Made by a program: the position numbers and the translations under genes
From: Escherichia phage vB_EcoM_VR26
Sequence record: NC_028957.1
Direction: 5' to 3' (one strand)
DNA length: 64,000 nt
Shown here: in pieces, positions 1 to 64,000 of the stretch
Layout of the letters: the number at the start of each line of letters is the position of its first letter
How positions within the stretch are numbered: position 1 is the stretch's first letter
Notes under the pieces: model-generated
Databases searched by the model: none
What the model was told of the DNA's origin: nothing
The model's input: only the letters and a program-made list of their open reading frames with translations

Positions 1-1389
1 TTCACGCCCACGAGATTTAATCGTTTCGTTGAATTCTTCATCAAGCGTAAAACTATAATCAGCTTCCATAACTTTCAGATAAGCATTAATTTGCTTATTA
101 AAGATAGGAATATATTTCTTAATAATCGCGCCTTTGATTCCAGAATCTTTCAACATATCCGTTAAGATACCACGTTGATATTTTTCCATAACAAGGTTTG
201 ATTTCTGTTTGACTATTTTATCAAGCTGGTCTTGAAGCGTTTTAATATCATCGGCATGGTCAATGAATTCAGACTTAGCTTGTTCAATTAACGTCTTAAC
301 CTTTTTAGCTTTATCCACAGTCTGGATTAACGTTTGTTTCTTAGTTTGAATCTCTTGAGCTATTGTACGTTGGTTTTGTCTTGCTTCAGCGTACGCATCA
401 AATCGTTCCTGAATGGAGGCCTGGAGAGCTTTATGGCTATCAGACTCACGATTATACTCTTCAATCTTTGTCTCAATCCTGGGGACTATGGAGTCTCCTG
501 GCGACAATTGACTCAAACACGTTTGGCAACAACCGCCTTTCTCGTACAAACCGATTACCTTACGGAAGCTATCGATTTTCGATTTAATCAGGAACGATTC
601 TTGCTTGACTTTCGTCAGTTCCTGTTCAGGGTCTTCACCCAAAATAATCTCGGTCAATCTTGTCGTTGCTTCATCAATCGTTGATTTGATATCACGAGCT
701 TCTGAAGCCAAATCATCATACATCGTTTGCAGTCGTAGCAGATTATCACCGGATAATTTTTTCTGCTTTTCAACGTTGTCCTGGTAGATTTTAATCTGTT
801 GCACAACACCATCATGCTGAACGTCAATCACCTGGATTTGACTGTTGACTTCACGGATAAGAGATTTGTTGAGCTTATCCATATCAGCCAGTACAGAAAC
901 CTCTAGCAGGTCTTCGACGAGTTTTCTTCTTGCAGGAGTGGATAGGCCCATGAAAGGGGTATATCCAGCTGTGCCGAGTACGACAATCTGTTTGAAACTG
1001 GCGTATGACATTCCGATAAGCTGTTCAAATTCTGCTTGGAAGTCTTTACTGCTGGCAGATTCATCAAGACGTTCACCGCCACAAGAGATTTCAAAAACAT
1101 TGGGTTTTTGCCCACGTTTGATATAGTATTCTTTGCCATCATATTCCATCCACAATTCAACGAGCATATCTTTTTTGTTGCTCGAGTTAATCAACTGCCC
1201 TTTCTTAACATCACGAAAAGGCTTACCAAACAATGCAAATGTAACGGCTTCAAGGAAGGTTGATTTACCTGCACCGTTCTTACCGGTCACCAGAGTTTTC
1301 TGGACCTTATCGAGTTGAACCGTAATTGCTTGTGCTCCAACTGACATAATATTTTTATAGATAACTTTCTTTAGCTTAAAAGTCTTCAT
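1..1389 (-). CDS. 46: Recombination endonuclease subunit gp46 (Rad50/SbcC-like ATPase), N-terminal ~463 codons; 3' end lies beyond window start
   Basis: Not in ORF track (no stop inside window). Reverse translation from ATG at 1389 reads MKTFKLKKVIYKNIMSVGAQAIT...LDKVQKTLVTGKNGAGKSTFLEAVT (Walker A), matching T4 gp46 N-terminus from memory; sits downstream of gene 47 as in T4. Confidence 0.85.
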   Translation of the reverse strand, partial: MKTFKLKKVIYKNIMSVGAQAITVQLDKVQKTLVTGKNGAGKSTFLEAVTFALFGKPFRDVKKGQLINSSNKKDMLVELWMEYDGKEYYIKRGQKPNVFEISCGGERLDESASSKDFQAEFEQLIGMSYASFKQIVVLGTAGYTPFMGLSTPARRKLVEDLLEVSVLADMDKLNKSLIREVNSQIQVIDVQHDGVVQQIKIYQDNVEKQKKLSGDNLLRLQTMYDDLASEARDIKSTIDEATTRLTEIILGEDPEQELTKVKQESFLIKSKIDSFRKVIGLYEKGGCCQTCLSQLSPGDSIVPRIETKIEEYNRESDSHKALQASIQERFDAYAEARQNQRTIAQEIQTKKQTLIQTVDKAKKVKTLIEQAKSEFIDHADDIKTLQDQLDKIVKQKSNLVMEKYQRGILTDMLKDSGIKGAIIKKYIPIFNKQINAYLKVMEADYSFTLDEEFNETIKSRGRE

Positions 1390-1639
1390 CGTAATAAGCA
1401 TCCTTGATGCAAGATTCTGCCATATGAATTAATGTCTCTGGTGTATCATCTTCCATTACATTAAAGCTAAATTCTACAGCCCAATCAGTGACTACATAGA
1501 CTTTGATAAGTTGACCGGTTTCCCGGTCAGTAATGGCTTCAAACCAATACTTAATAGTATTCGGTTGGTTATCATCGTCAACCACATCACATTCGCGGAT
1601 ATGTTCAAGACCCGCTTCATTAAAATCATAAAGTCTCAC
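1376..1639 (-). CDS. hypothetical protein (87 aa) between genes 47 and 46
   Basis: ORF track; ATG abuts gp47 stop, 3' end overlaps gp46 start by 14 nt; acidic small protein. Confidence 0.5.
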   Translation of the reverse strand: MRLYDFNEAGLEHIRECDVVDDDNQPNTIKYWFEAITDRETGQLIKVYVVTDWAVEFSFNVMEDDTPETLIHMAESCIKDAYYDEDF

Positions 1640-2655
1640 GGTTGCACCTCAAGGTATAATTTGTTGGCCAATGCTTTAAGAGCTTTTGATTCTTTTTCAT
1701 TGGCATCAGGTAATGCATCGATATATTCTGCCATCATATCCGTTAAGCGTTTTATGTCTAGCTCTTCATCAGCATCTGTTGTGTCTACACTATTGTCAAC
1801 CTTATTGACAATACGCAAGTCATGCACGCGCTTTTCTAATTCAGATTCAAACTTGGTCAGTTCTTTATCGACTTTTTCTACAATAACACGGACTGATAAG
1901 TCTTTGAAGTCGTCGTAGTTAATAGTTTCGTTTGGATAGAAAATCTTCCGATGCCAGGTGGTTTCATTTGGAATAAATTTCATCTCTTCGGTTTCTGTAT
2001 CGAATTCCCAGAACCCGCGAGGGTCGTTCTCATCGCCTGCTGTTAATGTCCATGGTGTACCGATGTACTTAACGTTTGCAGCTTCTGAAATGGTATGGAA
2101 GTGTCCAGACCAAACTTGCTTGTACTTCTTAAGGAAATCAGGCTCAAGCCCGTGTGATTTCAATCCTTTATAGAAATAAAACCCGGTTAATTCCCAGTGA
2201 CCAATGCAATATTCAGCACCAGAAGTTTTGATGTGTTGATGAATGTCAGTTGCGTTCTCATCGCACATCCATGGAATCATATCGATGGATACACCATCAA
2301 AATCAACAGTTGTTGGCTTATCGTAGATTTTAACATGGTCATACTTATTCAGGAGTTCGGTGATAGCGTTAGGATGAATCTTATTCTTTAGATTCATGTC
2401 ATGGTTCCCGATTATCGTGTGCAGAGTAATTCCTGCTTCACGAAGGAGTTCCATAATCTCACGGCTGAATTCCATCGTCTTATGCGTCACGGCCTTACGG
2501 ACATCAAAGATATCACCGTATTGAATCCAGACTTTAATTCCATTCGCCTTAGAATATGCAATCGCCTGTAAAATACCATCGCGTTGAATGTTTTGAGCCC
2601 ATGGGTCGTCAGCTTTGACACCCAAGTGCCAATCACCTAAATTTAAAATTTTCAT
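1636..2655 (-). CDS. 47: Recombination endonuclease subunit gp47 (Mre11/SbcD-like nuclease)
   Basis: 339 aa; MKILNLGDWHLGVK...GDIFD...GNHD phosphoesterase motifs; near-colinear with T4 gp47 as recalled. Confidence 0.95.
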   Translation of the reverse strand: MKILNLGDWHLGVKADDPWAQNIQRDGILQAIAYSKANGIKVWIQYGDIFDVRKAVTHKTMEFSREIMELLREAGITLHTIIGNHDMNLKNKIHPNAITELLNKYDHVKIYDKPTTVDFDGVSIDMIPWMCDENATDIHQHIKTSGAEYCIGHWELTGFYFYKGLKSHGLEPDFLKKYKQVWSGHFHTISEAANVKYIGTPWTLTAGDENDPRGFWEFDTETEEMKFIPNETTWHRKIFYPNETINYDDFKDLSVRVIVEKVDKELTKFESELEKRVHDLRIVNKVDNSVDTTDADEELDIKRLTDMMAEYIDALPDANEKESKALKALANKLYLEVQP

Positions 2656-2675
2656 ATACTCTCCTCAGTTGGTTC

Positions 2676-2700
2676 ATTTTATCATCCCGATTATAAAGCA
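2676..2700 (-). promoter_or_regulatory. Putative MotA-dependent middle promoter for genes 47-46
   Basis: Minus strand tttTGCTTTA (MotA box), 12-nt spacer, TAAAAT, then SD GAGGAG and ATG 2655. Confidence 0.5.
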
Positions 2701-2722
2701 AAAAAGGAAGCACTAGGCTTCC
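2695..2722 (-). terminator. Rho-independent terminator upstream of gene 47
   Basis: Minus strand GGAAGC-ctagt-GCTTCC followed by TTTTTTGCTTT. Confidence 0.6.
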
Positions 2723-2972
2723 TTTCCAATTAATACACCGTACAGAGGTTCATGAGAAGACTTGAACTTGATGGGCTTATAGGTAATAGTACCTTCATTT
2801 TCTGCTTTAATACGAGCGGCTTCAAATTGAAGCATCATCTCATTTTTGTCAGATTTAATCTTATCAAAATCCGTCGAACTCGTCATTCATACGCCCTCTT
2901 AAACCTTTTCGTATTCGTCGTTCAATCTATTAAAAATCCGGATGTTCGTCATTCATTAACCTTCTCCAAATC

Positions 2973-3176
2973 CTACCATCGCATCCACCACTTCTTAAGC
3001 TGATGTGAATCTACCCAAACCTTGACTACAGGCTCAATCTGAAAAATACCATCAGACTGACGGCCAATCATTTTGTATTCGGTTTCGGTCTGCTTAATAC
3101 AGATATTACCATATGAGCGAAGTCTGAAAGCGGCTCCAACAAGAAGCCGTTTAAAAGGTTTATTTACTAATGCCAT
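2973..3176 (-). CDS. hypothetical protein (67 aa)
   Basis: ORF track; co-oriented with early genes; overlaps next ORF start. Confidence 0.35.
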   Translation of the reverse strand: MALVNKPFKRLLVGAAFRLRSYGNICIKQTETEYKMIGRQSDGIFQIEPVVKVWVDSHQLKKWWMRW

Positions 3177-3471
3177 TTACGATTTCCCAAATTTGCTTGC
3201 GAGTAGTTTCCCACATCAACTTAATCAGGTCTTCCGTAACTGGTTGGCGGTAAATTCCACGCAGTTTAACTAAAGCATATTTGTATGCTTCAAAATTGTT
3301 TTCCAGCACTGCCCCTTGAGCATGCTTATTCAGTCGTTCAATTTCACGAGCATTCTTTTTCAGAATCTTTGCTGCCTGGCTGGTAGCTTCGAGTGCGTTC
3401 GCTTCTTCGAGACGTTCCTGTGCTTCTTCAATCTGCTTATCGGTCAGTTGAGAAATATCTGGAGCTTGCAT
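3160..3471 (-). CDS. hypothetical protein (103 aa)
   Basis: ORF track; co-oriented, tight spacing with flanking ORFs. Confidence 0.45.
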   Translation of the reverse strand: MQAPDISQLTDKQIEEAQERLEEANALEATSQAAKILKKNAREIERLNKHAQGAVLENNFEAYKYALVKLRGIYRQPVTEDLIKLMWETTRKQIWEIVNGISK

Positions 3472-3472
3472 A

Positions 3473-3724
3473 TTAATCCTTGGGAGTTAACTCAATTGTA
3501 AAATATAGATTAGCATTATCCACATGATAACGGTAATCAACGTTATTATCCGGTGAAGTAAATTCCAGATTCCGGACGTTTAAAGGGTCGATATCAATTG
3601 GAAGACCTTTTATGTCTCGCAGATAAAGTTTAATGAAATATGGGAGCGCTGTAAAGTCTTCCTCGATTTTATCTAAAAAATCGGTAATATCAAATTGATG
3701 TTCCATATAAAAAATCCAAATCAC
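3473..3724 (-). CDS. hypothetical protein (83 aa)
   Basis: ORF track; immediately downstream of gene 55. Confidence 0.45.
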
Positions 3725-4247
3725 CTTCTTTATCTTTGGCGCTCTTATCAGACCCTGGCGCTTTAACTAAGGAGGATTCGTACTGTGTCATTTTGTCATA
3801 GATGTCCTGGATAAATGTTTCGTCAGCCAGAGCCACCATATCGTCGTCACGTGAATCATACACGTTATGGACGAAGTAGCTATATTTCTTTGCCATTTCT
3901 TTACGTTCTTTTTTGATACGCTGAACGAAAGCATTGAAGCAAGCCATTGTTATGTAAGCATGTGGATTATCGTATTTTGTTTCGTCGAAGTTATGAAGAC
4001 CTTTTATTGCGGCCTCAATTCCGTCCGCTATCATTTCCTGCTTCCAAGATTGGGTATATCCTGAAAAGTTGAAACGTTTAGACAGACCTTCGGCTATAAG
4101 CATAATCGCCAGACCAATAACATCGTTCTGGCGAATAATTTTATTTGGGTCGGTATTTGCATTCAGCTTCTGTTTCCACTCCGAAATAGCTTTCAGAAGC
4201 TCTTTATTATTTACATAGTTATTCTTGGTTAATTTAATTTCGTTCAT
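3690..4247 (-). CDS. 55: Late-transcription sigma factor gp55
   Basis: 185 aa; NYVNNKELL...[36 protein letters not shown]...[21 protein letters not shown] matches T4 gp55 almost residue for residue from memory. Confidence 0.95.
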
Positions 4248-4295
4248 ATCGCCTCACTTAGTATATGAATATTATATCATCCTTGATACAAAGCG

Positions 4296-4562
4296 TTAGC
4301 GAAGTAAACAGTAAGCCTGGAAGACCTTCTCCATAATTGCCTTAAATTCGTGGATGTCAATATAAGGGATAACCTCAGCATCACTAATGAATTCCATCAG
4401 CCGGTCATGCTCTTCACGATAATAAGCTTCATTCAGCTTGCTGATATGAGATTCCCAGGAGCCATACCCTTCTGCACGTGGGAAGAATGTTATTTTCATG
4501 AATTCATCCACCCAAAACGTTCCCAGGTCCTGGACGGATATCATTGTATGATTGATGTGCAT
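4296..4562 (-). CDS. hypothetical protein (88 aa)
   Basis: ORF track; co-oriented small early ORF. Confidence 0.45.
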   Translation of the reverse strand: MHINHTMISVQDLGTFWVDEFMKITFFPRAEGYGSWESHISKLNEAYYREEHDRLMEFISDAEVIPYIDIHEFKAIMEKVFQAYCLLR

Positions 4563-4828
4563 CAGTGCACCAATTGGGCAGCTTCTAAAACATCATCAAG
4601 CTTATCAAACTGGTCAACATAATCAATCCCGCCAACTTCATCTTTGGCATACAACCAATACTGCTTGAATTCGTATTCAATAATAAAGTGGTCGCCTTCA
4701 ATCTGGAGGGCACCAACATCATTAAATTGAACTGCATAACCCGTAAAGCGGATATCATTCAGGAGTTCTTCTTTCATAGTAATCATTTCCAGGTTTTTCT
4801 CATAATGAGAGAGTTTAATTTTAATCAT
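4562..4828 (-). CDS. hypothetical protein (88 aa)
   Basis: ORF track; 1-nt overlap with downstream ORF. Confidence 0.45.
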   Translation of the reverse strand: MIKIKLSHYEKNLEMITMKEELLNDIRFTGYAVQFNDVGALQIEGDHFIIEYEFKQYWLYAKDEVGGIDYVDQFDKLDDVLEAAQLVH

Positions 4829-5169
4829 TTCGCGCCCTTAACAATTTTCAGGTCAACAAAACCTTTCTTACGCTGGGAATTCATGCGCTTGATGGCTTTG
4901 TCAGAAACTTCTTTGTTTTCACGTGGGAGCGGCAGACCAAACGCTACTACATCAAATTCATTCAGGATATACTGGACAAGGCTTTCACGAATACGCGCTT
5001 TACCCATTGTCTGACCTTCTGCAATAATCAACTTCTGTACATCACCTTCCCACTGGTCCAGAATCTCAGGAGTAACGAAACCAGATTTCATCAGAGTGTT
5101 AACTTTAGCAAATGCGAAATTAGCGATGGTGTTAGTGATAGATGCAGTCATGATATATTCCTCAGTCAA
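4825..5169 (-). CDS. hypothetical protein (114 aa)
   Basis: ORF track; 4-nt overlap with downstream ORF. Confidence 0.5.
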   Translation of the reverse strand: MTEEYIMTASITNTIANFAFAKVNTLMKSGFVTPEILDQWEGDVQKLIIAEGQTMGKARIRESLVQYILNEFDVVAFGLPLPRENKEVSDKAIKRMNSQRKKGFVDLKIVKGAK

Positions 5170-5223
5170 TTAAATTAAAATTTTATTATCCTTGGGGTCA
5201 TTATACCATGACCCCGTTGGTTT

Positions 5224-5421
5224 TTACTGCGCTTTAGCACCTTTCCAGCCTTCGTACATCAATGCGGCCGATAATAATATTGTCCCTGCACATTTTGAAT
5301 AATAGAGATTCCAAAACCAGTTCAGAAAAACTTCATCATCAATACCTTGAGCTATCATATTTTCAAAGAACTGACGACGAGATTCAGCAATTCGCTGTGA
5401 TAATTTAGATTCAGGATTCAT
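5224..5421 (-). CDS. hypothetical protein (65 aa)
   Basis: ORF track. Confidence 0.4.
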   Translation of the reverse strand: MNPESKLSQRIAESRRQFFENMIAQGIDDEVFLNWFWNLYYSKCAGTILLSAALMYEGWKGAKAQ

Positions 5422-5646
5422 TTAAATTTTCCAGTTACCGTTTTCATCAATAAATTTAATCCAGTCATTTACTGACCACTTAGTTGTATCGCCTTTTGGA
5501 GCAGAATTTAAAGTGTATAATCCTTGTTTAAAAAGCATTCGTTTAATATTCATGTTTTCCTCAGCTGTAACGATAACATTCGTTTGATTTACGCTTTGCA
5601 ACACGGTGAGAAGTATTATAATCCAAATCATCCTCAACGTATACAT
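5422..5646 (-). CDS. hypothetical small protein with N-terminal hydrophobic segment (74 aa)
   Basis: ORF track; MYTLRMIWIIILLTVLQS looks like a signal/TM segment. Confidence 0.4.
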   Translation of the reverse strand: MYTLRMIWIIILLTVLQSVNQTNVIVTAEENMNIKRMLFKQGLYTLNSAPKGDTTKWSVNDWIKFIDENGNWKI

Positions 5647-5878
5647 CTTTTTTCAACTGACGAACTTCTTTACGCAGTTGACGATTCATCTCATTCTTAA
5701 CTTCTGAATCAACACCACGCATACGCTTCCATTTGTCGGAACGGAAGATATTTTCGTTCAAAGTTTCTTCTGATACACCATCAGGCGCTTTACGTCTAGC
5801 TATGCAATTAAAATCTTTAGAAGACAAATCTTTACGACGAATAGTTTTACCCATAGTTACCTCAGCAGTTAGCGTCAA
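5561..5878 (-). CDS. hypothetical basic protein (105 aa)
   Basis: ORF track; K/R-rich; 86-nt overlap with downstream ORF so one of the two boundaries is uncertain. Confidence 0.4.
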   Translation of the reverse strand: MTLTAEVTMGKTIRRKDLSSKDFNCIARRKAPDGVSEETLNENIFRSDKWKRMRGVDSEVKNEMNRQLRKEVRQLKKDVYVEDDLDYNTSHRVAKRKSNECYRYS

Positions 5879-6137
5879 TAAGATTTTTGATATACTGGAT
5901 ATCTTTGATACCCAAATCCAACTTAAGGTCTTCCAGACGTTCGCCCAGGGACAAAAAGGTTACATGCTTCCAATTTTTTATTGGGCAACAATAAGTCTTA
6001 GGACCATTTGCAATTTCAATATTCTTATCAGCGATGGTGAGAAAAATCAGACGCTCATCATCCAGATTAAGGGTAATGATATTTTTCATTGCGTGTAATT
6101 TAAGGCTCATGATTTGATTTCCTCTGCTACTGCACAA
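5862..6137 (-). CDS. hypothetical protein (91 aa)
   Basis: ORF track. Confidence 0.4.
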   Translation of the reverse strand: MCSSRGNQIMSLKLHAMKNIITLNLDDERLIFLTIADKNIEIANGPKTYCCPIKNWKHVTFLSLGERLEDLKLDLGIKDIQYIKNLIDANC

Positions 6138-6289
6138 AACACGCTACGGTCACACACCATCTGTGGGGCATCAGGCCAATTCAAAGGTTGATACCATACA
6201 TCCAGACTTGATATTTTAGTTACTTGAACAGGATAGCCATTTACAGAATAATACCGGTCAACTTTAATTTCTTTATCTTGAACAACCAT
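6107..6289 (-). CDS. hypothetical protein (60 aa)
   Basis: ORF track; preceded by promoter-like cassette at 6321-6353. Confidence 0.4.
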   Translation of the reverse strand: MVVQDKEIKVDRYYSVNGYPVQVTKISSLDVWYQPLNWPDAPQMVCDRSVFCAVAEEIKS

Positions 6290-6320
6290 TTTGTTTTCCT
6301 CATCAGTAGTTGATGGGATA

Positions 6321-6353
6321 ATGATACATCATTCAAAGGGGCTTGTACACCCC
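6321..6353 (-). promoter_or_regulatory. Early-promoter/stem-loop cassette (PeSL-like)
   Basis: GC hairpin GGGG-tgtacaag-CCCC with -35-like GTGTAC in loop, about 17 nt to TATCAT. Confidence 0.4.
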
Positions 6354-6356
6354 TTT

Positions 6357-6674
6357 TTAATCTTCAATTAAGTCCTGGTCATACCCCAAGGATATCAGTT
6401 TTGTTTTAAAGGCAGGAATATTGGTCATTTTTTCATCATTGACAAAAATCACCGGGTAACGAATGTTAAGGGTAGGATATCCAGCACGCTTAGCCAGAGA
6501 CACGATTAAAGGCCTGTCATAAGCGATTTCAGAGCCTTGTTTGTTAAGGACTGAATAGAATGTATAGGGAAGGTTTAAGGAGCCCAGAAGGCTCCTGATG
6601 TGCATACAACCAGGGCATCGACCGACTTCTTCGGGAATGCCATAGATTTCAATTTTAGTCGAGTTTTGGCCCAC
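6357..6674 (-). CDS. Glutaredoxin/thioredoxin-fold protein with CPGC redox motif (nrdH-like position)
   Basis: 105 aa; KIEIYGIPEEVGRCPGCMHIRSLL resembles the N-terminal CxxC strand-helix of glutaredoxins; lies between 55 and 49 where T4 carries nrdH. Confidence 0.55.
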   Translation of the reverse strand: MGQNSTKIEIYGIPEEVGRCPGCMHIRSLLGSLNLPYTFYSVLNKQGSEIAYDRPLIVSLAKRAGYPTLNIRYPVIFVNDEKMTNIPAFKTKLISLGYDQDLIED

Positions 6675-6954
6675 AGGAAATTACTCCTTGGTAGTTCCAG
6701 GTTTTAATAACTTCTTCATCACTGGTAGTTTCATACGGAATGTAAACCTGTACAAGGAAACCAGTGTCATCGAAAGAGAAATAAACTGTCGGTTTGATTC
6801 CATGAATCTCGGATTGGGCATAGATATCTTTAAGGTCTTCTTCCTTATCAGCAAAGAATTCCGGGTTCAGGTCACAGTCATGGAAGTACCATTCATCACC
6901 GAACTTGTCCCACGCGGTCCAATTAGTAGCTACATATTCTTCAAAACGTTTCAT
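6655..6954 (-). CDS. hypothetical protein (99 aa)
   Basis: ORF track. Confidence 0.45.
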   Translation of the reverse strand: MKRFEEYVATNWTAWDKFGDEWYFHDCDLNPEFFADKEEDLKDIYAQSEIHGIKPTVYFSFDDTGFLVQVYIPYETTSDEEVIKTWNYQGVISCGPKLD

Positions 6955-7166
6955 TCTTTCACCTTCATCATTTTAGCAATAACACTATGGACAGCCTGGA
7001 TTCGTTTGTCGAACTCAGAGCTTTCGAGGCCAGGATTGGTGCTCAACCAACCAATGATAACAAACAGCAAACCAAACGGGATAGCCAGAATAAGCAGACA
7101 AACGATGAACAACACAAGCGTTATGTTTGCCAGAATATCTGCTGCTGCATTACGAAAATTATTCAT
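6951..7166 (-). CDS. hypothetical small membrane protein (71 aa)
   Basis: ORF track; central hydrophobic stretch LVLFIVCLLILAIPFGLLFVIIGWL. Confidence 0.5.
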   Translation of the reverse strand: MNNFRNAAADILANITLVLFIVCLLILAIPFGLLFVIIGWLSTNPGLESSEFDKRIQAVHSVIAKMMKVKE

Positions 7167-7287
7167 AGAATAGCCCAGGTATTATTAACAACAAATAACC
7201 ATAGAGAAGGATATTCTACACCCATGCGGCGGATAATATCATTCATAGATTCAGCTAAAGCATAAAATGTGTAGCCATAAAAATTAA

Positions 7288-7761
7288 TCATTTGAGCGAT
7301 TTCCTCAGTTGTTTTTTAAATGAAGCTTGTAGTTTAGGCTTCGTATCAGATTCATTATAAGTCATACCGTTCAAAAGCATTTCCTGAATCATTTCTTCTT
7401 TTCCCAGGCGACCAAACTCTTTGGCTTTGTCTGTCACAAAATTGGGGTGAATATTGTTTTCGGTATAATCAGATTTCAGATAGACAAGCAAACTCTCTAA
7501 CCATTCCAGGTAGTCAACATCGCGACCTTTCAGACCCGAGCGGCTGAACTTATGCTTCATTTGTCCTTCTGTTCCATTGCACAGATTGCATAGTAACCCA
7601 CGAACCTTACCGGCTTTTGGCCCGTTCAATTCGTGGTCATGGTCAAGATGGTTGGCCTGAACATCGGAGTCCAAATCACGGTGGCAAATTGGACACTTAC
7701 CAGCTTGTGCATCATAAAGTTTTTGTTTTTCTTCTTTGTATAATTTGCCAGTCAACAACAT
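7288..7761 (-). CDS. 49: Endonuclease VII, Holliday-junction resolvase gp49
   Basis: 157 aa; MLLTGKLYKEEKQK...HLDHDHELNGPKAGKVRGLLCNLCN matches T4 gp49 from memory. Confidence 0.95.
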   Translation of the reverse strand: MLLTGKLYKEEKQKLYDAQAGKCPICHRDLDSDVQANHLDHDHELNGPKAGKVRGLLCNLCNGTEGQMKHKFSRSGLKGRDVDYLEWLESLLVYLKSDYTENNIHPNFVTDKAKEFGRLGKEEMIQEMLLNGMTYNESDTKPKLQASFKKQLRKSLK

Positions 7762-7796
7762 AATAAACCCTTACCATTATTAGATAAGGGTATTTA

Positions 7797-7973
7797 TTAA
7801 ATATTATAGAACGAGCGATGCAACCGTTTAAATTGACGAATCATCTTTTTGGTAGGACGAGTATACAATCCCACACAGGTGGCCATAAACTGGTCAGTAG
7901 GACTTCCCTTGATAAAAAGTTTCCAGACCTTACCACCATTTAACTTTTCAGTATAGACTAATTCAGTTTTCAT
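7797..7973 (-). CDS. hypothetical small basic protein (58 aa), below ORF-track cutoff
   Basis: Own translation: MKTELVYTEKLNGGKVWKLFIKGSPTDQFMATCVGLYTRPTKKMIRQFKRLHRSFYNI; ATG overlaps upstream stop as TAATG. Confidence 0.45.
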   Translation of the reverse strand: MKTELVYTEKLNGGKVWKLFIKGSPTDQFMATCVGLYTRPTKKMIRQFKRLHRSFYNI

Positions 7974-8242
7974 TAAACAATCCTAAAACAAGGGTATTCA
8001 CATTCAACGTTACCATTATCAATTATCATATACTCTGTGATACAAGTCCATGACCCTTCAATTTCTATGGTATCAAAAAGGTATTCATCTGTTTCAACAA
8101 CGTCCCAAACATTACATTTAACATCAGGGTCAAAACGTTGTCTTAACGCCTGGATAACATCGCCATTTTTAAATCCTGTGTCTTGAAGCTCTTTCATAAA
8201 ACCTGATTGAGCAGCATGAATATTAACAATTTCTAAAAACAT
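7973..8242 (-). CDS. hypothetical protein (89 aa)
   Basis: ORF track. Confidence 0.45.
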   Translation of the reverse strand: MFLEIVNIHAAQSGFMKELQDTGFKNGDVIQALRQRFDPDVKCNVWDVVETDEYLFDTIEIEGSWTCITEYMIIDNGNVECEYPCFRIV

Positions 8243-8433
8243 TAAAAGGCCTCATCAGAATAGCGAAGTTGAGCTTCAAGCCAATGAATATAATCTGCTG
8301 CGGCAAAAATTAAAGCCGATTCTTCATCGGGTAACTTACGAGAATCCGACAGCTCGTAAAGAGAATGTTCAATTAAACGACCTTTATGTCGACCTACTTC
8401 AATTTTGGTACTCATACCCAAACTCCATATCAA
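8242..8433 (-). CDS. hypothetical protein (63 aa)
   Basis: ORF track; 1-nt overlap with downstream ORF. Confidence 0.4.
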   Translation of the reverse strand: MIWSLGMSTKIEVGRHKGRLIEHSLYELSDSRKLPDEESALIFAAADYIHWLEAQLRYSDEAF

Positions 8434-8531
8434 TTAAATCATTGTTTGAAGGTTCATTATACTCTATTTCGGAATCGTTGTAAACCGGTTCCTCTGGCTC
8501 GACAGTTTCCCATCGAGCGGTATACCATGGC

Positions 8532-8840
8532 TTAACGGTCACACCAATAACTACTTACTTCAAAATCAGGCTCACCGTCGTCCCAATACCAAGGACCAAC
8601 CGGATGCCAATCGCCATGCTTATCTTCTTCATATTCTTCAGATTCAAGCCCGACATATTGCCATTGGACTTCATAAGCAGTGCCACCAATTACAACCGTG
8701 TTTTCGCCGTACGGGTTAGCAACAGCAAAGTCAATACCTTCTTCTTTCGCCAGGGCTACCATGTATTCATAGAGTTTATATTCCAGGTCGTCTTCTGTAC
8801 CGTCACCTAGAAAAATGGTCTGTTCGTTTAATTCAATCAT
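8532..8840 (-). CDS. hypothetical acidic protein (102 aa)
   Basis: ORF track. Confidence 0.45.
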   Translation of the reverse strand: MIELNEQTIFLGDGTEDDLEYKLYEYMVALAKEEGIDFAVANPYGENTVVIGGTAYEVQWQYVGLESEEYEEDKHGDWHPVGPWYWDDGEPDFEVSSYWCDR

Positions 8841-9025
8841 AATTCCACCATAAATTCAAATAGCTGGTCACGTACACAAGTATCAGTCCAACCCCATTCG
8901 TTGGCTTCTTCTTTTAACCAATCCGGGAGATTTGCCAATACGGTTTCTTTACTAGGCGCAGGAGTATCAAACTCTCTTGCAAACTCTCTTGCGCAGGTTT
9001 CATAAGCTGTATCAAATTCGGTCAT
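8837..9025 (-). CDS. hypothetical protein (62 aa)
   Basis: ORF track; 4-nt overlaps on both sides. Confidence 0.45.
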   Translation of the reverse strand: MTEFDTAYETCAREFAREFDTPAPSKETVLANLPDWLKEEANEWGWTDTCVRDQLFEFMVEL

Positions 9026-9189
9026 TTAAAGTTCCAGAATGAAGCACCAACCAGAAATAAAGGCCAACAAATCATAGACGTCAGCCACCAACAAAAATCA
9101 CCTGCACCAAAATCATCTAATTTAGCTAGGGTCTTAGCATACCCAATACCAATGATAATATACAAAACACCCAACATTAATTCAATCAT
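9022..9189 (-). CDS. hypothetical small membrane protein (55 aa), below ORF-track cutoff
   Basis: Own translation: MIELMLGVLYIIIGIGYAKTLAKLDDFGAGDFCWWLTSMICWPLFLVGASFWNFK; ATGA overlaps with nrdC stop upstream and next ORF start downstream. Confidence 0.5.
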   Translation of the reverse strand: MIELMLGVLYIIIGIGYAKTLAKLDDFGAGDFCWWLTSMICWPLFLVGASFWNFK

Positions 9190-9449
9190 TTGAAATATTC
9201 TCGCAGTTCAGTGAATCCGCCAATATGACTTCCGTCAGGAGCAAACACTTGTGGCATAGTCAAACCAATTTGAGATTCGCGACCAAGTGCAGCCAGGAGT
9301 TGAGCAATCTTCTCATCATCAAACACACCTTTTTCTGGCATGACGTTGATGAATTCGTAAGGTTGTTTTTTAACATCCAAAAAACGTTTTACATTATCGC
9401 AGAATACACAGCGATGGATAGATGAATCATAACCATATACTTTAAACAT
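9186..9449 (-). CDS. nrdC: Glutaredoxin/thioredoxin NrdC
   Basis: 87 aa; MFKVYGYDSSIHRCVFCDNVKRFL...IGLTMPQVFAPDGSHIGGF matches T4 NrdC from memory. Confidence 0.9.
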   Translation of the reverse strand: MFKVYGYDSSIHRCVFCDNVKRFLDVKKQPYEFINVMPEKGVFDDEKIAQLLAALGRESQIGLTMPQVFAPDGSHIGGFTELREYFK

Positions 9450-9450
9450 A

Positions 9451-9708
9451 TTATTCCTTAATTCCTAATACTTGTTTGAAGGTCTCAGTATAATCGGAGT
9501 ATTGACCGGTTTGTTCTTTATGTTTGTCCATAATATCATAAACTTCTGAACGCATATTATTATACGAACGGGTTAAAGCGGATTTCAATACTGAATAACT
9601 ATCCGGAAATTTACCGTGTTCTTTATAATAGGCCAGAGTTAATTCACGGACCGCCTTATCAGCAGTCTCAAGATATTCTTTACGCTTTGCCATTTTCTTC
9701 TCGCTCAA
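9451..9708 (-). CDS. hypothetical protein (85 aa)
   Basis: ORF track. Confidence 0.45.
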
Positions 9709-9901
9709 ATTTGTGTTTACAATGACGGCATTTATATTGAAGCGGAGAGCTACGCCAATAAGTCAATTGGACCTGTTCAGTTCCGCATTCAGGGCAGTTC
9801 GGAACATTCTTAGAAGCTTGTTCACGTCGTTCGACAATTTTAATAATTTGGTTCCAATCAGGAATAGTTTCTGCAATGTCTTCTCTTAAACGTTGTTTCA
9901 T
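9680..9901 (-). CDS. hypothetical protein with two CxxC pairs (zinc-ribbon-like, 73 aa)
   Basis: NCPECG ... CRHCKH pairs about 21 residues apart. Confidence 0.45.
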
Positions 9902-10875
9902 TTCAACAGCTCCAGAGCCTGTTCCAGTTTATCCAGACGATTGGTTGATTCTTCCCAGAGCTTTTTAGCTTTAGTGTAGGCCTCAGTTAAGATTTTATTA
10001 TGTTCAAGAGCTTCCGAGTAAGCCTTTTCTAAGGCGATAACTTCAGGGCGTACATTATCAGGAACATTATTAATGGCTTCAGCCCATTTAACTTCTTGCG
10101 GTGCATTCATAATTTCCTCACTTTTCTTTTTATAGATTTCTGCATCAGTTGGTTGCTTTGCACATTTAACTTCGCGCAGTGTCACCACAATTTTATAACC
10201 TTTCCAACCATGAGAACTGGTGATAGGGTCAACTTTAATTTTTTCAACAGTGTGCATATAATTAAGTGCACACTGCAGCTGATGAGTGAGCGTGCACGCA
10301 ACATCAAGATACTTTTTGATATTTTCAGGCGTAGCCTCTGGAGTATAGAACTCACGCTTAACTGTAATAATTACCTGATTTTCACCAGAATCTTTAACCT
10401 TTACCATGTGCTCAGCCAGATGGTAGATAGTGCGAAAATCCCCACCCATCAATTTTGTTGCTGATTTTATGATAGACATTTTGTTATTTCTGAATTCACG
10501 TGACCAACTGTTTGCGAATTCAGAAACAGTATAGCCTTGTTTATCAAGATAGTATTTTTCAACATCACCAAACCAATGATATCCAATTGTACCTTTACCA
10601 CGTCTGGATTCAACACCAAACTTATTAAGAAGGTCTTTATTAACCAGGTATGCCAGGACTCTGGAACCTTTAAAAGTTTTCTTGATATCATCATTACCTG
10701 CGCGATTCGCAATAGCCGCGATGTCTTTCTCAAAGTGACAGGATGCAATAATCGTCGAGTCAATCTGATTTAACCAGGAATTGATAATTGAAAGGATAGC
10801 CGATTCACCTATTAATGGTTTTACTTTTGTATCGATAGTGGTGTTAAAGGCCTGAATATATTCGTTACGTGTCAT
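9898..10875 (-). CDS. hypothetical protein (325 aa) with C-terminal coiled coil
   Basis: ORF track; C-terminus ...[21 protein letters not shown] is heptad-like; no family recognised. Confidence 0.55.
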   Translation of the reverse strand: MTRNEYIQAFNTTIDTKVKPLIGESAILSIINSWLNQIDSTIIASCHFEKDIAAIANRAGNDDIKKTFKGSRVLAYLVNKDLLNKFGVESRRGKGTIGYHWFGDVEKYYLDKQGYTVSEFANSWSREFRNNKMSIIKSATKLMGGDFRTIYHLAEHMVKVKDSGENQVIITVKREFYTPEATPENIKKYLDVACTLTHQLQCALNYMHTVEKIKVDPITSSHGWKGYKIVVTLREVKCAKQPTDAEIYKKKSEEIMNAPQEVKWAEAINNVPDNVRPEVIALEKAYSEALEHNKILTEAYTKAKKLWEESTNRLDKLEQALELLK

Positions 10876-10932
10876 AGTGTTCTCCTCATAAAGTAGGAAT
10901 CATTATATTCCCTCCATCCTTGGAAGTAAACA

Positions 10933-11868
10933 TTATTTTAATGCTTTGATTGCAGCTTGCAATTTATTGCGTTGCTTTTCCATGTTCTTGATGCGATTCA
11001 GAACATCCTGGATACCCTTCTTCTCATCTTCAATCAGACCATTTAAGCGGTTGACTGATTCCTTGATAGCATCCGCATGATAGCTCTCAATAGGCTTCAT
11101 CGCAGGGTTAAAGATTTCAATAGAGCTGGCTGGCTTCATTGACGGGTTAAAGCCGGCTGGCTGGATTTTCCACTGATACGTATTTTTAACGTCCAGGGGT
11201 GAAATAGATGGTGATGTATATTGACCTGCAAATGCTGGGCCATATGATGCAGTAGGGATACGTTCCATTTCTGGTTCCTTTTTCTCTTGATAAGGTGCAT
11301 AAGACAAAAGATATTCCTTTGTCAGTTTAATATCGATAGTTACGGTTTTAAGGAATTTTTCCGTTTGGTGGATATAATTTGTATCTTCATCAAACGTGTA
11401 CGATTCAACAGCATGGCGCATATAAAACAGCGCAATACCCATAACCTCTTTAAAGTTATGACAAAGAGCAACATCGCCCTTGGTGGTTGGTTTGAACTTA
11501 ATCTGTACACCATCATTCTTGATATTGATAATCAAGTTGTCAGAGTTAAAATTATAGTTCTTGATGTTAACCGGAGCTTTGCGAATACGAAATCCGCCGG
11601 CCAGAATTTCCTTGATACTCTTACGAACCGTGGCACCAAACAAAAACGCTGGGCGGCGGCAGTAATCATTCAGAGAGTTAATTCTTACAATACGTTGGCC
11701 ATACCCCTGGGTAGCAGAACCTGATTTGATTTTGCCAAAGTTAACCAAAGAATTCATTGCGATAAGACGAGTCACACGACCGTCATGTGGTTCATAACTA
11801 CTAGCATATTCAGCGCGAGTTTTAATTTTCATATCATAGTCCAAATAATTTTTCATAAAATTTAGCAA
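10933..11868 (-). CDS. hypothetical protein (311 aa) with C-terminal coiled coil
   Basis: ORF track; C-terminus ...NRIKNMEKQRNKLQAAIKALK; start may be an internal Met near 11832. Confidence 0.55.
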   Translation of the reverse strand: MLNFMKNYLDYDMKIKTRAEYASSYEPHDGRVTRLIAMNSLVNFGKIKSGSATQGYGQRIVRINSLNDYCRRPAFLFGATVRKSIKEILAGGFRIRKAPVNIKNYNFNSDNLIINIKNDGVQIKFKPTTKGDVALCHNFKEVMGIALFYMRHAVESYTFDEDTNYIHQTEKFLKTVTIDIKLTKEYLLSYAPYQEKKEPEMERIPTASYGPAFAGQYTSPSISPLDVKNTYQWKIQPAGFNPSMKPASSIEIFNPAMKPIESYHADAIKESVNRLNGLIEDEKKGIQDVLNRIKNMEKQRNKLQAAIKALK

Positions 11869-12049
11869 TAGGCCAAAACACCATCATAATTGCCCAAACA
11901 AACCAAAGCAGAGGCCATACTAGTGTAATGAATACTGCATCATAACTTGACTCAATTTCGACTGGATTCCAATCACCAGATTTATGAATGAGTATGGTCG
12001 TTATGAATCCTAATACAAAGTAAAGGAAAATAAAACCTACTATTTCCAT
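11834..12049 (-). CDS. hypothetical membrane protein (71 aa)
   Basis: Two hydrophobic segments (IVGFIFLYFVLGFITTILI; LVWPLLWFVWAIMMVFWPI). Confidence 0.5.
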   Translation of the reverse strand: MEIVGFIFLYFVLGFITTILIHKSGDWNPVEIESSYDAVFITLVWPLLWFVWAIMMVFWPIAKFYEKLFGL

Positions 12050-12133
12050 ATTAACCTACAATATTTGAGAATATAAGCCACAAAATACCTGTGGCAACGA
12101 ATACATAACCGAGAACGGCGAGCCATTCCATCA

Positions 12134-12982
12134 TTAATCCTTAAGCAACTCAATAACGTTCATCAGTTTCTGACGTTCAGCTTTCGCTGCATTGTTCAGT
12201 CCTGACAGACGGAAAATTTCATCATCTTGCTGCTGGATGGTGATGTTAAGCTCTTCAATCTGTTTAGTGAAAAGCTCAATTTGCTCTGAATATTTTTCAT
12301 TGCTTCGCACTGGAACAGGTTCCATTTTAGGAGCTTGCTCTGAAGGACTATCAACTACAACTCGGTCTTTAATTTGACATAATTTAATACGCTGGACGCC
12401 TCCAGTTTTAACATCATAAAATACAAGAATTCCATGGGTCTCTAGTTCAGACAAAGCCAAACGGAGGTGGAATTTCCAGTTTTCGTATTGACATCCGCTA
12501 AAAGAAGAAATACTGTATTCGCCTTCATTTTGACCTTTAATAACATTAAATAGTTTGTAATCTAAAGAATTATTGGTTTTAAAGGTCATTTGTTTATCTT
12601 GACCGCTTGCTAAACGAGCACCTAATGCCAATAAACGGCGTTGGTTAGTATGAAGGTCTTTGACCACTTCATCAAATGTCATGGTGCTAATCGCACGACC
12701 ATAAAGGTCATAACCTTTATTATAATTTTTAAGTAAAATTTTGGCATTAGCACGAGACAACATACCTGAACGTTGAAGAGATTTCATGACTCGGTCTTCT
12801 AATGTAAGCAAGCCCGTTGTTTTATTAAAGATTTTAGTGAATTCAGCAGAATTAGTACAAACATTGAACTTATTCCACATCATATATAGAACATTTAAAA
12901 CAACATCTTTAGTGCTTGGAATACTGTTAAATTTAACAACTTTTTTAACTTCAGAACGAATTTCATTAATTGCTTGTGACAT
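12134..12982 (-). CDS. hypothetical protein (282 aa) with C-terminal coiled coil
   Basis: ORF track; C-terminus ...QIEELNITIQQQDDEIFRLSGLNNAAKAERQKLMNVIELLKD. Confidence 0.55.
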   Translation of the reverse strand: MSQAINEIRSEVKKVVKFNSIPSTKDVVLNVLYMMWNKFNVCTNSAEFTKIFNKTTGLLTLEDRVMKSLQRSGMLSRANAKILLKNYNKGYDLYGRAISTMTFDEVVKDLHTNQRRLLALGARLASGQDKQMTFKTNNSLDYKLFNVIKGQNEGEYSISSFSGCQYENWKFHLRLALSELETHGILVFYDVKTGGVQRIKLCQIKDRVVVDSPSEQAPKMEPVPVRSNEKYSEQIELFTKQIEELNITIQQQDDEIFRLSGLNNAAKAERQKLMNVIELLKD

Positions 12983-13045
12983 ATTATTTTCCTCAATAGA
13001 TTAATCAAAGGTCAGAACCATTATACCATCCTTGGGATAAAGCGT

Positions 13046-13570
13046 TTATGCGTGAACCGTCTTTAAACGCTCTTCAAATTTCAGAAGGAGTACCTGGCGC
13101 TCTGCTCTTTGTTTGGTATAGGTTTCAATACGCTCTGAAGTGAGATTGTATTGTTCATTAACTGATTCCCGCATGAATTCAGGAATCTCTTTACATGCTT
13201 TGATTTCATTGAACTTATCAAGCACTGCTTGTTGTTCAGCAATCAGACCATCATAATATTGGATATCTGATTTGATGTTCTGTACATCAGATTCAGTTGG
13301 CATATTTTTCTTTGCTCTTGCCGCTTGATACTCAGCATTAGTCTCTCTTGACCAGAACAAAGAGCGGTTTTTGTTAGTGTTTTTATACACATCAACAATA
13401 CCAACTGAATCAACAGTCACAATCCAGTTCCAGGCGTTTTTATAAGTTTGACCACCTGATACTGTAATCTCACCTGCACAAGCAACATCATTAAAGAACT
13501 TGCTTTGTGCTTCTGATTTAAAATTACCATTATTGTAATTAATCAGATTAAAGATTGATTTGACTTCCAT
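13046..13570 (-). CDS. hypothetical protein (174 aa)
   Basis: ORF track; preceded by SD GGGAG and promoter cassette 13608-13637. Confidence 0.55.
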   Translation of the reverse strand: MEVKSIFNLINYNNGNFKSEAQSKFFNDVACAGEITVSGGQTYKNAWNWIVTVDSVGIVDVYKNTNKNRSLFWSRETNAEYQAARAKKNMPTESDVQNIKSDIQYYDGLIAEQQAVLDKFNEIKACKEIPEFMRESVNEQYNLTSERIETYTKQRAERQVLLLKFEERLKTVHA

Positions 13571-13607
13571 TTTATTCTCCCGTTTGTTTGGTAACTCAGT
13601 ATAGGAA

Positions 13608-13637
13608 CATTATGTCACGCTCCCATACTGGTGTACA
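13608..13637 (-). promoter_or_regulatory. T4-type early promoter
   Basis: Minus strand GTGTAC -18 nt- CATAAT, inverted repeat cagtatggga/tcctatactg flanking the -10, conserved leader ctgagttaccaaa. Confidence 0.5.
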
Positions 13638-13640
13638 CAT

Positions 13641-13943
13641 TTAATTAAAAGTTCTTTCAGTATTTTCACCACTGAACCAGGCGCTCTTAACAGCTTGCTG
13701 TGCGCGATGAATCTGTTCAGCCATATAAACACCAAGGGCCTCTGCCTTTCTTGTCCTGTGGGCTTCTGCGGCGACCATTTGCAGCTTATCCATCATGATA
13801 AGAGCTTTACATTTCTCCTTCAGAGCATAACGTTTCTTCTCTTCTGGAGGTTTGACCATTCCTCTTAACTTGTGCATTTTCAACTTAAAATGGTCAGCAG
13901 ATTTAAGACATGCATCAATCATGTCAATTTCATACTTTTTCAT
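13641..13943 (-). CDS. hypothetical protein (100 aa)
   Basis: ORF track. Confidence 0.45.
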   Translation of the reverse strand: MKKYEIDMIDACLKSADHFKLKMHKLRGMVKPPEEKKRYALKEKCKALIMMDKLQMVAAEAHRTRKAEALGVYMAEQIHRAQQAVKSAWFSGENTERTFN

Positions 13944-13949
13944 AATTCC

Positions 13950-14156
13950 TCACTTGCGACGACGTTTTGGTAATGGTTTAGGGAAGAACATTGCTTTACC
14001 TGCAGGGGTCAAAGTCACACGCAAAGCATTACCAATACCAAGGGATGATTTAACCAGACCTTTGGCTTTTAACTCACCAAATGCTTGGCGTTGTTCAGGG
14101 TCACGTGTGTTAACCATCAGACCTTTTTCACCAGCAGCTTTGATTAATTCTAACAT
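13950..14156 (-). CDS. hypothetical basic protein (68 aa)
   Basis: ORF track; preceded by promoter cassette 14197-14226. Confidence 0.45.
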   Translation of the reverse strand: MLELIKAAGEKGLMVNTRDPEQRQAFGELKAKGLVKSSLGIGNALRVTLTPAGKAMFFPKPLPKRRRK

Positions 14157-14196
14157 TTTATTCTCCAGTTTTTATTTGGTAACTCAGTATGGGAAC

Positions 14197-14226
14197 ATTA
14201 TACGTCTATCCCATACTGATGTACAT
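14197..14226 (-). promoter_or_regulatory. T4-type early promoter
   Basis: ATGTAC -18- TATAAT with flanking inverted repeat and conserved leader. Confidence 0.5.
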
Positions 14227-14403
14227 CTATTTTATATAATTTTTAATATCAATTCTACCCTGGTAGTGCTTGGCGGTTTCCTTCATCTTTTCTACGTCAA
14301 TACCAACAATAACCTCACATGATTGACTTCCATGATGGTGTTTAAAATGTTCAATCGCTTCCTCTCGCGTTTGTTTGGATACGCGCGGTCTCATATGATT
14401 CAT
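14227..14403 (-). CDS. hypothetical His-rich small protein (58 aa), below ORF-track cutoff
   Basis: Own translation MNHMRPRVSKQTREEAIEHFKHHHGSQSCEVIVGIDVEKMKETAKHYQGRIDIKNYIK; strong SD TAAGGAG 6 nt upstream. Confidence 0.45.
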   Translation of the reverse strand: MNHMRPRVSKQTREEAIEHFKHHHGSQSCEVIVGIDVEKMKETAKHYQGRIDIKNYIK

Positions 14404-14464
14404 AAGGGCTCCTTAGTAAAAATTCATTATGCATCAACAGAGACAAGTTTGTATACCTTTAAAA

Positions 14465-14491
14465 TAAAAAAAAAAGGACCCCGAAGGGTCC
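14465..14491 (-). terminator. Rho-independent terminator
   Basis: Minus strand GGACCC-ttcg-GGGTCC followed by 10 T. Confidence 0.65.
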
Positions 14492-14734
14492 TTAGATTGC
14501 ACTCCAAAAATTATGGAATCTTATAGTATTGATAGCCCAGTTAACAAAACGCCTGGTTTGTTTGGAAGTTGGTTTACACGTGTACTTAATGTTGATTCGT
14601 CTGCCAGTTTCCCGACAGACTGCTTCGAGATACCAGCGCCGACCTTTATTGGGTCTTCCATATGATAAGAAGACCTTCATTTCTTCATTAACGATAATAG
14701 GAATTGTGGTTGTCAAGATATACCTCTTCAACAA
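14492..14734 (-). CDS. hypothetical basic protein (80 aa; may start at internal Met 14680)
   Basis: ORF track; followed by hairpin plus T-run terminator. Confidence 0.4.
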   Translation of the reverse strand: MLKRYILTTTIPIIVNEEMKVFLSYGRPNKGRRWYLEAVCRETGRRINIKYTCKPTSKQTRRFVNWAINTIRFHNFWSAI

Positions 14735-15698
14735 ACTTGTCCCAGAACTTCATGTCTACCTTATCAGGCATACCGTTCTTGGCCGCCCAGACGGCATTGG
14801 TTTCGACTTCATCGACGATTGCTTCAAGTTCAGCTTGTACATCTTTAAAAGCGTGTAGGCCTTGTTTGATTTCAAGGATAAATGGAGCCGTACGTAAAGG
14901 ATATTGAAGGTCACCGGTCATATAAATTTCCTTCAGCTGATATCCAGCTCGATAAGCATGACTCAATGCTTTCCAGTCAATACCTTCATTCGCTTCGGCC
15001 TTACGAGCGCGTTCACCATATTCGGCATCAAGTTTATTCAGAGATTGCTTAAGCTCGATTAATGACAAAGTAGTTTGGTATTTGCGACCGAGAACAGTAT
15101 AAAACGTTTGAGGACCGGTTTTCTCATGGTTATGGAACACCCATTCGCAAAATTCGTTCTCTGGAAGACGATGCTTAATATCTTCAACTTTAGTACGACG
15201 TTGTTTAGTCGTACCATCTTCTTGGTAGTCAACCCACTGTTCAGGAATCTGGTTAACAATTGCCAGTACACCACGTAAAGCAGCCAGTCTAGAACCTTTA
15301 ACACCATATTTTGAAGCTTGCTTACGGACATACCCCAAATATGCTTTCATGTTGGTCGTATAGAACCGTGAACGGTTGTCTTGGATAAATTTCCATACAT
15401 CTGGTAAATCGGATTTGACTACCAGGTTAGCCGGAGTGTGAATCATGTCCAGAGCAACAGTTTCACCTTCAGCCGCCAGTTTAAAGAAATATTTCAGGCT
15501 ATAAAGCTCGTGGTCAACATCGTCTTTAGTGTTTTTGGATGCCGTGTTATTCGTGTTCAAGTTTGTATGATTCATAGCCGTACCTAACAGAATGTCACGT
15601 GGGTGTGGAACAAAGATTTCCTTAAAATCGACATCAGATTCAGGAGTACTTGTTCCATAAAGATGTGAGCCAAAATAGCCCTTCATAACTGTTCTCAT
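14688..15698 (-). CDS. Predicted polymerase-beta-fold nucleotidyltransferase (336 aa)
   Basis: N-terminal GSHLYGTSTPESDVD fits the hG[GS]x9-13DxD motif; T4 has an uncharacterised nucleotidyltransferase-like ORF in the nrdC region. Confidence 0.6.
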   Translation of the reverse strand: MRTVMKGYFGSHLYGTSTPESDVDFKEIFVPHPRDILLGTAMNHTNLNTNNTASKNTKDDVDHELYSLKYFFKLAAEGETVALDMIHTPANLVVKSDLPDVWKFIQDNRSRFYTTNMKAYLGYVRKQASKYGVKGSRLAALRGVLAIVNQIPEQWVDYQEDGTTKQRRTKVEDIKHRLPENEFCEWVFHNHEKTGPQTFYTVLGRKYQTTLSLIELKQSLNKLDAEYGERARKAEANEGIDWKALSHAYRAGYQLKEIYMTGDLQYPLRTAPFILEIKQGLHAFKDVQAELEAIVDEVETNAVWAAKNGMPDKVDMKFWDKFVEEVYLDNHNSYYR

Positions 15699-16462
15699 TA
15701 TTCGCCTCTTTCATAGTCTTCAATAAATTGCATAATTAAACGTTGATAGTTAGATTTACGGTATCCTAATTTACTAATATGAGTACCAAAAGCTCCACGC
15801 TTAGGCCTATTTAATTTAACCCATAAAGAATAAAGCAAATCATAATCTTGCCAATGTTTTCCTATTCTTTGCTTTGCTTTAGAAGCGTCGGACTGCCTCT
15901 TTTTAGTCTCTGGATTATTTAGAGATTTCTTAACAGCATTTGAATGTCTTTCTCTAACACCCGGGCGTTTAAATGCTTCTTTAACAGATTTAGAAATTTT
16001 CTCTTTAACTTCAGGACGGTTTTGAGCTTCTATTTGAGCCGCCGACATTTTATCTTTTATTTCGGATAGACTCATAGTTATAGAACGTTTATTTCTATAC
16101 TCTTTGGTCTTCCATAGTTCTTTCATCGTATTTGAATGAATTTCTGAAAATTTTTCTCTAACTAATTGGTAGCCCCTAGAAGTTAGTTTAAGATTTCTTC
16201 CTAGAGAATCCTCGCCGAAGTTATAAAATGACCACCAGGCATAAATTAATCCAGAAGAATCAGAATGAATTCTGGCTAGAAGCCAGTGTGCTATAAAATG
16301 TTCTCTGGCCGTCAGCAGAACTAAATTATTAGGTTCATCACTCCCACCAATACATGATGGGAGTATATGATGGGACTCTGTATAAAAATTTAATTTGGAT
16401 TTGTCTAATCCTCTGAATTTACCTCTTTGGATTAGACTATCATAAAGCTTTGTATAATTCAT
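15698..16462 (-). CDS. HNH homing endonuclease (Mob-like)
   Basis: ESHHILPSCIGGSDEPNNLVLLTAREHFIAHW HNH core; start placed at internal MNYTKLYDSL (track extends to 16501). Confidence 0.75.
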   Translation of the reverse strand: MNYTKLYDSLIQRGKFRGLDKSKLNFYTESHHILPSCIGGSDEPNNLVLLTAREHFIAHWLLARIHSDSSGLIYAWWSFYNFGEDSLGRNLKLTSRGYQLVREKFSEIHSNTMKELWKTKEYRNKRSITMSLSEIKDKMSAAQIEAQNRPEVKEKISKSVKEAFKRPGVRERHSNAVKKSLNNPETKKRQSDASKAKQRIGKHWQDYDLLYSLWVKLNRPKRGAFGTHISKLGYRKSNYQRLIMQFIEDYERGE

Positions 16463-16464
16463 TA

Positions 16465-16920
16465 TTATTTTGTTTTGTCCTCGAAGTGAATTACCGGACA
16501 CATCTTAGATTTACGAGCTTTAATGTATTGGACGACAAGGTTTTCTTTAATTTCCTTTCCTTCACGCTCAGCTTTAATTCGTTTCCATTCTTTTTCTTCT
16601 TTATGTAAATCGTACCAGGTCCATAAATTCATTAGACCATACATTAAACCAAATGCTACCGCCAGAATAAGAGCCAGTGTAGATAGCCCCAAAATAAAAC
16701 CTAACCCCAAACCAACAGGAGTACTTAATACAAAGAACTGCTCCAATACACCAGCACCTGCAACAGTTAAGGCGAAAATAGTACTACCTGCAACCACAGA
16801 AAAAACAAAACAGGCCCATACAATTTTCCAGAAGTAAGCACACAATGAGTGTGGTCGAGAATGACGGTCATAAAAACGGTCGTGTAATTTAGCGTGCCAA
16901 GCGTTTGTATTGATAATCAT
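16465..16920 (-). CDS. hypothetical membrane protein (151 aa)
   Basis: Multiple hydrophobic segments. Confidence 0.5.
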   Translation of the reverse strand: MIINTNAWHAKLHDRFYDRHSRPHSLCAYFWKIVWACFVFSVVAGSTIFALTVAGAGVLEQFFVLSTPVGLGLGFILGLSTLALILAVAFGLMYGLMNLWTWYDLHKEEKEWKRIKAEREGKEIKENLVVQYIKARKSKMCPVIHFEDKTK

Positions 16921-16929
16921 AATAATTCC

Positions 16930-17484
16930 TTATGCGTTCATAGTTGGGATAACAGTGTTCAGGTATTTTACCAGAACTTTTAATTCGTCTTTAGCGAATA
17001 CTACTTCAGCTTCACCATCGTGGGTCTGGATGATAGATAACATATCGCGACCTTGATGTTGGCAGACACTGAATTCAGTATTATAATCACCTTCTTCATC
17101 ACCTTCAAAGGTTTCGCTTGAATGCATAATAGCATCACAACCAGGGATTTTCCACTCGAGCTCAGGTACGCACTCTTCTTGGAAGAGTTTAAAAATTTTC
17201 TCTAAAAATTCTGAACGGTTTTTAATGGATAAACAAGCCCATTCGGTTTCCAGATTAAAGCCATTTTCACCTCGATACAACCAAGCCACAACTTCATCGT
17301 TAATTTTAAAGACACGATTATTAGTTCGAATATACTGCTCTGCATCAATAACAGACAACTCGTACAGGTTCTGAATATCTTGAATGGTCAAAACGACTGT
17401 ATCATCTTCTTGTTTAAGCACGATTGCATTATCAATTACATCAGCAGTCAGGTCACCAAACAACCCAGATTTTTCAATAATCAT
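16930..17484 (-). CDS. hypothetical protein (184 aa)
   Basis: ORF track. Confidence 0.5.
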   Translation of the reverse strand: MIIEKSGLFGDLTADVIDNAIVLKQEDDTVVLTIQDIQNLYELSVIDAEQYIRTNNRVFKINDEVVAWLYRGENGFNLETEWACLSIKNRSEFLEKIFKLFQEECVPELEWKIPGCDAIMHSSETFEGDEEGDYNTEFSVCQHQGRDMLSIIQTHDGEAEVVFAKDELKVLVKYLNTVIPTMNA

Positions 17485-17496
17485 TTTAATTTCCTC

Positions 17497-17787
17497 TTAA
17501 CGGTTATGTTTTAAAATACTATAAAGAGCTTCTACTTGGCTTGCATCCAGGTAAATAACATCATCATCTTGCTCAATGGAAATCCCACCGGTATTTCCTT
17601 CAACGAAATTACATTCACACACTTCAATTGTCCTGTACACATCACCAGTCGGATGCTCAGGTTCCAGAACAATAATACCATTTTCAGAATTACCACTAGG
17701 GTCATATAACATTACAGTTTCCTCGCTAACCATGAAAAGAATAAACCAATTAAAACAGGCCCTACAGCCATTATTAACCAAGCCCAA
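17497..17787 (-). CDS. hypothetical protein (96 aa)
   Basis: ORF track. Confidence 0.45.
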   Translation of the reverse strand: MGLVNNGCRACFNWFILFMVSEETVMLYDPSGNSENGIIVLEPEHPTGDVYRTIEVCECNFVEGNTGGISIEQDDDVIYLDASQVEALYSILKHNR

Positions 17788-17803
17788 GGTTCAAGATAGT
17801 AAA

Positions 17804-18061
17804 TCATCTCATGCTCCTGTGCCAACAGTTACGTGGCTCACGTTTAAAAACTTTATCATGCATTGATTGACAACCAACACAATATATCACACCTTTAATC
17901 GCTTGTCTCCGCGCTTCAGGAATTTTTTCGTCGCAGTCAAAACAGAATTCAGCAGACTCCCTTTCAACTGCAACCTGTGCTCTCGCATGGGTGATAGCGG
18001 CTTGTACAACCGCTTCCATCTCTAACTGTTCAGCGCCATCTTTTGCAAATCCAACAGCCAT
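17804..18061 (-). CDS. TraR/DksA-type C4 zinc-finger protein (85 aa)
   Basis: CFDC-x17-CVGC spacing typical of the DksA/TraR zinc finger. Confidence 0.6.
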   Translation of the reverse strand: MAVGFAKDGAEQLEMEAVVQAAITHARAQVAVERESAEFCFDCDEKIPEARRQAIKGVIYCVGCQSMHDKVFKREPRNCWHRSMR

Positions 18062-18243
18062 TATGCTTTCAACTCGTTTAGATAAGCGACTAATTTTTCT
18101 TTAGAACCATTTAAATCACGTTTGCACTGCTCTATCCCAGAATATGAATATCCTTCGCAATGTTCAACAGCTAGTTCATATGAGTCAATTTCAATATCGC
18201 GAGCGAGTTTAATAATTTTTTCAATTTGTTCTAAAGTAATCAT
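18061..18243 (-). CDS. hypothetical protein (60 aa)
   Basis: ORF track; 1-nt overlap with upstream ORF. Confidence 0.4.
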   Translation of the reverse strand: MITLEQIEKIIKLARDIEIDSYELAVEHCEGYSYSGIEQCKRDLNGSKEKLVAYLNELKA

Positions 18244-18246
18244 ATG

Positions 18247-18483
18247 TCACCAGTATTTGTTAATGGTAGAAATTAATTCTTGGACTTGAGTATTTTTCAG
18301 TTTACACCCGCAACTTTTTAATGTTTCTTTAAAAAGCTCAACATCTTTAAGCTGTTCCTTTTCCAGGCGGATTCTGTATCCCCTGTAATCAGCAAATATA
18401 CTTCTGTCATCAAATATCTTAATTTCAAGAATATGATTGTTGGTTTCATATTCCAATGAAACCATAGTATTTGTAAGTTTCAT
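18247..18483 (-). CDS. hypothetical protein (78 aa)
   Basis: ORF track. Confidence 0.45.
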   Translation of the reverse strand: MKLTNTMVSLEYETNNHILEIKIFDDRSIFADYRGYRIRLEKEQLKDVELFKETLKSCGCKLKNTQVQELISTINKYW

Positions 18484-18686
18484 TATTCCACCACATATGA
18501 TAATGAGAAAATTGCTGATGAAAGATGAGTGGCATCTTCTTCACACAGTTCAAATGGAGCTTTCTGCAAGAGCTCAACCACTTCTTCATCAGTGGCACTG
18601 TCCATAAAGATTGCATAATCATTAAGATAGATAACAACCTCATCACCAGTATTAACTGCATCAATCTTGATGTTCTTAATTCTCAT
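18483..18686 (-). CDS. hypothetical protein (67 aa; start revised to internal Met)
   Basis: Track ORF runs to 18767 but SD GAGGAG and promoter cassette lie upstream of ATG 18686 (MRIKNIKID...). Confidence 0.45.
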   Translation of the reverse strand: MRIKNIKIDAVNTGDEVVIYLNDYAIFMDSATDEEVVELLQKAPFELCEEDATHLSSAIFSLSYVVE

Positions 18687-18714
18687 TGTATTCTCCTCAG
18701 TAGTTGATGGGATA

Positions 18715-18744
18715 ATAGTACACCCTTTTGATGAGGATGTAAAC
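18715..18744 (-). promoter_or_regulatory. T4-type early promoter
   Basis: GTTTAC -18- TACTAT, then SD GAGGAG and ATG 18686. Confidence 0.5.
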
Positions 18745-18754
18745 CCCCTAAATG

Positions 18755-18780
18755 AAAAAAGGTCCACCCGAAGGCAGACC
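18755..18780 (-). terminator. Rho-independent terminator
   Basis: Minus strand GGTCTGCC-ttcg-GGTGGACC (two G-U pairs) followed by TTTTTT. Confidence 0.55.
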
Positions 18781-18787
18781 TTTTGAA

Positions 18788-19171
18788 TTACTCTAATGTT
18801 AACAGGTACTTGGTTTGAAAGAAAACGCCAACGATATCGTCCAGAGTCGATTGAATAGCCTTTGGTACAACTTTATAGACTCTTTCAGAGCTTTTAATCA
18901 TTTCATCTAAAAACAAAATTGTATCTTTCGGCAAGTCCGAGGCGGACGGTAATGCAGCTTTGTATTGTTTCCCGCTGTAACCTAACCATTGTTCACTGAA
19001 CTGGTCGAGTGGACCTTGGATTTCTGTGAAGTAGAAATCATAAGCTTTATGGCGGGCATAACTTTTGGTTTCAAGATGGGCAGATTTAAAATAAGCCAAA
19101 GAGACTAATAGCCACCCAATGTATGAATCCACCTCAGACCCACGACCTGTTACGAAATCATCGAATTTCAT
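18788..19171 (-). CDS. hypothetical protein (127 aa)
   Basis: ORF track; followed by terminator hairpin. Confidence 0.5.
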   Translation of the reverse strand: MKFDDFVTGRGSEVDSYIGWLLVSLAYFKSAHLETKSYARHKAYDFYFTEIQGPLDQFSEQWLGYSGKQYKAALPSASDLPKDTILFLDEMIKSSERVYKVVPKAIQSTLDDIVGVFFQTKYLLTLE

Positions 19172-19502
19172 CTTCCAATTTTACCTTCATTAATTTAGCG
19201 TATTCGACTGCAGCAGCCCGGCCATCAATTTGACATGTGATTTCATTTACACATTGACTCTTATTGTTCCATTCAGTTTTAATAAAAGCCCAAAATTGTT
19301 CGGACTGCTCGACGCTGGGTTCTTTGAATTGCGAATAGATTTGCATCGCACTATCTGCGTACTGGGTAAATTTACCATCTGTAGCAGAGGACAGATTTGG
19401 GCCTAAACAGCCCATTAGTAATAGACTTAGAGAAAGTCCTCGAATAAGGTCCATAAAGGACTCCTTATTGTTGGTCATGATTACGCTTTGCAGCCTTAAC
19501 AT
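19158..19502 (-). CDS. putative lipoprotein (lipobox-like LLLMGC); start may be internal Met at 19454
   Basis: MDLIRGLSLSLLLMGCLG resembles signal peptide plus lipobox. Confidence 0.45.
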   Translation of the reverse strand: MLRLQSVIMTNNKESFMDLIRGLSLSLLLMGCLGPNLSSATDGKFTQYADSAMQIYSQFKEPSVEQSEQFWAFIKTEWNNKSQCVNEITCQIDGRAAAVEYAKLMKVKLEDEIR

Positions 19503-19528
19503 AGCGGAATACTAGTTAGTATCTGTAT

Positions 19529-19804
19529 TTATAATCTTTTAAACTTGAAACAATATATTGCAAATAAATCAGAAAAATGTCTATCAACCCATATTCTTTG
19601 CACTGGACTAGTAACAGTCAGCATATAATGTGCTTTTTGTAAATTTATTCCATTTTTATTCGGGCATTCTTTATTAACAGAATGGTACGTGCTTGCTACT
19701 ATTTCAATTTCCCTTTCATATCTCTCGCTATCTGTTTGCGTGGGGATAAATGCAATTCCAGCAATAACAAAAATAGAGATATAAGTCCAAATCTTATATA
19801 TCAT
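19529..19804 (-). CDS. hypothetical protein with N-terminal TM/signal segment (91 aa)
   Basis: ISIFVIAGIAFIPTQ hydrophobic N-terminus. Confidence 0.45.
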   Translation of the reverse strand: MIYKIWTYISIFVIAGIAFIPTQTDSERYEREIEIVASTYHSVNKECPNKNGINLQKAHYMLTVTSPVQRIWVDRHFSDLFAIYCFKFKRL

Positions 19805-19811
19805 AAGGACC

Positions 19812-20384
19812 TCAGCTTGTCAATTCGAGCCAATGTTTCCTGCATAAAGATACGTACGATTCATTCCCACCGACTAACACTTGCTCGCCGTCCTTTACAG
19901 CAGCACCGTCGATTACTCGAGCGGTCATGGTTGCTTTCCGGCCGCAATGGCAGACGCCCTTTAATTCAACCAGTTTATCCGAAATAGCCAGAAGTCTGGC
20001 TGAACCGGGAAATAATTGACCCCGAAAATCTGTTCTTAACCCGTAACACATAACGGGGATATTGTAATTATCAACCACTCGTGCTAACTGGTCAATTTGC
20101 TCTGGTAACAAAAATTGAGCTTCATCAACCAGGACACAATGGATATCCTTTTGAGACTCGGCCCATTTATAGAATTCAAACAGGTTCATGTCGGCCGTTA
20201 CCAGGTTTGCTTCCTGGCTAATACCAATACGTGATTTAATTTCAGATTCCGAGTCCCGATTATCAATAACAGGTTTTAGCAAAAGCACACTCATTCCACG
20301 CTCTTTATAGGAATAAGCTGCAGTCAGCAATGAAGCTGTTTTGCCTGCATTCATTGCTGCGTAATGATAAATTAAACTCGCCAT
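19812..20384 (-). CDS. tk: Thymidine kinase
   Basis: 190 aa; YAAMNAGKTASLL P-loop, VLVDEAQFL, CxxC...CRKH zinc site; matches T4 Tk from memory. Confidence 0.95.
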   Translation of the reverse strand: MASLIYHYAAMNAGKTASLLTAAYSYKERGMSVLLLKPVIDNRDSESEIKSRIGISQEANLVTADMNLFEFYKWAESQKDIHCVLVDEAQFLLPEQIDQLARVVDNYNIPVMCYGLRTDFRGQLFPGSARLLAISDKLVELKGVCHCGRKATMTARVIDGAAVKDGEQVLVGGNESYVSLCRKHWLELTS

Positions 20385-20393
20385 ATCACCTTC

Positions 20394-20597
20394 TTAAAGA
20401 GTATTCACATAAGCAATTAATTCGTTTTCTTTCTCATCAAACTGTTCAGCGATTTTTTCGTAATCTTCGGCGCTCACAGGACCCCATTCATCGTATGATT
20501 GCATTCCAGAATTCTCTTCTAGAAGCTCATGGATAAGCTCAAACAATTTATCTTTTTGTTCTTTACTTAGGCTCATAACCATTGCACCTTTAAACAA
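20394..20597 (-). CDS. hypothetical acidic protein (67 aa)
   Basis: ORF track. Confidence 0.45.
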   Translation of the reverse strand: MFKGAMVMSLSKEQKDKLFELIHELLEENSGMQSYDEWGPVSAEDYEKIAEQFDEKENELIAYVNTL

Positions 20598-20791
20598 TAT
20601 TCATCTACGTGTTGGACACGTTTGTTTTTGTCAATAAAAGTATATTCAACATACTCGCCGATATACCACTTATCTACATTGTGCGGACTTTTTATAGGAC
20701 ACTTGGTTGCCCGTGTTTCGGACCAGTGTCGAATAATTGTAGCTTTGTTTTTAGGGTCAAATGGGTGTGGATAATGTGCTTTCATAATCAA
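20573..20791 (-). CDS. hypothetical protein (72 aa)
   Basis: ORF track. Confidence 0.4.
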   Translation of the reverse strand: MIMKAHYPHPFDPKNKATIIRHWSETRATKCPIKSPHNVDKWYIGEYVEYTFIDKNKRVQHVDEYCLKVQWL

Positions 20792-21236
20792 CTACCACCA
20801 AATCAATATCAGGAGTAAACATATCAATTAACCGGGAAACCTTATCCCAATCACCACCTGCAATACCACATCCAATCCTGGGAATATAAATCACAGGCTT
20901 GAACAAAAGGGATTCTGCTTGTCGATTTAATTCTATCATACAATTTACTAAAGCGCCATAATCCAGATTTGGACCCGGTTCATACTGGGTATAAAGGTTA
21001 TAGCACATACCAAATCCAGTTGGCTTATGTTTAAAAACGATAGACATATCACCGAGTTTTTCTCGGGAACCGTATTCAGTTGATGTTTTATCCATTTCTA
21101 AAATTTTTGGGTAAGCCTTTGCCAGTTGGCCAGCAACGCCTGACCCCATTGTATGGAAACAATTACAGCCATGAGCTATGATGTTTCCTTCAAGAAAGAG
21201 GGCGACAATATCGCCCTTAATATAGTTAACAATCAT
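20757..21236 (-). CDS. Macro-domain (ADP-ribose binding/processing) protein
   Basis: 159 aa; HGCNCFHTMGSGVAGQLAKAYP and later GCGIAGGDWDKV resemble macro-domain Gly-rich loops. Confidence 0.55.
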   Translation of the reverse strand: MIVNYIKGDIVALFLEGNIIAHGCNCFHTMGSGVAGQLAKAYPKILEMDKTSTEYGSREKLGDMSIVFKHKPTGFGMCYNLYTQYEPGPNLDYGALVNCMIELNRQAESLLFKPVIYIPRIGCGIAGGDWDKVSRLIDMFTPDIDLVVVDYESTLSTPI

Positions 21237-21592
21237 TTAGAGTTCAATCCTCTGTTATAGGAATCGACTAACCTGTCAACCATACTGGTGCAGGCCGCTT
21301 TATATTTGGCACTCGACAGAATACAATCCATTTCAAATAGTTTCTTTTCATATTTGTTGGATAAAATACTCTTTTTCATAAGAGTGTGTTCAACATCATT
21401 TTGACCGTCTTTATATGCAGCAGTGAGTTTGGCACTGAACTGGATTACACAATCCACATTGCTTGATGCGCAATAATCTTTGGCCGTCCTCGTTGCATAT
21501 TCTATGATGCTATTATTATCATCGCTCTGTACTGAAGCTATTCCTCCCGTGCTGAATACTAACCCTATGGCTAAAGTTATGACTCTTACCAT
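21233..21592 (-). CDS. hypothetical secreted protein (119 aa, signal peptide)
   Basis: MVRVITLAIGLVFSTGGIASVQS signal-peptide-like N-terminus. Confidence 0.5.
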   Translation of the reverse strand: MVRVITLAIGLVFSTGGIASVQSDDNNSIIEYATRTAKDYCASSNVDCVIQFSAKLTAAYKDGQNDVEHTLMKKSILSNKYEKKLFEMDCILSSAKYKAACTSMVDRLVDSYNRGLNSK

Positions 21593-22135
21593 TTAATCCA
21601 CCGTTTTTAATAGGCCTCGTGATTTTAAGTAGTTAGCTTTTTCTAGGACTTGCGAAGCATACGTATTTCCAGCTTTCACATTCCACCCTGCGTTATATGA
21701 TGATAGTGTTTTTCTTATGTCCCCCTTGTGGATGTTCAACCAGTATGAAAGCTCAATATAAGCCCAGCGTGCACTGTTCTCTCTCTTGCTTATCATCTTG
21801 ATTATTTCTTTATCTGTCATTGTCCACCCAACCTGTTTTACGCGCTCGCGCACGGTTGGAAGATAATTTTGGAATATACCATATGCATGATGCTTATCTT
21901 TATTTAATCCTGTATTAACGCCAGCAGATGATTCCTGCCAGGTTAAACCAGCCATGATATATCCCAAACCATTATGTTGGTGCGGATTTTCTTTGTACTT
22001 ACCATTTTTCTGGAACTGTTCTCCAAACGCATAAGCATATTGGAGGTTCTCCATTTGTTCATTACTGAAAGTAGGCTCTACGCTATGGGCAGACATACTA
22101 ACTGTCAATAGTAAAGTGGCTATTACTTTTTTCAT
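21593..22135 (-). CDS. Periplasmic lytic transglycosylase (SLT-domain) protein
   Basis: Signal peptide plus family-1 LT motifs in order: QESS ... GIFQ ... SYNAG. Confidence 0.65.
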   Translation of the reverse strand: MKKVIATLLLTVSMSAHSVEPTFSNEQMENLQYAYAFGEQFQKNGKYKENPHQHNGLGYIMAGLTWQESSAGVNTGLNKDKHHAYGIFQNYLPTVRERVKQVGWTMTDKEIIKMISKRENSARWAYIELSYWLNIHKGDIRKTLSSYNAGWNVKAGNTYASQVLEKANYLKSRGLLKTVD

Positions 22136-22145
22136 GAATTCCCCA

Positions 22146-22604
22146 TTAGATATAAATCACTTTTGTGCTAATTTTTCCTTCCAGACGATTAGAGTTAACA
22201 AACGCCATACGACAACACATGGTTGGAGACTTCCCAGGAAGAGCTGGGTTAACTGTCATTCCTAACCATAAGTTCTTGTCTGTGATTTCCAGACGAAGTG
22301 GACGGTAGTTCACATTCGGGTCAATTTGTGCTTCAACTTCCGGGAGTGGTTTCATCTCCAGGAATTCAACAATTTCTTTTACATGTGGTGTGATTTTTCC
22401 AAACAAGTCAAAAACATATTGTTCGTCAATTTCACGTTGGATTGCACGGTCCAACAGGTGTGGACTGTACTTAATGAAGAATGCTTCAAGGCCTGCTTCT
22501 TTACAAGCCTTGTTGATAGCATTATTAATTTTGAGGAACTCCGTTTCAAAAATACGACGAAGTTTATTGCGGCGAATGTAAACACTTGAATCGATAGTAG
22601 TCAT
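22146..22604 (-). CDS. regB: Site-specific RNA endonuclease RegB
   Basis: MTTIDSSVYIRRNKLRRIFETEF...SPHLLDRAIQREIDE matches T4 RegB from memory; start at ATG 22604 with SD GGAGA (track GTG start at 22661 lies in the promoter). Confidence 0.9.
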   Translation of the reverse strand: MTTIDSSVYIRRNKLRRIFETEFLKINNAINKACKEAGLEAFFIKYSPHLLDRAIQREIDEQYVFDLFGKITPHVKEIVEFLEMKPLPEVEAQIDPNVNYRPLRLEITDKNLWLGMTVNPALPGKSPTMCCRMAFVNSNRLEGKISTKVIYI

Positions 22605-22631
22605 GATTATCTCCTTTTGTTTGATGGGATA

Positions 22632-22661
22632 ATCATAACTCATTTCAACCTGCTTGTACAC
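22632..22661 (-). promoter_or_regulatory. T4-type early promoter upstream of regB
   Basis: GTGTAC -18- TATGAT. Confidence 0.45.
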
Positions 22662-22966
22662 TATTCTTTAAAACGAATTAGCTTATTTAATGACTGTGAG
22701 ACTTCAGCACGAACAGCGTGTAAATTCTTAAGCTGTTCAAGGCGTTGCTCGTAGTAAGCAATTTCATCTTCTTCAAGACAGTCGTTTGAATCTTCTTTAA
22801 GATAGTTCCCGTAGTCCTGAAAGGCCTTACGAATAACTTCCTGGAAATCGTCTAGACTTTGAATTTTTGGCTGTTTCGGTGTGAATCCAAACGGATTGGA
22901 ATCATTTATGCGGCGATGAGAAGCGGTTGATAACTCATAACCAAAACCAGAATTAATCTGCGCCAT
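22661..22966 (-). CDS. hypothetical protein (about 101 aa)
   Basis: ORF track; start moved to internal Met giving TAATG coupling with upstream ORF. Confidence 0.45.
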
Positions 22967-23229
22967 TAGTATTTTTCCTCGGATCGAAATACTGCACGAC
23001 ATGCCCACATGCTGGCTTCTTTTAGATGTTGCTTAGCATACTTAAGAGCCTGCACTGCATCCATATCTTCTTTGGTTTGTTGCTCTGTTTCATTTTCTTT
23101 CAAGATATATGCTTCTTCAATCAGAGCATCAAACATCAATCCAAGACGGACTTCTGCATCTTTAATAGCGTTCACTTTACCGATTTTATCGTCGGTGTGC
23201 GGCTTGTAACCTTTGATATCTTCAATCAT
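22966..23229 (-). CDS. hypothetical protein (about 87 aa)
   Basis: ORF track; start moved to Met 23229 giving ATGA coupling with upstream ORF. Confidence 0.45.
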
Positions 23230-23459
23230 TTCACTTCCTCGCCAGTTGCGATATCGTATTCTACCAAACGAAGGCCATCGGTCCAACCCTGAACGGAGAT
23301 ATAAGTGCTAGGATAAACCAGTTCTTTACCGTTCCACTGACCACCGTCCCAAACTTCCAGAAAGTCTTGTTCACCCGGACCATTAAACCATTCAACGAAT
23401 CTTTTCAAGGCTGCATCAGAGCCTTCAATCGTCAGTTTAGACATATTTTTTCCAGTCAC
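23226..23459 (-). CDS. hypothetical protein (77 aa)
   Basis: ORF track. Confidence 0.45.
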   Translation of the reverse strand: MTGKNMSKLTIEGSDAALKRFVEWFNGPGEQDFLEVWDGGQWNGKELVYPSTYISVQGWTDGLRLVEYDIATGEEVK

Positions 23460-23733
23460 TAATTAATCGCACATCCTGGTCATACGTCAGGAGGCTACGA
23501 GTTATAATACCCTTACATGGTCCAGAAATAAATTCCAGAGTAAAGTAAGGAACCAACTTCATCAAGCGAATACTCGGAGCAGTGCAACGAAATCTGGACC
23601 CAATAAAAGGTCCAGACAAAAACACGTACTCAAAGAAATTTGCTTTATTAAAGATTTCAAAATTCTTTACGAAATCTTCAGACCTAACCTTTGGAATAAA
23701 ATAGATTTGGTCAAAAAGCTCTTCATGAGTCAT
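23437..23733 (-). CDS. hypothetical protein (98 aa)
   Basis: ORF track. Confidence 0.45.
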   Translation of the reverse strand: MTHEELFDQIYFIPKVRSEDFVKNFEIFNKANFFEYVFLSGPFIGSRFRCTAPSIRLMKLVPYFTLEFISGPCKGIITRSLLTYDQDVRLISDWKKYV

Positions 23734-24260
23734 TATTGCATTCCTATCACAAAGAATAGCGGTAAAGGCTTAGCGCCTTGACACATAAATTTATTCATCA
23801 TTACCTGATAAGCTTCATAGAACTTATCCATCGCTGGAAGTCGCATGGGCTCTTCGATAATAATCAATAATCGAGTAACAGATAATCCACGATACTTATG
23901 GAAGTTATCTTCGTCTAAAAATGAACGAACGGTATCATAGGCGATAAATCCAGGGCGTTCTACTTGAAGATGTGGTTGTGCCTTAGAAACCTGTTTTATT
24001 ACATTACAGATTTCTCGTGAGCGATGTGAAGAACTCGACATAACAATCACATCATTACCCTTAGAAACCCAATCTGCTGCAAACTGCGCAAGGGCACTTG
24101 TTTTACCTGTTTGACGACCACCGTCAAGTCGAAGAGTACCAAACTCTTGCATTCTTGAAGCAGGTTCATACCAGGTGTATTGGTCTGAATCTAAGCGTTC
24201 AATGGCGCGTTCAGCGAAGGCGTGCATTAAGGTTAGATAAATTGGAGTTAAAAATTTCAT
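23733..24260 (-). CDS. small P-loop NTPase-like protein (175 aa)
   Basis: Walker A-like DGGRQTGKTSAL and Walker B-like LLIIIEEP. Confidence 0.5.
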   Translation of the reverse strand: MKFLTPIYLTLMHAFAERAIERLDSDQYTWYEPASRMQEFGTLRLDGGRQTGKTSALAQFAADWVSKGNDVIVMSSSSHRSREICNVIKQVSKAQPHLQVERPGFIAYDTVRSFLDEDNFHKYRGLSVTRLLIIIEEPMRLPAMDKFYEAYQVMMNKFMCQGAKPLPLFFVIGMQ

Positions 24261-24421
24261 AGTTGTCTCTTAGTTGTAGGGCCATTCCTTGGCACATTAA
24301 TTCGTCCATGTATCCGAATGTAAACCCCTTACCGCACTCGGGCTCGACCTTATTACAGGTAGGGAAAGGTCCATCACTCAGAGGACACGACGTTCATGAG
24401 GAGAGGGTCGGTTTGCCTTTA

Positions 24422-24724
24422 TTAAAAAGAACCAGAGCCTTTAATTGTGTTCTGGCGACCTTTATTTTCTACTTCAGAATGGTCGATTTCGTATGCTTGT
24501 GCTACGCCAAAGGCCTTTTTAACTTTAGCTAAAGAACCTTTAGATGTAACAATATTAAAAGTATTGCCTTTGGTAAAATCAACCAAATCCACTTGCACCC
24601 CTTGTTTACCGAGGCTTGCTACAATAGCATCAACATATTGTTGGTCTAAATTGCCTTGAACCCCAATTTGAAATGCTTTAGGAACTTTAGCAGATTCAGT
24701 AATAAATTCTTGATATGTTTTCAT
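24422..24724 (-). CDS. Internal-protein-like capsid-targeted protein (MKTYQEFITES leader)
   Basis: N-terminus MKTYQEFITE matches the capsid-targeting leader shared by T4 IPI/IPII/IPIII as recalled. Confidence 0.7.
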   Translation of the reverse strand: MKTYQEFITESAKVPKAFQIGVQGNLDQQYVDAIVASLGKQGVQVDLVDFTKGNTFNIVTSKGSLAKVKKAFGVAQAYEIDHSEVENKGRQNTIKGSGSF

Positions 24725-24737
24725 ATTGTTTCTTTAA

Positions 24738-25052
24738 TTAAGCTTTAGGGAAATCGCGCAAAAACGCATCATAAAGTTTATTACCAATGCGACGGAATGC
24801 TTTTGCCGCATGAACGTTATCTGGGTTTGCAATTTTAATCTGCATTACATGACTACCAGCCCATGATTTAGCTTCGTCATAATAACCTTTAATTTCTTTA
24901 ATAGTCTTGCGTTTTCCACCAGGACCATCGACAGTAATTTTCCACGAACCAGTGCTTGTTTCACTTGGTGGGGTTAACTGTTCAATCCAGACATAACCAC
25001 CTTCAACACGTTGTTGAGTAGATTCAGTAATAAATTCTTGATAAGTTTTCAT
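24738..25052 (-). CDS. Internal-protein-like capsid-targeted protein (start at MKTYQEFITES)
   Basis: Track ORF extends to 25091; internal MKTYQEFITEST at 25052 is the likely start. Confidence 0.7.
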   Translation of the reverse strand: MKTYQEFITESTQQRVEGGYVWIEQLTPPSETSTGSWKITVDGPGGKRKTIKEIKGYYDEAKSWAGSHVMQIKIANPDNVHAAKAFRRIGNKLYDAFLRDFPKA

Positions 25053-25100
25053 TTTATATTCCATTGTTTGGTTGATAAAATCATTATACAACCTTTTTAG

Positions 25101-25517
25101 TTAAGCGTACACAGCTTTCCCATAGTATTTGTACCAGGTAGGCTTTTGAGAAATTTTCTCATTCAGTCTGGATTGACTGATTTCAATTGACCAGATTGAT
25201 GGTTGATAATCATTCTTCCATTCATCAGGAATATCATTTAAATCTTGGGTAGAAATATCTTTTATATTAAACCCTCGCTTTAAACATTCAGCAATAAGTT
25301 CTTGATGACGGTTTTTAAGGAACAAAAGCTTATCATAAAAGAAGGTGACATGACCAGTTCCTAAAAGAAAAGATGATGGGATTTTAAAGTCAGACACCTT
25401 TTTACCATTTTGCACATGCTTACGAACAGCACCAAACACGCGAGGAAGCTCACGATATTCAGCCATAAGGTGTTGGTCGGCAAGTTCAGATACCAGGGTT
25501 AAATTAATGCGAGTCAT
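25101..25517 (-). CDS. denV: Endonuclease V (pyrimidine-dimer DNA glycosylase) DenV
   Basis: 138 aa; [35 protein letters not shown]...[11 protein letters not shown] matches T4 DenV from memory. Confidence 0.95.
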
Positions 25518-25543
25518 GTTTGTTCTCCGTAGTTGATAGGGTC

Positions 25544-25573
25544 ATTATAACCCTATCGTTTGGAGATGTAAAC
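25544..25573 (-). promoter_or_regulatory. T4-type early promoter upstream of denV
   Basis: GTTTAC -18- TATAAT with inverted repeat atagggt/accctat around the -10; -35 overlaps e stop codon. Confidence 0.5.
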
Positions 25574-26061
25574 TAATAAGCGTCAAAAGTTCCAGTACGG
25601 AAAGTTTCAATAACTCGTTTGGCCCGGTTTGGAGTCTGGACTTTATACCATCTTGAGTCAGCCAGTTCCTTAGCAGCAGCTTCCCATGATTTAGCCTTGA
25701 GCAATCGCAGCCCCTTAGGAAAACCAGCAACACCAGCTACACCCATTTGGAATACCATATTAATGAGTGCACAACGACGAACTTCATCCAGTACATCATA
25801 AACAGGCTTTAAGACAGGATGTTTCAAGATTCCGGCTTTAGCTTTTTCGACCGAACGGTTAAACAATGTTTCGGCTTCGTGCTGGGTTATACGACCATTA
25901 CAGATACGACCCATGAGCTTGTCGAGCTCAGCACGAGCAACATCTTTCGATGGGTTCTTAGTTATCAATTGCCCGATACCAATGGTCCAATAACCTTCGG
26001 TATCTTTATACAAATCCAACTTACAACCTTCATCTATGCGTAACATTTCGAATATATTCAT
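25573..26061 (-). CDS. e: Lysozyme (endolysin) e
   Basis: 162 aa; [12 protein letters not shown]...[15 protein letters not shown]...[12 protein letters not shown] matches T4 lysozyme from memory. Confidence 0.95.
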
Positions 26062-26063
26062 AA

Positions 26064-26090
26064 TACCCCCTTATATAGGGGTATTTATTA
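26064..26090 (-). promoter_or_regulatory. RBS-sequestering hairpin plus late-promoter-like box upstream of lysozyme gene e
   Basis: Minus strand aATAAATA then ATACCCC-tatataa-GGGGGTAT with SD in the 3' arm, 1 nt before ATG. Confidence 0.5.
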
Positions 26091-26549
26091 TCCGAAAATT
26101 TGAGTCAAAACCTTGTACATCGATTTACCCATTACGTATTGCCATTGACTCGGTTTAATCAGAGCAAATGCATCAAACTCTGGGACCAAACTACCATCCG
26201 GGAATGTATGATATGCGGAGCATTTACTATGTCTGAATTGCTCATGCTCGACCGGGACCGTGTACAAAAACAGGTGAAGGTTTTTGTTATCTGAATAACG
26301 GAACTCGCCTAGGTCTTTTAAGAATGCCGGGTCATACTGGGTAAAGCCTGTTTCTTCTTCGCATTCACGTATAGCCGCTTCAATCGGGGATTCACCGGCT
26401 TCAACATGACCCTTAGGGATATCCCATTTATGTGCAGGCATACCCGGTTTGCGAGAACCAGTCACGCGACCCATGAATAGCTCTTTATCTTCAGTCATGA
26501 AAATAATACCAGCAGATAATTCTTTCACCACGTTTTTCTTACTCATCAT
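26088..26549 (-). CDS. nudE: Nudix hydrolase NudE
   Basis: Nudix box GHVEAGESPIEAAIRECEEETG; start placed at internal MMSKK (track runs to 26675). Confidence 0.8.
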   Translation of the reverse strand: MMSKKNVVKELSAGIIFMTEDKELFMGRVTGSRKPGMPAHKWDIPKGHVEAGESPIEAAIRECEEETGFTQYDPAFLKDLGEFRYSDNKNLHLFLYTVPVEHEQFRHSKCSAYHTFPDGSLVPEFDAFALIKPSQWQYVMGKSMYKVLTQIFG

Positions 26550-26775
26550 CACGTTCCCACGATTTTTTAAAGATTTCAGCCATAATAATTTCAATACGTG
26601 TTTCTGTTGATGGCGATTCACTACTAGAAGTTTGAACTCTGTATTCAGAAATCGGGCGGAACAAGTCCAGGTCAATTTCTAAATCATCTTTGATTTCAAC
26701 TTCGGGCGTACCTTTATCATAGGAATACAGGTAAGAATCACATGACTCTGATTTAATATAAATTGCAATACTCAT
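26539..26775 (-). CDS. hypothetical acidic protein (78 aa)
   Basis: ORF track. Confidence 0.45.
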   Translation of the reverse strand: MSIAIYIKSESCDSYLYSYDKGTPEVEIKDDLEIDLDLFRPISEYRVQTSSSESPSTETRIEIIMAEIFKKSWERDDE

Positions 26776-27353
26776 TTACGGCATTCCTCAATAAAAGAGT
26801 TTAATGTATTTTTCTTTGTAACATCATCATATACCTTTTTAACTTTAGAAATACGAAAAGGTACTTCAATAACAGAGGTCCATAAAAATGATGCGATAAG
26901 TCCTGAGATAGCCGCAGACATAGCTGACGCGAATACAGAAATAGGCAGGTCATTATCTGTTGTCAGGAAAAAACCCAGGATTGGAAAAAACAGTATCCCC
27001 ATCCAAACATAGAACCTGGAGCACACCAACTTGTCATATTCATCGCTCCATGTACGAAAACCATATTTTTCACTATAACAAATCAATGGGTCAGGTGTTT
27101 GTTCTTTATGCGGTTCTGGTTGCCAACCTTTAACGATGTGCTTCATTTTATATTCCTCAATTAAAAGCTCTTTCATATGCCGGTTACAATGCGACCAATC
27201 AACGTTTTCCACCTTGATTCCTTCATCACCATCATCAAGGTTTGCCCAATATCTTTTGGTAATCATAAATTCATCTCTTGGAACTGGAATACCTGCACAT
27301 CCTTGTGGACCTTTCATATCACCCATGCAACCGGGTTCATACATCATTACCAT
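26772..27353 (-). CDS. hypothetical protein with C-terminal transmembrane region (193 aa)
   Basis: Cys-rich soluble N-terminus then FYVWMGILFFPILGFFL and AISGLIASFLW hydrophobic segments. Confidence 0.5.
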   Translation of the reverse strand: MVMMYEPGCMGDMKGPQGCAGIPVPRDEFMITKRYWANLDDGDEGIKVENVDWSHCNRHMKELLIEEYKMKHIVKGWQPEPHKEQTPDPLICYSEKYGFRTWSDEYDKLVCSRFYVWMGILFFPILGFFLTTDNDLPISVFASAMSAAISGLIASFLWTSVIEVPFRISKVKKVYDDVTKKNTLNSFIEECRK

Positions 27354-28033
27354 CCCTCCATAGGGAATTCTAGATATACTTGGGCATTAACGCGGATTTC
27401 ATTGGTAATATTTTTAACACGGTCAGTGTTACGAGATACACGACCAAACCAACGCCAGCCATTGCGCACTGTCTGGGAACCAGTATGCCAGGTATGACAA
27501 TTAAACTGCAGGAGTGTGCGGTCAGGAGCTTCCCATTGCTCTAATTCACCTGATTCAATTTTAGTCAGAACTTCTTTATGCCATTGGCGATAAATCAATT
27601 CACCTTCCGGGATTTCACTAAAGGTAGCTTCGCCTGTAGCAAAATGGGTAGGACACACATCAGCGTTAACAAGACCAAGAATGTGTTCAGACATATAGCG
27701 AGGATTGTCATAATCTGGTTGACCCGCAGTAATAAAATGTTGTCCAGTTGGAATGGGTGGACGCGGAACATCATCATGATGATAGCCAGGGATAGCTGGA
27801 TACCAACCCGGCATTAACATATGCACACGTGAATCAAACACAACATGTTGATTAGTCCAATCAATTGGGAGATTGGCAATAAAGCTACGAGTGATTGGGC
27901 CACCATTATCCCAAGCAAAACTCAAATCACAGTTAAAGAACATTGGTTCATTTTTGATTTGGTCATTTTGTACGTTATGTGCAAAACCACCTACTGCACG
28001 AGCTTGACTATTAAAAGTTTTAGGACCGTTCAT
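27347..28033 (-). CDS. hypothetical protein (228 aa); possible 2OG-Fe(II)-oxygenase/cupin-like
   Basis: HHDD ... about 95 aa ... HTWHTG ... RNGWRW could be an HxD...H...R metal triad; weak. Confidence 0.5.
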   Translation of the reverse strand: MNGPKTFNSQARAVGGFAHNVQNDQIKNEPMFFNCDLSFAWDNGGPITRSFIANLPIDWTNQHVVFDSRVHMLMPGWYPAIPGYHHDDVPRPPIPTGQHFITAGQPDYDNPRYMSEHILGLVNADVCPTHFATGEATFSEIPEGELIYRQWHKEVLTKIESGELEQWEAPDRTLLQFNCHTWHTGSQTVRNGWRWFGRVSRNTDRVKNITNEIRVNAQVYLEFPMEGW

Positions 28034-28060
28034 AATATTTTCCTCATTGATTGTGGGACC

Positions 28061-28090
28061 ATTATGTCATAGCCCCATTTGGTTGTACAC
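28061..28090 (-). promoter_or_regulatory. T4-type early promoter
   Basis: GTGTAC -18- CATAAT. Confidence 0.45.
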
Positions 28091-28092
28091 AC

Positions 28093-36053: not shown

Positions 36054-36434
36054 TTAACCTTCATCAACAATAGTATGGGTGTTGGCATTAACAATCTGCC
36101 ACCAGTCAAAACGGTTAGAACCATATTGAGGCTTATTCTCGTTTTCTTTAATGATATCGCGCAGTTCGTCTTCAGTCGCAGCTTTTGCGATTAGGTCTGC
36201 ATAACCACCCCGGGGATAATAGCTATCGCCAGCAAAGAGTAAAAAGTTTGTTTTGATATTCTTGAATTCTTCAAGAGTAATAACCGTTCCAGATGGTTGA
36301 ACAATATCTACGTAACTATACCCCAATTGCTGGGCTTTATCTACCGCTTCAAGCAGGGTGTCATGCGCCCACCCAATTTGACACTCTGGTTTGTCAGATG
36401 GATTGGCCTGATAATCCGCATACACTTTATACAT
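36054..36434 (-). CDS. hypothetical protein (start at internal MYKVYADY)
   Basis: SD AAGGTGAG 5 nt before ATG 36434; track ORF extends to 36482. Confidence 0.5.
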   Translation of the reverse strand: MYKVYADYQANPSDKPECQIGWAHDTLLEAVDKAQQLGYSYVDIVQPSGTVITLEEFKNIKTNFLLFAGDSYYPRGGYADLIAKAATEDELRDIIKENENKPQYGSNRFDWWQIVNANTHTIVDEG

Positions 36435-36435
36435 T

Positions 36436-36621
36436 TTACTCACCTTTAGATATTTTATCCATAACGAAAGAGATTGAACCAATTAAGAATGCAACTACTA
36501 AAGAGATTGTATTCTCAGAAGTTGAAAGCATATTCAACATAAAGCCAGCAAACATGCTAAAACCAAAAGCAGTAACAGCAACAAGGGCAGTAACATTTCT
36601 AATTAATTCGCAACGTTTCAT
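36436..36621 (-). CDS. hypothetical small membrane protein (61 aa)
   Basis: Two hydrophobic segments. Confidence 0.45.
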   Translation of the reverse strand: MKRCELIRNVTALVAVTAFGFSMFAGFMLNMLSTSENTISLVVAFLIGSISFVMDKISKGE

Positions 36622-36649
36622 TTTATTCTCCTCAGTAGTTGATGGGATA

Positions 36650-36678
36650 ATTGTACACTATCCCATTCAAAAGTACAC
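36650..36678 (-). promoter_or_regulatory. T4-type early promoter
   Basis: GTGTAC -17- TACAAT with inverted repeat tgggata/tatccca. Confidence 0.45.
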
Positions 36679-36912
36679 TTATTTTTTACGGAAAATTGAT
36701 TTATACTTGTTAGCCCATTTCTCGATAACTTCTGCCGGACCCTGGATAACAAAATAGTCACCAAACTCTTCACCGCCGAGCTGACCGTAATTATCTAAGG
36801 CGTCGCGGAGAGTTCCATAAGGCATTTCGCCCATTTTATCTTTCTTGCCAGTGTAAATGAATTGCACTTTAACATCAGCAGTTTCATTAATAAATTCTTG
36901 ATAAGTTTTCAT
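36679..36912 (-). CDS. Internal-protein-like capsid-targeted protein (MKTYQEFINET leader)
   Basis: IP-type N-terminal leader. Confidence 0.7.
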   Translation of the reverse strand: MKTYQEFINETADVKVQFIYTGKKDKMGEMPYGTLRDALDNYGQLGGEEFGDYFVIQGPAEVIEKWANKYKSIFRKK

Positions 36913-36937
36913 GCTGTCTCCAGTAGTTGATGGGATA

Positions 36938-36967
36938 ATTATACTGCAGTTATTCCATCATGTATAC
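36938..36967 (-). promoter_or_regulatory. T4-type early promoter upstream of IP-like gene
   Basis: GTATAC -18- TATAAT. Confidence 0.45.
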
Positions 36968-37210
36968 TTATTTTAAGTCTTCTAGGCGTTTTTTCATCTT
37001 GGTGCCATTCTTAGCAATTTCGCCTGCATCAGAACAAAGAGCAAGGAGAGCTTTAACTTTACCCTGGTCGCCTTTAAAAGATGATGCATCTACAGAATCA
37101 GCAAGTTCTTTGATGCGAGCAAACAGGCGCTCTGCTTCAGCAAGGGCTTGACCAAGTTTAACTTCCATACCATGGGAAGATTCTGTCATAAATGTTTGAT
37201 AAGTTTTCAT
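36968..37210 (-). CDS. Internal-protein-like capsid-targeted protein (MKTYQTFMTES leader)
   Basis: IP-type N-terminal leader. Confidence 0.7.
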   Translation of the reverse strand: MKTYQTFMTESSHGMEVKLGQALAEAERLFARIKELADSVDASSFKGDQGKVKALLALCSDAGEIAKNGTKMKKRLEDLK

Positions 37211-37218
37211 TTGAAATC

Positions 37219-37491
37219 CTATTTTAGATAAATTGCATATTTTTTATACCCAGCTGTCTCATGGCGGAGACCCTTGTCATTGGCAAAACGCTCAATGTTA
37301 TTAATTTGGTTCTGGTCAAGTTCAGAGATGTCAAACGCGAAAAAGTTGCGTTTGTTACCAATTGTTATATGGTCAGTTAAGTCAATGCTGTACAGGTGAT
37401 TGATATTGTCAATCATAGCTTTGACTGCTTTACTAATTTTTACTTCTTCATTCAGTTGGGACTCGTTGAAAAGTTCATTAAAAGTTTTCAT
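37219..37491 (-). CDS. Internal-protein-like protein (variant leader MKTFNELFNES)
   Basis: Leader variant of MKTYQEF. Confidence 0.6.
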   Translation of the reverse strand: MKTFNELFNESQLNEEVKISKAVKAMIDNINHLYSIDLTDHITIGNKRNFFAFDISELDQNQINNIERFANDKGLRHETAGYKKYAIYLK

Positions 37492-37499
37492 AAGAAACC

Positions 37500-37832
37500 T
37501 TATTTATACAGTTTAGCTAGTTCTTTACGTCCGCGAGCAGACATAATGAATTGTTCATCACCAATTTTGAAATAAGCCATACCGCCGTCAACAGCGATGC
37601 CAATTTCTTTAGTACCTTCTTTGCCTTTCCACTTGCCACCAGATTTCAGGACAGCTTCAACTGCAGCTTTGGAATATTTGGACGTTTGAAAACGTTCATT
37701 ACCAATCTGAAAGAAAACACCATCTGCGTTTTTGGATAAACCAAATTTCAGAGAGCCTTCACTATCATCAATTGATTTGGTCTCATTGATGGCGGATTCG
37801 GCTAAAAACTCATTATAAGTCTTGATGTTCAT
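37500..37832 (-). CDS. Internal-protein-like protein (start at MNIKTYNEFLAES)
   Basis: Leader variant; track ORF extends to 37865. Confidence 0.6.
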   Translation of the reverse strand: MNIKTYNEFLAESAINETKSIDDSEGSLKFGLSKNADGVFFQIGNERFQTSKYSKAAVEAVLKSGGKWKGKEGTKEIGIAVDGGMAYFKIGDEQFIMSARGRKELAKLYK

Positions 37833-37863
37833 TTTAACTCCGTTTGTTCGTTGGTGTAGGAAC

Positions 37864-37892
37864 ATAATACTGCACCTACACTCGTTTGTACA

Positions 37893-37893
<1 letters not shown>
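37864..37893 (-). promoter_or_regulatory. T4-type early promoter upstream of IP-like gene
   Basis: GTGTAC -18- TATTAT with inverted repeat gtgtagg/cctacac. Confidence 0.45.
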
Positions 37894-38583
<690 letters not shown>

Positions 38584-38584
<1 letters not shown>

Positions 38585-39261
38585 TATATTACCTTATTAA
38601 TTTTATCAAAAAGTTCTTCGAGTGTGCCATCGTTTTTAATAACAATGTCACTAGCTAGTGGTGGAAGTCCAGCTTCCGTAATGTGTGTATCAGTAGAATG
38701 ATTTGCTTCATCGCGTTCTACAAAGATTATTGTAGCACCCATCGCCCGAAGCGAATCAAGTTCGTTCTTTTGGCGAACATCAGGGACAACGTAATATTTA
38801 TATCCAGAATAGAGGTTGTCAAGATAATCGCACGCAAAAGTTTTAATCCAAAACATGCTGTCGAACTCTGTACAAACGATGTCAGTTCCAAGGGTCTGCA
38901 TGAAACGTCTAACTGTCCAGGGCTCAACATTATTTAGTGTGTGAAATTCAATGATTTTACGAACCATATCTGGATTCGGAAGGTCAAGATTATATTGTTG
39001 TTTCAACCATTCAAGAGCATCAACCAGAAGAATATGAGCTTCAGTGTTGTTCATTATCAAGGTTTTTTCGCGGTCATAACCTTGTCCATCAAAATTTTCC
39101 AGGGTCAAATTGTGTGGCAGGTCTTGACGAACCCACGCTTTATAAAGCGCTTCTTTAATTGGACCAGCAAGTTGCCACTTTGTTCCGTTTTGACTAATAA
39201 CATAATCAGCAGTCGTATCTTTACCACTGCGTTTTTTACCCACAATCGCAATTAATTTCAT
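38584..39261 (-). CDS. 1: Deoxynucleoside monophosphate kinase gp1
   Basis: 225 aa; P-loop IAIVGKKRSGKDTTADYV; position between 57A and 3. Confidence 0.9.
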
Positions 39262-39857
39262 ACGTTTCTCATAGATGGATGCATTGACTTAGACCTGATT
39301 TCCTGTTGCATTGCTGCATTACTATCAATCTGTGGTCTACCTTCTATTATTATACCATCAATTTCTACAGCAAAAGACTTAAAGTTAAAAGTTGCTGTTG
39401 CGTTGATGGCAGGGTCAGAATCTTCTTTATATGAATACTGAATCTCTGACAGGTCGGACGGCCATGCTCCATAGTAATGGATTGACATGACAATTTTGTC
39501 CTTGTTGTTATCTAAGATATGAAGCGTGACCGCTTCGGGACGACCCTTTGGATGCCATGCTTTTGATTCGTGTGTGATGTAGTTATTAAGCGAGAGCATC
39601 CATTTATAGATGTCAAGCCATGCCCTTAGGTCTTTGTCACACAGAAAGTTAACAATCAGCGGGTCGAATTCTATTGTACTACCAGGAAGACTGGAGCGAT
39701 TTATACCTTGCGTTCCACCGGGGACATCCGTCACAGGAATGTGAACCCCTGGGAGGGTAACGTCTTGAACGTTGAGTTTAAAAGTCTGTGTGAGGTTTGA
39801 ATCGCTTACCTCTAATATAAAGTTAGTCGTGTTAGTTTGATTATATAAACCTGACAT
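39258..39857 (-). CDS. 3: Tail completion / sheath stabiliser gp3 (start at MSGLYNQTNTTNF)
   Basis: Track ORF runs to 40019 into gene 2; internal ATG 39857 with SD AAGG; gene order 2-3-1 as in T4. Confidence 0.8.
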   Translation of the reverse strand: MSGLYNQTNTTNFILEVSDSNLTQTFKLNVQDVTLPGVHIPVTDVPGGTQGINRSSLPGSTIEFDPLIVNFLCDKDLRAWLDIYKWMLSLNNYITHESKAWHPKGRPEAVTLHILDNNKDKIVMSIHYYGAWPSDLSEIQYSYKEDSDPAINATATFNFKSFAVEIDGIIIEGRPQIDSNAAMQQEIRSKSMHPSMRNV

Positions 39858-39942
39858 AGTGCACCTTGTTTGCTTTAAACCAATCAGTGTTATAATGGTT
39901 CTAGACCTTTTGTCCTTACCAATAACACTGACCGATAATAGA

Positions 39943-40767
39943 TTATGAATTTCTCCATACTTTCTGGGAAGAGAATCTTTTGCCTTTCGACATAAATTGT
40001 TGCAATGGAAGCATAACAACGTTTGCCCAGTCGCTGGGCTTGATTTCAGTGATAGTACCTTTTATATTACCAGGTATATATGCTTTAATCATCTGGTCAG
40101 CCCCTTTAAATCCCTTCACCTTTGACCAATCAATCTTCAGATGAGTCTTGTTCGTAATCGTAGGAGTATTAGCATATTGCTTAAGCAGTTCCTCAAGGAA
40201 CTCTTGACGTGCCTTCGGTGGAATATAGTGCAAGTTCAAACCATACATCAAATTGTGCTTACCCAACCCAAGATAAATGATTAACGGGTATTTGTCCCAG
40301 TACGGAAGAGTATCCTTATGCTTTGCATCATAGATATAAGCATAAATCTTACCTGGTTGAGGTTTAGCCGTTACGTGCCCTCTGACAGCTTTCTTAATTG
40401 TCTCTGCGAACCATCTGGCAGATTTGGTGTTGCTTGCAGCGCCTTCGTTAGCAATCTTATCTCTTATGCTCTTTCTAAAGCTATTCACCATTATTAGCTG
40501 GCGTTCAGCCTTCGTAAGTTTACCAGCAGGTTTCTTTTTGAGTTTGGATACTTTATAAGCAGTCTGAATTCTCGAATGATATCTTGACATGCTTTTGGTA
40601 AAGGTTGAATAGTTGATTCCTTTCTCTTCAGCAAACTTTTTCGAGGTCATTCCCTTTTCTTTTGCTGTATAAAATTCAACCCCTATCTCAACCCATTGTT
40701 GTTCGGATTTACTGGGTTTCGGACCCGGTTTATCTGCAGATTCATTGATAAATGTAAAAATACTCAT
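39943..40767 (-). CDS. 2: DNA end-protector protein gp2
   Basis: Start at [25 protein letters not shown] (ATGA overlap with gp4 stop); 274 aa as in T4. Confidence 0.85.
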
Positions 40768-41213
40768 CCTTTCCATCCTAATTTTTTCAGTGAGTTTTCA
40801 GTGATTATCCTAAACGTTATACCCATTTTATCTGCCGTAGATTGTGCAGCTTTCCATTTGTCCGAGTTAACAGCCCAGGTATACATCTCGTTAATAAATC
40901 TCTTTTTGCTCGCAGCGGTATTATTAACAGGTTTGGTTGGTGGTCTTGTTTCTTTTAATGGCTTAACTTCGAAAAAGAACTGTTGTCCTGTATCAAACTT
41001 AACCCAGAAATCCATATAATACCTGCGCTTTTTACCATCGGCATTGCTAAAGTAAGGGATGATAACAGTCTCAGAACCCCATTGAACAACGTTCGGATGG
41101 TTGTCGAGCCATCTCATAAGCCAGGCCTCCCAGCTTGACCGGTATTGTATTTTCTTCCAGTCGCCCTTATATTTTTCTATATTAGTGGGCTTAAATTTCC
41201 CGGAGTATGCCAT
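40764..41213 (-). CDS. 4: Head completion protein gp4
   Basis: 149 aa; [29 protein letters not shown]...[14 protein letters not shown] matches T4 gp4 from memory. Confidence 0.9.
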
Positions 41214-41242
41214 ATAGCCTCCTAATAAATATTGATATACTT

Positions 41243-41253
41243 ATTTATAAATG
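41243..41253. promoter_or_regulatory. Divergent overlapping late promoters (gene 4 leftward, gene 53 rightward)
   Basis: ttaTTTATAaatgg: minus strand reads TATAAATA, plus strand TATAAATG. Confidence 0.5.
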
Positions 41254-41261
41254 GAGGCTTT

Positions 41262-41864
41262 ATGCTTTTTTCATTTTTTAACCCAATTGATTATGATGCT
41301 AAAACAATCAGAAAAAACCCTGCATCATTGACGAAAGAAGACGTCTTAAGCATTCCAATGACTGACATTTTCAGAAATTATCGTGCTTACTTTGATAAGG
41401 TCGCGGTCAATTATACACCAAAAACCTATTACATTGCCGGAGCTCCACGCCCGGAAGAATTAGCATATCAGCTATACGGCAACACTCAGCTCTATTGGGT
41501 TCTCCTTATGCTCAATGATATCTATGACCCGTATTATGGTTGGCTTTGTACCCAAGAAGCATCGTATCAAGCATCAATTCAGAAATATTCAAATGTCGGG
41601 GGCAATCAGGTCCTTTATCATGTGAACGAAAACGGTGAGAAGTTCTGGAACCTTGTTTCTTATCCTGATAATCCATACACCTGGTACGATAAAGGCGATA
41701 AAAACAAATTATATCCGCAATACGAAGGTCCATTAGCCGCAGTGGATATCTATGAAGATGCTATTCGCAAAAATGAATACAAACGAGAAATAAAGATAAT
41801 CGACCCTAACGATATCGAATCTTTTATTTCGGCGCTTATTCGTGAGATGGAGAAGTCGCTATGA
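41262..41864 (+). CDS. 53: Baseplate wedge protein gp53
   Basis: MLFSFFNPIDYDAKT...PMTDIFRNYR...YHVNENGEKF matches T4 gp53; ATG 41262 after SD GGAGG (track TTG start at 41232 overlaps the promoter). Confidence 0.9.
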   Translation: MLFSFFNPIDYDAKTIRKNPASLTKEDVLSIPMTDIFRNYRAYFDKVAVNYTPKTYYIAGAPRPEELAYQLYGNTQLYWVLLMLNDIYDPYYGWLCTQEASYQASIQKYSNVGGNQVLYHVNENGEKFWNLVSYPDNPYTWYDKGDKNKLYPQYEGPLAAVDIYEDAIRKNEYKREIKIIDPNDIESFISALIREMEKSL

Positions 41865-43603
41865 TTAATATGTCAGATAGTGTAAGCTGGTTCGTCGGTG
41901 TGGTTGAAGACCGAATGGACCCACTGCAACAAGGCCGTGTGCGCGTTCGCGTGTGGGGGATGCATCCTTACGAAAAATCACAGGGACCTGTTAAAGGTAT
42001 AAGAACCGAAGACTTGCCATGGATGTCTGTGCTGATGCCAACATCATCTGCGTCGGTTTCTGGAATTCAAACTGCAATGACTGGTATGGTACCAGGGACT
42101 CAGGTATATGGTCACTTTTTAGACAAGTGGAAGCTCAACGGTCTTGTCATTGGTACATACGGTTCAGCCTCAAGACAAAAAGCAAATCCTAACGAAGGCT
42201 TCTCTGACCCTACGGGACAATACCCGCTTTATGTTGGTAATGATGCTGCGGCGCTTAACCGGGGCGGTGAAGTCGGTTATGATGCCACTTCAAACGTAAT
42301 CCAAGATTCAAACCTTGATTTAGGTATTAACCCCGATGGTCTTGATTTAAGTCAGGTTAAGCCAGACGATAACCCTAATTTCACAATTGAAAATATGCTT
42401 CACCGTGATGAGGGACTTCGTCTGAAAGTATATTGGGACACCGAAGGTTATCCGACTGTCGGGATTGGCCACCTTATTACACCACAACCTATTAGAGATA
42501 TGAATCAGATAAACAAAATATTATCTAATCAAATAGGCCGTGAAGTTAAAGGTAACCCTGGTGCAATATCAATGGACGAGGCTTCTGCATTATTCCAGGA
42601 AGACCTTAAGAAAGTACAAAGTGATATAGGTAGGCATAGTGTTGTAGGTCCGGTTTACAATAAAGAAAACCGTTCGAGACAAATGGCTCTTGAAAACATG
42701 GCTTTCCAAATGGGATTAGGTGGATTGGCTAAATTCCGTGGAATGCTTGGTGCAATGTTAATAGGCGATTATAAAAAGGCATTTGAGGAAGCTCGTAATT
42801 CAGTATGGTTTAACCAAACTAAAGGGCGCGCGTCAAGGGTATCAATGATTATCCTCACCGGTAATATGGAATCATATGGTATTATGGCTCCTAAAGAAAG
42901 ATCATTTAATGGTCGAATGTACCGAATGATTGAAACATTTAGTACCAAGGCTGGGGAAGACCCGGCTGACCCGTGGACCCCAGAAGATACAAGGATTCTG
43001 TTTAAAGAACCAGAATCAAGTTACAAAGGCGAATATCCTTACATACAGACAATGCAAACCGAAGGCGGTCACATTCAGGAATTCGATAACACTCCTGGGC
43101 AAGAACGTTATCGACTGATTCACCCGACTGGCTCCTACGAGGAAGTTGCACCAGATGGTCGTAAGACTTCGAAGACAGTAGCCGATGGTTATTATATGAC
43201 CCAGGGTGATTCGAGTACTTATGTCGGTGGTAATAATAAAGTCAACGTTGGTGGTGATGAAACCTATTACAATATGGCTAACGTTCGCAGACAAACCGAT
43301 GGAAACGAAAGCATTCATATCAGAGGGAATGAAACCAAAACTATCGAAGGTGACGGTACAATTATTGTCAAAGGTAATGTAAGTATTCTGGTCGAAGGTA
43401 ATGCTGAAATAACTGTTAAAGGTGATGCAAAAACTCTTGTCGAAGGTAACCATGATTATACAGTAAATGGTAATGTCAAATGGTCCGTTAATGGAAACGT
43501 TGATATGACTGTAGCTGGCAACTGGTCCGAGACTATGGCTTCAATGAGTTCTATTGCATCTGGACAATATACTATTGATGGTTCGAGGATTGACATTGGC
43601 TAA
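41861..43603 (+). CDS. 5: Baseplate hub / cell-puncturing spike with lysozyme domain gp5
   Basis: 580 aa; VGVVEDRMDPLQQGRVRVRVWGMHP OB-fold, lysozyme core RDEGLRLKVYWDTEGYPTVGIGHLI, C-terminal VxGxxxxxx beta-helix repeats. Confidence 0.95.
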   Translation: MINMSDSVSWFVGVVEDRMDPLQQGRVRVRVWGMHPYEKSQGPVKGIRTEDLPWMSVLMPTSSASVSGIQTAMTGMVPGTQVYGHFLDKWKLNGLVIGTYGSASRQKANPNEGFSDPTGQYPLYVGNDAAALNRGGEVGYDATSNVIQDSNLDLGINPDGLDLSQVKPDDNPNFTIENMLHRDEGLRLKVYWDTEGYPTVGIGHLITPQPIRDMNQINKILSNQIGREVKGNPGAISMDEASALFQEDLKKVQSDIGRHSVVGPVYNKENRSRQMALENMAFQMGLGGLAKFRGMLGAMLIGDYKKAFEEARNSVWFNQTKGRASRVSMIILTGNMESYGIMAPKERSFNGRMYRMIETFSTKAGEDPADPWTPEDTRILFKEPESSYKGEYPYIQTMQTEGGHIQEFDNTPGQERYRLIHPTGSYEEVAPDGRKTSKTVADGYYMTQGDSSTYVGGNNKVNVGGDETYYNMANVRRQTDGNESIHIRGNETKTIEGDGTIIVKGNVSILVEGNAEITVKGDAKTLVEGNHDYTVNGNVKWSVNGNVDMTVAGNWSETMASMSSIASGQYTIDGSRIDIG

Positions 43604-43637
43604 TATAATCCCAATGAGCACTGATTTAGGAGACTCC

Positions 43638-44135
43638 ATGGAAGGAGCTTCAATCGATGTTACGTTTACCGCTCAATTAGAAACAAACGAAACATTAGTC
43701 GAAATAAATATAACTGAATATGAGGCCACCCCTGGCGTTAATGTTGAGGGCAATCATCTTTATGGTGTTTATGAATCCGTGTTCGGATTTGCAGATGATG
43801 CGCTTAAATATCGGCTTAACGATGAATTCAAAACTGCTGCTTCATGGGAAGAACTTCCTGTGGATAAGAGTACTCAATTGTATCTCTGGAGGGCCCCAGC
43901 GAGCCTCCAGAAGGTCTTTTCATACACAGTAACCCTAACCTATGACTTTCAAGAAGAGAGCTCTGGAGGAGACACAGGGAACTCTGGTGGTAGTAATAGT
44001 CGGGCAGGCAACGAGACAGACCCACCTCCGGCCCCAGTAAGAAAGACAATGACAAAAGTTTACACAAAAACTATCGTCGGTAACTGGAGCCGATGGGCAG
44101 ATAAATTGCGTTCATACGTATACGCGAGGGATTAA
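43638..44135 (+). CDS. hypothetical protein downstream of gene 5 (5.1-like position)
   Basis: Track ORF starts at 43554 inside gene 5; ATG 43638 has SD AGGAG (alternative ATG 43614). Confidence 0.55.
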   Translation: MEGASIDVTFTAQLETNETLVEINITEYEATPGVNVEGNHLYGVYESVFGFADDALKYRLNDEFKTAASWEELPVDKSTQLYLWRAPASLQKVFSYTVTLTYDFQEESSGGDTGNSGGSNSRAGNETDPPPAPVRKTMTKVYTKTIVGNWSRWADKLRSYVYARD

Positions 44136-44429
44136 ATGGCTGGATTAAGTTTTAATCAATGTGTTACAGCAGGTCACGAAGCATGGCCACCGACTGTAAT
44201 CAATGCAACTCAAGGTAAAGTATTCACCGGGGGAATTCCTGTGTTAGTTGCCGGGGACCCTATTACCGAACATACCGAAATTAAAAAACCATATGAAACC
44301 CACGGTGGAGTAACACAACCAAGAACTCCGAAGGTATTTGTTACCGGTAAGAAAGCTGTTCAAATGGCGGACCCGATTTCATGTGGTGATACTGTGGCTC
44401 AAGCTTCAGGAAAGGTGTTCATAAAATGA
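44136..44429 (+). CDS. 5.4: PAAR-repeat spike-tip protein gp5.4
   Basis: 97 aa, same length and position as T4 gp5.4; Gly/Val-rich PAAR-like sequence. Confidence 0.8.
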
Positions 44430-45103
44430 ACAAAGAATTTAATTTTGTATATGTAACTACAAACCTAGAAAATGGTAAAAAGTATATAGGCAAACATTCT
44501 ACTGATGATATGTTTGATGGATATTACGGTACAGGGGAGCTTATCAAAAAAGCTTATAAAAAATATGGAAAGGATTTGTTTGAGACAAAAATAATAAAAT
44601 TTTTTGATACTGAAGATGAGGCTTACGACTACGAAGAATTTTTAGTAGACGAATCTATAATTTATGATGATAGATATTATAATATAGATTTGGGTGGCAA
44701 AGGAAGTATGCGAGGAAGAAAGCATAAGGAATCTTCAAAGAAGCAAATATCAGACAAAATGAAGGGTAGGTCAAAGCCACCACGAAGTAAAGAATATATT
44801 GAAAATTTTGAAAAAGCTATGGCCAAAAGGAGAAAACCTAAGTCACCTCCTAAACCGAGGGTTTTTGTTAGAGGAGAAGAACATCCTTTATATAAAAGAC
44901 CCAGACCGCAATCTGTTATTGACCTATGTAAACTTAATAATAGAAAACACCCCATATGGCAATCATACGATATTTTATTCAAATTATGGAAAGAAAATGA
45001 TAAGCCAGGTTGGAGAAAAATGACCCGATTAGCCATTGAAAACGGATTTCCAAATACGGCTTATGATAAAATGATAAAACAATTTAAACAGGATTCAGAA
45101 TAA
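44426..45103 (+). CDS. GIY-YIG homing endonuclease (Seg-like) inserted between 5.4 and 6
   Basis: [25 protein letters not shown] motif, [23 protein letters not shown]3-like basic tail; ATGA and TAATG coupling to both neighbours. Confidence 0.85.
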
Positions 45104-47049
45104 TGGCTACTCCTACGAATTACCAATTAACAAGAACCGTTAACGCTATCCCAAAAGTATTTGTGGGAGCTACGTTTGAAGAAATTAAAAAGAACATCAT
45201 CGACTGGTTATCAAGCCAGGATGAATTTAAGGATTATGATTTCGTAGGTTCGCGAATGAACATCCTGATTGATATGCTTGCATATAATACATTGTATATG
45301 CAGCAGTTTGCTAATACAGCGGTTTATGAAACATTCATCGGAACTGCAAACTTAAGGTCTTCGGTTGTTCAGGCGGCACAGGATAATGGCTATCTTCCAT
45401 CTTCTCGCTCAGCTGCAAAGACTTCTGTTATGTTGACGTGTTCCCATGCTCTGCAGCCATCGAATATTGAAATACCTCGTGGAACTAAGTTCCTGGCTTA
45501 TGCTCGGGATACATCAGCTGACCCTTATGTTTTTGTTACCACGGAAAATGTTATCGCAGTTAAAGATATTAACAACCAATACCTTCCGATTGTATCTCTG
45601 GCACAAGGTCGTATTATTCGTACAGAACTTTTATATGACCCGAAACAACCTATTCTTATTCGTGACCCGGATATCGACCGCAAAGAAGTTAAGTTATACG
45701 TGAACGGCGTTGAGTGGGTTGACTGGACGAACAAATCAATGGTTCACGCTGGTTCGACTTCCACCATATTTTATATGCGTGAAACAATCGATGGTTATAC
45801 GGAATTTTTCTTCGGTGAAGGTGAATCTACTAAATCTGTAGCCGGCGGCGTTATGGAAGCCAACTATATTGGCGGTCTTAAACCTGTGCAAGATTCGACA
45901 ATTGTTATTGAGTATCTTCGTACATCAGGAGCGGATGCTAACGGTGCAGTAGATTTCAGTTATGCTGATACGTTGTCTTATATCACAGTGGATAAGATTA
46001 CCGAAAACTACAATGACGACCCTGATTATGTCGGTGCCGATGGTGGTGGTGACCAGGAAGATATCGAACGAATCCGTGAACTGGCTGTTGTTAAACGTGA
46101 AGCGCAGATGCGTGCTGTCACCGGAACGGATTATGATACCTTCGTATCTGAAAGATTCGGCTCAATCGTGCAAGCCGTACAGACGTTTACGGACGCCAAT
46201 AAACCTGGGTATGCGTTTATATCAGTTAAGCCTAAATCGGGCCTATATCTCACTGCAGTGCAGCGTGAGGACATACAGAACTACCTGGCGGATTTCAACG
46301 TATCAACAATTACACCATCGGTTATTTCTCCAGATTATTTGTTCCTTAGACATAATATCAAAGTATCTTATGCACTGAACAAATTACAAGAATCTGAACA
46401 ATGGTTGCAAGCGCAAATCATTAATCAAATTGACCGTTATTATATCGATGAAGTCGAAATCTTTAACAGAAGTTTTGCTAAGTCAAAAATGCTCACATAT
46501 GTTGATAATACTGACCATAGTATTCTTGGTTCGTCTGCAACTATTTCGATGGTGCGTGAAGTCCTGAACTTCTTTAAGACACCAGAATCCGGCATTAAAT
46601 ACTATAACCAGTATGGCAACCGTTCCGTCGAATCAAGTGAATTTGAATTTGTTCCGACCACAGGTGAAGCCTATAACGTTCGCATTGTTGCAACTGATAA
46701 AGATTCTCGTGGTGATGGTAAAATGGTAATTGGTCCATTCCGTCAGGGCGATGTTATCGAAAACGTAAACATCCAGCCTTATCTACAAGATGACTTTAAT
46801 AAAATGGAAGCTCCGGCTGACCAAACAGTTTATTACGCAATCGGCGAAATTGACTATTATTCTGATTATATTTTTTGGGATATCGCTGCGATTGGATTGA
46901 CCTCCGACCGCTTTGAGGTTCAATCAATCGAACTTTATGCAAGTCCTAACCAAGATAATATATACACGCAAGATGGTTCGCTGATTGTATTTGAGAATGA
47001 CCTTCGTCCCCAATATACAAAGATTGACCTCGAACCAATTACACTATAA
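45103..47049 (+). CDS. 6: Baseplate wedge protein gp6
   Basis: 648 aa; [17 protein letters not shown]... colinear with T4 gp6 from memory. Confidence 0.95.
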   Translation: MATPTNYQLTRTVNAIPKVFVGATFEEIKKNIIDWLSSQDEFKDYDFVGSRMNILIDMLAYNTLYMQQFANTAVYETFIGTANLRSSVVQAAQDNGYLPSSRSAAKTSVMLTCSHALQPSNIEIPRGTKFLAYARDTSADPYVFVTTENVIAVKDINNQYLPIVSLAQGRIIRTELLYDPKQPILIRDPDIDRKEVKLYVNGVEWVDWTNKSMVHAGSTSTIFYMRETIDGYTEFFFGEGESTKSVAGGVMEANYIGGLKPVQDSTIVIEYLRTSGADANGAVDFSYADTLSYITVDKITENYNDDPDYVGADGGGDQEDIERIRELAVVKREAQMRAVTGTDYDTFVSERFGSIVQAVQTFTDANKPGYAFISVKPKSGLYLTAVQREDIQNYLADFNVSTITPSVISPDYLFLRHNIKVSYALNKLQESEQWLQAQIINQIDRYYIDEVEIFNRSFAKSKMLTYVDNTDHSILGSSATISMVREVLNFFKTPESGIKYYNQYGNRSVESSEFEFVPTTGEAYNVRIVATDKDSRGDGKMVIGPFRQGDVIENVNIQPYLQDDFNKMEAPADQTVYYAIGEIDYYSDYIFWDIAAIGLTSDRFEVQSIELYASPNQDNIYTQDGSLIVFENDLRPQYTKIDLEPITL

Positions 47050-47068
47050 GCCTCTTCGGAGGCTTTTT
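47049..47068 (+). terminator. Hairpin with UUCG loop between genes 6 and 7
   Basis: AGCCTC-ttcg-GAGGCT followed by TTTT then SD of gene 7. Confidence 0.4.
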
Positions 47069-47077
47069 AAGGAAACC

Positions 47078-50000
47078 ATGATGAGTGTTAAAGCCCCTTA
47101 TGTAACCAGCTTACGGATTGATAAACTATCTGCTAACCAGGTTAGCATAAAATGGGATAATGTTGGCGCCAACTTTTATTATTTTGTTGAGATTGCTCCG
47201 ACAAAAGAAAATGGTGTTGCTATTCCAGAAGAAAATCTGTTATGGAGGAATTTAGGTTATACTCCAGACAATGAATGGTTCGAACAAGATTTTATTCGTC
47301 CAGTATCATTTTACAAAATGCGTGTTGCCGTTGCAGCAATGGGTTTTGAGCAATCTGATTGGGTTTATACCGAAGAATTTGAAACCTTTGCAACTAACGC
47401 ATACACATTTGAACACATGCGTGAGTTTACATTAACAAATAAATTCATTGAAGAAAAATTCGCAAACAACAACCAGGCTTATATTAACTTTAATAATGAT
47501 GCGATTACGGCATCGTTGATGTCCGAAGATTTTAGCTTTACTCCTGCATATTCTCATTTGTCTTCAATTTCAAACTATGTATTAAAGGAAGACCAATATC
47601 ACGAAATTCAGGGTAGCATTCAGCCAGTGTGTAACGATGTTAATCGTACAATGATTGCTGAACTTGGTGGCGTGTTGTATTTGTTTGAACGATTCCAGAC
47701 AACTGTCAAAGTCTCCAATGATAAAGGACAGAACTGGTATTATGTGAAATTGTTTAATGACCGTATCGGCAACCCCGTATCGCGCACAATTTATTATCAA
47801 TCAGATACGACAACTTATGTGCTTGGGTATGACCGAATTTTTTACGGTCGTAAATCAAGTGACGTAAGATGGTCTGCTGATGATGTTCGATTCAGTTCTC
47901 AGGATATAACATTTGCAAAAATTGGTTCGGATATCAATCTCGGATTCGATATTGAAATATTTGGCACGTATGCAAGACTCCCTGCTTATATCTCAACAAT
48001 TGCTGAAGCAATTACTACGACTGATTCCATGATTTACGTTTCTGGCCGTGACCGCGTGTACAAAGCTAAATCTTCTGATGCTCCGATTGATAATGACCCT
48101 AACTCTCCAACGTTTGGTGAAAAATTGTTTGAAGCTGGTTTTAGCACAATAAGCGGCAACCCAAAAGCTGTTTGTTATAAGATGGATTCAATTGATGGTG
48201 AAGTGTTTGCATTAATCACAGGTGAAGTAAAAGAAGAACGTCAAGACCCGACTAAACCTGAAAACGTTGTCGATTCACTATCGAAGGGCGTTTATAAATT
48301 AAATACTGATACCGATACATGGACACGAGTTTTTGGTAACACAGAAGACGAACGTCGCCGTATTGAACATGGTTACACAAGCATGTCAACTGATGGAATT
48401 GAACTTTTTATCAGTTCAAGTAATTTCCATTATTCCGTGGAACCAGATACTGCATTACCTGAAAAATACCCTGATGAAGTTAATAGCGCAGTCAAATATG
48501 TGTACGACGAACAATGGATACATGACAAGCATTATTTGATGATGAGTTTTAGGTCAAATAAAGATTCAGGCTGGGAAGAATTTAAACCAGGTCGAATGAC
48601 TTATTACGCTGAACCATTTTTCAACTGGTCAAGACGCGATGATACTCGTTGTTGGATTACGACTTCTGACCGAGCTCTGGTTGTGTACAACGATATGTTG
48701 TATCAAAAAATTATCGATACATTCGGCGGTTCATCCCCGGAACGTATTGTGCATGAATATTGGAACAAAGGTCAAGTAACAGTAACAGCGCCTAACATCG
48801 AATTTAATGGCTTTAAAAAATATGCTTCCGGTATTATGCTGCACAAAAATACTGGGGAACTTATTGGTTATTTTGAATTCGACTATCGTATGCGTGATGA
48901 AGTTCGCCTTATCTGGAAACCAAAAGAAATTATGTTCACTGCTGAATTACAAAACCAGGAACACGATATTCCATGGACTCCTGATAATGATAATCAGGAA
49001 AAAGACCCGGACTTGCGCCCGTTGTTAACTAAAATGGTACCGGATAGTTACTTACTACAAGATTCCAACTTTGAAAAATTCTGTGAATACTATTTGCAGT
49101 TTATCAGTGATGGTTCTGGTACGTATTACAACAACCTTTTAAATCTTATTCGCAACCAATATCCTCGTGAAGAAGATGCATGGGAATACTTGTGGAGTGA
49201 GATGTACAAAAGAAACATTTATTTGTCAAAAACCAAGCGTGATGAAGTTGTAAGGTTTTTCGAAGCTCGCCAATCAGATTTCTGGGCAACCAAGGGGACT
49301 GAAGCGTCTTACAAATTCTTGTTTAAATTGTTGTACAATGAAGACGTTGAAATTGATATCGAATCCAAGAATGGAACCGAATACGACATAATTGTTGAAT
49401 CTGATAATATCAGTGAAGATATCGTAGGGCAAACCATTTACACCCCAACTGGCCGTAGTAACGTAACTTATATGGAGCGTGACTATAAACAGGGTAAATT
49501 GAGATGGCGTATAACAATCCATAACTTGCTTGGACGCTTTATTGTCGGTCAAGAAATTAAATCCGAACGAACTTCTTTCGAAGGTATGATTGTTCAGGGT
49601 GTTCGCGGTAAAGAATTGTTAAGCAACAATATTGACTATATCAACCGAAATCGTTCTTATTATGTGATGACTATTAAATCAAGTCTGCCTACCTCCCGTT
49701 ATCGCAATGACGTTTTGCGTTTTGTGCATCCGGTTGGATTTGGATTTGTTGGAATTACATTATTGACAATGTTTGTTAACGCGGGTTTGTCATTAAAACA
49801 CACTGAGACAATTATCAACAAATTGAACAACTATCGTTGGTCGTCTGGTATTCCGTCTGAATGGTGTGACCGTATCGCAGTTATCGGTGTTGATAGTAAT
49901 ATTGAGAAAAACCCAGTCACTGGTGAAGCAGTATATAATATTGCTCCTAATGCTGGATTGCCGTTCCCATTACCGGCCGATTACGATGCAGAAAACGATT

Positions 50001-50176
50001 TCTCGGATTTCCATGGAACTCTTCCTTCTGAACGTCGTAAAAAGTACAGTCCATTGTTTGACCAGTCTGCGGTTACATTTTCTAACTGGCGCAATTTGGT
50101 TAATCAACGTCTTAAGGATGATATTGGAAATCCACGTGACCCTAGAGACCCGACACAGGTAAAAGTAAATGAATAA
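47078..50176 (+). CDS. 7: Baseplate wedge protein gp7
   Basis: Start MMSVKAPYVTSLRIDKLSANQVSIKWDNVGANFYYFV after SD AAGGA; track ORF 46985 overlaps gene 6. Confidence 0.95.
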   Translation: MMSVKAPYVTSLRIDKLSANQVSIKWDNVGANFYYFVEIAPTKENGVAIPEENLLWRNLGYTPDNEWFEQDFIRPVSFYKMRVAVAAMGFEQSDWVYTEEFETFATNAYTFEHMREFTLTNKFIEEKFANNNQAYINFNNDAITASLMSEDFSFTPAYSHLSSISNYVLKEDQYHEIQGSIQPVCNDVNRTMIAELGGVLYLFERFQTTVKVSNDKGQNWYYVKLFNDRIGNPVSRTIYYQSDTTTYVLGYDRIFYGRKSSDVRWSADDVRFSSQDITFAKIGSDINLGFDIEIFGTYARLPAYISTIAEAITTTDSMIYVSGRDRVYKAKSSDAPIDNDPNSPTFGEKLFEAGFSTISGNPKAVCYKMDSIDGEVFALITGEVKEERQDPTKPENVVDSLSKGVYKLNTDTDTWTRVFGNTEDERRRIEHGYTSMSTDGIELFISSSNFHYSVEPDTALPEKYPDEVNSAVKYVYDEQWIHDKHYLMMSFRSNKDSGWEEFKPGRMTYYAEPFFNWSRRDDTRCWITTSDRALVVYNDMLYQKIIDTFGGSSPERIVHEYWNKGQVTVTAPNIEFNGFKKYASGIMLHKNTGELIGYFEFDYRMRDEVRLIWKPKEIMFTAELQNQEHDIPWTPDNDNQEKDPDLRPLLTKMVPDSYLLQDSNFEKFCEYYLQFISDGSGTYYNNLLNLIRNQYPREEDAWEYLWSEMYKRNIYLSKTKRDEVVRFFEARQSDFWATKGTEASYKFLFKLLYNEDVEIDIESKNGTEYDIIVESDNISEDIVGQTIYTPTGRSNVTYMERDYKQGKLRWRITIHNLLGRFIVGQEIKSERTSFEGMIVQGVRGKELLSNNIDYINRNRSYYVMTIKSSLPTSRYRNDVLRFVHPVGFGFVGITLLTMFVNAGLSLKHTETIINKLNNYRWSSGIPSEWCDRIAVIGVDSNIEKNPVTGEAVYNIAPNAGLPFPLPADYDAENDFSDFHGTLPSERRKKYSPLFDQSAVTFSNWRNLVNQRLKDDIGNPRDPRDPTQVKVNE

Positions 50177-51173
50177 TTCAACTGTAGTTTACCGTTCGAT
50201 AATTACCTCCAAATTTCGAACGGAAAAAATGTATAATTTCTATAAAATGATTGGCAACGAACCGGACGAAAACACTATGTATGTGACGTTCGGACGCGCT
50301 GAACCCTGGGCATCGAATGAGAATGACCCGGGGTTCGCCCCTCCTTATCCTGTTGATACAGCGCAAGGTGTTGAAGATACATGGACAAATATGATGGGCG
50401 CCGTTAAGGTTTACAAATCAATGCTTGACTGTGTTGTCCCTCGCAAAGACTGGGGTGATATAAGATATCCTAATCCGTTGAACTTCCAAGTCGGTGAAAT
50501 TGTTGTAGCTAACAGCGCACCATATAACCGAACAGATGTTGGTAAAGGTTGGATGGTTTATCGTTGTGTTGATGTTCCGGATGTTGGTACTTGCTCCATT
50601 TATTCAATTATCAATAAAGAAGAATGCTTAAAACTCGGTGGTCGCTGGACTGCAGAATTTAACTCAACCCGTGCCCCCGCAGGTACAGGTGATACCGAAG
50701 GAAGAGTTGATATGGGCGATGGTTATCTGTGGGAATATTTGTATGAGATTCCACCGGATGTGTCTATCAACCGATGCACAAACGAATATATCGTTGTTCC
50801 ATGGCCGGAAGAAATTGAGGAAGACCCTGTTCGTTGGGGATATGCAGACAATATCAGCTGGCAGCAAAATGATTATGGATTGATTTATCGAATTAAAGGT
50901 TATACGATTCGATTTAAAGCATTCATGGATTCCATTTACTTCCCGGAATTTAGTTTACCAGGTAACAAAGGTTTCCGTCAGCTGTCGATTATTGCTAACC
51001 CATTGGAAGTAAAAGTTCACCCTAATGACCCAAATATCAAAGCAATCAAAGAATACTATGATGCGATTGATTTGGACCGTCATTCTGGGGAAATGATTTA
51101 CATGGAAAACCGTCCGCCGATTATCCGTGCAATGGACCAGACAGAAGAAGTTAATATTATTTTTGAATTCTAA
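50169..51173 (+). CDS. 8: Baseplate wedge protein gp8
   Basis: 334 aa; SIITSKFRTEKM...NTMYVTFGRAEPWASNEN matches T4 gp8. Confidence 0.95.
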   Translation: MNNSTVVYRSIITSKFRTEKMYNFYKMIGNEPDENTMYVTFGRAEPWASNENDPGFAPPYPVDTAQGVEDTWTNMMGAVKVYKSMLDCVVPRKDWGDIRYPNPLNFQVGEIVVANSAPYNRTDVGKGWMVYRCVDVPDVGTCSIYSIINKEECLKLGGRWTAEFNSTRAPAGTGDTEGRVDMGDGYLWEYLYEIPPDVSINRCTNEYIVVPWPEEIEEDPVRWGYADNISWQQNDYGLIYRIKGYTIRFKAFMDSIYFPEFSLPGNKGFRQLSIIANPLEVKVHPNDPNIKAIKEYYDAIDLDRHSGEMIYMENRPPIIRAMDQTEEVNIIFEF

Positions 51174-51176
51174 CAA

Positions 51177-51199
51177 GGGACCTTTGGGTCCCTTTTTTA
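51177..51199 (+). terminator. Rho-independent terminator after gene 8
   Basis: GGGACC-tttg-GGTCCC followed by TTTTTTATTTT. Confidence 0.65.
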
Positions 51200-51202
51200 T
51201 TT

Positions 51203-51210
51203 TATAAATA
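51203..51210 (+). promoter_or_regulatory. Late promoter TATAAATA for gene 9
   Basis: Exact TATAAATA 28 nt upstream of ATG. Confidence 0.6.
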
Positions 51211-51237
51211 TAGCTATATCAATAACGAGGCTTACCT

Positions 51238-52107
51238 ATGATTAATCAAACCCCAAAATTATTAGTAGACATCGGCGAGATTGGTAACGCCAGCACCGGT
51301 GATATTCTATATGAAGGCGGTCGTAAACTGAACGTGGATTTAGACAGTTTGTATAATACATTCGGTGACCAGCGTCTGTACTCTGTGAACAATGGAGAAA
51401 ACTCCCAGGTACTTCATGCGACTGGCTACTATCAAAAAGCTACAAATATCATCGAATGGAACTCAACTGTTGCTCTCGGCTCTATGCGTGATGTCAATAC
51501 TGCAGAAGGAGTTGTTACTGCAAGAATTGCAAAAGGTAAAGCGGGTGAAGGCATTATCTTTATTAACTCCAACGGTTCATTATCTACCTCGATGCCACTG
51601 GAAGTTGAACTGCAAGGCACAGATTCGTTCCTGACCGCTGCAACGAACAAAATGAAATTTACCCAACCTTATACAAAAATTACATTGTGGTGTATTGACG
51701 ATGCCAACGGCGTAGGTACCTGGGACTACAAAATCGAAAGTATGTTTGGCAACCAATCTGTATTGCTCGACAAAACATATAATATGAGCTCGGTTGTTCG
51801 TGATATTCCAATCGCTTTCCGGGCAGATTATAAAACTATAAAATTGATGCTGACAGCTATTTCAACAGACGAAACTAAATACAAAGCATCAGAAATATTA
51901 CTTTACATCGACCTTAAAGACCGCAAGGTATATAGCACAGAATACGCTGTAATCAGACGTGGTCAAGCTAGCGAAGAAGATGAGATATACGCCATCGATT
52001 TTAGAATTGATAATCAGGACATCATCCAGGCGGCTATAAGCTCACCCACTGCCATGAAGCTCGCTATTAAAGTAATTTCCGCCCAAACAATCGGAGTACC
52101 GGTATAA
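51238..52107 (+). CDS. 9: Baseplate wedge / long-tail-fibre socket protein gp9
   Basis: 289 aa; MINQTPKLLVDIGEIGNASTGDILYEGGRKLN; preceded by TATAAATA. Confidence 0.95.
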   Translation: MINQTPKLLVDIGEIGNASTGDILYEGGRKLNVDLDSLYNTFGDQRLYSVNNGENSQVLHATGYYQKATNIIEWNSTVALGSMRDVNTAEGVVTARIAKGKAGEGIIFINSNGSLSTSMPLEVELQGTDSFLTAATNKMKFTQPYTKITLWCIDDANGVGTWDYKIESMFGNQSVLLDKTYNMSSVVRDIPIAFRADYKTIKLMLTAISTDETKYKASEILLYIDLKDRKVYSTEYAVIRRGQASEEDEIYAIDFRIDNQDIIQAAISSPTAMKLAIKVISAQTIGVPV

Positions 52108-53918
52108 TGAAACAGAATTTAAAAATTGGCAATATGGTTGATGATGGTACTGGTGATTACCTTCGTCTCGGTGGTCAAAAAATAAACAATAACTTTGATG
52201 ACCTTTATTATCAGCTGGGTGACGGTGAAAATCCTCACGCGGCCGGGTCATGGAAAACCTGGACTACGCAAGAAGGCACCGAGTTGTCTGCTGTTATGGG
52301 TCGAAGCTATACCATCGATACATCAGCTGGCGCAGTTCGAGTCGTCCTTCCGAAAGGAACAACTCAAGAATACAATTATGTAATTCGTTTGCGTGATGTG
52401 TTTGCTACATGGCAAATCAACCCAGTGACAATTGTTCCTGCAGTCGGGGATACAATTAAAGGCTCACCGAACCCAGTAGAAATTAAACGCAACTTGGCTG
52501 ACCTCGAACTTGTATATTGTTCACCAGGTCGCTGGGAATATATTGATAATAAACAAGTCGATAAAATTTCAAATAACGACGTTGCCACAGTTGCATCCCA
52601 ACAGTTTATTGCAACTGAAGGTCAAACTGACTTTATCAATGTTTTTGGTGCTATTCCGTATAGTGTATCGAACTTAGAAGTCAAACATCGTGGTAACGAC
52701 TTGTTTTATGGTAAAGACGATATTTTTGACCCGGTGAATGCTGAATTCGGTTCCCCCGGCACAAACCCAGGCGAAATTGTTGCGCTTGACGGTAAAAGTA
52801 TCCGTCTAAAAATGCCATGTGCTGAAGGTGATACGGTTATCATCCGAACATTTAATGATGGTATTGCTCAATGGCGTAGTTCGTATAACCGTCGTGATGT
52901 GCTTGTTCGTAGCCAGGACAGGACTAAAGAAACAACAATTAATGGTTCTTTGATTGTTACAGATTTGGCATCCAAACACACATTTACAATTGAAGAACTT
53001 GGTATTTCTCCAGGTAGCCCAATTAACCCAAACGCATGTCAGGTATTCATTAACAGTATTTTACAACATCAAGCCGGTACTGCAGGAACTCCAGTATTTT
53101 ATTGTGAAGGTGCACAAGGTTCTACTGCTGCGGAATGTAGTGCAAATGGTGGTAGTTGGTCCGAATCAACCCAGGATTATTTGCTACAATTTGATGAGGA
53201 CAACCGTATTGAAGGTATTAGCATTTATCGTGAATTTGAAGACGGTGATATTCTGTCGGTCATTTGGTACAATAACGATATCGGCACAACTATGACCATG
53301 GATGAAATCCGTGATGAGACTGATACTCTTTATGTTTCTCAGGGAAATACATTGAGCCTAACCGGTCGTGTACGTATTACAGATTTTGATAATCCATTTG
53401 CACCGAACGTTGAGCCAGTCGGTCTTCAAGAAGTTGTTCCATCTTCTGTTGGTGCTATCTTTGAATTATTCTACCCTGTTGGTACAATTTACGAAAATAC
53501 GGTTAACCCAAATAACCCGGTTACTTATATGGGGTTTGGTTCATGGAAACGTCTTAAAGAACGCGTAATTGTTGCCTGGTCGGACGACCCTGCCTCAAAC
53601 TTCCATACAAACAATAACGACCTGGATTCTGGTGGTAACCCACAAGCGACGGCAGGCGGCACAGGTGGTAGCGTTGAAGTTCATATTAAAGATATAAATG
53701 TACCTAAACTTGAAACTGATGAGAAAGTTTTGGTTGTTGATGATAATGGTCCAATTGTCGTCGGTGGTTGTCAGGTAGACCCAGATGCACAAGGTCCAGC
53801 TTATACCAAATACAGAGAAGATAAAGCCACCATTAATCAGGCACAAGACCCTCAAGCTCAACCGGTTTATACAATGCCTCCATATTTGATTGCTCATCGC
53901 TGGGTAAGGATTGCTTAA
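52107..53918 (+). CDS. 10: Baseplate wedge protein gp10
   Basis: 603 aa at T4 gp10 position and size; MKQNLKIGNMVDDGTGDYLRLGG. Confidence 0.95.
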   Translation: MKQNLKIGNMVDDGTGDYLRLGGQKINNNFDDLYYQLGDGENPHAAGSWKTWTTQEGTELSAVMGRSYTIDTSAGAVRVVLPKGTTQEYNYVIRLRDVFATWQINPVTIVPAVGDTIKGSPNPVEIKRNLADLELVYCSPGRWEYIDNKQVDKISNNDVATVASQQFIATEGQTDFINVFGAIPYSVSNLEVKHRGNDLFYGKDDIFDPVNAEFGSPGTNPGEIVALDGKSIRLKMPCAEGDTVIIRTFNDGIAQWRSSYNRRDVLVRSQDRTKETTINGSLIVTDLASKHTFTIEELGISPGSPINPNACQVFINSILQHQAGTAGTPVFYCEGAQGSTAAECSANGGSWSESTQDYLLQFDEDNRIEGISIYREFEDGDILSVIWYNNDIGTTMTMDEIRDETDTLYVSQGNTLSLTGRVRITDFDNPFAPNVEPVGLQEVVPSSVGAIFELFYPVGTIYENTVNPNNPVTYMGFGSWKRLKERVIVAWSDDPASNFHTNNNDLDSGGNPQATAGGTGGSVEVHIKDINVPKLETDEKVLVVDDNGPIVVGGCQVDPDAQGPAYTKYREDKATINQAQDPQAQPVYTMPPYLIAHRWVRIA

Positions 53919-54583
53919 TGAAAACATTAACGAATAAAAAGGCTGGAGTAATTTCCCGCCATGCTAGTTACTTAGAATTTCAAAATACATCAAAAAATAT
54001 TACGGCTGTGATGGGTCAACGAGCAATCGGCGGCCCATCCGCAACACAGACAACCGAAGGTATTTTTTACCCAACAGTTCAGAGCGCAATAGATGATATT
54101 GCGTTTCGATATGAGCTTCCGGTTGGTAGTGTAATTACTAATACAAATAACCTTTCTCCAGCAGCAATCAGTCAGTCGGATAAAATTAAATTTACCGGGT
54201 CTATTTCTGGTGCCGGGGTCGGTGATACTGTTTTATTTTTCATTTTTGGTATTCCGGTTGAGGTTATTGTTGGGGATTCAGCCGTATTGGTTGCTTCCAA
54301 GGTTAACGATGCTTTGTTGACGGCTGTTGCTGATAGTTTAATCGTGTCAAGCTCTGCAATTGATAGTGTGGACCAGTCTATATTAAATATTACATATAAC
54401 GACTATCAAAACCATAATTTTGCACCTTTCGCTCAATATGGTTGTACGCTTAGCCAGACTATTACACAGCAACCGCGCGGCGGTTATGGTTCCTGGGAAT
54501 ATCTTGGAACTTCAACCCAGACGTTATCCGGCGGCTCAGCAAATGGCACAATTTCACTTTATCATTATAAGCGAGTATCATAA
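53918..54583 (+). CDS. 11: Baseplate wedge protein gp11
   Basis: 221 aa, T4 gp11 position and size. Confidence 0.9.
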   Translation: MKTLTNKKAGVISRHASYLEFQNTSKNITAVMGQRAIGGPSATQTTEGIFYPTVQSAIDDIAFRYELPVGSVITNTNNLSPAAISQSDKIKFTGSISGAGVGDTVLFFIFGIPVEVIVGDSAVLVASKVNDALLTAVADSLIVSSSAIDSVDQSILNITYNDYQNHNFAPFAQYGCTLSQTITQQPRGGYGSWEYLGTSTQTLSGGSANGTISLYHYKRVS

Positions 54584-56133
54584 TGACAATGCCAAACACA
54601 CTAAAACACATTAGCGACAAATCAGAATATAAATCATTCGACCCGGCGGGAACGGCTTTCCCGTCGACTGTTACCAACGTACAAGAGGCTTTAGGGTCTC
54701 TTAATAAAATTGCATTAGATGGATTTATCCCAGCCGCTTCGGAAACGACACCAGGGCTCATCAGACTGGCCACCACGCAAGAAGTTCTTGATGGCATTAG
54801 TCCAGACTCTGCTGTGACTCCAGCGACCTTAAAAGCTCGTTTAGACATCCCTACGCAAGCTACCGAAACTTATGTAGGTATTACCCGTTATGCCACCGAT
54901 GCAGAAGCAATCGCAGGGACCGTAACCGATGCAGCTATTGTTCCATCTTCATTAAAAGCAACAATTGATAATGTTTTTACTGTTCGTGTCGGTACCGAAA
55001 ATAACCTGGGTGTTCTTCGTATTAGCACCGAGGATGCAGCTTTAGCTGGTACAGATGATACAACCGCCATGTCTCCGTTGAAAGTTGCTCTGGCAATTGG
55101 CAAAGCAACCGCAGCGCTTCCGACTTATTCAACTGCCACACAAACTGTTTCCGGTTTAGTGCGAATTGCTACAAATGCTGAAGTACAAGCAGGAACTCTG
55201 GGTGACGGCGTGGCAATTTCTCCGGCTGGTTTAAATGCTCGTACAGCAACACAAGACCGCGCAGGGATTATTCGTCTGGGTAATCAGTCAGAAATCAATA
55301 ACAGTGCTGATGGTGTTGCGGTAACTGGTGCAACTCTTAATGGTCGTGGTGCTACAACCGATATTCGTGGTGTCGTTAGATTAACTACTCAGGCTGGGAT
55401 TGCTCCTGGTGGTGATGGAGCTGGAGCCCTGGCCTGGAACGCAGATGTAATTAACACTCGAGGTGGTCAACGAATTAATGGAAGTCTTTCTTTAGATTAT
55501 ATTTCCACTGGCAATATTGACTCCACTACGGCTCATATGGGCGGTCAATTACTTTCTACACAGCGTTATGCTTCCGAACGTGTTCCTGTCGGAACCGTGA
55601 TGATGTTTGCAGGTGATAGCGCTCCTCCTGGTTGGATTATGTGTCATGGCGGTACTGTTAATGGTGACCAATTCCCTGACTATCGAAATACTGTTGGGGC
55701 TCGTTTTGGTGGTGACTGGAATAACCCTGGCGTTCCTGATATGCGCGGCTTATTCGTTCGTGGCGCAGGTACAGGCGGTCATATTCTGAATAGCCGTGGT
55801 CAAGATGGTTATGGTAAAGACCGTTTGGGTGTTGGTTGTGATGGAATGCATGTTGGTGGTGTTCAGGCACAACAAATGTCATACCATAAACACGCTGGTG
55901 GCTGGGGTGAATATCAACGCAATGAAGCTCCATTTGGTGCGTCAGTTTATCAAGGTTATCTTGGTACCAGAAAATATTCAGACTGGGATAATGCTTCGTA
56001 TTTCACAAATGACGGATTTGAATTAGGTGGTGGTCGTGATTCTCTCGGAACGTTAAACCGTGAAGGCCTTATCGGATATGAAACAAGACCTTGGAATATG
56101 TCTTTAAACTATATTATTAAAGTTCACTATTAA
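54583..56133 (+). CDS. 12: Short tail fibre protein gp12
   Basis: 516 aa; repetitive Thr/Ala-rich shaft; T4 gp12 position. Confidence 0.9.
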   Translation: MTMPNTLKHISDKSEYKSFDPAGTAFPSTVTNVQEALGSLNKIALDGFIPAASETTPGLIRLATTQEVLDGISPDSAVTPATLKARLDIPTQATETYVGITRYATDAEAIAGTVTDAAIVPSSLKATIDNVFTVRVGTENNLGVLRISTEDAALAGTDDTTAMSPLKVALAIGKATAALPTYSTATQTVSGLVRIATNAEVQAGTLGDGVAISPAGLNARTATQDRAGIIRLGNQSEINNSADGVAVTGATLNGRGATTDIRGVVRLTTQAGIAPGGDGAGALAWNADVINTRGGQRINGSLSLDYISTGNIDSTTAHMGGQLLSTQRYASERVPVGTVMMFAGDSAPPGWIMCHGGTVNGDQFPDYRNTVGARFGGDWNNPGVPDMRGLFVRGAGTGGHILNSRGQDGYGKDRLGVGCDGMHVGGVQAQQMSYHKHAGGWGEYQRNEAPFGASVYQGYLGTRKYSDWDNASYFTNDGFELGGGRDSLGTLNREGLIGYETRPWNMSLNYIIKVHY

Positions 56134-56141
56134 GGACCAAA

Positions 56142-58310
56142 ATGATTAATAAACTCAGTCTCAAAGAACTGCCGTATAGCATCGGTATTCCAGACGAAGG
56201 TCAACAGAGAATTCGTTGGATACAAAACGGTGATTGTATGACTGCGGCCAGTACCAAATATGGTCATGATGGTAATTTGAACGCCGCCGCGGTTGGCGTT
56301 CAAACAAACGTAGATACACTCGACGACAACTCAAATACATCTAAAGAAAAAATCAATGAAATTATTGATAACGTCAATAATATCCAGGAAGCTTTGGATA
56401 TAACAACTAACACGGAAGTTGTTAAGCAAATTGAAAAAAACCGTACGGATATTCTTGACCTGGACGAACGTCAATTTAATACCGAATTGCTGTCAAGCGA
56501 AACATCAGAAGGTCTTAAAACGTTAAAGGAAGATGTTGGTGTTTATGACCCATTAACCGATTCATATTATCGCACTGTTCGTAATGACCTTGTATGGATT
56601 AAAAATGAATTAGGTCAGTATGTTGACCAAGATATAAATGGTCTACAGGTTATTGGTAATCCATCAAGAGGCATGAAACGTCGCATCATCGATAACAGTT
56701 CGGCTATTGTTGCTCATGGAGTTCGTATTAAGACTCTTGAGGATAATTACCATGATTCTGATGTTGGTTCTCTTAACGTAAAAGTAATTAAAATTCGCGA
56801 AGAATTGGGTGAGTCGACTTTAGCAGTAGGTAAACCAGCTGTATTTGTTCGACTGAATACTCTTGACGACAAAGTAGTCGAAATTGACAAAGATATTGCC
56901 AATATTCAAGAAGATATCGGTTTTGGCACCGGGCTTGCAATTACAACTCGCGTTGAAAATCTTGGTGGACGTGTTTCGGTCAATGAAACAGATATTGCGA
57001 ATATCAAACCAAGACTCACTAAGGTTGAAGCTGATATCGGCACCGCTCTGGAACCATTAACAATTAATGGTCGAATCAGTGCTTTGCGCTCGGATGTTAA
57101 TGGATTGCAGGCTGTTGTTGGTCAGGATTCAAGTTCAGGTTTGCGCGGAACCACTGCATGGCTTTCTCAGAGAATCGGTACAGAGCAATCTCCGGAGCCA
57201 AACACCATCACGTATAAGTTGAATGCAACCACTGCGCTGGCTAATGAAACTGTATCAGGTCTCCAGGATGTGCAGGCTGAAATTGGTACAAATAGCACTG
57301 GTATGAAAGGTTCTATTTTGACTTTAACTAGCCAGATGAACGGGACTAACCCTAACGGTGCTACTGTGGCTGAACGTGGTGTTCTTCCAGTCGTAATTAA
57401 CTTGGATATGTTGATGGCATCCAAGCTGAACGATGCACCGTTGGACAACAAGTTATACGGCCGCAAGCAAGGTGCCTGGTCTGAAATTATCGATTCCACA
57501 ACCGAAGTTGATGCAGTTAAAGCTTCATTGGTAACAACTGATGGACGCGTAACAACATTAACTGGTCGTGTCGATGATAATGATACAACAATCAGTTCGT
57601 TAGATACTCGTTATGGTGCATTGAACACTTCCGTTACGAATGTTAAGGCAGATGTTCTCGCTCTGCAAAATAAAGATACGGAACAAGATGGTCGAATTAC
57701 TGCATTAGAAACGAAGGATACGACTGTTGATGGTAAAATAACCGCATTGGAAACTAAAACATCTACGACCGATGATGATGTCACTGCTTTAGCTTTAGAC
57801 GTTAGCAATGTTGAAGGTGAGCTGGTTACCATTAAAGCAAATATCGAAACAAACAAAGGCGGTTTGGTAACCTTGACCGGTCGAATGACTTCGGCGGAAG
57901 GGGAAATCACTGCAATTAAACTCGATACTGCAAAAATTACACCGTTAACTGCTCGTGTTTCATCAAGTGAAAACGAAATCACTGCAATTAAACTCGATAC
58001 TGCAAAAATTGCGCCGCTAGACGAAAGAGTTACAACAGCTGAAGATGAAATCAATACGATTAAAATCGATACTGCAAAAATTGCACCGTTAACTACTCGT
58101 GTGACAACTCTTGAAGGTACAGTAACTCCGCTCCCTGGTCGCCTGGATGCAGCCGAGACGAAGATAACTACTTTAGAAGGTAAAGTATCAGCCTTAGAAA
58201 CGGAGCTCGCCAAAAGGCCTCCTGTCGCTCCTGTGGCTGATGGTCTCCCTTACGTGCTTGTTGATAATGCATGGGTTCTTTTGTCTACATTCGTGACTGT
58301 TGGACCATAA
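56142..58310 (+). CDS. wac: Fibritin (whisker) Wac, expanded coiled-coil form
   Basis: 722 aa; YRTVRNDLVWIKNELGQYVDQDINGL as in T4 fibritin; C-terminal foldon-like DGLPYVLVDNAWVLLSTFV. Confidence 0.9.
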   Translation: MINKLSLKELPYSIGIPDEGQQRIRWIQNGDCMTAASTKYGHDGNLNAAAVGVQTNVDTLDDNSNTSKEKINEIIDNVNNIQEALDITTNTEVVKQIEKNRTDILDLDERQFNTELLSSETSEGLKTLKEDVGVYDPLTDSYYRTVRNDLVWIKNELGQYVDQDINGLQVIGNPSRGMKRRIIDNSSAIVAHGVRIKTLEDNYHDSDVGSLNVKVIKIREELGESTLAVGKPAVFVRLNTLDDKVVEIDKDIANIQEDIGFGTGLAITTRVENLGGRVSVNETDIANIKPRLTKVEADIGTALEPLTINGRISALRSDVNGLQAVVGQDSSSGLRGTTAWLSQRIGTEQSPEPNTITYKLNATTALANETVSGLQDVQAEIGTNSTGMKGSILTLTSQMNGTNPNGATVAERGVLPVVINLDMLMASKLNDAPLDNKLYGRKQGAWSEIIDSTTEVDAVKASLVTTDGRVTTLTGRVDDNDTTISSLDTRYGALNTSVTNVKADVLALQNKDTEQDGRITALETKDTTVDGKITALETKTSTTDDDVTALALDVSNVEGELVTIKANIETNKGGLVTLTGRMTSAEGEITAIKLDTAKITPLTARVSSSENEITAIKLDTAKIAPLDERVTTAEDEINTIKIDTAKIAPLTTRVTTLEGTVTPLPGRLDAAETKITTLEGKVSALETELAKRPPVAPVADGLPYVLVDNAWVLLSTFVTVGP
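57903..58118 (+). repeat. Three tandem 72-nt (24-codon) repeats inside wac
   Basis: gaaatcactgcaattaaactcgatactgcaaaaatt... recurs at 57903, 57975, 58047 (EITAIKLDTAKI(T/A)PL...). Confidence 0.7.
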
Positions 58311-58313
58311 CAA

Positions 58314-58334
58314 AAGGGCTTCGGCCCTTTTTTC
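58314..58334 (+). terminator. Rho-independent terminator after wac
   Basis: AAGGGC-ttcg-GCCCTT followed by TTTT. Confidence 0.65.
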
Positions 58335-58335
58335 G

Positions 58336-58343
58336 TATAAATA
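58336..58343 (+). promoter_or_regulatory. Late promoter TATAAATA for gene 13
   Basis: Exact TATAAATA 18 nt upstream of ATG. Confidence 0.6.
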
Positions 58344-58361
58344 CAGTAAAGAGGAAAACAT

Positions 58362-59300
58362 ATGGCAACTGAATCATACAACCCGAAACAATTAAAAGAT
58401 GCAATCCTTCGTCGTCTTGGTGCTCCAATCACGAATATCGAAGTTACGACCGACCAAGTCTATGATTGCATCCAGCGTGCATTAGAATTATACGGTGAAT
58501 ATCATTATAATGGATATAACAAAGGTTATCAGGCTTTTTATATCGGTCATGATGAAGTTTCACAACAGAAATTCCGCGATGGTGTTTTCGATTTAAAAGG
58601 ACGTAATATTTTTGCAGTAACGCAGATTATTCGTACTAACGTCGGTTCATTAACTTCAATGGACGGACAAGCCACATATCCATGGTTTACAGATTTCGTT
58701 CTGGGCCTTGCCGGGATTAACGGTGGGATGGGTAGCTCGTGTAATAGCTTTGGTCCAAATGCTTTTGGTGCAGACCTTGGTTATTTTACACAGCTTATGC
58801 AATATCGTTCAATGATGCAAGACCTGATGGTTCCGCTTCCGGATTACTGGTATAACGATGATACCGAACAACTTAAAATTATGGGCAACTTCCGTCAGGG
58901 GGATGTGATTGTAATTGAAGTTTATACCAAATCGTATAACGGTGTGGATTCAATGGTTGGCAATACAGCTGGTTATGGTTTTGCCTCGGCTGATTGTGAT
59001 AATCCGTGGAATGCCGGTGCACAGTGGGATAACCCGGCGCGCAGAATAAGCGGTATGAGAGCTGGTGAGGACCTTGGACTTCAAGATGGTGCATACAACA
59101 ACCGTTGGGTGAAAGACTATGCCACGGCGCTTGTTAAGGAAGTTAACGGCAACGTATTGGCTAAACACCAAGGGATGATGATGCCAGGTGGAGTTACGGT
59201 CGATGGTGTTCGTTTAATCGAAGAAGCTCGTATGGAAAAAGAACGTCTCCGCGAAGAACTTGACCTGCTGGATGCACCGACTCCTATATTGGTGGGCTAA
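58362..59300 (+). CDS. 13: Neck protein gp13
   Basis: 312 aa; [39 protein letters not shown] matches T4 gp13. Confidence 0.95.
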
Positions 59301-59935
59301 TGGCTACATATTATAGACTTTATGTGTCGACATTTGAAACATCTAATGGGGTAATGGTGTATGGCGGTAAACGTCATTCACCATATGAAGATTTTAAAGC
59401 AGATAGTTATTTTGGGTCGGGTACTATTGTTAAACGAGCTAAACAAAAATATGGAAGAAAATGTTTAGTCGATATTACCTGGTCTAAACCTTTTGAATCC
59501 CCTGCTCTATTAAAGGAAGCCGAGGCTTTACTAGTCAGTGAACTTTTAGAAAGTTTTGATAATTGTGCAAATTTACACCCAACAGGGGGAGGTGGCCCGG
59601 AAGGTTATAGTCGTCCAGAAGATTCCCCTGCTTTTGGTAAAAAGAGAACAGCAGAATCAAGAAAACGAATGTCGGAAGCCGCAAAACAAAGGGAATGGTC
59701 CGAAGAGGGATTAAAACGTCGTAAAGAGGCAACAGCTCGAATGTGGATTGATTTTAAGGACCGACATCCTGATTTTTCTGATGATAAAAATCCGGCCGCA
59801 CGTAAAATTATTACCGGCGACCTAGAATTTTGTACCGGAAGAAAATGTGCAGAATATTATTCGATAACTCCGGCTGCAGTCATTTACAGATGTAAAAGTA
59901 CAGCCGAAAAATGGAAATTATGGAATTATGCGTAA
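59300..59935 (+). CDS. GIY-YIG-like (Seg-like, possibly degenerate) homing endonuclease inserted between 13 and 14
   Basis: [22 protein letters not shown] and [18 protein letters not shown] align with the Seg-like ORF at 44426; NUMOD3-like [13 protein letters not shown]. Confidence 0.6.
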
Positions 59936-60716
59936 TTCTTATGATGCAAGCTTATTCGCCCGACTTGAAGATGGAACCGGGTATGACAATACAAACTCGT
60001 CAGAGATACTCAACCAATATGTAAACTTTATGCATCATGAAAATACCCAGACTTTAGCCGATGTTATTGTTGCTGAAAGTATTCAGATGCGCGGAATGTC
60101 TCTCTATTACATCCCAAGACAATTCGTTAAACCAGATTTGTTATTCGGCGAAGACCTCCAGAGCAAATTTGATAAAGCATGGAAATTTGCTGGTTATCTG
60201 GATACATTCGATGCATATCAGGGTGATGGTTCCATCTTCAGTAAATTTGGTATGACTGTGAATGATGAAATCACAGTGTCGATTAACCCTAATCTGTTTA
60301 AACATCAATGTAATGGAACCGAACCTATTGCCGGGGATTTGATTTATTTCCCTCTCGATAACAGTCTGTTCGAAATAACCTGGGTACAGCCTTATGACCC
60401 ATTCTATCAGGTAGGTCAAAACGCCATCCGTAAAATCACCGCGAGCAAATACATTTACTCCGGAGAAGAGCTTAAACCTGAATTGCAACGAAATGAAGGT
60501 ATTAATATTCCAGAATTCAGTGAGCTCGATTTGCAACCAATCCACAATATCGATGGCCTTACAGATATCAGTGATATCCCTTATGCAGAATCTGATGAGA
60601 TTAACGCAGAAGCAGCTGAATATGTTAAACCATATTTTGTGCAGAATGGTCGTGGGATTGAGTCTCCTCCTAAGGCAAAACAGGATAGCTTTGACGACAG
60701 TTTCTTTGATGAATAA
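59928..60716 (+). CDS. 14: Neck protein gp14
   Basis: 262 aa; [26 protein letters not shown]...[24 protein letters not shown] matches T4 gp14. Confidence 0.9.
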
Positions 60717-60759
60717 ATACATTTATTAATGCGCCCGAACTGGGCGCCTGGAGGTTACT

Positions 60760-61631
60760 TTGTTTGGGCATTTTTATAATTCGTCTCTGCGTCGCTATAT
60801 CGTTTTAATGGGCGATTTATTTTCCCATGTACAAGTGGCCAGAACCAGAGAAGACACTGGACTTAAATATATTAAGGTCCCTATTTCTTATGCTTCAAAA
60901 GAAAAATTCATGATGCAGCTTGGAAAATGGACCGCTATTCAGAATACACCGACTCCTGACATGACACCGCAAGAACGTGCTGCTCAGAAGGCTAAAATCG
61001 AGACCGTACTGCCCCGTATGAACTTACATCTTGTTGACTTGATGTATAACGGGCAATATAAAACGGCTCTCCAGAATCACACACAGGCGCGATTTGCTAA
61101 TAACGACCCTCGCAAGCAGATATCTCAATATTCTCCTGTACCGGTCAAAATGATTTTTGAGCTTGGGATATATACAAGGCATCAAGATGATATGTTCCAG
61201 ATTATCGAACAAATCATGCCTTACTTCCAACCGCATTTTAATACAACTATCACTGAACTTTACACGAATGAAATTACATTCGAACGTGATATAAGAATCG
61301 TGCTTCAGTCCATTGCTATGGATGAGCAAATTGAAGGTGATGCAATGACTCGTCGTAGACTCGAATGGTCCATTATGTTCGAAGTCAACGGCTGGTTATA
61401 TCCACCGGTTAAAGAAGTGGCCGGAGAAATCCGTACTATCTATCTTGACTTCTTTGCAAATTCCAGAGAGCTTGCGCCGGAAGGTAATTTCGAATCTGTT
61501 GACTCGGAAGCCGTTCCGCGAGACGTTGACCAAGAAGACTGGCAAGGTGAATCCATTCAAACATATTCGCAGGATATTCCTGTACCGGTTGACCCGGTAC
61601 CCCCAGCACCGCGACAAAATAAGGTACCATT

Positions 61632-61635
<4 letters not shown>
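60760..61635 (+). CDS. 15: Tail sheath stabiliser / tail terminator gp15
   Basis: [22 protein letters not shown] matches T4 gp15; TTG start after SD GGAGG. Confidence 0.9.
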
Positions 61636-63942
<2,307 letters not shown>

Positions 63943-63971
63943 AAGTAAAGCAAACTATTAGAGGACTCAAA

Positions 63972-64000
63972 ATGGCTTTATTATCCCCGGGCATTGAGCT
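63972..64000 (+). CDS. 18: Tail sheath protein gp18, first codons only (continues beyond window)
   Basis: ATG 63972 after SD GAGGA and TATAAATA; MALLSPGIE matches T4 gp18 MTLLSPGIE. Confidence 0.8.

Follow-up and report, generated by a model that had tools for sequence, protein, structure and literature searches.

The genes for alpha-glucosyltransferase (a-gt) and anaerobic ribonucleotide reductase (nrdD and nrdG) are missing from their T4 positions in the phage DNA analysed here. Very probably the interval has the gene content that is usual in the Dhakavirus/Gaprivervirus branch, with no peculiarity of this phage. The two absences are of different kinds: a-gt is lacking clade-wide, and nrdDG belongs to a cassette that some members of the genus have and others lack, its absence here being one of the two alleles. 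This gene content is already known for the lineage: it appears in database entries and annotations from the VR7 and JS98 genomes onwards, and the lack of the known cytosine-modification genes in Gaprivervirus has been noted in comparative papers. No new loss is involved, and the observation is correct but ordinary.

The window, the whole 64-kb stretch of phage vB_EcoM_VR26 DNA (NC_028957.1) that was analysed, extends from gene 46 to gene 17 of a VR7/VR25-like Gaprivervirus. Its best nucleotide matches are all Gaprivervirus, and it is 91-98% identical in DNA to VR7/VR25 and collinear with them over most of the 64 kb, placing it in this genus, which has VR7, VR25 and SP18 as type members. Identity to VR7 falls to only 77% in the baseplate genes 6-12. 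The region has a backbone in common with T4, in the order 46-47-(a-gt.2-.5)-55-(55.x)-nrdH-55.8-49-nrdC, and the following features were assigned in it.

1..1389, minus strand: gene 46 (recombination endonuclease subunit), N-terminal part, running off the window start; 96-98% DNA identity to and collinear with VR25/VR7
1376..1639, minus strand: gene 46.2 homolog (ORF list; VR25/VR7 annotation)
1636..2655, minus strand: gene 47 (SbcD-like nuclease subunit; Pfam Metallophos; VR25/VR7 annotation)
2656..2712, minus strand: empty a-gt slot, the 57-bp junction between a-gt.2 and 47 (sequence; T4 map)
2713..2886, minus strand: a-gt.2 homolog (phrog_2140, E=1e-32)
2973..3176, minus strand: a-gt.3 homolog (phrog_1648)
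3160..3471, minus strand: a-gt.4 homolog (Pfam DUF2654, E=6e-25)
3473..3706, minus strand: a-gt.5 homolog (phrog_1169; start taken from the VR25 annotation)
3690..4247, minus strand: gene 55 (late sigma factor; 98-100% DNA identity to VR25 gp55)
4296..6289, minus strand: small conserved genes VR7-gp068-like, 55.1, 55.2, 55.3, 55.4, 55.5, VR7-gp075-like and 55.6 (a PHROG/Pfam match for each; VR25/VR7 annotation)
6357..6674, minus strand: nrdH homolog (glutaredoxin-like, CPGC motif; Pfam Glutaredoxin, E=8e-4; annotated NrdH in VR7/VR25)
6655..6954, minus strand: VR7-gp078-like gene (phrog_2749, E=6e-49)
6951..7166, minus strand: gene 55.8 homolog, a predicted membrane protein (phrog_1930)
7163..7291, minus strand: 42-aa ORF (ORF42, VR7ORF080c family) in the nrdG-nrdD slot (phrog_3350, E=2e-22)
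7288..7761, minus strand: gene 49 (endonuclease VII; Pfam Endonuclease_7 and Endonuc-dimeris)

The small ORFs of both intervals all match established T4-type PHROG families and are therefore genes, not debris. The amino acid identity to T4 is 71% for gp47 of VR25, the ortholog of gene 47 in the window, and 79% for gp55 of VR25.

The interval between genes 47 and 55 is 1034 bp long, compared with 3152 bp in T4, and contains homologs of a-gt.2 to a-gt.5 only. In the T4 annotation 47.1, a-gt and mobB, which are additions to the common backbone, are situated between 47 and a-gt.2. The 57-bp junction at this site holds the ribosome-binding site of gene 47, and a terminator-like hairpin at 2701-2727, located by a scan for such structures, overlaps the stop codon of a-gt.2. 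Searching the 64-kb window with the 400-aa T4 a-gt (tblastn) gave at best E=1.0, for a 15-aa stretch remote from the slot. Homologs of a-gt occur in 657 records, belonging to Tequatrovirus (about 90-100% amino acid identity) and Klebsiella T4-likes (about 66%), where the taxa were called from sampled rows and bands of identity; no other group was found to have a-gt and the genes next to it, 47.1 and the mobB homing endonuclease. The branch would not use glucosyl-hmC, the modification of T4 DNA, and the junction between 47 and a-gt.2 would keep just the hairpin and the ribosome-binding site. If the phage DNA is not glucosylated, as seems probable, a-gt would therefore have no substrate.

The interval between genes 55 and 49 measures 3040 bp, compared with 6224 bp in T4, and is made up of the 55.x genes, nrdH and the 42-aa ORF. 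The T4 additions here are nrdG, mobC and nrdD with its intron and I-TevII, annotated between 55.8 and 49. The sequence-only reading had described the two intervals as holding only small ORFs, the largest of 114 aa, plus one glutaredoxin-like gene, with neither a-gt nor nrdD/nrdG at the T4 positions, and this description is accurate. The largest ORF is the gp55.2 homolog (4825-5169; 108 aa from the annotated ATG) and the glutaredoxin-like gene corresponds to the putative nrdH homolog (6357-6674). The latter scores 20.0 bits with Pfam Glutaredoxin, below the curated cut-off of 22.9, and has the orthologous position and the CPGC motif. T4 also has nrdH, which is therefore no replacement for nrdD/nrdG.

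ORF42 lies exactly where nrdG and nrdD lie in T4 and VR25, and at its start and its stop alike it shares an ATGA overlap with the adjacent gene. Between flanks that are 95-100% identical to those of the nrdDG-carrying Gapriverviruses VR25 and Shigella phage SP18, the window has 133 bp (7168-7300) non-homologous to VR25, whereas in VR25 and SP18 the site is taken up by 2.4 kb of Tequatrovirus-derived spacer, nrdG and nrdD. The breakpoints relative to VR25 are situated at the start codon of 55.8 and 13 nt before the stop codon of gene 49. The 133-bp segment is not a remnant of nrdD/nrdG, as neither blastn nor tblastn finds similarity between it and the VR25 block, and it encodes a conserved small gene family, with homologs in 58 phage records. 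In IMG/VR a 37-mer from the ORF42 slot had no exact match, gp47 of the window has no exact counterpart on record, and the one metagenome match was a Dhakavirus-like contig of 3 kb with only 78% identity.

The contiguous arrangement 55.8-ORF42-49 was found in 45 records, comprising every sampled Dhakavirus and the Gapriverviruses VR7, MN01 and TH44. In VR25, SP18 and about 25 others the same query matches in two separated places, and most sequenced Gapriverviruses carry nrdDG. The nrdG-nrdD block of most Gapriverviruses is a recent import from Tequatrovirus-type phages, because it is 95-97% identical to Tequatrovirus while the flanks are only 73-79% identical, and the window appears to be in the native state. 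Against Tequatrovirus Sf21, the VR25 spacer, nrdG and nrdD are 97.4%, 96.0% and 95.2% identical, respectively, compared with 72.6% for 55.8 and 78.7% for gene 49, with step changes at the breakpoints. Relative to T4, nrdD of VR25 has a dS of 0.235 and 98% amino acid identity, compared with a dS of 0.8 to saturated for 14 flanking genes. The nrdG and spacer of VR25 are 90-99% identical to about 660 records, the sampled rows of which are mostly Tequatrovirus. A native origin of VR25 nrdG, with its dS of 0.81 relative to T4, was rejected, the T4 nrdG allele being an outlier among typical Tequatroviruses.

The slot between 49 and 55.8 would thus accommodate two alternative cassettes, swapped through recombination at conserved gene ends. 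The clade-native cassette would be the 42-aa gene of this window, VR7 and all Dhakaviruses. The other, in most sequenced Gapriverviruses, consists of spacer, nrdG, nrdD and the final ~60 nt of gene 49, derived from a Tequatrovirus-type source; nrdDG in the genus is then a mobile cassette alternating with the 42-aa gene. A phage with the ORF42 cassette would make its dNTPs with the aerobic NrdAB that it encodes itself, as VR7 does, and presumably depend on host NrdDG under anoxia. Phages of the VR7 type and the VR25 type form a clean natural pair for the contribution of a phage-encoded anaerobic reductase in gut or sewage.

VR7 (HM563683; Gaprivervirus vr7) has the same gene order as the window from 46 to 49, with 93-98% DNA identity across the interval. 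It lacks a-gt, keeps nrdH, and has the small ORF VR7ORF080c in the place of nrdG-nrdD, although its copy is strongly divergent from that of the window. It differs further in having ORF070c in addition and, in place of 49.2, an endonuclease of MobE type; the window has several insertions that are missing from VR7. Dhakavirus (JS98, JS10, IME08, VR5, QL01, ESCO10) shares with the window the order 55.8-ORF42-49 without nrdDG and the lack of a-gt between 47 and a-gt.2, but its flanks are only about 64-88% identical.

The ORF42 of the window is 93% identical in amino acid sequence to that of ESCO10 and 90% to that of VR5, and is farther from the VR7 copy. As it is nearer to the Dhakavirus versions, the lineage may have received the cassette secondarily rather than by unbroken inheritance. 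The absence of nrdDG would be derived in this lineage, by the same mechanism of cassette exchange, if Dhakavirus recombination had put the ORF42 cassette in place of nrdG-nrdD in an nrdDG-carrying ancestor. Such a secondary loss is rather unlikely. It accords with the Dhakavirus-like ORF42 and with nrdDG being the majority state among sequenced Gapriverviruses. It accords also with the absence of 49.2 and the presence, as in VR5, of a JS98-gp081-like ORF at 8837-9025, where 200 bp (8801-9000) match VR5 at 100% identity and are missing from both VR7 and VR25. Exchange between Gaprivervirus and Dhakavirus is real, as this match shows, and speaks equally for the main account of exchanged cassettes. 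However, over 7001-7400, the ORF42 segment, the DNA is only about 80-85% identical to the sampled Dhakaviruses, so that none of them can be a recent donor. Since the nrdDG block is itself foreign to the genus, ORF42 remains the simplest ancestral state, as assigned by parsimony over the sampled genomes.

Relocation of the missing genes was the other option left by the sequence-only reading, and the window covers 64 kb of a genome of roughly 170 kb, of a type that does shuffle accessory genes. It is nevertheless very improbable. None of the queries (T4 a-gt, b-gt, NrdG and gp42, and VR25 NrdD and NrdG) matched the 64 kb in tblastn better than E=0.4, a limit that includes the 351-aa T4 b-gt. The best matches were E=0.57 for VR25 NrdD, a class III reductase and glycyl-radical enzyme of ~605 aa that would be expected just downstream of gene 49, and E=3.8 for NrdG, a radical-SAM activase of ~156 aa; the early region of the window has no minus-strand ORF long enough for NrdD. 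For the ~105 kb of the genome beyond the window, absence is supported by VR7, the closest annotated relative without nrdDG (91-98% DNA identity, collinear), the complete genome of which carries nrdA/B and has no a-gt, b-gt, 42, nrdD or nrdG by annotation and six-frame tblastn (E<1). Moreover, every fetched annotated T4-type record with these genes (T4, VR25, Sf21) has them in the canonical slots. It is just as improbable that the many window ORFs without known function, some of them extra relative to VR7, include highly divergent proteins that do the work of a-gt or NrdDG. The extra ORFs are homing-endonuclease-like or belong to small unknown PHROG families (164-197 aa), the large unknown genes nrdC.4,.5,.6 and.11 are also present in T4 beside its a-gt and NrdDG, and VR7 DNA is non-glycosylated. 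The searches of the window and of VR7 thus support the reading that the phage lacks alpha-glucosyl-hmC and its own anaerobic NTP reduction.

The segments that the window has beyond VR7 (15709-16478, 31923-33836, 44428-45101 and 59312-59939) were rejected as a replacement of what is missing, since their ORFs are homing-endonuclease-like (HNH, GIY-YIG and NUMOD3) or belong to the small PHROG families. VR7ORF049c, which occupies the gene 42/b-gt slot in VR7 and VR25, gives no indication of substituting for gp42, having no Pfam match and only phrog_1754 of unknown function. The label "cytidine/deoxycytidylate deaminase-like" given to ORF147c by the VR7 annotators is unsupported: neither the window homolog (34110-34535) nor its paralog (33583-34077) shows an HxE or PCxxC motif or has a match in Pfam or PDB.

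The absence of a-gt, shared by VR25, understates the difference from T4. The T4 slot of b-gt (uvsX-42) lies outside the window and is without b-gt in VR7 and VR25; because both also lack gene 42, the genus is without the whole hmC-sugar pathway. Dhakavirus has an RB69-like cluster of a TS homolog, kinase and isomerase adjoining uvsX, assigned to arabinosyl-5-hydroxycytosine synthesis (PMC13326640), and the DNA of VR5 is glycosylated (PMC6326788). Gaprivervirus lacks that cluster and would have dropped both routes, glucosyl-hmC and arabinosyl-5-hydroxycytosine. Restriction analysis showed that the cytosines of VR7 DNA are modified and non-glycosylated (PMC6326788).

There is about an even chance that the lack of a-gt is part of a wider change in DNA chemistry across the genus, in which 5-methylcytosine would replace cytosine by means of a re-tooled thymidylate synthase. 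The evidence comes from relatives, as td lies outside the window, and this phage is presumably included. Homologs of thymidylate synthase that methylate dCMP (XP12 type) were defined by the TS fold, Asp177, a bulky residue 143 and a retained Asp169 (E. coli positions). Four of four Gapriverviruses have D177/L143/D169 in td, and Td has N177 in Dhakavirus, Mosigvirus, Tequatrovirus and T4 (PDB 1TIS). The change of Asn177 to Asp would confer dCMP specificity, and the retained Leu143 and Asp169 would give a methyl product, so that 5-methylcytosine would be made at the nucleotide level by Td; dTMP would then come from 5-methyl-dCMP deaminated by Cd, or from the host. The absence of a-gt has thus led to a testable prediction, Gaprivervirus DNA with 5-methylcytosine from Td(N177D). 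If true, it would explain the modified, non-glycosylated cytosines of VR7 and answer the question of which non-canonical base allows these phages to retain dCTPase, Alc and DenB although they have no gene 42 (PMC8056088, PMC12115623). The prediction is also relevant to how sensitive Gapriverviruses are to BREX, McrBC-type and other defence systems, and to their choice for therapy.

Neither a-gt nor nrdD and nrdG occupies its T4 position in the window. This had been proposed in the sequence-only reading and is confirmed by gene maps, family matches and six-frame tblastn. In the T4 annotation the order is 47, 47.1, a-gt, mobB, a-gt.2-.5 and 55, followed by 55.1-55.6, nrdH, 55.8, nrdG, mobC, nrdD (with an intron and I-TevII) and 49. 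The corresponding landmarks of the window are:

1636-2655, minus strand, gene 47
3690-4247, minus strand, gene 55
6357-6674, nrdH
7163-7291, minus strand, a 42-aa ORF (ORF42)
7288-7761, minus strand, gene 49

The 47-55 interval is 1034 bp long, compared with 3152 bp in T4, and contains only homologs of a-gt.2,.3,.4 and.5. The 55-49 interval (3040 bp, 6224 bp in T4) contains 55.x genes, three small genes of the RB69/JS98 type, nrdH, 55.8 and ORF42. The longest ORF of these intervals has 114 residues, as originally read, and is 55.2. Each small ORF could be assigned to a T4-type PHROG or Pfam family with an E value of 1e-22 to 1e-49, showing that these are genes and not remnants. Six-frame tblastn of the 64 kb with T4 a-gt, b-gt, NrdG and gp42 and with VR25 NrdD and NrdG gave a best E of 0.4.

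The first 12 kb of the window are 95-96% identical to VR25 and VR7 over 97-98% of the length, and about 30 more Gaprivervirus-type records match at 90-94%. The relatives are unchanged over the following 25 kb. From gene 46 through gene 17 the window is collinear with the complete genome of VR7 (VR7 31,987-94,366), mostly at 93-98% identity. By these identities it belongs to the known genus Gaprivervirus (Tevenvirinae).

The missing genes might have been carried elsewhere. None lies in the 64-kb window, and for the rest of the genome their absence is extrapolated from VR7 and VR25. The complete VR7 genome, assembled from five pieces, is annotated with nrdA, nrdB, td, frd, cd, 56, 1, denA, denB, alc and ndd; 42, a-gt, b-gt, nrdD and nrdG were found in it neither by annotation nor by tblastn at E<1. 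Between uvsX and 43, VR25 has ORF048 and imm only. The earlier suggestion that the phage may lack alpha-type glucosyl-hmC and anaerobic NTP reduction is supported, and was in fact an understatement. In T4, nrdD and nrdG are accessory; lacking NrdDG, the phage would use its own aerobic NrdAB and rely on the host class III enzyme under anoxia. This gene content is ordinary: database records and discussions of VR7, JS98 and their genera already describe it. What the analysis adds is to show that Gaprivervirus nrdDG is a Tequatrovirus-derived cassette alternating with a small native gene, and to offer a testable hypothesis linking Td(N177D) to 5-methylcytosine.

The a-gt slot, from the a-gt.2 stop codon to the gene 47 start codon, is 57 bp long. 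It contains a terminator-like hairpin at 2701-2727 (GGAAGC-loop-GCTTCC, then a T-run) and the gene 47 Shine-Dalgarno sequence, with no trace of a gene remnant. Homologs of a-gt occur in 657 of 50,697 phage records; as read from identity bands and sampled rows, the carriers are Tequatrovirus (about 90-100% amino acid identity) and Klebsiella T4-likes (about 66%). The same empty slot is found in VR7, VR25 and the Dhakaviruses VR5 and JS98. It follows that a-gt has long been absent from the whole clade.

The nrdDG slot is more variable. VR25 has nrdG and nrdD between 55.8 and 49, whereas VR7 has a 126-nt ORF (VR7ORF080c), as in the window. Homology between the window and VR25 ends exactly at the 55.8 start codon (7167/7168) and restarts 13 nt ahead of the gene 49 stop codon (7300/7301); in between, 133 bp of the window replace 2407 bp of VR25. 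ORF42 shares an ATGA overlap with each neighbouring gene. It is a member of phrog_3350, with homologs in 58 phage records; the unbroken order 55.8-ORF42-49 is seen in 45 records. These 45 comprise all sampled Dhakaviruses (JS98, JS10, IME08, VR5, QL01 and others) and the Gapriverviruses VR7, MN01 and TH44; ORF42 was also found in TH15. In VR25, SP18, VR20 and about 25 other Gaprivervirus records the slot query matches only as two separated pieces, indicating that they carry nrdDG. The annotation of the Dhakavirus ESCO10 record (L009, OM386655.1) is unreliable: its GenBank product names are shifted against the genes, so that, for instance, "single-stranded DNA-binding protein" is attached to the 129-nt ORF42 homolog and "double-stranded DNA binding protein" to the homolog of nrdH.

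VR25 and T4 NrdD are 98% identical with a dS of 0.235, while dS for the fourteen flanking genes ranges from 0.8 to saturation. About 660 records match VR25 nrdG and the adjacent spacer at 90-99% identity; those sampled are mostly Tequatrovirus, with T4 as the outlier (82.5%). Identity between VR25 and Sf21, a typical Tequatrovirus, is 97.4% for the spacer, 96.0% for nrdG and 95.2% for nrdD, but only 72.6% for 55.8 and 78.7% for gene 49. These steps coincide with the two window/VR25 breakpoints, and the T4-like tract reaches into the final ~60 nt of gene 49. Sequence comparison thus identifies the nrdDG block of Gapriverviruses as a recent import from Tequatrovirus-type phages. A plausible vehicle is co-conversion driven by homing endonucleases, either I-TevII or mobC-type elements in the donor phages. 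VR25 nrdD (L001 8244-10061) has no intron, and when aligned with T4 it is interrupted precisely where the T4 intron is inserted.

The ORF42 state, being common to the sister genus, is the simplest native state. Alternatively, the window's cassette may have been re-acquired through exchange with a Dhakavirus, as its ORF42 is nearer to Dhakavirus copies (93% and 90% amino acid identity) than to the divergent VR7 copy. The adjacent region is also Dhakavirus-like. At 8533-9025 the window lacks gene 49.2, which is present in VR25 and has a MobE-like endonuclease in its place in VR7, and an additional JS98-gp081-like ORF of 62 aa lies at 8837-9025. The 200 bp at 8801-9000 match VR5 at 100% identity and have no counterpart in VR7 or VR25, which makes them a recent inter-genus recombination patch. 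In either case, homologous recombination at conserved gene ends is the mechanism.

VR7 DNA has modified but non-glycosylated cytosines, and BREX blocks VR7 more than 10^11-fold, like non-glucosylated T4, whereas the DNA of Dhakavirus VR5 is glycosylated and VR5 escapes BREX (Gordeeva et al., PMC6326788). Gapriverviruses lack all known cytosine-modification enzymes yet retain dCTPase, DenA, DenB and Alc, from which Nikulin and Zimin concluded that their DNA probably contains an unknown base (PMC8056088, PMC12115623). In RB69-type phages, a thymidylate synthase (TS) homolog serves to make arabinosyl-5-hydroxycytosine, and the same route was inferred for Dhakaviruses from synteny (Lee et al. 2026, PMC13326640). 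Adjoining uvsX, Dhakavirus QL01 (L012, NC_028847 20151-25591) has a divergent homolog of TS with 25% identity to T4 gp42, together with genes for a thymidylate-kinase-like protein and a sugar isomerase and two large genes of unknown function. This cluster resembles that of RB69 for arabinosyl-5-hydroxycytosine, and Gaprivervirus, as represented by VR7 and VR25, lacks it.

VR7 retains a single TS homolog, annotated as td. This gene lies outside the window, and its sequence was taken from relatives:

VR7, L006:48490-49350, minus strand
VR25, L013:2730-3590
SP18, L014:2566-3426
TH40, L015:101-961

The VR7 motif is GLPFDIGSY, compared with GLPFNIASY in T4 Td (PDB 1TIS) and two bacterial TS structures. 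In the alignment all four Gapriverviruses have Asp at E. coli position 177, while Dhakavirus EcWhh-1, Mosigvirus Shf125875, Tequatrovirus RB33 and E. coli ThyA have Asn. Cys146, Leu143 and Asp169 are kept in all aligned TS sequences. Gaprivervirus Td proteins form a tight cluster (31 records, at least 85% identity), with every other T-even Td at or below 69%. A methyl, as opposed to a hydroxymethyl, product is associated with a bulky residue at position 143, and D169N is the mark of 5-hydroxy-dCMP synthases (PMC13326640). Asp177, a change that turns TS specificity to dCMP, together with the kept Leu143 and Asp169 predicts that Gaprivervirus Td is a dCMP methylase, which would give 5-methylcytosine DNA as in Xanthomonas phage XP12. 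No report of such DNA in any Straboviridae was found in the literature searched. The predicted base would fit the modified, non-glycosylated cytosines of VR7.

Relative to VR7, the window has the following insertions:

15698-16501, minus strand, 267-aa ORF with an N-terminus 40% identical to the T4 MobB HNH homing endonuclease
31923-33836, minus strand, three ORFs of 190 aa (phrog_8788), 197 aa (phrog_1203) and 164 aa (phrog_18416)
44426-45103, plus strand, GIY-YIG (SegE-like) ORF between 5.4 and 6
59300-59935, plus strand, 211-aa ORF with a weak NUMOD3 motif between 13 and 14

The first is a 770-bp insertion between the nrdC.11 and VR7ORF102c homologs. The last two lie inside the late-gene block and are probably free-standing homing endonucleases. 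The ORFs of the 1.9-kb insertion at 31923-33836 are of unknown function; that of 164 aa is paralogous to the 141-aa ORF next to it (34110-34535, minus strand, phrog_9997). The latter corresponds to VR7ORF147c. The VR7 annotation of this gene as cytidine/deoxycytidylate deaminase-like is not supported, as HxE and PCxxC motifs are missing and there is no Pfam or PDB match. Baseplate genes 6-12 (45102-58310, plus strand) are about 77% identical to VR7, compared with 93-98% in adjoining regions, which marks the host-recognition and baseplate module as a mosaic replacement. The fibritin (wac) ORF has 722 aa in the window and 528 aa in VR7.

Follow-up and report, generated by a model that had tools for sequence, protein, structure and literature searches.

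PeSL-type cassettes at candidate immediate-early promoters of a Gaprivervirus phage

In the early region of a T4-type phage genome, similar blocks of sequence recur upstream of minus-strand genes, which raises the question of whether they form a true family of control elements and what their parts might do. The 64-kb window, meaning the whole stretch of DNA that was analysed, is part of a Gaprivervirus (VR7-like, T4-type) genome with 86-98% identity to VR7, TH22 and other Gaprivervirus genomes. In its early-gene region, a compact control cassette occurs some 20 times. The explanation we favour, with a probability of about 85%, is that these are immediate-early promoter cassettes of the PeSL type, combining hairpins that act on read-through RNA, Shine-Dalgarno (SD) sequences cleaved by RegB, and occasional recombination.

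At least 14 sites had been predicted to share a promoter motif, and this is confirmed with a larger number. A two-block PWM trained on 18 curated sites yielded 22 matches of at least 12 bits on the minus strand (21 distinct sites) and none on the plus strand, against an expectation of 0.67. The sites span 5.2-37.9 kb, all in the early region; the structural genes on the plus strand beyond 42 kb contain none. Nineteen of the 21 lie in the interval 6321-37893, whose limits are exactly the -10 box of its first site and the -35 box of its last. Leave-one-out scores were 15-35 bits, and a complete cassette at 18744 was recovered de novo. By simple pattern searching, G(T/A)GTAC-N17-18 followed by TATAAT, CATAAT or TATCAT matched only six times, all on the minus strand, and the strict form GTGTAC-N17-18-YATAAT four times versus 0.04 expected; with one mismatch allowed, there were 29 minus-strand and 17 plus-strand matches (Markov null 10.9, s.d. 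3.7). Matches to the generic sigma70 consensus stay at background level (TTGACA/TATAAT scan, 71 vs 61 and 67 vs 60, no enrichment), which might suggest that the sites are chance or generic AT-rich promoter-like sequence rather than a specific family. That idea has practically no probability left: it is refuted by the PWM excess with its complete strand and region specificity, by partner-swap, leader-motif and hairpin controls that are all significant (see below), and by the retention of sites at orthologous positions in nine relatives and in T4.

The consensus comprises an A/T-rich UP region (72% AT versus 61% background), GT(G/A/T)TAC, 18 nt, (T/C)ATAAT, and (G/T)ATCCCA conserved 3′ of the -10 box. 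The -35 box is conserved as proposed, but its variable base is the third and not the second: GTGTAC occurs at 10 sites, GTATAC and GTTTAC at four each, and GAGTAC is absent among the sites. Likewise, a spacer of 17-18 nt was correctly anticipated (18 nt at 18 of 21 sites, equal to 17 nt in the standard TTGACA register), but five sites carry -10 variants beyond the three forms originally listed. Only four of the 21 sites have TGn. Each cassette would be a compact composite in which the UP region, usually overlapping the final codons of the preceding gene, stop included, leads through the -35 box, spacer and -10 box to a C-rich start region, a leader of 16-44 nt, the SD and an ATG. Judging from sequence and T4 orthology, the host's sigma70 RNA polymerase would start transcription from these promoters on infection.

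Conserved leaders were also part of the original prediction, and two families indeed recur, each above all 100 shuffles: family A, CTGAGTTACCAAA, in four exact copies, and family B, CCATCAACTAC, in four exact copies and one with a single mismatch, on the minus strand. The strong SD described earlier is usually a RegB-type GGAG site. In VR7, GGAG lies in the SD of 11 of 17 cassette-led genes versus 10 of 94 others (OR 15.4, p = 5e-6). The exact RegB consensus GGAGRAYARAA (PMC3014915) has four matches, all at cassette 3′ ends, and regB is encoded within the window (22604-22146). The cassette SD would most often be a RegB/S1-type GGAG(RAYARAA) cleavage site.

An inverted repeat with arms in the spacer and after the -10 box, another predicted feature, brackets the -10 box at 11 of 21 sites and is site specific: the mean best-stem score is 6.64 versus 5.19 for swapped partners, and the observed value was reached in 0 of 2000 permutations. 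When only the best hairpin of each cassette is taken, the median energy is -12.4 kcal/mol, compared with -8.35 kcal/mol for 150 control windows (p = 1.3e-4), and hairpins of -11 kcal/mol or lower are found in 14 of 21 cassettes versus 32 of 150 control windows. Sense-strand folds have z scores down to -5.3, and compensatory changes in stems are seen at orthologs. Three or four cassettes are without a convincing hairpin.

All cassettes lie on the minus strand. A 14-bp stem (13630-13597; fold -23.8 kcal/mol, z -4.3) covers the -10 box of P13638 (GTGTAC/CATAAT; 13568-13658; PWM 29.5 bits), upstream of nrdC.8, where the family-A leader is followed by GGAGAATAAAA-ATG with the exact RegB consensus. 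P14226 (ATGTAC/TATAAT; 14154-14246; 31.3 bits) has a perfect 11-bp stem (14219-14184), the family-A leader and GGAGAATAAAA-ATG, and P34097 (TTTTAC/TATAAT, spacer 17; 34024-34117) a 10-bp stem (34088-34057) and the same leader. Stems of 10 bp are also found at P25573 (GTTTAC/TATAAT; 25515-25593; 23.9 bits), upstream of denV (25557-25535; fold -19.2 kcal/mol, z -5.3), and at P36678 (GTGTAC/TACAAT, spacer 17; 36619-36698; 32.6 bits), upstream of a tRNA.4 homolog (36666-36642; z -2.6); the latter cassette, with a family-B leader and GGAGAATAAAA-ATG, is present in 710 phage records. P36967 (GTATAC/TATAAT; 36910-36987; 31.7 bits), upstream of an internal-protein gene (MKTYQEF) and with a family-B leader, pairs TGATGGAATAA with TTATCCCATCA (36960-36928); a single A.C mismatch interrupts the stem here, and in relatives it is perfect. 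The 9-bp stem (28077-28054) of P28090 (GTGTAC/CATAAT; 28031-28110; 28.6 bits) forms a compensatory series among orthologs: ACCAT/ATGGT, ACTAT/ATGGT and ACTAT/ATAGT. At P33192 (GTGTAC/TAGTAT; 33118-33212; 23.0 bits), which has a MotA-box-like GCTTTA 3′ of the -35 box, 8-9 bp join GGGAACAT and ATGTTCCC (33178-33157; z -3.3). P37893 (GTGTAC/TATTAT, SD CGGAG; 37830-37913; 29.4 bits), downstream of 57B, has the 7-bp stem GTGTAGG/CCTACAC (37881-37854) and, in TH44, an alternative 9-bp register, GTAGGTGCA/TGCACCTAC. The stem at P10931 (GTTTAC/TATAAT, SD GAGGAG; 10873-10951; 28.2 bits), upstream of nrdC.4, is short (GGGAAT/ATTCCT, 10912-10895), while the peripheral P5229 (5149-5249; 16.4 bits), outside 6321-37893, combines a weak -35 box (CAGTAA) and an extended -10 box (TGgTATAAT) with a perfect 8-bp stem, GGGGTCAT/ATGACCCC (5215-5194; -13.8 kcal/mol).

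Hairpins beside several promoters had likewise been noted, and five were located: two enclose the -35 box and three U-tailed hairpins, predicted terminators on the minus strand, lie upstream of the promoter. P6350 (GTGTAC/TATCAT; 6287-6370; 36.0 bits), upstream of a 55.6 homolog, has AAAGGGG-tgtacaag-CCCCTTT around its -35 box (6356-6335; -11.3 kcal/mol), then leader CCATCAACTAC and an ATG at 6289, with 96-100% identity at the orthologous site in nine relatives. P33571 (GTATAC/CATAAT; 33500-33591; 31.3 bits) has AGGGGG-tatacaa-gCCCCCT (33576-33557; -12.4 kcal/mol), then the family-A leader and GGAGAATAAAA-ATG with the exact RegB consensus. The U-tailed hairpin upstream of P14456 (GTATAC/CATAAT, spacer 19; 14401-14476; 18.9 bits), a cassette predicted to drive a 58-codon ORF, has a CUUCGG loop and the tail TTTTTTTTAT (14493-14474; -13.3 kcal/mol), directly follows the upstream stop codon and is common to VR7 and TH22. 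A 12-bp hairpin with a UUCG loop (18784-18757; -16.1 kcal/mol) precedes P18744 (GTTTAC/TACTAT, SD GAGGAG; 18684-18764; 22.8 bits), the de novo site between mobD.7 and mobD.5 homologs, which has the leader CCATCAACTAC and is 92-100% identical to its orthologs. The third, with tail TTTTTATACC (34675-34660, within 34658-34681; -14.6 kcal/mol), lies 3′ of the upstream gene's stop codon and before P34615 (GTGTAC/CATAAT, leader CCATACTGAGTTACACAC, SD TGGAG; 34533-34635; 37.6 bits). No convincing hairpin was found at P22661 (GTGTAC/TATGAT, SD AAGGAG; 22602-22681), upstream of regB, or at P25112 (GTGTAC/TATAAT; 25050-25132; 27.8 bits), upstream of a second internal-protein gene starting MKTYQEF, and none is clear at P5644, a peripheral and uncertain intragenic site (GTATAC/TATAAT; 5551-5664; 17.5 bits). 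P8485 (GTTTAC/TATAAT; 8413-8505; 25.1 bits), inside a 49.1 homolog and upstream of a pin-like ORF, has no stem over its -10 box, and P29944 (GTGTAC/TATCAT, leader TCGTCAACTAA; 29884-29964; 28.5 bits) keeps a degenerate remnant of a -35-spanning hairpin.

Hairpin position tracks the upstream gene. Of 15 sites at which the stop codon of the preceding gene directly adjoins the -35 box, 11 have a stem across the -10 box; of five sites with that stop more than 30 nt away on the upstream side, none has one, and the hairpin lies beside the stop (p = 0.008). The position of the hairpin would be set by the upstream stop codon, which it directly follows, so that it lies across the -10 box in 11 cassettes, across the -35 box in two, and forms a separate U-tailed terminator upstream in three. 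Because the -10 stems have no U-tract, they are not canonical intrinsic terminators. Most likely the hairpin of a cassette works on RNA that reads through from the cassette before it, either attenuating this RNA or forming a 3′-end-protecting barrier. Such hairpins, combined with RegB cutting at the SD, would turn every small gene into a separate, transient early expression unit.

Could the repeats instead work as DNA and control the promoters, for example in early shut-off, either as cruciforms or as operators bound by a phage protein that is dimeric or structure specific? An asymmetry test of sense-RNA folding was null (G.T vs A.C, 5 vs 2 events; 10 vs 8 sites, p = 0.47), the two mismatches being tolerated about equally, so a DNA-level role is possible. 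The repeats are centred on the -10 box and share a GGG...CCC core (11/21 and 17/21), T4 has long perfect repeats around -10 boxes even with a distant upstream stop, and the shut-off mechanism of early promoters is stated to be not completely understood (PMC3014915). However, the arms differ between sites and co-vary within them (at least eight stems), unlike a sequence-specific operator; the hairpin moves with the stop codon; half of the cassettes have no -10 repeat and an unchanged promoter consensus; and one published PeSL stem-loop had terminator activity in a lacZ reporter (PMC2839356). On balance a DNA-level role is improbable. Slightly less probable still is a mechanism like that of the T4 genes e, soc and 49, with translation depending on the transcript: the ribosome site would be hidden in read-through RNA and free in promoter-proximal RNA that has no 5′ arm. 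In predicted folds, SD plus ATG is unpaired with a probability of 0.67 when the RNA starts at the promoter and of 0.48 in read-through RNA (p = 1e-5), the spacer CUCC of P25573 pairs with SD GGAG in the read-through fold, and P22661 and P29944 fall below 98%, and P10931 below 93%, of shuffled-upstream controls. Yet this effect is nearly gone when the upstream segment is shuffled (0.48 vs 0.53, p = 0.08), and the -10 stems pair the spacer with the first transcribed bases, 15-30 nt upstream of the SD.

The cassettes had further been proposed as possible recombination modules, and breakpoint mapping against relatives bears this out only in part. Two exchange events have crossovers resolved at sequence level inside cassettes, at ~34.05 kb and 14.2-14.5 kb. 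By VR7 comparison, P34097 is a recombinant chimera: its 5′ half matches the upstream and its 3′ half the downstream copy of two tandem cassettes flanking VR7ORF146c, with the crossover in the shared leader CCATACTGAGTTACCAAATAAA (about 34060-34039). The second event is a cassette-flanked ORF insertion with a swapped spacer. The indel at 14240-14466 has a cassette on each side, and the ORF behind P14456 is absent from TH22, TH44 and TH55. P14226, 0.98 identical to the VR7 nrdC.8 promoter and only 0.73-0.77 to its own positional orthologs in nine of nine relatives, is by this comparison a chimeric or swapped cassette. Other breakpoints lie just upstream of P34615 (34638 and 34662), at several positions around P29944 (29883-29986), and in the -35 box of P25573, where TH44 and TH55 have a 287-nt insertion.

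Were the cassettes primarily recombination modules, PeSL-PeSL exchange and mini-circles would be the dominant source of gene-content differences. Besides the two resolved crossovers, 16 of the 55 distinct indels and replacements involve cassettes, although these make up just 5.6% of the sequence; several breakpoints (14240, 28100, 36692 at P36678, 36974 at P36967) fall 7-14 nt before the -35 box; and each genome has 6-10 places with family-A copies that are near-identical over some 70 nt. Against the proper null of other gene junctions, however, cassette junctions are not enriched as breakpoints (9/18 vs 36/78, OR about 1.2, p about 0.8; OR 1.05-1.5, p 0.44-1.0 across parameter choices), and only four of 55 events have both ends in cassettes. 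Moreover, 16 of 21 cassettes are plainly orthologous, with at least 90% identity at their own position in the nine relatives, homing/HNH endonuclease genes account for the two largest variable insertions, and most other indels fall at promoter-less gene boundaries with junction overlaps of only 4-12 nt. A primary role in recombination is unlikely, although less so than the two alternatives for the hairpins. Cassettes seem to be only occasional recombination points. Because 50-90 nt of cassette sequence are common to sites, homologous recombination between cassettes now and then adds, removes or exchanges a promoter with its ORF, as the two events above show; this would be a by-product and not the main breakpoint source in this genus.

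How do the cassettes compare with known elements? In the original papers, a PeSL has a strong sigma70-type early promoter, AT-rich sequence upstream, and an SD and start codon at its 3′ end; its stem-loop may cover the -35 or -10 box, sit between them or precede them, with G-T pairs allowed and often polyG...polyC, and PeSLs occur mostly in hyperplastic early regions. The cassettes in the window show all of these sequence-level features, which supports the predicted match to PeSL elements. The cassette consensus agrees with the early consensus of T4, which has GTTTAC from -36 to -31, with G at -33 in some genera, and a run of C from -3 to -1 (PMC1524935; PMC2988021). Stop-codon adjacency is not replicated in T4, where two long -10 stems have distant upstream stops. 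The same promoter type occupies the orthologous T4 junctions of regB, stated to have a typical early promoter (PMC3014915), nrdC.4 (L010:12974, matching P10931) and pin (inside 49.1 at L010:9453, as for P8485), and P5644 has a homologous site at L010:3262. Since the anatomy is that of published PeSLs and T4-type early promoters, and the same stems lie over -10 boxes of T4 early promoters, the cassettes appear to be a known kind of element.

Stretches of 12-22 kb of the window matched 745 T4-type phage records in megablast searches, the best matches being Escherichia viruses TH22 and TH15 (96%) and VR25 and VR7 (96-97%), all of the genus Gaprivervirus within the Tevenvirinae. The VR7 annotation relates a minus-strand block covering 1 to ~41 kb to T4 46/47, a-gt, 55, nrdH, 49, nrdC.x, mobD.x and rI, and further to tk, vs, regB, ip, denV, e, tRNAs, ip, 57B/A and 1-4, with baseplate genes following on the plus strand. 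This block is the classical prereplicative hyperplastic region.

The original prediction held that at least 14 intergenic sites upstream of minus-strand genes share a promoter composed of G(T/A)GTAC, a 17-18 nt spacer and a TATAAT-like -10 element. This literal pattern has six matches, all on the minus strand, and the strict motif GTGTAC-N17-18-(T/C)ATAAT was found four times where 0.04 occurrences are expected. Reading through the minus-strand intergenic gaps revealed many further related sites with slightly different hexamers. A weight matrix was therefore trained on 18 curated sites, with one block covering the upstream (UP) region plus the -35 element and a second covering the -10 element plus 6 nt downstream. 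At a threshold of at least 12 bits, the matrix matches the minus strand 22 times, representing 21 distinct sites, and the plus strand not at all. Because Markov simulation predicts only 0.67 matches, a chance origin of this one-stranded family is rejected. Leave-one-out scores range from 15 to 35 bits, and the matrix also recovered a complete cassette from outside the training set (P18744, named like other cassettes by its window coordinate), which has a terminator upstream and the leader CCATCAACTAC, a Shine-Dalgarno sequence (SD) and an ATG downstream. The 21 sites span 5229 to 37893 on the early-gene strand only, and no matrix sites occur among the plus-strand late genes or structural genes beyond 42 kb. 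The predicted number of sites was, if anything, low.

The spacer is 18 nt long at 18/21 sites, in agreement with the predicted length, while the degenerate base of the -35 element proved to be the third rather than the second (GTGTAC at 10 sites, GTATAC at 4 and GTTTAC at 4). In the standard register, GTGTAC-N18-TATAAT is equivalent to TGTACA-N17-TATAAT. A generic sigma70 scan with TTGACA/TATAAT gave no enrichment (71 versus 61; 67 versus 60), indicating that the signal is specific and T4-type, and that only a T4-type matrix is informative. Positions -22 to -2 relative to the -35 element form an A-rich UP region with 72% AT (41% A) compared to 61% in the background. Position -13 is often G (14/21), and the TGn extended -10 feature of T4-type early promoters (TG at -15/-14) is present at only 4/21 sites.

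Putative promoters of another kind were also encountered on the minus strand. A MotA-box-like GCTTTA or TGCTTTA lies ~12 nt upstream of a good -10 element at 13045-12983, 4295-4248 and 2712-2656, and the sequences suggest that these are T4-type middle promoters. Similar boxes fall within the spacers of cassettes P33192 (33186-33181) and P33571 (33554-33548), which may be dual early/middle promoters.

The cassettes share a compact organization. The final codons and stop of the upstream gene sit within the A-rich UP region, and at 15/20 sites this stop ends between -12 and +12 nt from the first base of the -35 element. The UP region is followed by GT(G/A/T)TAC, the 18-nt spacer (containing GGG at 11/21 sites), (T/C)ATAAT, a conserved (G/T)ATCCCA(T), a leader of 16-44 nt, the SD and the ATG. 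The SD and ATG are located 16-44 nt past the predicted transcription start at all sites except the intragenic site at 5644. Some cassettes follow one another in tandem, each with a single ORF, as at 34615, 34097, 33571 and 33192. The cassettes are well conserved, with 16/21 having at least 90% identity at the orthologous position. An Rfam scan returned two tRNAs only and no family matching the cassettes, and Pfam gave no matches for four cassette-led or variable ORFs, two of which are identified by PHROGs as endonucleases.

A conserved leader had also been predicted, and two recurrent families are indeed present, each in copy numbers exceeding those in all 100 shuffles. Family A, CTGAGTTACCAAA, has four exact copies, and family B, the leader type of P18744, has four exact copies and one near copy on the minus strand. 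Family B was found in 710 phage records, where it mostly adjoins internal-protein genes. Family A occurs in 6-10 copies per genome and is confined to Gaprivervirus apart from a match in Morganella phage MP1 (KX078569.1, 61330-61392). This is the sole family-A match outside the genus among the matches listed, and its depositors annotated it as ‘promoter’.

The strong SD predicted for the cassette end has the character of a RegB-type site. Strong intergenic cleavage sites for RegB and S1 in T4 early mRNAs follow the consensus GG*AGRAYARAA (Uzan and Miller 2010, PMC3014915). Exact matches to GGAGRAYARAA occur four times in the window (13570, 14156, 33502 and 36621), all on the minus strand and directly 5′ of a cassette ATG, and six one-mismatch versions also lie in cassettes. 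On the basis of VR7's curated gene starts, 11/17 promoter-led genes have GGAG in the SD, compared to 10/94 others (OR 15.4, p=5e-6). The regB gene (22604-22146) is among the cassette-led genes with a GGAG SD, as it is in T4. About a third of cassettes carry GAGG or GGGA in place of GGAG. The cassette SD is usually a predicted RegB-type site.

Hairpins are present in about 16 of the 21 cassettes. The inverted repeat originally described, with one arm in the spacer and the other just past the -10 element, exists at 11/21 sites and is absent from the remainder, where two hairpins instead lie over the -35 element (6350 and 33571) and three lie upstream. The best hairpin per cassette has a median of -12.4 kcal/mol compared to -8.35 kcal/mol in 150 random same-strand windows (p=1.3e-4), and values of -11 kcal/mol or lower are reached by 14/21 cassettes versus 32/150 controls. 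At least eight different stems bracket the -10 element with site-specific arms, including TCAGTATGGGA/TCCCATACTGA, GATAGGGT/ACCCTATC, GGGAACAT/ATGTTCCC, GTGTAGG/CCTACAC and GGGGTCAT/ATGACCCC. Matched arms have a pairing score of 6.64, whereas arms swapped between sites score 5.19 (0/2000 permutations), and sense-strand RNA folds of these stems range from -14 to -24 kcal/mol with z-scores down to -5.3. The arms also covary: among nine relatives, orthologs of P28090 provide the compensatory series ACCAT/ATGGT (TH41), ACTAT/ATGGT (TH55) and ACTAT/ATAGT (TH57).

The form of an intrinsic terminator, a GC-rich hairpin followed directly by a U-tract, is seen only for the three upstream hairpins, at 14493-14474 (P14456), 18784-18757 (P18744) and 34675-34660 (P34615), two of which have CUUCGG-type loops. 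No U-tract follows any of the 11 stems over the -10 element, whose tails are AGTTACC, CAACTAC and similar sequences. On the plus strand, a T-run complementary to the UP region follows the hairpins over the -35 element at 6335-6356 and 33557-33576 and over the -10 element at 5193-5216; these hairpins score as plus-strand terminators and may stop antisense transcription too.

The location of the hairpin follows that of the upstream stop codon. Stems over the -10 element occur at 11/15 sites where the stop abuts the -35 element and at 0/5 where the stop is more than 30 nt upstream (Fisher p=0.008); at the latter sites the hairpin adjoins the stop. This relationship weakly suggests action on RNA arriving from upstream, tight gene packing having pushed the hairpin into the promoter; the lack of U-tracts after the -10 stems and the roughly equal tolerance of G.T and A.C mismatches described below weaken the case. 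The rule was not reproduced in T4, where ipII and mobD.2a have long -10 stems with distant upstream stops, and because of these exceptions we retain it only as weak support.

These T4 sites emerged from the same scan applied to T4 38-78 kb, for which the RefSeq record holds no promoter features. GTTTAC-N18-TATAAT sites are present at the orthologous junctions of regB and nrdC.4 and inside 49.1 upstream of pin. The T4 sites likewise have inverted repeats around the -10 element, which are perfect over 14-15 bp at ipII and mobD.2a (3/2000 permutations). The feature is therefore general to T-evens, and -10 inverted repeats are not mentioned in the two T4 transcription reviews consulted.

The cassettes would support immediate-early sigma70 transcription, and the hairpin would act on read-through RNA as an attenuator or 3′-end barrier. 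Once RegB or host RNases had cut the leader, the 3′ end of the upstream message would be set by the hairpin, and RegB would make expression transient. A promoter, a hairpin and a RegB site lie together within ~80 nt, which points to a self-limiting expression module for each small early gene.

We also considered action of the -10 stems at the DNA level. Comparison of G.T with A.C mismatches or stem extensions, which bears on whether the sense RNA or the DNA palindrome is maintained, gave a null result (5 versus 2 events; 10 versus 8 sites, p=0.47). Since the two mismatches are tolerated about equally, a DNA-level role may exist. Extra copies for this comparison were sought by a leader scan of IMG/VR, which yielded 4 loci for family A and 9 for family B. 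A metagenome scan with a 16-mer returned at least 120 loci, nearly all of them chance matches, with about one new promoter context and no gain in power. In a stronger form of this alternative, the stems would work at the promoter DNA, for example through extrusion of a hairpin or cruciform or through a factor that recognizes structure, and would not be just RNA attenuators for the upstream gene. That the -10 repeats are in this way the cis determinant of the rapid shut-off of early promoters we regard as very improbable, and attenuation or 3′-end protection of read-through RNA is the reading adopted here.

General sequestration of the SD in read-through RNA is not supported, as the apparent effect was mostly gone with a shuffled-upstream control (0.48 versus 0.53, p=0.08). 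In the predicted read-through fold of the denV promoter (P25573, minus strand), CUCC in the spacer (25566-25562) pairs with the SD GGAG (25528-25524) and encloses the inner stem over the -10 element. By this folding model, P25573 is among the few cassettes for which transcript-specific translation is plausible.

The cassettes had further been proposed as possible recombination modules. We identified distinct indels or replacements of at least 80 nt in the 1-41 kb interval from BLAST chains against nine Gaprivervirus genomes. Of the resulting 55 events, 16 touch a cassette and 4 have both ends in cassettes, which make up 5.6% of the sequence. Recurrent breakpoints lie 7-14 nt upstream of a -35 element at 14240, 28100, 36692 and 36974. 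When compared to other gene junctions, cassette junctions show no excess of breakpoints (9/18 versus 36/78, p ~0.8; OR 1.05-1.5 and p 0.44-1.0 across parameter choices), and no combination of two indel-size cut-offs and three paddings was significant. The idea that cassettes are preferred breakpoints is therefore unsupported.

What stands of the proposal is that two crossovers can be resolved inside cassettes. In VR7, TH22, TH44 and TH57, two tandem cassettes flank a ~100-codon ORF (VR7ORF146c), and the window has one chimeric cassette (34097) at this position. The upstream copy contributed the UP region, -35 element, spacer, -10 element and stem, the downstream copy contributed the SD and gene, and the switch point lies in a shared 22-nt leader, CCATACTGAGTTACCAAATAAA. 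The topology is that drawn for RB49 ORF192. In the second case, a 58-codon ORF (14403-14227) has been inserted between P14456 and P14226, and the spacer and stem of P14226 are those of the VR7 nrdC.8 promoter (0.98 identity, versus 0.75 to the positional ortholog). Both are cassette-mediated exchanges at nucleotide resolution.

Other exchanges involve different sequences. Internal-protein genes have been exchanged at shared MKTYQEF-coding 5′ ends, along with family-B cassettes. Five small minus-strand genes (24724, 25052, 36912, 37210 and 37491) begin with MKTYQEF or MKTFNE, which we take to be the capsid-targeting sequence of T4 internal proteins. In relatives, it is this repeated coding sequence and not a promoter that delimits the indels at 24680-24737. 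At 30760-30650 (minus strand) of VR7, a family-B promoter (GTTTAC...TATAAT) runs straight into a truncated internal-protein 5′ end, GTTAACTTATCAAGAATTT; leader, SD and ATG are all missing, and the arrangement resembles a recombination scar.

The largest variable insertions are endonuclease genes. A minus-strand gene for a 267-aa homing endonuclease (15698-16501; phrog_655, E=3e-55) lies on a 770-nt segment absent from 9/9 Gaprivervirus relatives. It occupies the T4 mobD position between nrdC.11 and mobD.1, and its junction overlaps are only 3-4 nt, with no promoter cassette involved. An HNH endonuclease-like gene (28093-28743, minus strand; phrog_374, E=2e-59) is found in the window and VR7 and is precisely absent from eight relatives; one of the indel boundaries lies 9 nt upstream of the P28090 -35 element. 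Two minus-strand tRNA genes, Arg(tct) and Met(cat), are located at 35359-35514, where the VR7 annotation has tRNA-Met only, and most relatives have different sequence in place of the surrounding 1.4 kb (34.64-36.06 kb). At 7167-7301, six relatives have ~2.4 kb missing from the window and VR7, which by UPEC01 annotation corresponds to the anaerobic ribonucleotide reductase genes nrdD and nrdG.

These data quantify the early-transcription architecture of the VR7 group through 21 cassettes, their consensus, their hairpin placement and their RegB-type ribosome site, and should help in the annotation of Gaprivervirus genomes and in the selection of strong portable phage promoters. They also temper, for this genus, the published idea that promoter-early stem-loops (PeSLs) drive genome plasticity: the cassettes demonstrably serve as recombination substrates in a few cases and, with a gene-boundary null, are not preferred breakpoints.

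PeSLs have been described in phi1/RB49, T4/PST and KVP40/nt-1 (Arbiol et al. 2010, PMC2839356; Comeau et al. 2014, PMC4122927), and JS98 has also been noted to contain PeSL-like sequences. Terminator activity and mini-circles were shown for those of phi1/RB49 (PMC2839356, PMC4122927). The original identification of the cassettes with PeSLs is borne out by every defining feature at the sequence level: a repeated sigma70-like early promoter, AT-rich upstream sequence, a stable stem-loop in or beside the promoter at one of five described positions, an SD and start codon at the 3′ end and a hyperplastic location, all sites lying in the 5-38 kb early region to which the 55 events against nine relatives belong. 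As in PeSLs, stem-loop position is variable and can be over the -10 element, stem cores are G-run/C-run with G-T pairs, elements are dense and often arranged in tandem with one per small ORF, and deletion or insertion between tandem copies leaves a chimeric element. Unlike the RB49 PeSL, whose -35 element is a near-perfect TTGACA, the cassettes use GTGTAC, GTATAC or GTTTAC; they also differ in having genus-specific leader families and a breakpoint association that is non-significant against other gene junctions. No description of PeSLs in the VR7 group was found in the literature searched. The cassettes add well-supported members to a kind already described, which a specialist would find ordinary, with the built-in RegB-type site and the negative result on breakpoint enrichment as modest additions to PeSL knowledge.

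The consensus also agrees with published features of T4-type early promoters, for which GTTTAC at -36 to -31, G at -33 in some genera and C at -3 to -1 are reported (PMC1524935). With the T4 ‘uber’ promoters of UP/-35/TGn/-10 form (Hinton 2010, PMC2988021; Nolan et al. 2006, PMC1524935), the cassettes share a GTTTAC-type -35 element, TATAAT, an A/T-rich UP element, a C-run before the start, genomic positions (regB, nrdC.4 and pin) and -10 repeats in the syntenic region. They differ in preferring G or A over T at -33, in the 4/21 frequency of TGn and in their repeated leaders, which T4 lacks. The resemblance extends to T4 RegB/S1 sites (PMC3014915), in that GGAG occurs in early-gene SDs and regB is encoded. 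Like lambdoid ‘morons’ (PMC1524935), the cassettes equip small accessory ORFs with their own promoter and hairpin or terminator. In contrast to morons, the cassette ORFs match the genome in base composition, and the flanking elements are a phage-native repeated family rather than foreign DNA.

Follow-up and report, generated by a model that had tools for sequence, protein, structure and literature searches.

At this locus, two overlapping genes lie on the minus strand of the 64,000-nucleotide window, by which we mean the whole stretch of Escherichia phage vB_EcoM_VR26 DNA that was analyzed (sequence record NC_028957.1). They are bordered by a membrane-protein gene on the 5' side and by a small open reading frame (ORF) and a terminator-like hairpin on the 3' side, as follows:

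16465 to 16920, minus strand: gene for a 151-amino-acid (aa) membrane protein (match to the PHROG 944 membrane proteins, E = 4e-54), which bounds the mobD insertion on its upstream side.
15698 to 16462, minus strand: mobD ortholog according to sequence matches, a free-standing HNH homing-endonuclease gene encoding 254 aa from its ATG.
16286 to 16372, minus strand: HNH motif, MobD codons 31 to 59, HHILPSCIGGSDEPNNLVLLTAREHFIAH, readable in the sequence.
14688 to 15698, minus strand: nrdC.11 ortholog, encoding a long-form RlaP (PF10127) Pol-beta nucleotidyltransferase of 336 aa (sequence matches and AF2 model).
14521 to 14661, minus strand: small ORF of 46 aa, conserved and open in 24 T4-like phages, located between the terminator and nrdC.11.
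14474 to 14493, minus strand: intrinsic terminator-like hairpin, AAGGACCC-TTCG-GGGTCCTT and then a T-run, the likely end of the transcription unit (consensus scan).

The sequence-only reading had described, at 14688 to 16462, a protein with a nucleotidyltransferase (NTase) fold encoded immediately downstream of a Mob-like HNH endonuclease gene. Both ORFs are genuine, lie at these positions on the minus strand, and have PHROG matches. The 1-nucleotide (nt) overlap claimed for them was also present: the junction reads GGC GAA TAATG AGA, in which base 15698 belongs both to the TAA of mobD and to the start codon (ATG) of the NTase gene. The overlap is equally 1 nt in phage E33 and is 17 nt in T4. 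At its other end, mobD starts with an ATG (16462) located 2 nt past the stop codon of the preceding membrane-protein gene; with a GTG start instead, the frame spans 15698 to 16501. The terminator-like hairpin has 8 pairs, 5 of them G-C, and is followed by T9. The 46-aa ORF is 60 to 100% identical across the 24 T4-like phages and is annotated as VR7ORF100c in phage VR7. A promoter-like scan returned 14 sites, no better than shuffled sequence (11.8 ± 3.3), and an Rfam search of 13500 to 17500 found nothing. The 64-kb window contains only two phage tRNA genes.

The genes flanking nrdC.11 and mobD match nrdC.8, nrdC.9, mobD.1 (y05I-like), and tk-region genes. On the transcribed strand, the order mobD then nrdC.11 is the same on the T4 map, and the E33 arrangement is identical; in both phages, nrdC.11 likewise lies in the nrdC-to-tk early region, 3' of mobD. 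The T4 locus differs in that mobD.1 is found upstream of mobD, where the membrane-protein gene stands here, and in that nrdC.10 is replaced here by the downstream small ORFs. The pair is the known T4 mobD-nrdC.11 arrangement, already in GenBank for T4 and E33, and public records and the literature already contain the gene order and the family assignments of both proteins.

Judged by its sequence, the HNH gene is an ortholog of T4 mobD, so the neighbor that had been called Mob-like is MobD itself. The protein is 79.8% identical to T4 MobD (252 of 254 residues), 95.7% to its E33 counterpart, and 94.9% to that of TH40, and it matched the PHROG 655 homing endonucleases (E = 3e-55). This match and the identity to T4 MobD show that the frame is not a chance ORF. 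HNH-type residues are present (H31/H32, N46, and H55), and the Pfam HNH models aligned to residues 28 to 50 below threshold (E = 0.012 to 0.05; 14 to 16 bits, with a cutoff of 21.4). In JS10, a homolog of the membrane-protein gene directly adjoins nrdC.11 with an ATGA overlap; relative to this phage, mobD is an exact ORF-sized insertion. JS10 and TH22 lack it at this site, E33 and T4 have it, and TH40, going by the match, probably does as well. Thus, mobD shows a fixed-site presence/absence polymorphism between conserved genes among close relatives. Comparison of the nrdC.11 5' ends between mobD-containing (window, E33, and T4) and mobD-lacking (TH22 and JS10) phages revealed no diagnostic substitutions that could serve as a homing-site signature. 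T4 MobD is grouped with the free-standing homing endonucleases of this phage, with its activity listed as "ND" and its target as "unknown," and it too is encoded by a promoter-less cassette directly 5' of nrdC.11 (PMC2988022). Since mobD is optional (absent in JS10 and TH22), its adjacency to nrdC.11 appears incidental, and we saw no sign that it has functional meaning.

The 336-aa protein, whose N-terminus is MRTVMKGYFGSHLYGTSTPESDVDFKEIF, is orthologous to NrdC.11 of phage T4. The T4 protein (NP_049709; T4p095) has the same length, and tblastn gave identities of 82.4% to T4 NrdC.11, 96.7% to JS10 NrdC.11, and 99.4% to the TH22 protein; the identity to VR7 NrdC.11 is 99%. Orthology is thus established by 82 to 99% identity over all 336 aa and by the retained position in the nrdC-tk region. 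The Tevenvirinae orthologs in VR7, JS10, SP18, and E33 are orthologs of T4 NrdC.11 as well, with 97 to 99% identity of the window protein to those of JS10, VR7, and TH22. The profile search for a subfamily that had been proposed placed NrdC.11 as a long-form member of the RlaP family (PF10127) of Pol-beta nucleotidyltransferases, in a long NrdC.11 clade. It matched PHROG 388 (E = 4e-132) and Pfam RlaP (E = 1.2e-10; 41.9 bits, with a cutoff of 23), scores showing that the frame is not a chance ORF, and nearly all of its homologs carry a precomputed PF10127 assignment. The Pfam match is confined to residues 8 to 134, which correspond to profile positions 25 to 142 of 249. When the NrdC.11 clade was aligned with canonical short RlaP by hhalign, the NTase domain gave a probability of 95.9 and E = 5e-9. 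NCBIfam gave no match, a PDB sequence search returned nothing at E <= 1, and the BFVD viral structure library contained only uncharacterized phage "nucleotidyltransferases" as matches.

Four segments of NrdC.11 were of particular interest:

15627 to 15671, minus strand: G10-S11-x10-D22-V23-D24, the NTP/metal-binding motif, codons 10 to 24 (alignment of 128 homologs).
15507 to 15521, minus strand: D-V-D-H-E, codons 60 to 64, a predicted strand with the third catalytic carboxylate D62 (alignment and prediction).
15075 to 15239, minus strand: beta-rich segment, codons 154 to 208, with five predicted strands, possibly inserted when compared with the canonical RlaP profile.
14949 to 14978, minus strand: D-W-K-A-L-S-H-A-Y-R, codons 241 to 250, the invariant motif of the C-terminal helical domain (alignment).

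The motif had been read as GS-x11-DVD. GS and DVD are indeed present, and the spacer has 10 residues (positions 12 to 21) instead of 11. Conservation was determined in 128 aligned NrdC.11 homologs with 22 to 93% identity. The proposed NTase fold had been tied to conservation of the catalytic Asp residues, and these are conserved: D22 and D24 are found in 100% of the homologs, G10 and S11 in 99%, and position 62 is acidic in 99% (93% Asp and 6% Glu). D62 lies inside a predicted strand (residues 61 to 67) and was aligned by hhalign (E = 5e-9) to the invariant D82 of canonical short RlaP; the nearby D60 and E64 are conserved in 95% and 93% of the homologs, respectively. Thus, NrdC.11 shows the Pol-beta signature hG[GS]-x9-13-DxD with a third conserved carboxylate, and its fold is of the Pol-beta type with an intact catalytic motif. 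The N-terminal NTase domain of canonical bacterial RlaP is homologous and likewise contains GS...DxD and a third Asp. In the C-terminal half of NrdC.11, D241, H247, and R250 are conserved in 100% and K243 in 98% of the homologs.

Structure prediction, which had been suggested as a check, gave an AF2 model with a pLDDT of 91.5. It combines an alpha/beta NTase domain at the N-terminus with a C-terminal half that is helical (residues 213 to 335). Canonical bacterial RlaP also has a helical C-terminal half, and in the PfRlaP crystal structure, the C-terminal helical domain makes a cleft with the NTase domain. The C-terminal half of NrdC.11 presumably positions the acceptor substrate. In sequence, this half (approximately residues 138 to 336) does not significantly resemble canonical RlaP, with the Pfam match stopping at residue 134, and hhalign of the C-terminal halves of long and short RlaP detected no significant similarity (E = 0.12). 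In this nonsignificant alignment, K243/H247/R250 stand opposite the invariant K161/Y165/R168 of short RlaP, so that the residues of a K-x3-[H/Y]-x2-R pattern appear aligned. NrdC.11 also differs from canonical bacterial RlaP in being about 70 residues longer and in having the beta-rich segment 154 to 208. When residues ~151 to 210 were cut in silico, the end of the Pfam RlaP match moved from profile position 142 to 183, a modest lengthening obtained with an artificial test construct. Based on this and on the model, the beta-rich segment may be an insertion relative to canonical RlaP. Because of the divergent C-terminal half and the possible insertion, the substrate specificity of NrdC.11 could differ from that of canonical RlaP. 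The closest solved structures were the kanamycin nucleotidyltransferase ANT(4') and Hailong HalB, at 11 to 13% identity and Foldseek E values no better than 0.01; their acceptor substrates differ, and they have no family-level sequence relation to NrdC.11. An identity as an aminoglycoside NTase was rejected, its sole support being fold-level similarity at 11% identity.

The RlaP family owes its name to its genomic association with RNA ligase and RNA-repair genes. T4 gave the first RNA-repair system, in which Pnk and Rnl1 act against PrrC; RloC-type anticodon nucleases excise a nucleotide, and repair is thereby frustrated. RlaP was named by Burroughs and Aravind in 2016, as cited in PMC12776372 and PMC7824862. 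According to a December 2025 preprint (PMC12776372), two Pseudomonas RlaPs (from P. fluorescens and P. aeruginosa), whose genes lie in rtcB-rlaP-rtcA operons, add 1 or 2 NMPs to RNA 3'-OH ends and are inactive toward DNA and protein. Their favored metal is Mn2+, and of a cleaved-tRNA mimic they favor the 5' half. Bacterial RlaPs label rRNA-sized, tRNA-sized, and single-stranded RNAs and use all four NTPs with little specificity (PMC12776372). The earlier statement that the substrate is unknown therefore no longer applies to the RlaP family and still applies to NrdC.11, both here and in T4. In the PF10127 sequence network of the same preprint, T4 NrdC.11 belongs to cluster 5, apart from the characterized RlaPs in cluster 1a.

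The gene context of the long clade was analyzed at 80 bacterial and archaeal loci. A canonical RlaP gene was found immediately 3' of the long form at 14 loci. RtcB was encoded within 6 kb at 7 loci and Ro60/TROVE at 4, and the immediate neighbors included RtcA (2 loci) and a T4-Rnl1-type ligase (1 locus). RNA-repair neighbors thus occur at a minority of the 80 loci, and the association of the family with RNA-repair genes extends to the long clade in cellular genomes. Differing from the bacterial genes in this respect, phage nrdC.11 has no RNA ligase or kinase gene as a neighbor; we detected only co-occurrence in the same genome in VR7, the closest annotated phage, where pseT and rnlA are encoded ~87 kb from nrdC.11.

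Our preferred reading, which we consider moderately probable, is that NrdC.11 restores tRNA nucleotides by NMP addition before Pnk/Rnl1 sealing, and that mobD is a selfish adjacent cassette. The D22/D24/D62 triad, with a divalent metal, would catalyze untemplated transfer of 1 or 2 NMPs from NTPs to the 3'-OH of broken RNA; by analogy with the characterized bacterial enzymes, the preferred metal would be Mn2+. In the infected cell, NrdC.11 would replace anticodon-loop nucleotides removed by trimming host anticodon nucleases of the RloC type, and the phage polynucleotide kinase-phosphatase (PseT) and RNA ligase 1 would then reseal a full-length tRNA. The mobD cassette has inserted precisely at the boundary between the membrane-protein gene and the start codon of nrdC.11. 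It would be expressed within the same polycistronic unit, the adjacency reflecting a selfish insertion beside a conserved gene and not a joint function. We infer this activity, this in vivo substrate, and an anti-RloC-like role as the most likely ones. Restoration of the nucleotide removed by RloC was also predicted in PMC7824862. The remaining value of the locus lies in this biology, since NrdC.11 is possibly the missing nucleotide-restoring step that lets phage defeat RloC-like anticodon nucleases. The long clade's own RNA-repair neighborhoods in bacteria and its frequent pairing with short RlaP sharpen this question and leave the picture unchanged. In laboratory culture, T4 can lose the region that contains nrdC.11 (PMC9825161), which fits an accessory role and gives no functional clue.

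NrdC.11 could instead be an RNA 3'-end NTase acting on other ends, in the repair of truncated tRNA 3'-CCA tails or in a stabilizing or destabilizing tailing of other RNAs of phage or host, and not on anticodon-loop breaks, which we regard as rather unlikely. The varied RNAs labeled by bacterial RlaPs with little NTP specificity (PMC12776372) would suit such an enzyme, as would the unusual C-terminal half of NrdC.11, the tandem long and short forms in bacteria, which suggest separate specificities, and the small number of phage tRNA genes in the window (two). However, the ties of the long clade to genes for RtcB, RtcA, Ro60, and Rnl1-type ligase point to repair of breaks and not to upkeep of 3' tails, and fold searches showed no standout likeness to CCA-adding enzymes.

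The tandem arrangement also bears on how the two forms relate. Because the long form is often found in tandem with short RlaP in bacteria, the two are arguably not functionally redundant. Long RlaPs of the NrdC.11 type, with their divergent C-terminal domain and a beta-rich segment that may be an insertion, could be a functionally distinct subfamily. In bacteria they could be an obligate partner of short RlaP with divided labor, since the tandem pairs adjoin RtcB, RtcA, or Ro60, and in T4-like phages the long form by itself could be a countermeasure that restores the wobble nucleotide excised by RloC-type anticodon nucleases; we hold this stronger proposal to be unlikely. Split CC-adding and A-adding enzymes are a precedent for such a division of labor. 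Long and short RlaPs could, for example, add different nucleotides or act on different RNA ends.

A role for NrdC.11 in producing or consuming a nucleotide signal, as an oligo- or cyclic-nucleotide synthase or an anti-defense enzyme comparable to Hailong HalB and the CD-NTases, is very unlikely. The structural match, at only 11 to 13% identity, extends over the generic NTase core, with Foldseek E no better than 0.01; no PADLOC defense model matched NrdC.11 (E <= 0.1), the sequence assigns it to RlaP, and the characterized RlaPs extend RNA and yield no free oligonucleotides (PMC12776372). A still more doubtful idea is a fused MNT-HEPN-like or protein-AMPylating enzyme that would modify a host toxin or another protein in an antitoxin-like manner. 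Four-helix bundles yield many low-Z matches, the HEPN motif Rx4-6H is missing from NrdC.11, where the invariant motif is K-x3-H-x2-R, and E. coli proteins were not labeled by bacterial RlaP (PMC12776372). Comparison with CD-NTase, HalB, MenT/AbiEii, and MNT-HEPN revealed generic fold likeness only.

Least probable by far is a functional two-gene module of HNH endonuclease and NTase, with nicking followed by nucleotide addition, for instance: the short stop/start overlaps here and in E33 and T4 and the recurrence of the pair in several phage lineages would favor it, but we rejected it because mobD is an optional cassette, with JS10 and TH22 having nrdC.11 genes (97 to 99% identical) and no mobD at this site, MobD being counted among the T4 free-standing homing endonucleases (PMC2988022), HNH lying outside the top 25 Pfam families of the immediate neighbors of the cellular relatives and outside their annotated recurrent neighbor clusters, and ~1,440 near-full-length nrdC.11 matches standing against ~220 MobD-like ones in the phage collection.

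The sequence-only reading had described a nucleotidyltransferase (NTase) gene following a Mob-like HNH endonuclease gene with a 1-nt overlap, and both the ORF positions and the overlap were confirmed. The following minus-strand features are considered here.

13950..14403, minus strand: two small ORFs in place of nrdC.10, 58 aa (phrog_12120) and 68 aa (phrog_6001)
14493..14474, minus strand: strong terminator-like hairpin with a T-run, ~195 nt past the nrdC.11 stop
14521..14661, minus strand: 46-aa ORF starting MEDPIKVGAGISKQ, lying past the end of nrdC.11 and ahead of the terminator
14688..15698, minus strand: nrdC.11 (NTase), 336 aa
15698..16462, minus strand: HNH ORF, 254 aa from ATG (267 aa from an upstream GTG)

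Judged from sequence, both long ORFs are genuine genes, because their homology support is strong. Base 15698 is common to the stop codon of the HNH gene and the start codon of the NTase gene (junction GGC GAA TAATG AGA). Upstream lies a membrane-protein gene (151 aa), whose stop precedes the HNH-gene ATG by 2 nt. The HNH-type motif in the upstream protein is HHILPSCIGGSDEPNNLVLLTAREHFIAH. The NTase N-terminus is MRTVMKGYFGSHLYGTSTPESDVDF; of the proposed GS-x11-DVD motif, G10-S11 and D22-V23-D24 are present, but the spacer is x10, not x11. This is the T4-type mobD-nrdC.11 pair, which has been catalogued before. Both fold assignments (NTase and HNH) were correct.

The 336-aa protein is, with near certainty, the ortholog of T4 NrdC.11 (82.4% identity). 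Identity was 96.7% to the JS10 protein annotated as NrdC.11, 99% to VR7 NrdC.11, and 99.4% to the TH22 protein. By tblastn, 1,546 phage records were matched (near full length in 1,442), with Escherichia, Klebsiella, Aeromonas, Acinetobacter, and Vibrio among the hosts. Profile searches bore out the NTase fold and place the protein almost certainly in the RlaP family. PF10127 (RlaP, "RNA repair pathway DNA polymerase beta family") matched residues 8-134 only, scoring 41.9 bits (cutoff 23), and PHROG 388 "nucleotidyltransferase" matched at E = 4e-132. When 1.84 billion cluster representatives were scanned exhaustively with HMMER, E <= 1e-3 was reached by 3,053 relatives, of which 790 passed E <= 1e-30. 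Among the matches listed, almost all were 300-350 aa long and aligned end to end; therefore, the entire two-part architecture is conserved. Many NrdC.11 orthologs in GenBank and UniRef are labelled "thioredoxin," apparently a misannotation spread from the gene name nrdC.11, and the phage ZCEC14 record names its homolog "putative HNH homing endonuclease."

Residue conservation was analyzed in an alignment of the query with 127 homologs (22-93% identity). D22 and D24 were invariant, G10 and S11 were conserved at 99%, D60 at 95%, and E64 at 93%. Position 62, in the predicted strand 61-67, was acidic in 99% (93% Asp, 6% Glu), and D62 pairs with the Asp that is invariant in the canonical short RlaPs (hhalign probability 95.9, E = 5e-9). 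Thus, the catalytic carboxylates are conserved among homologs, a point on which the sequence-only reading had made its assignment depend. In the C-terminal half, R230, D241, H247, and R250 were invariant, and K243, K278, and G280 almost so. A confident AlphaFold2 model built from this alignment (pLDDT 91.5, pTM 0.77) shows an N-terminal alpha/beta NTase domain, helices (residues 99-150), a beta-rich segment (154-208), and a helical C-terminal part (213-335).

The long (NrdC.11-type) proteins resemble canonical RlaP in sequence over the NTase domain only, with the Pfam match stopping at residue 134. In an artificial construct, in-silico removal of residues ~151-210 stretched this match to profile position 183. 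An hhalign comparison of the C-terminal halves alone was not significant (E = 0.12); it sets the invariant K243/H247/R250 onto the short-form invariant K161/Y165/R168. The C-terminal domains of the two forms are probably homologous but strongly diverged, and the beta-rich segment may be an insertion. Because of this divergence and the possible insertion, acceptor specificity may differ from that of canonical RlaP. This possible difference is the chief uncertainty in carrying RlaP biochemistry over to NrdC.11.

That biochemistry comes from a December 2025 preprint of the Huang laboratory on two Pseudomonas RlaPs, whose genes lie between rtcB and rtcA (PMC12776372). These enzymes add 1 or 2 NMPs, or dNMPs, to an RNA 3'-OH with low NTP specificity and a preference for Mn2+ or Co2+; DNA and protein are not substrates (PMC12776372). 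In a cleaved-tRNA mimic, the 5' half was preferred; the enzymes also partly restored aminoacylation to a tRNA lacking one anticodon-loop nucleotide (PMC12776372). The authors proposed RlaP as the antidote for "smart" ribotoxins, RloC among them, which cut and then excise a nucleotide (PMC12776372). The PF10127 network explicitly places T4 NrdC.11 in cluster 5 and the characterized enzymes in cluster 1a (PMC12776372). A jumbo-phage survey likewise predicted that RlaP replaces lost nucleotides ahead of ligation (PMC7824862). Our search of the literature found no activity or phenotype reports for phage RlaP members; nrdC.11 lies within a block that can be lost from T4 under laboratory conditions (PMC9825161). 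On balance, we favor a role in which NrdC.11 would add 1-2 nucleotides without a template to damaged RNA 3' ends, which phage repair enzymes would then ligate; the enzymatic activity itself we infer. RlaP is a named family that is now partly characterized; what NrdC.11 does in vivo and the bacterial pairing of long and short RlaPs are the points of remaining interest.

Since similarity to canonical RlaP is limited to the NTase domain, the long clade was examined for RNA-repair associations of its own. We sampled 80 bacterial and archaeal loci with full-length relatives (30-50% identity, one genome per species); neighboring genes came from crude ORF calls, clustered and annotated by Pfam. A second RlaP-cluster member was present in 14 loci (L009, L014, L016, L030, L039, L042, L050, L052, L059, L063, L075, L077, L079, and L084), in most at about 6000-7800 of the locus. 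It was mostly a short RlaP of the canonical type (about 255-266 aa, matching PF10127 over its full length) directly downstream of the long gene, a tandem arrangement which suggests that the forms are not redundant. RtcB was found <6 kb away in 7/80 loci and Ro60/TROVE in 4/80, and RtcB, RtcA, or Ro60 was sometimes close to the tandems; L042 reads Ro60, RtcB, an unidentified gene, long NTase, short RlaP. Among 125 immediate neighbors, RlaP was commonest (11), followed by beta-eliminating lyase (3); RtcA (2), Ro60 (2), and a T4-Rnl1-type ligase (1) also occurred. These associations concern a minority of the loci and, by a rough estimate, would far exceed random placement of single-copy genes.

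Further loci were noted. In Ochrobactrum phage vB_OspM_OC (L004, genes at 1..1258 and 5995..6897), a distant NTase homolog (23% identity) lies ~5 kb from a Ro60-related gene, with MazG-like and HNH genes adjoining, a further loose tie to RNA quality control. The nearest "cellular" relatives (about 50% identity; ~5600-7000 in the Flagellimonas marina and Bacilli MAG loci, L005 and L006) adjoin a phage ProQ-C-like gene and have several neighbors in common; both are probably prophage or phage contigs, not chromosomal repair operons. In the phage lineage, the repair enzymes are encoded but lie far from nrdC.11: VR7 has pseT and rnlA ~87 kb away from it.

The HNH gene is by its sequence a mobD ortholog (79.8% identity to T4 MobD over 252 residues, 95.7% to E33, 94.9% to TH40; PHROG 655, E = 3e-55), in line with the Mob-type assignment; Pfam HNH models gave matches below threshold only. 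In order of transcription, T4 has mobD.1, mobD, and nrdC.11 and an overlap of 17 nt. E33 has a membrane-protein gene, mobD, and nrdC.11, and its overlap is 1 nt, as in the window. In JS10, the membrane-protein gene directly abuts nrdC.11, and a three-way alignment showed that the window differs from JS10 by an exact ORF-sized insertion. TH22 also lacks mobD at this site, although its NrdC.11 is 99.4% identical. The adjacency is therefore best explained as a selfish insertion beside a conserved gene. Comparison of nrdC.11 5' ends between phages with mobD (window, E33, T4) and without it (TH22, JS10) revealed no protected-target-site signature. A review of T4 mobile elements describes mobD as a free-standing HNH endonuclease gene inserted between mobD.1 and nrdC.11, with the entries "ND" for activity and "unknown" for target; the same source is inconsistent on its transcription, from upstream T4 promoters versus its own promoter inside the upstream gene (PMC2988022). 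Around the pair in the window, promoter-like matches did not exceed shuffled expectation, and an Rfam search of the region matched no family. VR7 offers another case of an RNA-repair gene beside a Mob-type endonuclease: its pseT (polynucleotide kinase) overlaps at the 3' end with a gene for a MobE-like homing endonuclease on the opposite strand (L087, 5375..6100, plus strand).

DNA relatives of the region (GC content ~39%) are T4-like Tevenvirinae, nearest the Gaprivervirus/Dhakavirus group: TH22 (96% identity), then VR7, SP18, and JS10. The pair is flanked by homologs of nrdC.6/.8/.9, mobD.1 (y05I-like), and the tk region; farther along, the plus strand carries what we take, from ORF sizes and the T4 map, to be baseplate genes. 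The 46-aa ORF is probably a genuine small gene: its frame is open in 24 T4-like phages (60-100% identity), and it is annotated in some relatives only, e.g., as VR7ORF100c. Only two tRNA genes, Arg-TCT and Met-CAT, were detected in the window (35359..35514, minus strand); the corresponding T4 region has eight. Downstream of nrdC.11, nrdC.10 (~326 aa in T4, JS10, and E33) is missing, and SP18-type phages share the layout of two small ORFs in its place.

What the first reader, a model, noticed from the sequence alone, without database searches (positions are those of the whole stretch)
20757..21236. Macro-domain protein in the tk-regB region
Gly-rich loops (MGSGVAGQ; GCGIAGGDW) suggest a macro domain that binds or hydrolyses ADP-ribose derivatives. 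In a phage this could counter ADP-ribosylation- or NAD-based defences, or process phage-made ADP-ribosyl marks.
Basis: inference. Interest (0 to 1): 0.5.

Follow-up and report, generated by a model that had tools for sequence, protein, structure and literature searches.

The report
Phage T4 Tk.4/AdfM macrodomain orthologue
This is the T4-type phage gene tk.4 (recently renamed adfM), a small stand-alone macrodomain enzyme that most likely strips ADP-ribose off phage DNA to defeat the bacterial DarTG2 defence.

Summary

The window is about 99.7% identical to Escherichia phage vB_EcoM_VR7. The ORF is gene tk.4, in the same position as T4 tk.4 (between vs and tk.3) and 59% identical to it with no gaps.

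A 2025 preprint shows that T4 lacking tk.4 becomes sensitive to DarTG2, and renamed the gene adfM.

One added detail. The family does not have the catalytic Lys of DarG/TARG1. It has an invariant Gln (Q84; 120 of 120 homologues) together with H22, N25 and G124. This is the active-site signature of Streptomyces SCO6735, a stand-alone macrodomain shown to hydrolyse thymidine-linked ADP-ribose on DNA. PhiKZ "AdfM" is a different, Lys-type, DarG-like sub-clade.

In passing, I found a conserved GC-rich hairpin inside codons 7-13 of tk.4. It shows compensatory changes and its function is unknown.

The parts
20757..21236 (-). tk.4 / adfM coding sequence, 159 aa plus stop; stand-alone macrodomain
   Evidence: ORF. 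Pfam Macro above threshold. Annotated as tk.4 (VR7_gp117) in phage VR7, which is 99.7% identical over window 19800-22200. 59% identical to T4 Tk.4 over 155 aa without gaps.
21159..21173 (-). H22-G-C-N25-C motif; N25 is the conserved macrodomain Asn that contacts the distal ribose
   Evidence: H22 and N25 are present in 118 of 120 homologues; the other 2 have a gap there. They align with SCO6735 H24/N27, with the DarG Asn, and with PhiKZ AdfM N23. N27 and N23A mutants lose activity (PMC9411070; PMC13309987).
21126..21149 (-). First Gly-rich loop, MGSGVAGQ (residues 30-37); a phosphate/ADP-ribose-binding loop
   Evidence: G33 is invariant in 120 of 120 and G31 is present in 109 of 120. It aligns with the GxG loop of all compared macrodomains.
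20985..20999 (-). N80-L-Y-T-Q84 motif; Q84 occupies the position of the catalytic Lys of TARG1 (K84) and DarG (K80)
   Evidence: Q84 and N80 are invariant in 120 of 120 homologues. The profile alignment to TARG1, MAFFT and hmmalign all put Q84 opposite TARG1/DarG Lys and opposite SCO6735 Q85 and the BT1257 Gln. SCO6735 Q85A is inactive (PMC9411070).
20847..20882 (-). Second Gly-rich loop, PRIGCGIAGGDW (residues 119-130); the diphosphate-binding loop
   Evidence: P119 and W130 are each present in 118 of 120 homologues, and G122 and G124 in 117 of 120. It is nearly identical to PRIGCGLAGGTW of SCO6735 and PRIGCGLAGGKW of BT1257. SCO6735 G128 (= G124 here) mutation reduces activity. TARG1 D125 corresponds to A126 here.
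21248..21252 (-). Shine-Dalgarno-like GAGGA, 11 nt upstream of the ATG
   Evidence: Read directly from the sequence. This is inference only.
21233..21236 (-). ATGA overlap: the vs stop codon (TGA) overlaps the tk.4 start (ATG), suggesting translational coupling in a co-directional gene block
   Evidence: ORF coordinates and sequence. T4 has the same arrangement (vs 61386-61733, tk.4 60922-61389).
21199..21217 (-). Conserved hairpin inside codons 7-13 of tk.4 (AGGGCGAU-AUU-GUCGCCCU), followed by a U-rich stretch; role unknown
   Evidence: See Noticed in passing.

Best explanation
The ORF is the orthologue of bacteriophage T4 gene tk.4 (adfM, 'anti-DarT factor macrodomain') in a VR7-like T-even phage (Gaprivervirus). 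It encodes a stand-alone, single-domain macrodomain of the ALC1/TARG1-like class. The most likely mechanism runs as follows. The host DarT2 toxin of a DarTG2 system ADP-ribosylates thymidines in single-stranded phage DNA. The phage protein binds the ADP-ribose moiety in the cleft formed by its two Gly-rich loops and hydrolyses the N-glycosidic ribose-thymine bond. This restores unmodified DNA so that replication can continue; in effect it is an orphan antitoxin. The catalytic constellation is the Gln type described for Streptomyces SCO6735 (His22, Asn25, Gln84, Gly124), with a water-mediated mechanism in which Gln positions the distal ribose. It is not the Lys-dependent chemistry of DarG or TARG1. 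Shown here: the ORF, macrodomain membership, fold class, orthology and synteny with T4 tk.4, and the residue constellation with its invariance. Shown by others on relatives: the T4 tk.4 deletion phenotype on DarTG2; SCO6735 hydrolysis of thymidine-ADP-ribose DNA and the Q85/N27 requirement. Inferred: that this 59%-identical allele has the same anti-DarTG2 activity, and that the activity is enzymatic.

For: Orthology: the window is 99.7% identical to phage VR7, where the gene is annotated tk.4 'similar to T4 Tk.4'. The gene order vs.1-vs-tk.4-tk.3-tk.2-tk matches T4. Identity is 59% over 155 aa with no gaps, E 2e-71.

Function of the orthologue: a T4 transposon screen on DarTG2 gave tk.4 as the single significant hit, and a clean tk.4 knock-out was sensitised (preprint 10.1101/2025.11.20.689424). 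Independently, T4 lacking adfA and adfN stays DarTG2-resistant, which implied a further factor (PMC11825919).

Active site: Q84, N80 and G33 are invariant in 120 of 120 homologues, and H22 and N25 in 118 of 120. These align with SCO6735 H24/N27/Q85/G128. SCO6735 cleaves thymidine-linked ADP-ribose from DNA, rescues DarT toxicity, and loses all activity on Q85A (PMC9411070).

The only defence-system model matched in PADLOC is DarG, over its macro part (E 1e-7; T4 Tk.4 1e-9). A different phage macrodomain, PhiKZ gp104, has been shown biochemically to remove DarT2-made ADP-ribose from DNA, so the strategy exists in phages (PMC13309987).
Against: No experiment exists on this allele. The anti-DarTG2 role rests on one preprint, is genetic only, and was seen under special conditions (M9 glucose, 30 C). 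No biochemistry has been reported for any Tk.4-type protein in the literature I could search.

The protein lacks the catalytic Lys of DarG/TARG1 (Q84) and the TARG1 Asp (A126). It also lacks SCO6735's Lys34 (S32 here) and its longer Lys-bearing mobile loop, both implicated in DNA positioning. The protein is mildly acidic (pI 5.1), unlike SCO6735 (pI 9.5). However, the biochemically active PhiKZ AdfM is equally acidic (pI 5.05).

Sequence similarity to Poa1p, an ADP-ribose-1''-phosphate phosphatase, is about as strong as to DarG. Substrate therefore cannot be read from homology alone.
Confidence: 0.75

Rival explanations
1. It is a small-molecule ADP-ribose-derivative hydrolase, either an ADP-ribose-1''-phosphate phosphatase (Poa1p-like, the basis of the database name 'phosphatase') or an O-acetyl-ADP-ribose deacetylase. 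On this reading it cleans up metabolites rather than acting on DNA.
Against: These names are homology transfers, not tests. From established knowledge, T4-type RNA repair (Pnk plus Rnl1) makes ordinary 3'-5' junctions without a 2'-phosphate, so no Tpt1/KptA-derived Appr>p or Appr1p is expected. The only phenotype known for the orthologue is DarTG2 sensitivity. The NCBIfam O-acetyl-ADP-ribose deacetylase model scores 17.6 bits against a cut-off of 291. The central region with Q84 did not align with Poa1p in the single-sequence search.
Confidence: 0.08
2. It neutralises DarT2 mainly without catalysis, by binding the toxin or by shielding/sequestering ADP-ribosylated sites. This would resemble AdfA, AdfB and the C-terminal domain of DarG.
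For: Catalytically dead SCO6735 (Q85A) inhibits DarT in vitro even better than dead DarG or TARG1 (PMC9411070). Known phage factors AdfA and AdfB act by direct binding (PMC11825919; PMC11481870). The protein is acidic (pI 5.1).
Against: The active-site residues are invariant in 118-120 of 120 homologues down to about 39% identity, which argues for selection on catalysis. There is no equivalent of the DarG C-terminal DarT-binding domain: the DarG models match only positions 2-147 of 338. A binder would be toxin-specific, yet the family is spread over at least 2780 phage records from many hosts.
Confidence: 0.07
3. It reverses ADP-ribosylation on targets other than DNA thymidine. Candidates are protein marks written by the phage's own Alt/ModA/ModB transferases, Glu/Asp-linked protein marks, or uridine ADP-ribosylation of RNA. 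Any DarTG2 effect would then be secondary.
For: TARG1, DarG and SCO6735 also reverse uracil ADP-ribosylation in RNA, and SCO6735 also acts on protein substrates (PMC13036486; PMC9411070). T-even phages encode ADP-ribosyltransferases (background in PMC9503650).
Against: From established knowledge, Alt/ModA/ModB modify arginine, and ALC1-like macrodomains are not known to cleave Arg-ADP-ribose. In the T4 screens reported, tk.4 was a hit only with DarTG2 and was dispensable on plain E. coli K-12. From established knowledge, T-even phages remain sensitive to the mRNA ADP-ribosylating CmdTAC system (abstract seen), so Tk.4 does not protect against adenine-linked RNA marks.
Confidence: 0.07

Closest known systems
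Bacteriophage T4 Tk.4 = AdfM (anti-DarT factor macrodomain; NP_049723; bioRxiv 10.1101/2025.11.20.689424)
   Same: Same gene. Identity is 59% over the full length without gaps. It sits in the same position between vs and tk.3 with the same ATGA overlap with vs. It has the same H22/N25/N80/Q84/W130 constellation and the same 20-nt hairpin at codons 7-13.
   Different: It is 4 residues longer at the C-terminus, so it overlaps tk.3 by 29 nt instead of 4. Its second loop is GCGIAGGDW, against GAGIGKGNW in T4. The neighbourhood lacks tk.1. No experiment has been done on this allele.
Streptomyces coelicolor SCO6735 (PDB 5E3B) and Bacteroides BT1257 (2AFC/2FG1): stand-alone Gln-type ALC1-like macrodomains
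   Different: Identity is only 26%. SCO6735 Lys34 is Ser32 here, and the mobile loop after Gln is shorter and has no Lys. SCO6735 is basic (pI 9.5) while this protein is acidic (pI 5.1). SCO6735 is a bacterial DNA-damage-inducible protein, not a phage counter-defence.
DarG antitoxin of DarTG2 (T. aquaticus 5M31/5M3E, M. tuberculosis 5M3I)
   Different: There is no catalytic Lys (FPTK in DarG, YTQ here). There is no C-terminal DarT-binding domain: the NCBIfam DarG equivalog scores 30.7 bits against a cut-off of 250, matching positions 2-147 of 338. There is no adjacent darT gene.
PhiKZ gp104 'AdfM' (chimallivirus DarG2-like antitoxin; PMC13309987)
   Same: A phage-encoded stand-alone macrodomain that counters DarTG2, with the same name and role. 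The Asn (N23) aligns with N25 here.
   Different: It belongs to a different sub-clade. gp104 keeps the DarG FPTK Lys and matches Mtb DarG at E 9e-25, whereas Tk.4 matches it at 2e-6. BLASTP between gp104 and this protein gives only a 31-residue match, E 0.001. gp104 is imported into the phage nucleus, and T-even phages have no nucleus. The two proteins are most simply explained as separate recruitments.
T4 AdfN (gp30.3, NADAR) and AdfA/AdfB
   Same: They share the same logic of orphan antitoxin-like counter-defence against DarTG systems in T-even phages (PMC11825919).
   Different: AdfN has an unrelated fold (NADAR), is specific for guanine-ADPr, and acts on DarTG1 but not DarTG2. AdfA and AdfB act by binding the toxin.

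Membership tests
Macro domain superfamily (Pfam PF01661) | Profile match above the curated gathering score | tested here: met
   35 bits against cut-off 22, E 1.5e-8, profile positions 2-117 of 118.
Macro domain superfamily (Pfam PF01661) | Three-layer alpha/beta/alpha macro fold with two Gly-rich ADP-ribose-binding loops | tested here: met
ALC1/TARG1-like macrodomain class (TARG1, DarG, Poa1p, SCO6735) | Closest structural and sequence neighbours are members of this class rather than MacroD, PARG or macroH2A types | tested here: met
Lys-type TARG1/DarG hydrolases | Catalytic lysine (TARG1 K84, T. aquaticus DarG K80); in TARG1 also D125 | tested here: not met
   Gln84 occupies the Lys position and Ala126 the Asp position. 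Gln is invariant in 120 of 120 homologues.
SCO6735/BT1257-type (Gln-type) thymidine-ADPr DNA hydrolases | Gln at the Lys position plus Asn27, His24 and Gly128 equivalents | tested here: met
   Q84, N25, H22 and G124 align with SCO6735 Q85, N27, H24 and G128. The roles of these residues are from PMC9411070.
SCO6735/BT1257-type (Gln-type) thymidine-ADPr DNA hydrolases | Lys34 and the extended Lys-bearing mobile loop (K89/K93) that position ssDNA | tested here: not met
   Ser32 aligns with Lys34. The loop after Q84 (YEPGPNLDY) is shorter and has no Lys.
SCO6735/BT1257-type (Gln-type) thymidine-ADPr DNA hydrolases | Hydrolysis of thymidine-linked ADP-ribose on ssDNA | not testable with these tools
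   This needs an enzyme assay.
DarG antitoxin (DarTG2 toxin-antitoxin system) | Full-length match to the DarG equivalog, including the C-terminal DarT-binding domain | tested here: not met
   NCBIfam NF048014 scores 30.7 bits against cut-off 250, matching only positions 2-147 of 338. The PADLOC DarG model matches positions 3-144 of 329. The protein is 159 aa.
DarG antitoxin (DarTG2 toxin-antitoxin system) | Encoded next to a darT toxin gene | tested here: not met
   The neighbours are vs and tk.3 in a T-even early-gene block.
T4 Tk.4 / AdfM orthologous group | Full-length sequence similarity to T4 Tk.4 and conserved position between vs and tk.3 | tested here: met
   59% identity, E 2e-71, no gaps. 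Synteny is shown.
T4 Tk.4 / AdfM orthologous group | Required for phage growth on DarTG2-carrying hosts | not testable with these tools
   Shown only for T4.
Poa1p-type ADP-ribose-1''-phosphate phosphatase | Family-level similarity across the whole domain, including the catalytic region | tested here: inconclusive

The most novel reading that the evidence does not exclude
The T-even 'AdfM' (Tk.4 type) may not be a domesticated DarG at all. It may be an independent recruit from the SCO6735/BT1257 branch of genome-protecting macrodomains, working by the Lys-independent, Gln/water mechanism. PhiKZ 'AdfM' would then be a separate recruit from true DarG. If so, phages captured thymidine-ADP-ribose erasers at least twice with different chemistries. 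The Tk.4 type might also share SCO6735's wider range (uracil-ADPr on RNA, protein marks, direct DarT inhibition), making it a broad eraser rather than a DarTG2-specific factor. Its expression may additionally be tuned by the conserved hairpin at codons 7-13.
Probability: 0.4. Interest if true: 0.35.

Novelty: already known. Interest (0 to 1): 0.2.

Why it matters
For genome annotation, the gene should be labelled 'macrodomain ADP-ribosylglycohydrolase, Tk.4/AdfM, anti-DarTG2 (predicted)' rather than 'phosphatase' or 'hypothetical protein', which are the labels in most of the records listed.

For biology, at least 2780 of the 50,697 phage records searched hold a relative of this protein, so DNA ADP-ribosylation looks like a widespread pressure on large lytic phages.

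The one point of wider interest is mechanistic. The whole Tk.4 family uses Gln where DarG and TARG1 use a catalytic Lys. Inhibitor or mechanism work done on DarG cannot simply be transferred, and the name 'AdfM' currently covers two different macrodomain sub-clades.

Tried and rejected
1. A promoter/terminator consensus scan of 19500-24000 gave 15 promoter-like sites against 14.6 +/- 4.3 expected, and 4 terminator-like sites against 2.6 +/- 1.7 expected. Neither is above chance, so no transcription signals are claimed.
2. tblastn against plasmids, run to find DarG-type relatives next to darT, returned only stand-alone macro genes and SLOG fusions. It was used only to recover a Streptomyces homologue and, through it, the SCO6735 sequence.
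3. A PDB search with the C-terminal two thirds of the protein, run to force display of the DarG/TARG1 alignments, lost the region around Q84 and was uninformative. The profile search and my own alignments replaced it.
4. hmmalign misplaced the PhiKZ gp104 FPTK motif by a few columns. The MAFFT alignment and the gp104-DarG alignment were used for that protein.
It was repeated without that row.
6. A literature search for 'AdfM' was swamped by DOI strings containing 'adfm'.
7. I asked whether the protein's acidity argues against DNA as substrate. I rejected this because the biochemically active PhiKZ AdfM is equally acidic.
8. I considered DarG membership and rejected it.

Full report
**1. What is in the sequence**

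The ORF listing finds one ORF at exactly the reported coordinates, 20757..21236. It lies on the minus strand, starts with ATG and encodes 159 aa. The plus strand under the gene holds only short ORFs of 33-69 aa with no support.

The gene sits in a tightly packed minus-strand block. Its ATG overlaps the stop codon of the upstream gene (ATGA at 21233-21236). A GAGGA lies 11 nt upstream of the ATG. The 3' end overlaps the next gene by 29 nt. A consensus scan found promoter-like and terminator-like sites only at chance frequency, so I claim no transcription signals.

**2. Identity of the window and the gene**

Window 19800-22200 is 99.7% identical to Escherichia phage vB_EcoM_VR7 (Tevenvirinae, Gaprivervirus). 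In that record the ORF is tk.4 (VR7_gp117), which RefSeq names 'phosphatase'. T4 has the same order, with tk.4 between vs and tk.3 and overlapping vs by 4 nt. The protein is 59% identical to T4 Tk.4 over 155 residues without a gap, E 2e-71. This is the orthologue of T4 tk.4.

**3. Is it a macrodomain?**

Yes.
- Pfam Macro (PF01661) scores 35 bits against a gathering cut-off of 22, E 1.5e-8, covering almost the whole profile.
- PHROG 335 matches at 1e-70.
- All significant PDB sequence matches are macrodomains: BT1257, Poa1p, SCO6735, M. tuberculosis DarG and TARG1. A profile of 54 family members raises these to E 1e-19 to 7e-12.
- An AlphaFold2 model built on 53 sequences is confident (pLDDT 94.1, pTM 0.88).

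The protein therefore belongs to the ALC1/TARG1-like class.

**4. What is already known**

A 2025 preprint (10.1101/2025.11.20.689424) screened a T4 transposon library on E. coli expressing DarTG2. tk.4 was the single significant hit, and a clean deletion sensitised T4 to DarTG2. The authors renamed the gene adfM and proposed enzymatic removal of ADP-ribose from DNA, without biochemistry.

Earlier work had shown that T4 lacking adfA and adfN (gene 30.3, a NADAR acting on guanine-ADPr from DarTG1) remains DarTG2-resistant, which predicted a further factor (PMC11825919).

A Cell Reports 2026 paper gave the same name, AdfM, to PhiKZ gp104. It showed in vitro that gp104 removes DarT2-made ADP-ribose from a TNTC oligonucleotide, with N23A reducing activity (PMC13309987).

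A 2022 survey had already noted that macrodomains are the commonest ADP-ribose-processing domain in phages, present in 41% of myoviruses (PMC9503650). Consistent with that, tblastn finds relatives of this protein in at least 2780 of 50,697 phage records. The finding is real but already explained.

**5. A detail worth recording: the active site is Gln-type, not Lys-type**

In an alignment of 54 family members (39-90% identical to the query), the invariant residues are G8, H22, G23, N25, C26, G33, A35, N80, Y82, Q84, P119, G122, G124 and W130. Across all 120 cluster representatives retrieved, Q84, N80 and G33 are present in 120 of 120, and H22 and N25 in 118 of 120.

The profile alignment to TARG1, a MAFFT alignment and hmmalign all place Q84 opposite the catalytic Lys of TARG1 (K84), T. 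aquaticus and M. tuberculosis DarG (the FPTK motif) and PhiKZ gp104 (FPTK). TARG1 D125 corresponds to A126.

The same substitution defines Streptomyces SCO6735 and Bacteroides BT1257 (ANMIGQHG). I recovered the SCO6735 sequence through a Streptomyces plasmid homologue. Its published residue numbers (H24, V25, N27, K34, Q85, K89, G128) map onto H22, G23, N25, S32, Q84, no equivalent, and G124 of the phage protein.

SCO6735 is a stand-alone macrodomain. It hydrolyses thymidine-linked ADP-ribose on ssDNA and protects cells from DarT. It is dead as Q85A, depends on N27, and was proposed to use an activated water rather than a Lys nucleophile. Even when inactive it also inhibits DarT (PMC9411070). 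It additionally reverses uracil ADP-ribosylation of RNA (PMC13036486).

The Tk.4 family thus carries the SCO6735-type catalytic core. It lacks SCO6735's Lys34 and its long Lys-bearing mobile loop, and it is acidic (pI 5.1 against 9.5). PhiKZ gp104 is active on DNA and is equally acidic (pI 5.05), so acidity is not an argument against a DNA substrate.

**6. Two different proteins are called AdfM**

PhiKZ gp104 matches Mtb DarG at E 9e-25 and keeps the Lys. Tk.4 matches DarG only at 2e-6. Its BLASTP match to gp104 covers 31 residues, E 0.001. The simplest reading is two separate recruitments of thymidine-ADPr erasers by phages: one from DarG proper and one from the SCO6735/BT1257 branch. I did not build a phylogeny, so this remains an inference.

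**7. Membership**

The protein is a macrodomain of the ALC1-like class and an orthologue of T4 Tk.4/AdfM. It is not a DarG antitoxin, for three reasons.
- The NCBIfam DarG equivalog scores 30.7 bits against a cut-off of 250 and matches only positions 2-147 of 338, and PADLOC's DarG model matches only its macro part.
- There is no C-terminal DarT-binding domain.
- There is no neighbouring darT gene.

It works like DarG's macrodomain but is an orphan.

**8. Rivals**

The database name 'phosphatase' reflects similarity to Poa1p/A1pp and has not been tested. T4-type RNA repair does not generate the relevant substrate (established knowledge), and the only phenotype known is on DarTG2.

A purely binding mechanism is possible as a contribution, given the SCO6735 precedent, but it fits poorly with the invariant catalytic residues.

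Erasing the phage's own Arg-linked marks is unlikely for this class. Activity on U-ADPr RNA is plausible as an extra.

**9. Verdict**

The gene is already known (tk.4/adfM), so novelty and interest are low. The residual interest lies in the Gln-type chemistry, in the two-clade issue behind the name AdfM, and in the incidental hairpin described next.

**10. Incidental: a conserved hairpin inside the gene**

The scan flagged a stem-loop at 21217..21199 (minus strand): AGGGCGAU-AUU-GUCGCCCU, 8 pairs, followed by CUCUUUCUU. It covers codons 7-13 (K G D I V A L).

- The same 20 nt occur in T4. This is the longest identical run between the two genes, which are 64.5% identical overall; the next longest run is 11 nt.
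- The stem uses minor codons of this phage: GGC 15%, GTC 14%, GCC 16%, AAG 31%.
- I ran a codon-degenerate search for I-K-G-D-I-V-A-L-F in IMG/VR. Together with VR7, T4 and the window it gave 20 sequences in 11 haplotypes. Across these, the Gly, Val and Ala codons of the stem (GGC, GTC, GCC) never change, while the loop and flanking synonymous sites do.
- One lineage has AAG to AAA together with CUN to UUG, a compensatory G-C to A-U change (L005; the same contig as L036, and also L035).
- A lineage 42% identical to the query has AGGGAGAU-UUA-AUCUCCCU. There the encoded residues changed from V-A to I-S and a C-G pair became A-U.
- Other lineages (KGDIVKL, TGNIVEL) lack the hairpin.
- Over all 43 distinct sequences, 67.2% of cells are paired against 61.5 +/- 1.3 in shuffles (0 of 500 as high) and 32-58% in slid controls. 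The covariation score is 0.242 against 0.167 in shuffles (0 of 500) and 0.174 or lower in slid controls.
- Stabilities are -11.9 to -13.4 kcal/mol (z -2.7 to -4.7), against -1.2 kcal/mol in a lineage without the hairpin.

The function is unknown. Candidates are a terminator or attenuator, a 3'-end stabiliser behind vs, or an effect on translation at position +20.

Noticed in passing
window 21199-21217 (minus strand), inside tk.4 codons 7-13; also T4 (L002 about 5353-5371, minus strand) and loci L022-L046: A GC-rich 8-bp hairpin (AGGGCGAU-AUU-GUCGCCCU, about -12.6 kcal/mol) followed by a U-rich stretch lies 20 nt into the tk.4 coding sequence. It is the longest identical run between the window gene and T4 tk.4 (20 nt; next longest 11) and uses minor codons. 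Its Gly, Val and Ala codons are invariant in all 20 sequences compared, while neighbouring synonymous sites vary. Compensatory changes occur in two other lineages, and several lineages lack it. The function is unknown; it could be a terminator or attenuator behind vs, an RNA stabiliser, or a translation effect.
   Followed up: partly
literature versus window 20985-20999 (Q84 motif); PhiKZ gp104 sequence from PMC13309987: Two unrelated papers use the name AdfM for different macrodomain sub-clades: T4 Tk.4 (Gln-type, SCO6735/BT1257-like) and PhiKZ gp104 (Lys-type, DarG-like, FPTK motif). Their pairwise BLASTP match covers only 31 residues, E 0.001.
   Followed up: yes
window about 2336-2392 (between gene 47 and a-gt.2; mapped from VR7 34642-34698): In the near-identical VR7 record, gene 47 is followed after 57 nt by a-gt.2. 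From memory of the T4 map, a-gt, a-gt.1 and 47.1 lie at this position in T4; no alpha-glucosyltransferase gene is annotated here. I did not check whether a glucosyltransferase is encoded elsewhere.
   Followed up: no
window 19812-22604 compared with T4 59763-62740: The tk-regB block is one gene shorter than in T4, because tk.1 is absent between tk and tk.2. In addition, tk.3 overlaps the end of tk.4 by 29 nt instead of 4, because this Tk.4 is 4 residues longer at the C-terminus.
   Followed up: partly
window 35359-35435 and 35440-35514 (minus strand): Two adjacent tRNA genes, tRNA-Arg(TCT) and tRNA-Met(CAT), are the only tRNAs ARAGORN finds in the 64 kb window.
   Followed up: no
phage records MN966730 (Vibrio phage Cilsick), LC487410 (KIT04), NC_055850 (Quinn); hits H66, H73, H74: In several Vibrio phages the Tk.4-like macrodomain match lies next to, or overlaps, a gene annotated ribose-phosphate pyrophosphokinase. 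This hints at a link with phage NAD/ADP-ribose salvage rather than, or besides, DarT counter-defence.
   Followed up: no
Bacillus thuringiensis plasmids (e.g. NZ_CP013278, hit H96) and Cytobacillus plasmid H106: Relatives of the Tk.4 macrodomain (about 30-36% identity) lie within genes annotated 'SLOG family protein', which suggests macro-SLOG fusions in bacterial conflict systems.
   Followed up: no
window 8473-9153 (mapped from VR7 40779-41459, VR7_gp086): An HNH/MobE-like homing endonuclease gene sits between 49.1 and 49.3 in the VR7 annotation. It is a mobile insertion in the nrd/49 region.
   Followed up: no

Follow-up and report, generated by a model that had tools for sequence, protein, structure and literature searches.

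The open reading frame at 23733..24260 on the minus strand of the window (the whole 64,000-nucleotide stretch of Escherichia phage vB_EcoM_VR26, record NC_028957.1, that was analyzed here) is the Gaprivervirus orthologue of T4 vs.8, and its product is a free-standing, single-domain derivative of subdomain I of the T4-type gp17 ATPase: derived from a terminase, but not a terminase. The explanation as a whole, in which Vs.8 is the T4 vs.8 orthologue, a descendant of the gp17 ATPase core and, as we infer, a factor in the conflict between phage and host, has in our estimate a probability of around 0.6. The gene was already catalogued and annotated, and the terminase-like nature of its T4 counterpart has been published; the sequence and fold results presented here reach that classification as a terminase-like ATPase independently.

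Identity and translation start of vs.8

Over 3 kb this region of the window is 97.1% identical to Escherichia phage vB_EcoM_VR7 (Straboviridae, Tevenvirinae, Gaprivervirus), in which the gene at the same position is named vs.8. VR5_115, which bears the annotation "similar to bacteriophage T4 Vs.8", shares 98.9% identity with the protein, and the protein matches PHROG 1488, a family labelled as being of unknown function, over its full length (E 7.1e-69; residues 1-175 on profile positions 1-177 of 177). Identity to the orthologue of the T4 group (T4_ev151) is about 38% over 99% of the length. The T4 protein itself (NP_049732; PHROG 1488) is encoded in the same place, after denV and the IP genes and before vs.7, and shares a core of the same length with the same invariant motifs. 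The annotations of T4, T4_ev151, VR5 and VR7 likewise agree on the genomic position, which is downstream of denV and the IP genes, upstream of vs.7 and abutting it, within the vs-regB operon. The residues that are specific for the family in our alignments (A1 and A2) are all present in the window protein, namely the N-terminal helix with M12 and F15, TLRxDGGRQxGK, the RG pair, hhhh[DE]EP and the C-terminal PLFFVxGxQ. The coding sequence and its ribosome-binding site are located as follows:

23733..24260, minus strand: vs.8 coding sequence, a single ATG open reading frame of 175 aa plus stop (the end coordinate takes in the stop codon), encoding a stand-alone terminase-type ATPase core
24267..24271, minus strand: Shine-Dalgarno-like AAGAG, 6 nt before the vs.8 ATG, read from the sequence

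The ATG start is sound, because the N-terminus MKxLTPxYL is kept across the family (M1, L4, T5, Y8 and L9 are conserved), the AAGAG lies at 6 nt and an in-frame TAA is found 12 nt upstream of the ATG. At the other end the protein reads ...FFVIGMQ*. The T4 reference annotates vs.8 as a protein of 219 aa, with 41 additional N-terminal residues and a start inside a conserved RNA element upstream of the gene (see below). These 41 residues are probably not translated, and the start was probably set wrongly.

A conserved ATP site of the terminase type

Four sequence elements of the protein are considered here:

24090..24122, minus strand: Walker A or P-loop, G47-GRQTGKT-SAL57 (residues 47-57), with the terminase-type R49-Q50 before G52-K53-T54
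23886..23891, minus strand: R124-G125, the conserved 'RG' ahead of the Walker B strand, aligned to V244-R245-G246 of gp17
23847..23870, minus strand: Walker B strand and catalytic carboxylate, L131-LIIIEEP138 (residues 131-138, with E136 and E137)
23736..23765, minus strand: C-terminal strand and end of the protein, L166-PLFFVIGMQ175, with P167, F170, G173 and Q175 invariant

An earlier note, made from the sequence alone, had described a 175-aa protein with a Walker A (GGRQTGKTSAL) and a Walker B-like (LLIIIEEP) motif. Both strings are indeed present in the open reading frame, the protein containing LRLDGGRQTGKTSALAQF and SVTRLLIIIEEPMRLP. The note had named beforehand a lack of conservation among homologues as the finding that would overturn it. 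In an alignment of 43 Vs.8 homologues, ranging down to 38% identity, D46, G48, R49, G52, K53, G125, L132 and E137 are invariant, and Q50, R124, I134, I135 and P138 are conserved in at least 90%. Since the motifs are conserved in homologues, its reading was not refuted; judged by this sequence conservation, the Walker A and B motifs are not a product of chance.

The type of the site can be read from its details. An Arg-Gln pair inside the P-loop is a hallmark of terminases, and an acidic pair with an invariant second Glu, directly after the Walker B strand, is the signature of ASCE ATPases. On the basis of these motifs Vs.8 should bind ATP-Mg, and it would probably hydrolyze it slowly.

Descent from the ATPase core of gp17

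The window contains the full-length paralogue of this core, which was used as comparator:

62107..63939, plus strand: gene 17, large terminase (TerL) of 610 aa, with Pfam matches to Terminase_6N (E 6e-56) and Terminase_6C (E 2e-29)

The motif numbering of this TerL is identical to that of T4 gp17, in which the Walker A motif is formed by residues 161-167 and the catalytic Glu is E256. Subdomain I of the T4-type gp17 ATPase is represented by the structure PDB 2O0H and by Pfam Terminase_6N. The homology of Vs.8 to the TerL ATPase core is detectable both by profile and by fold. Alignment of Vs.8 (A2) with a profile of residues 121-380 of the window TerL by means of hhalign yielded a probability of 96.4% and an E value of 1.1e-9, with Vs.8 34-152 spanning gp17 147-271 and the Walker A, RG and Walker B elements in register: GRQTGKT falls on SRQLGKT (161-167), R124-G125 on R245-G246 and LIIIEE on MIYIDE (251-256). 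The AlphaFold2 model of Vs.8 (pLDDT 89) shows a single five-stranded Rossmann-like domain, of which the last strand is formed by residues 168-172. The fold, the R-Q-x-G-K-T P-loop, the RG pair, the Walker B strand and the catalytic Glu are therefore common to Vs.8 and gp17 subdomain I, in the same order and register.

Other searches gave little. Pfam Terminase_6N (PF03237) scored 13.7 bits on Vs.8 (E 0.048), below the gathering cut-off of 22, and some homologues (P0026, P0029) bear a precomputed PF03237 match. The match to the TerL family PHROG_2 is weak (E 0.0017), and generic AAA and STAND families of Pfam match below threshold (E 0.01-0.02). Searches of PADLOC and NCBIfam with Vs.8 returned no match, and when PDB sequences were searched with the profile no E value fell below 0.7. 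A pairwise BLASTP of Vs.8 against the window TerL was not significant, the RQxGKT segment aligning at an E value of 6.5.

Terminase_6C, present in the window gp17, was absent from Vs.8 in the Pfam search. Of TerL, the 140 residues at the N-terminus, subdomain II, the linker and the RNase H-like nuclease have no counterpart in Vs.8, and the TTT coupling motif is missing too. Because these parts of the packaging motor are missing, Vs.8 cannot cut or translocate DNA. Going by the order of secondary-structure elements only, the C-terminal strand of Vs.8 would sit where TerL has the strand 281-285 and the TTT motif; hhalign gave no confident alignment of this stretch with TerL.

A helicase needs two RecA-like domains and nucleic-acid-binding motifs. 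Compared to the RecA1 domains of SF1/SF2 helicases (Mfd, Dda, RecD2, DEAD-box), Vs.8 is one bare domain with a terminase-type P-loop, and the single five-stranded domain of 175 aa rules out a helicase of this kind, in agreement with the earlier remark that the protein is too short for one.

Distribution and evolution of the family

When 1.84 billion cluster representatives were searched with an HMM and without filters, 65 proteins were recovered at E<=1e-3, of which 23 at E<=1e-30, with one full TerL of 468 aa at the margin. As nearly all of the 65 measure 130-190 aa, the stand-alone architecture is the rule for the family. Among cultured phages Vs.8 was found in 1008 records, and the most common host genera all belong to the Enterobacterales (Escherichia, Klebsiella, Shigella, Enterobacter, Yersinia, Salmonella, Citrobacter and Serratia). 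A divergent member occurs in Morganella phage vB_Mm5, and this member has weak matches in T4-like phages of Proteus and Providencia. About 1134 records, including one listed Acinetobacter phage, Berthold (81.9% identity), have a TerL ATPase with an identity of 80% or more to that of the window, and around 1400 further records, from phages of Aeromonas and Vibrio and from cyanophages, hold a more distant T4-type TerL. Considering these numbers, Vs.8 is a lineage-restricted accessory gene of phages of the Enterobacterales.

The sequence comparison also indicates that Vs.8 diverges far more quickly than TerL: identity to the window is 38% for the Vs.8 of the T4 group, versus around 91% for the TerL ATPase of T4-like (Tequatrovirus) phages such as teqskov. 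A structure search of BFVD revealed that many small uncharacterized phage proteins share the Vs.8 fold, among others in Proteus, Vibrio and Aeromonas phages and in Pseudomonas jumbo phages. The combination of GK[ST] and [DE]E was present in 75 of the homologues that were scanned. In a distant branch of about 15 representatives the Walker Lys is replaced by His and, where the strand is recognizable, the Glu following the Walker B acidic residue is replaced as well (e.g. ARRSGHS ... LLVDV). Given these substitutions, the branch evidently keeps the fold for something other than ATP hydrolysis. A search of cultured phages with one of the His variants (P0138) yielded no match.

The vs.8 operon and its expression

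The genes on the minus strand are ordered nudE, e, denV, two IP-like genes, vs.8, vs.7, vs.5, vs.4, vs.3, regB, vs.1 and vs. The neighbors of vs.8 are the following, those from vs.5 to regB with the start set from the VR7 annotation:

24422-24724 and 24738-25091, minus strand: IP-like genes, on the far side of vs.8 from regB
23437..23733, minus strand: vs.7, 98 aa, its start overlapping the vs.8 stop by 1 nt (TAATG); PHROG 2049, E 7e-41
23226-23444, minus strand: vs.5, open reading frame
22966-23229, minus strand: vs.4, Acb2 homologue; Pfam Acb2_Tad1_hairpin, E 1e-17
22661-22966, minus strand: vs.3, TadIV-1 homologue and homologue of T4 Vs.3
22146-22604, minus strand: regB; Pfam REGB_T4, E 6e-72

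Thus, vs.8 heads a tightly packed accessory operon (vs.8, vs.7, vs.5, vs.4, vs.3, regB). The earlier note had placed the gene between regB and the IP-like genes, and it is found there, with the qualification that four small genes (vs.7, vs.5, vs.4 and vs.3) intervene before regB.

In T4 and VR5 vs.8 and vs.7 abut as well (4-nt overlap), and the two proteins have nearly the same distribution (Vs.7 in 925 phage records, Vs.8 in 1008). The genes are probably translationally coupled and their products may work together. For Vs.7, family searches gave nothing informative, the only matches being to PHROG families labelled 'unknown'; four close homologues only were found, which carry the precomputed Pfam label PF26834, and the AlphaFold2 model (pLDDT 46) is unusable.

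Two of the neighbors connect the operon to counter-defence. T4 Vs.4 is equated here with Acb2, an anti-CBASS sponge. T4 Vs.3 was identified in 2026 as TadIV-1, which sponges up the signal of type IV Thoeris (PMC13243611). In the same study the T4 vs.8-vs.3 block was cloned in E. coli and single genes were expressed from "the promoter of vs.8"; when Vs.3 to Vs.8 were tested singly, only Vs.3 inhibited type IV Thoeris (PMC13243611). Expression from this promoter in E. coli implies a promoter for the host RNA polymerase, hence of the early type, and the single-gene expression shows that T4 Vs.8 is not grossly toxic. A sigma-70 promoter scan of the vs.8 leader in the window gave no site that passed the thresholds within the leader, and the scan of 22600-25200 gave 5 sites, fewer than the shuffled mean of 6.8. 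By eye, only a weak TTTACA-17-ATTAAT can be discerned in the leader.

The link to Avs2

Functional data on the T4 orthologue come from a study in which T4 proteins were screened in silico against the terminase sensor EcAvs2 (Nat Commun, Aug 2026; PMC13601566). There, T4 vs.8 was called "an uncharacterized ATPase-like protein"; it was described as a homologue of the T4 terminase ATPase that resembles it in structure and possesses Walker A and B motifs, and it was toxic upon co-expression with EcAvs2 (PMC13601566). AlphaFold 3 placed T4 Vs.8 (ipTM 0.84) in the EcAvs2 pocket for the ATP-loaded terminase ATPase, in a model that includes the "bridging ATP" that contacts the terminase-bound ATP (PMC13601566). 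The authors suggested that non-terminase activators of Avs2 may be anti-defence proteins that Avs2 has learned to detect (PMC13601566). Ksap1 and Ksap2 (of Dhillonvirus and Stephanstirmvirinae) resemble T4 Vs.8, when compared by description, in being small, lineage-restricted phage proteins with a terminase-ATPase-like sheet that trigger Avs2, whereas sequence homology to terminase and Walker motifs are mentioned in the literature for vs.8 only (PMC13601566). Within the Vs.8 family, activation of Avs2 has been reported for T4 vs.8 only; the window orthologue is just 38% identical to it, so the result is not simply transferable.

Possible roles of Vs.8

Our reading of the role, which is tentative and to which we assign somewhat less than even odds, is that it depends on the ATP-loaded terminase-like surface, and that Vs.8 is an early accessory factor in the conflict between phage and host, not a metabolic enzyme. 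The proposed mechanism starts from four observations: a fully conserved terminase-type nucleotide site, the lack of motor and nuclease parts, a place in an early accessory operon rich in counter-defence genes, and fast divergence outside the ATP site. Vs.8 would act through its terminase-like face, presenting terminase-directed host factors with a mimic or decoy of the terminase ATPase. This face, loaded with ATP, may be what the immune sensor sees, going by the literature on the T4 orthologue, and some Avs2 alleles may have learned to detect Vs.8.

Several observations argue for a role in conflict: the anti-defence neighborhood, with an Acb2 domain in vs.4 and TadIV-1 as T4 Vs.3, and the toxicity of T4 vs.8 with EcAvs2 together with its modelled position in the terminase pocket. 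The distant branch that lacks the Walker Lys and the catalytic Glu speaks for a non-catalytic use of the fold. The association with Acb2 and TadIV-1 is a weak argument, because regB resides in the same operon. Against a decoy in particular stands the sole functional datum, T4 vs.8 with EcAvs2, which is an activation of immunity, where a useful decoy would have to do the reverse, and against a role in conflict the inactivity of singly expressed T4 Vs.8 towards type IV Thoeris (PMC13243611). In true orthologues the catalytic Glu is strictly invariant; this suggests that hydrolysis is important, and argues against a passive mimic.

The latter observation favors the main alternative, although we regard it as rather doubtful: Vs.8 would be a true ATPase that acts early, together with the coupled Vs.7, and its substrate would be a nucleic acid or a protein (e.g. 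in remodelling or loading), while its recognition by Avs2 would be an accident of ancestry. The invariance of the whole catalytic set, including E137 and R124-G125, fits this alternative, as do the overlap between the vs.8 stop and the vs.7 start in three genera and the nearly equal distributions of the two proteins (1008 versus 925 records). It has to contend with the lack of a second domain or recognizable substrate-binding module within 175 aa, with a putative partner that has no informative family match and a model at pLDDT 46, and with distant relatives that keep the fold despite the loss of Lys and Glu.

A modulation of DNA packaging is less probable still. Here the truncated gp17 ATPase would join or cap assemblies of gp17 or gp16 and so tune the assembly or timing of the terminase, in line with the homology to the gp17 ATPase core that extends to the RG before Walker B. 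Nevertheless, gp17 is the product of a late packaging gene, whereas vs.8 lies in an accessory operon of the early type together with regB, far from genes 16 and 17 and on the opposite strand. In addition, Vs.8 has nothing of TerL beyond the ATPase core and diverges far faster than gp17, and most T4-type phages outside the Enterobacterales package their DNA without it. Finally, of the "minimal kinase or ATPase" that had been suggested in the earlier note, the ATPase half agrees with the terminase-like ASCE site, while a P-loop kinase, in spite of the small size, the Walker A motif and the weak generic P-loop matches in Pfam, is highly improbable: such kinases are recognized by a kinase-GTPase type core that has no catalytic Glu after Walker B, by a lid or substrate-binding insert and by kinases as structural neighbors, and Vs.8 does not answer to this description.

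A candidate structured RNA upstream of vs.8

The interval between the stop codon of the ip7-like gene and vs.8 is occupied by an element with the following features:

24279..24420, minus strand: conserved structured RNA element, around 140 nt, GC-rich
24416-24420 with 24365-24369, minus strand: H0, closing helix
24394-24407 with 24371-24382, minus strand: H1, hairpin
24358-24364 with 24326-24333, minus strand: P2, helix closing an almost invariant 24-nt loop (24334-24357)
24408-24412 with 24313-24317, minus strand: long-range (pseudoknot) helix
24281-24293, minus strand: 3' hairpin

The DNA of the element is near-identical in the window, VR5 and T4, while the adjoining Vs.8 proteins are 38% identical. 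It was recovered by blastn in 1021 phage records, and its core is also found in the rV5-like Vequintavirus; further contigs, of about 46-70 kb, 75 kb and 96 kb, came from scanning IMG/VR for its pattern. In phages that are not of the T4 type the element lies within a few hundred nt of tRNA genes, on the same strand. An intrinsic terminator follows it in one of these (L049), and in one contig of the T4 type (L016) it precedes an IP-like gene, not vs.8.

The approximately 140 nt before vs.8 probably form a strongly conserved, covarying RNA with a pseudoknot, as indicated by the comparison of sequences. Across four helices in 17 T4-type sequences, 90.7% of the cells were paired and the covariation score was 0.201; shuffled controls averaged 0.059, with 0 of 500 reaching 0.201, and slid controls stayed at or below 0.081. 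The long-range helix crosses the other helices, and thus makes a pseudoknot, and one of its positions has four Watson-Crick pair types. Among 26 sequences that represent six phage groups, each of the five H0 pairs changes on both sides (AAAGG/CCUUU, AAAGC/GCUUU, GGGAG/CUCCC, UGAGU/ACUCA and GGGG/CCCC) and 93.6% of the cells are paired, in an alignment that was fitted to the covariance model and hence leans towards structure. The match of the covariance model in the window spans 24288-24437 (171 bits), and the G-U pairs fit the vs.8 strand. Folding energies gave no such signal: that of the single sequence was no better than for shuffles (z -0.24), and a duplex-energy test of the long-range helix, lacking significance in most sequences, reached nominal p values of 0.02-0.05 in 3 of 20 (L012, L049 and L044), none of which would survive correction for multiple testing.

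A coding function of the element was rejected, as the frame across it differs between phages and contains an in-frame stop in the window, and a repeated cassette of the PeSL type was rejected since the window contains one copy only. No E. coli match was found, either host-derived or antisense, and 17-mer matches in bacterial genomes were at the level of chance. Rfam covariance models returned no relevant match at E<=10 for 24150-24800 of the window, nor at E<=1 for the T4 and rV5-like copies, and the element goes unmentioned in the main text of a catalogue from 2023 that comprises more than 10,000 candidate viral RNAs. It could be a leader or stability element of the vs.8 operon, or an independent stable RNA that is processed alongside tRNAs.

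Implications

Combining both parts of the analysis, one may picture Vs.8 as an early-made mimic of the ATP-loaded terminase ATPase, which would occupy or mislead sensors of the Avs1-3/Upx type, or others, before gp17 appears, EcAvs2 being a counter-adapted exception; the operon would be preceded by a pseudoknotted RNA, not described before and present in rV5-like and tRNA-array phages as well, that is stable or regulatory in its own right. In this full form we consider the picture unlikely. As an ordinary, catalogued orthologue the vs.8 of the window adds little by itself. The RNA may be the more original item, being covarying, without an Rfam family, and present in about a thousand T4-type genomes as well as in unrelated phages near tRNA genes. 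The VR7-type orthologue, 38% identical to that of T4, offers a natural second test case for the generality of Avs2 recognition and of counter-defence. What gives the gene its wider interest is that large lytic phages keep a fast-evolving, free-standing copy of the packaging ATPase beside their proven anti-defence sponges, although it is able to betray the phage to a terminase sensor.

A conserved RNA element precedes vs.8

Between the stop codon of the ip7-like gene and vs.8 lies a non-coding, covarying and strongly conserved RNA element, of which copies were located in T4 (NC_000866) and in further phage records and contigs (L-numbers):

Window 24279-24420, minus strand: RNA element
T4 (L042) 4329-4456: copy
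L004, about 1440-1620: copy
L049 7888-8008: copy
L062 1904-2021: copy
L043, L045, L046, L053 and L059: copies

A 24-nt loop within the element is nearly invariant (UGUAAUAAGGUCGAGCCCnAGUGC), and the fold probably includes a pseudoknot. In about 1000 T4-type genomes vs.8 follows directly downstream, and in rV5-like and other phages the element adjoins tRNA genes. Comparison of the window, T4 and rV5-like copies with Rfam returned no family for it.

Some T4-type contigs of 172-177 kb carry a second, divergent tandem copy immediately after the first, with the core AAGGCCAGUCCGCGACGGUAAGGGG; these second copies were not detected by the covariance model at E<=1:

L052, about 5090-5170, minus strand: second copy
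L054, about 9100-9180: second copy

In the contigs of 46-70 kb (L043, L045, L046, L053 and L059), repeated TTCCGTTGTG(G/A) boxes punctuate the region around the RNA core. Both contigs that were scanned for tRNA genes (L045 and L046) have them near the core, which suggests that the core is part of a processed multi-RNA transcription unit.

Start sites of T4 Vs.8 and the IP-like genes

T4 Vs.8 is annotated with 219 aa (L042 3754-4413, corresponding to 64253-64912 of the record), of which the 41 extra N-terminal residues are a translation of the conserved RNA element; these codons are in a frame that other phages do not preserve. The internal MRTFLTGPYL is probably the true start, and it is where the annotation of the relative T4_ev151 begins the protein, whereas the T4 reference begins 41 residues earlier.

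The two IP-like genes are as follows:

Window 24738-25091, minus strand: IP-like gene
Window 24422-24724, minus strand: IP-like gene

Both products open with MKTYQEFITES, an N-terminus of the capsid-targeting type. The first is listed with a TTG start (117 aa), but translation probably begins at an ATG inside this ORF (25052), yielding 104 aa, the same length as Ip10 of VR7. Unlike the window, VR7 has an extra small ORF between ip7 and ip10.

A His-variant branch of Vs.8-like proteins

Among the proteins recovered in homologue searches, some small proteins resembling Vs.8 form a distant branch (P0121, P0128, P0129, P0135, P0136, P0138, P0141, P0143-P0147, P0149, P0151 and P0152) that has His in place of the Walker A Lys, as in ARRSGHS. 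Where a Walker-B-like strand is recognisable, the Glu after its Asp is lost as well, and judged by these motifs the proteins look like ATPase-dead derivatives. Among cultured phages P0138 found no match.

The operon headed by vs.8

Three genes of the operon are located as follows:

Window 23437-23733, minus strand: vs.7
Window 22966-23229, minus strand: vs.4, Acb2/Tad1 hairpin domain
Window 22661-22966, minus strand: vs.3, homologue of T4 TadIV-1

Homologues of Vs.7 carry the precomputed Pfam label PF26834, and the AF2 model of Vs.7 itself was unusable (pLDDT 46). T4 possesses a GrcA-like vs.6, whereas the window has none, and neither have VR5 and VR7. TadIV-1 of T4 is described as an anti-type IV Thoeris sponge (PMC13243611). 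The Acb2/Tad1 hairpin in vs.4 and the TadIV-1 homologue vs.3 make the vs.8-led operon a counter-defence island.
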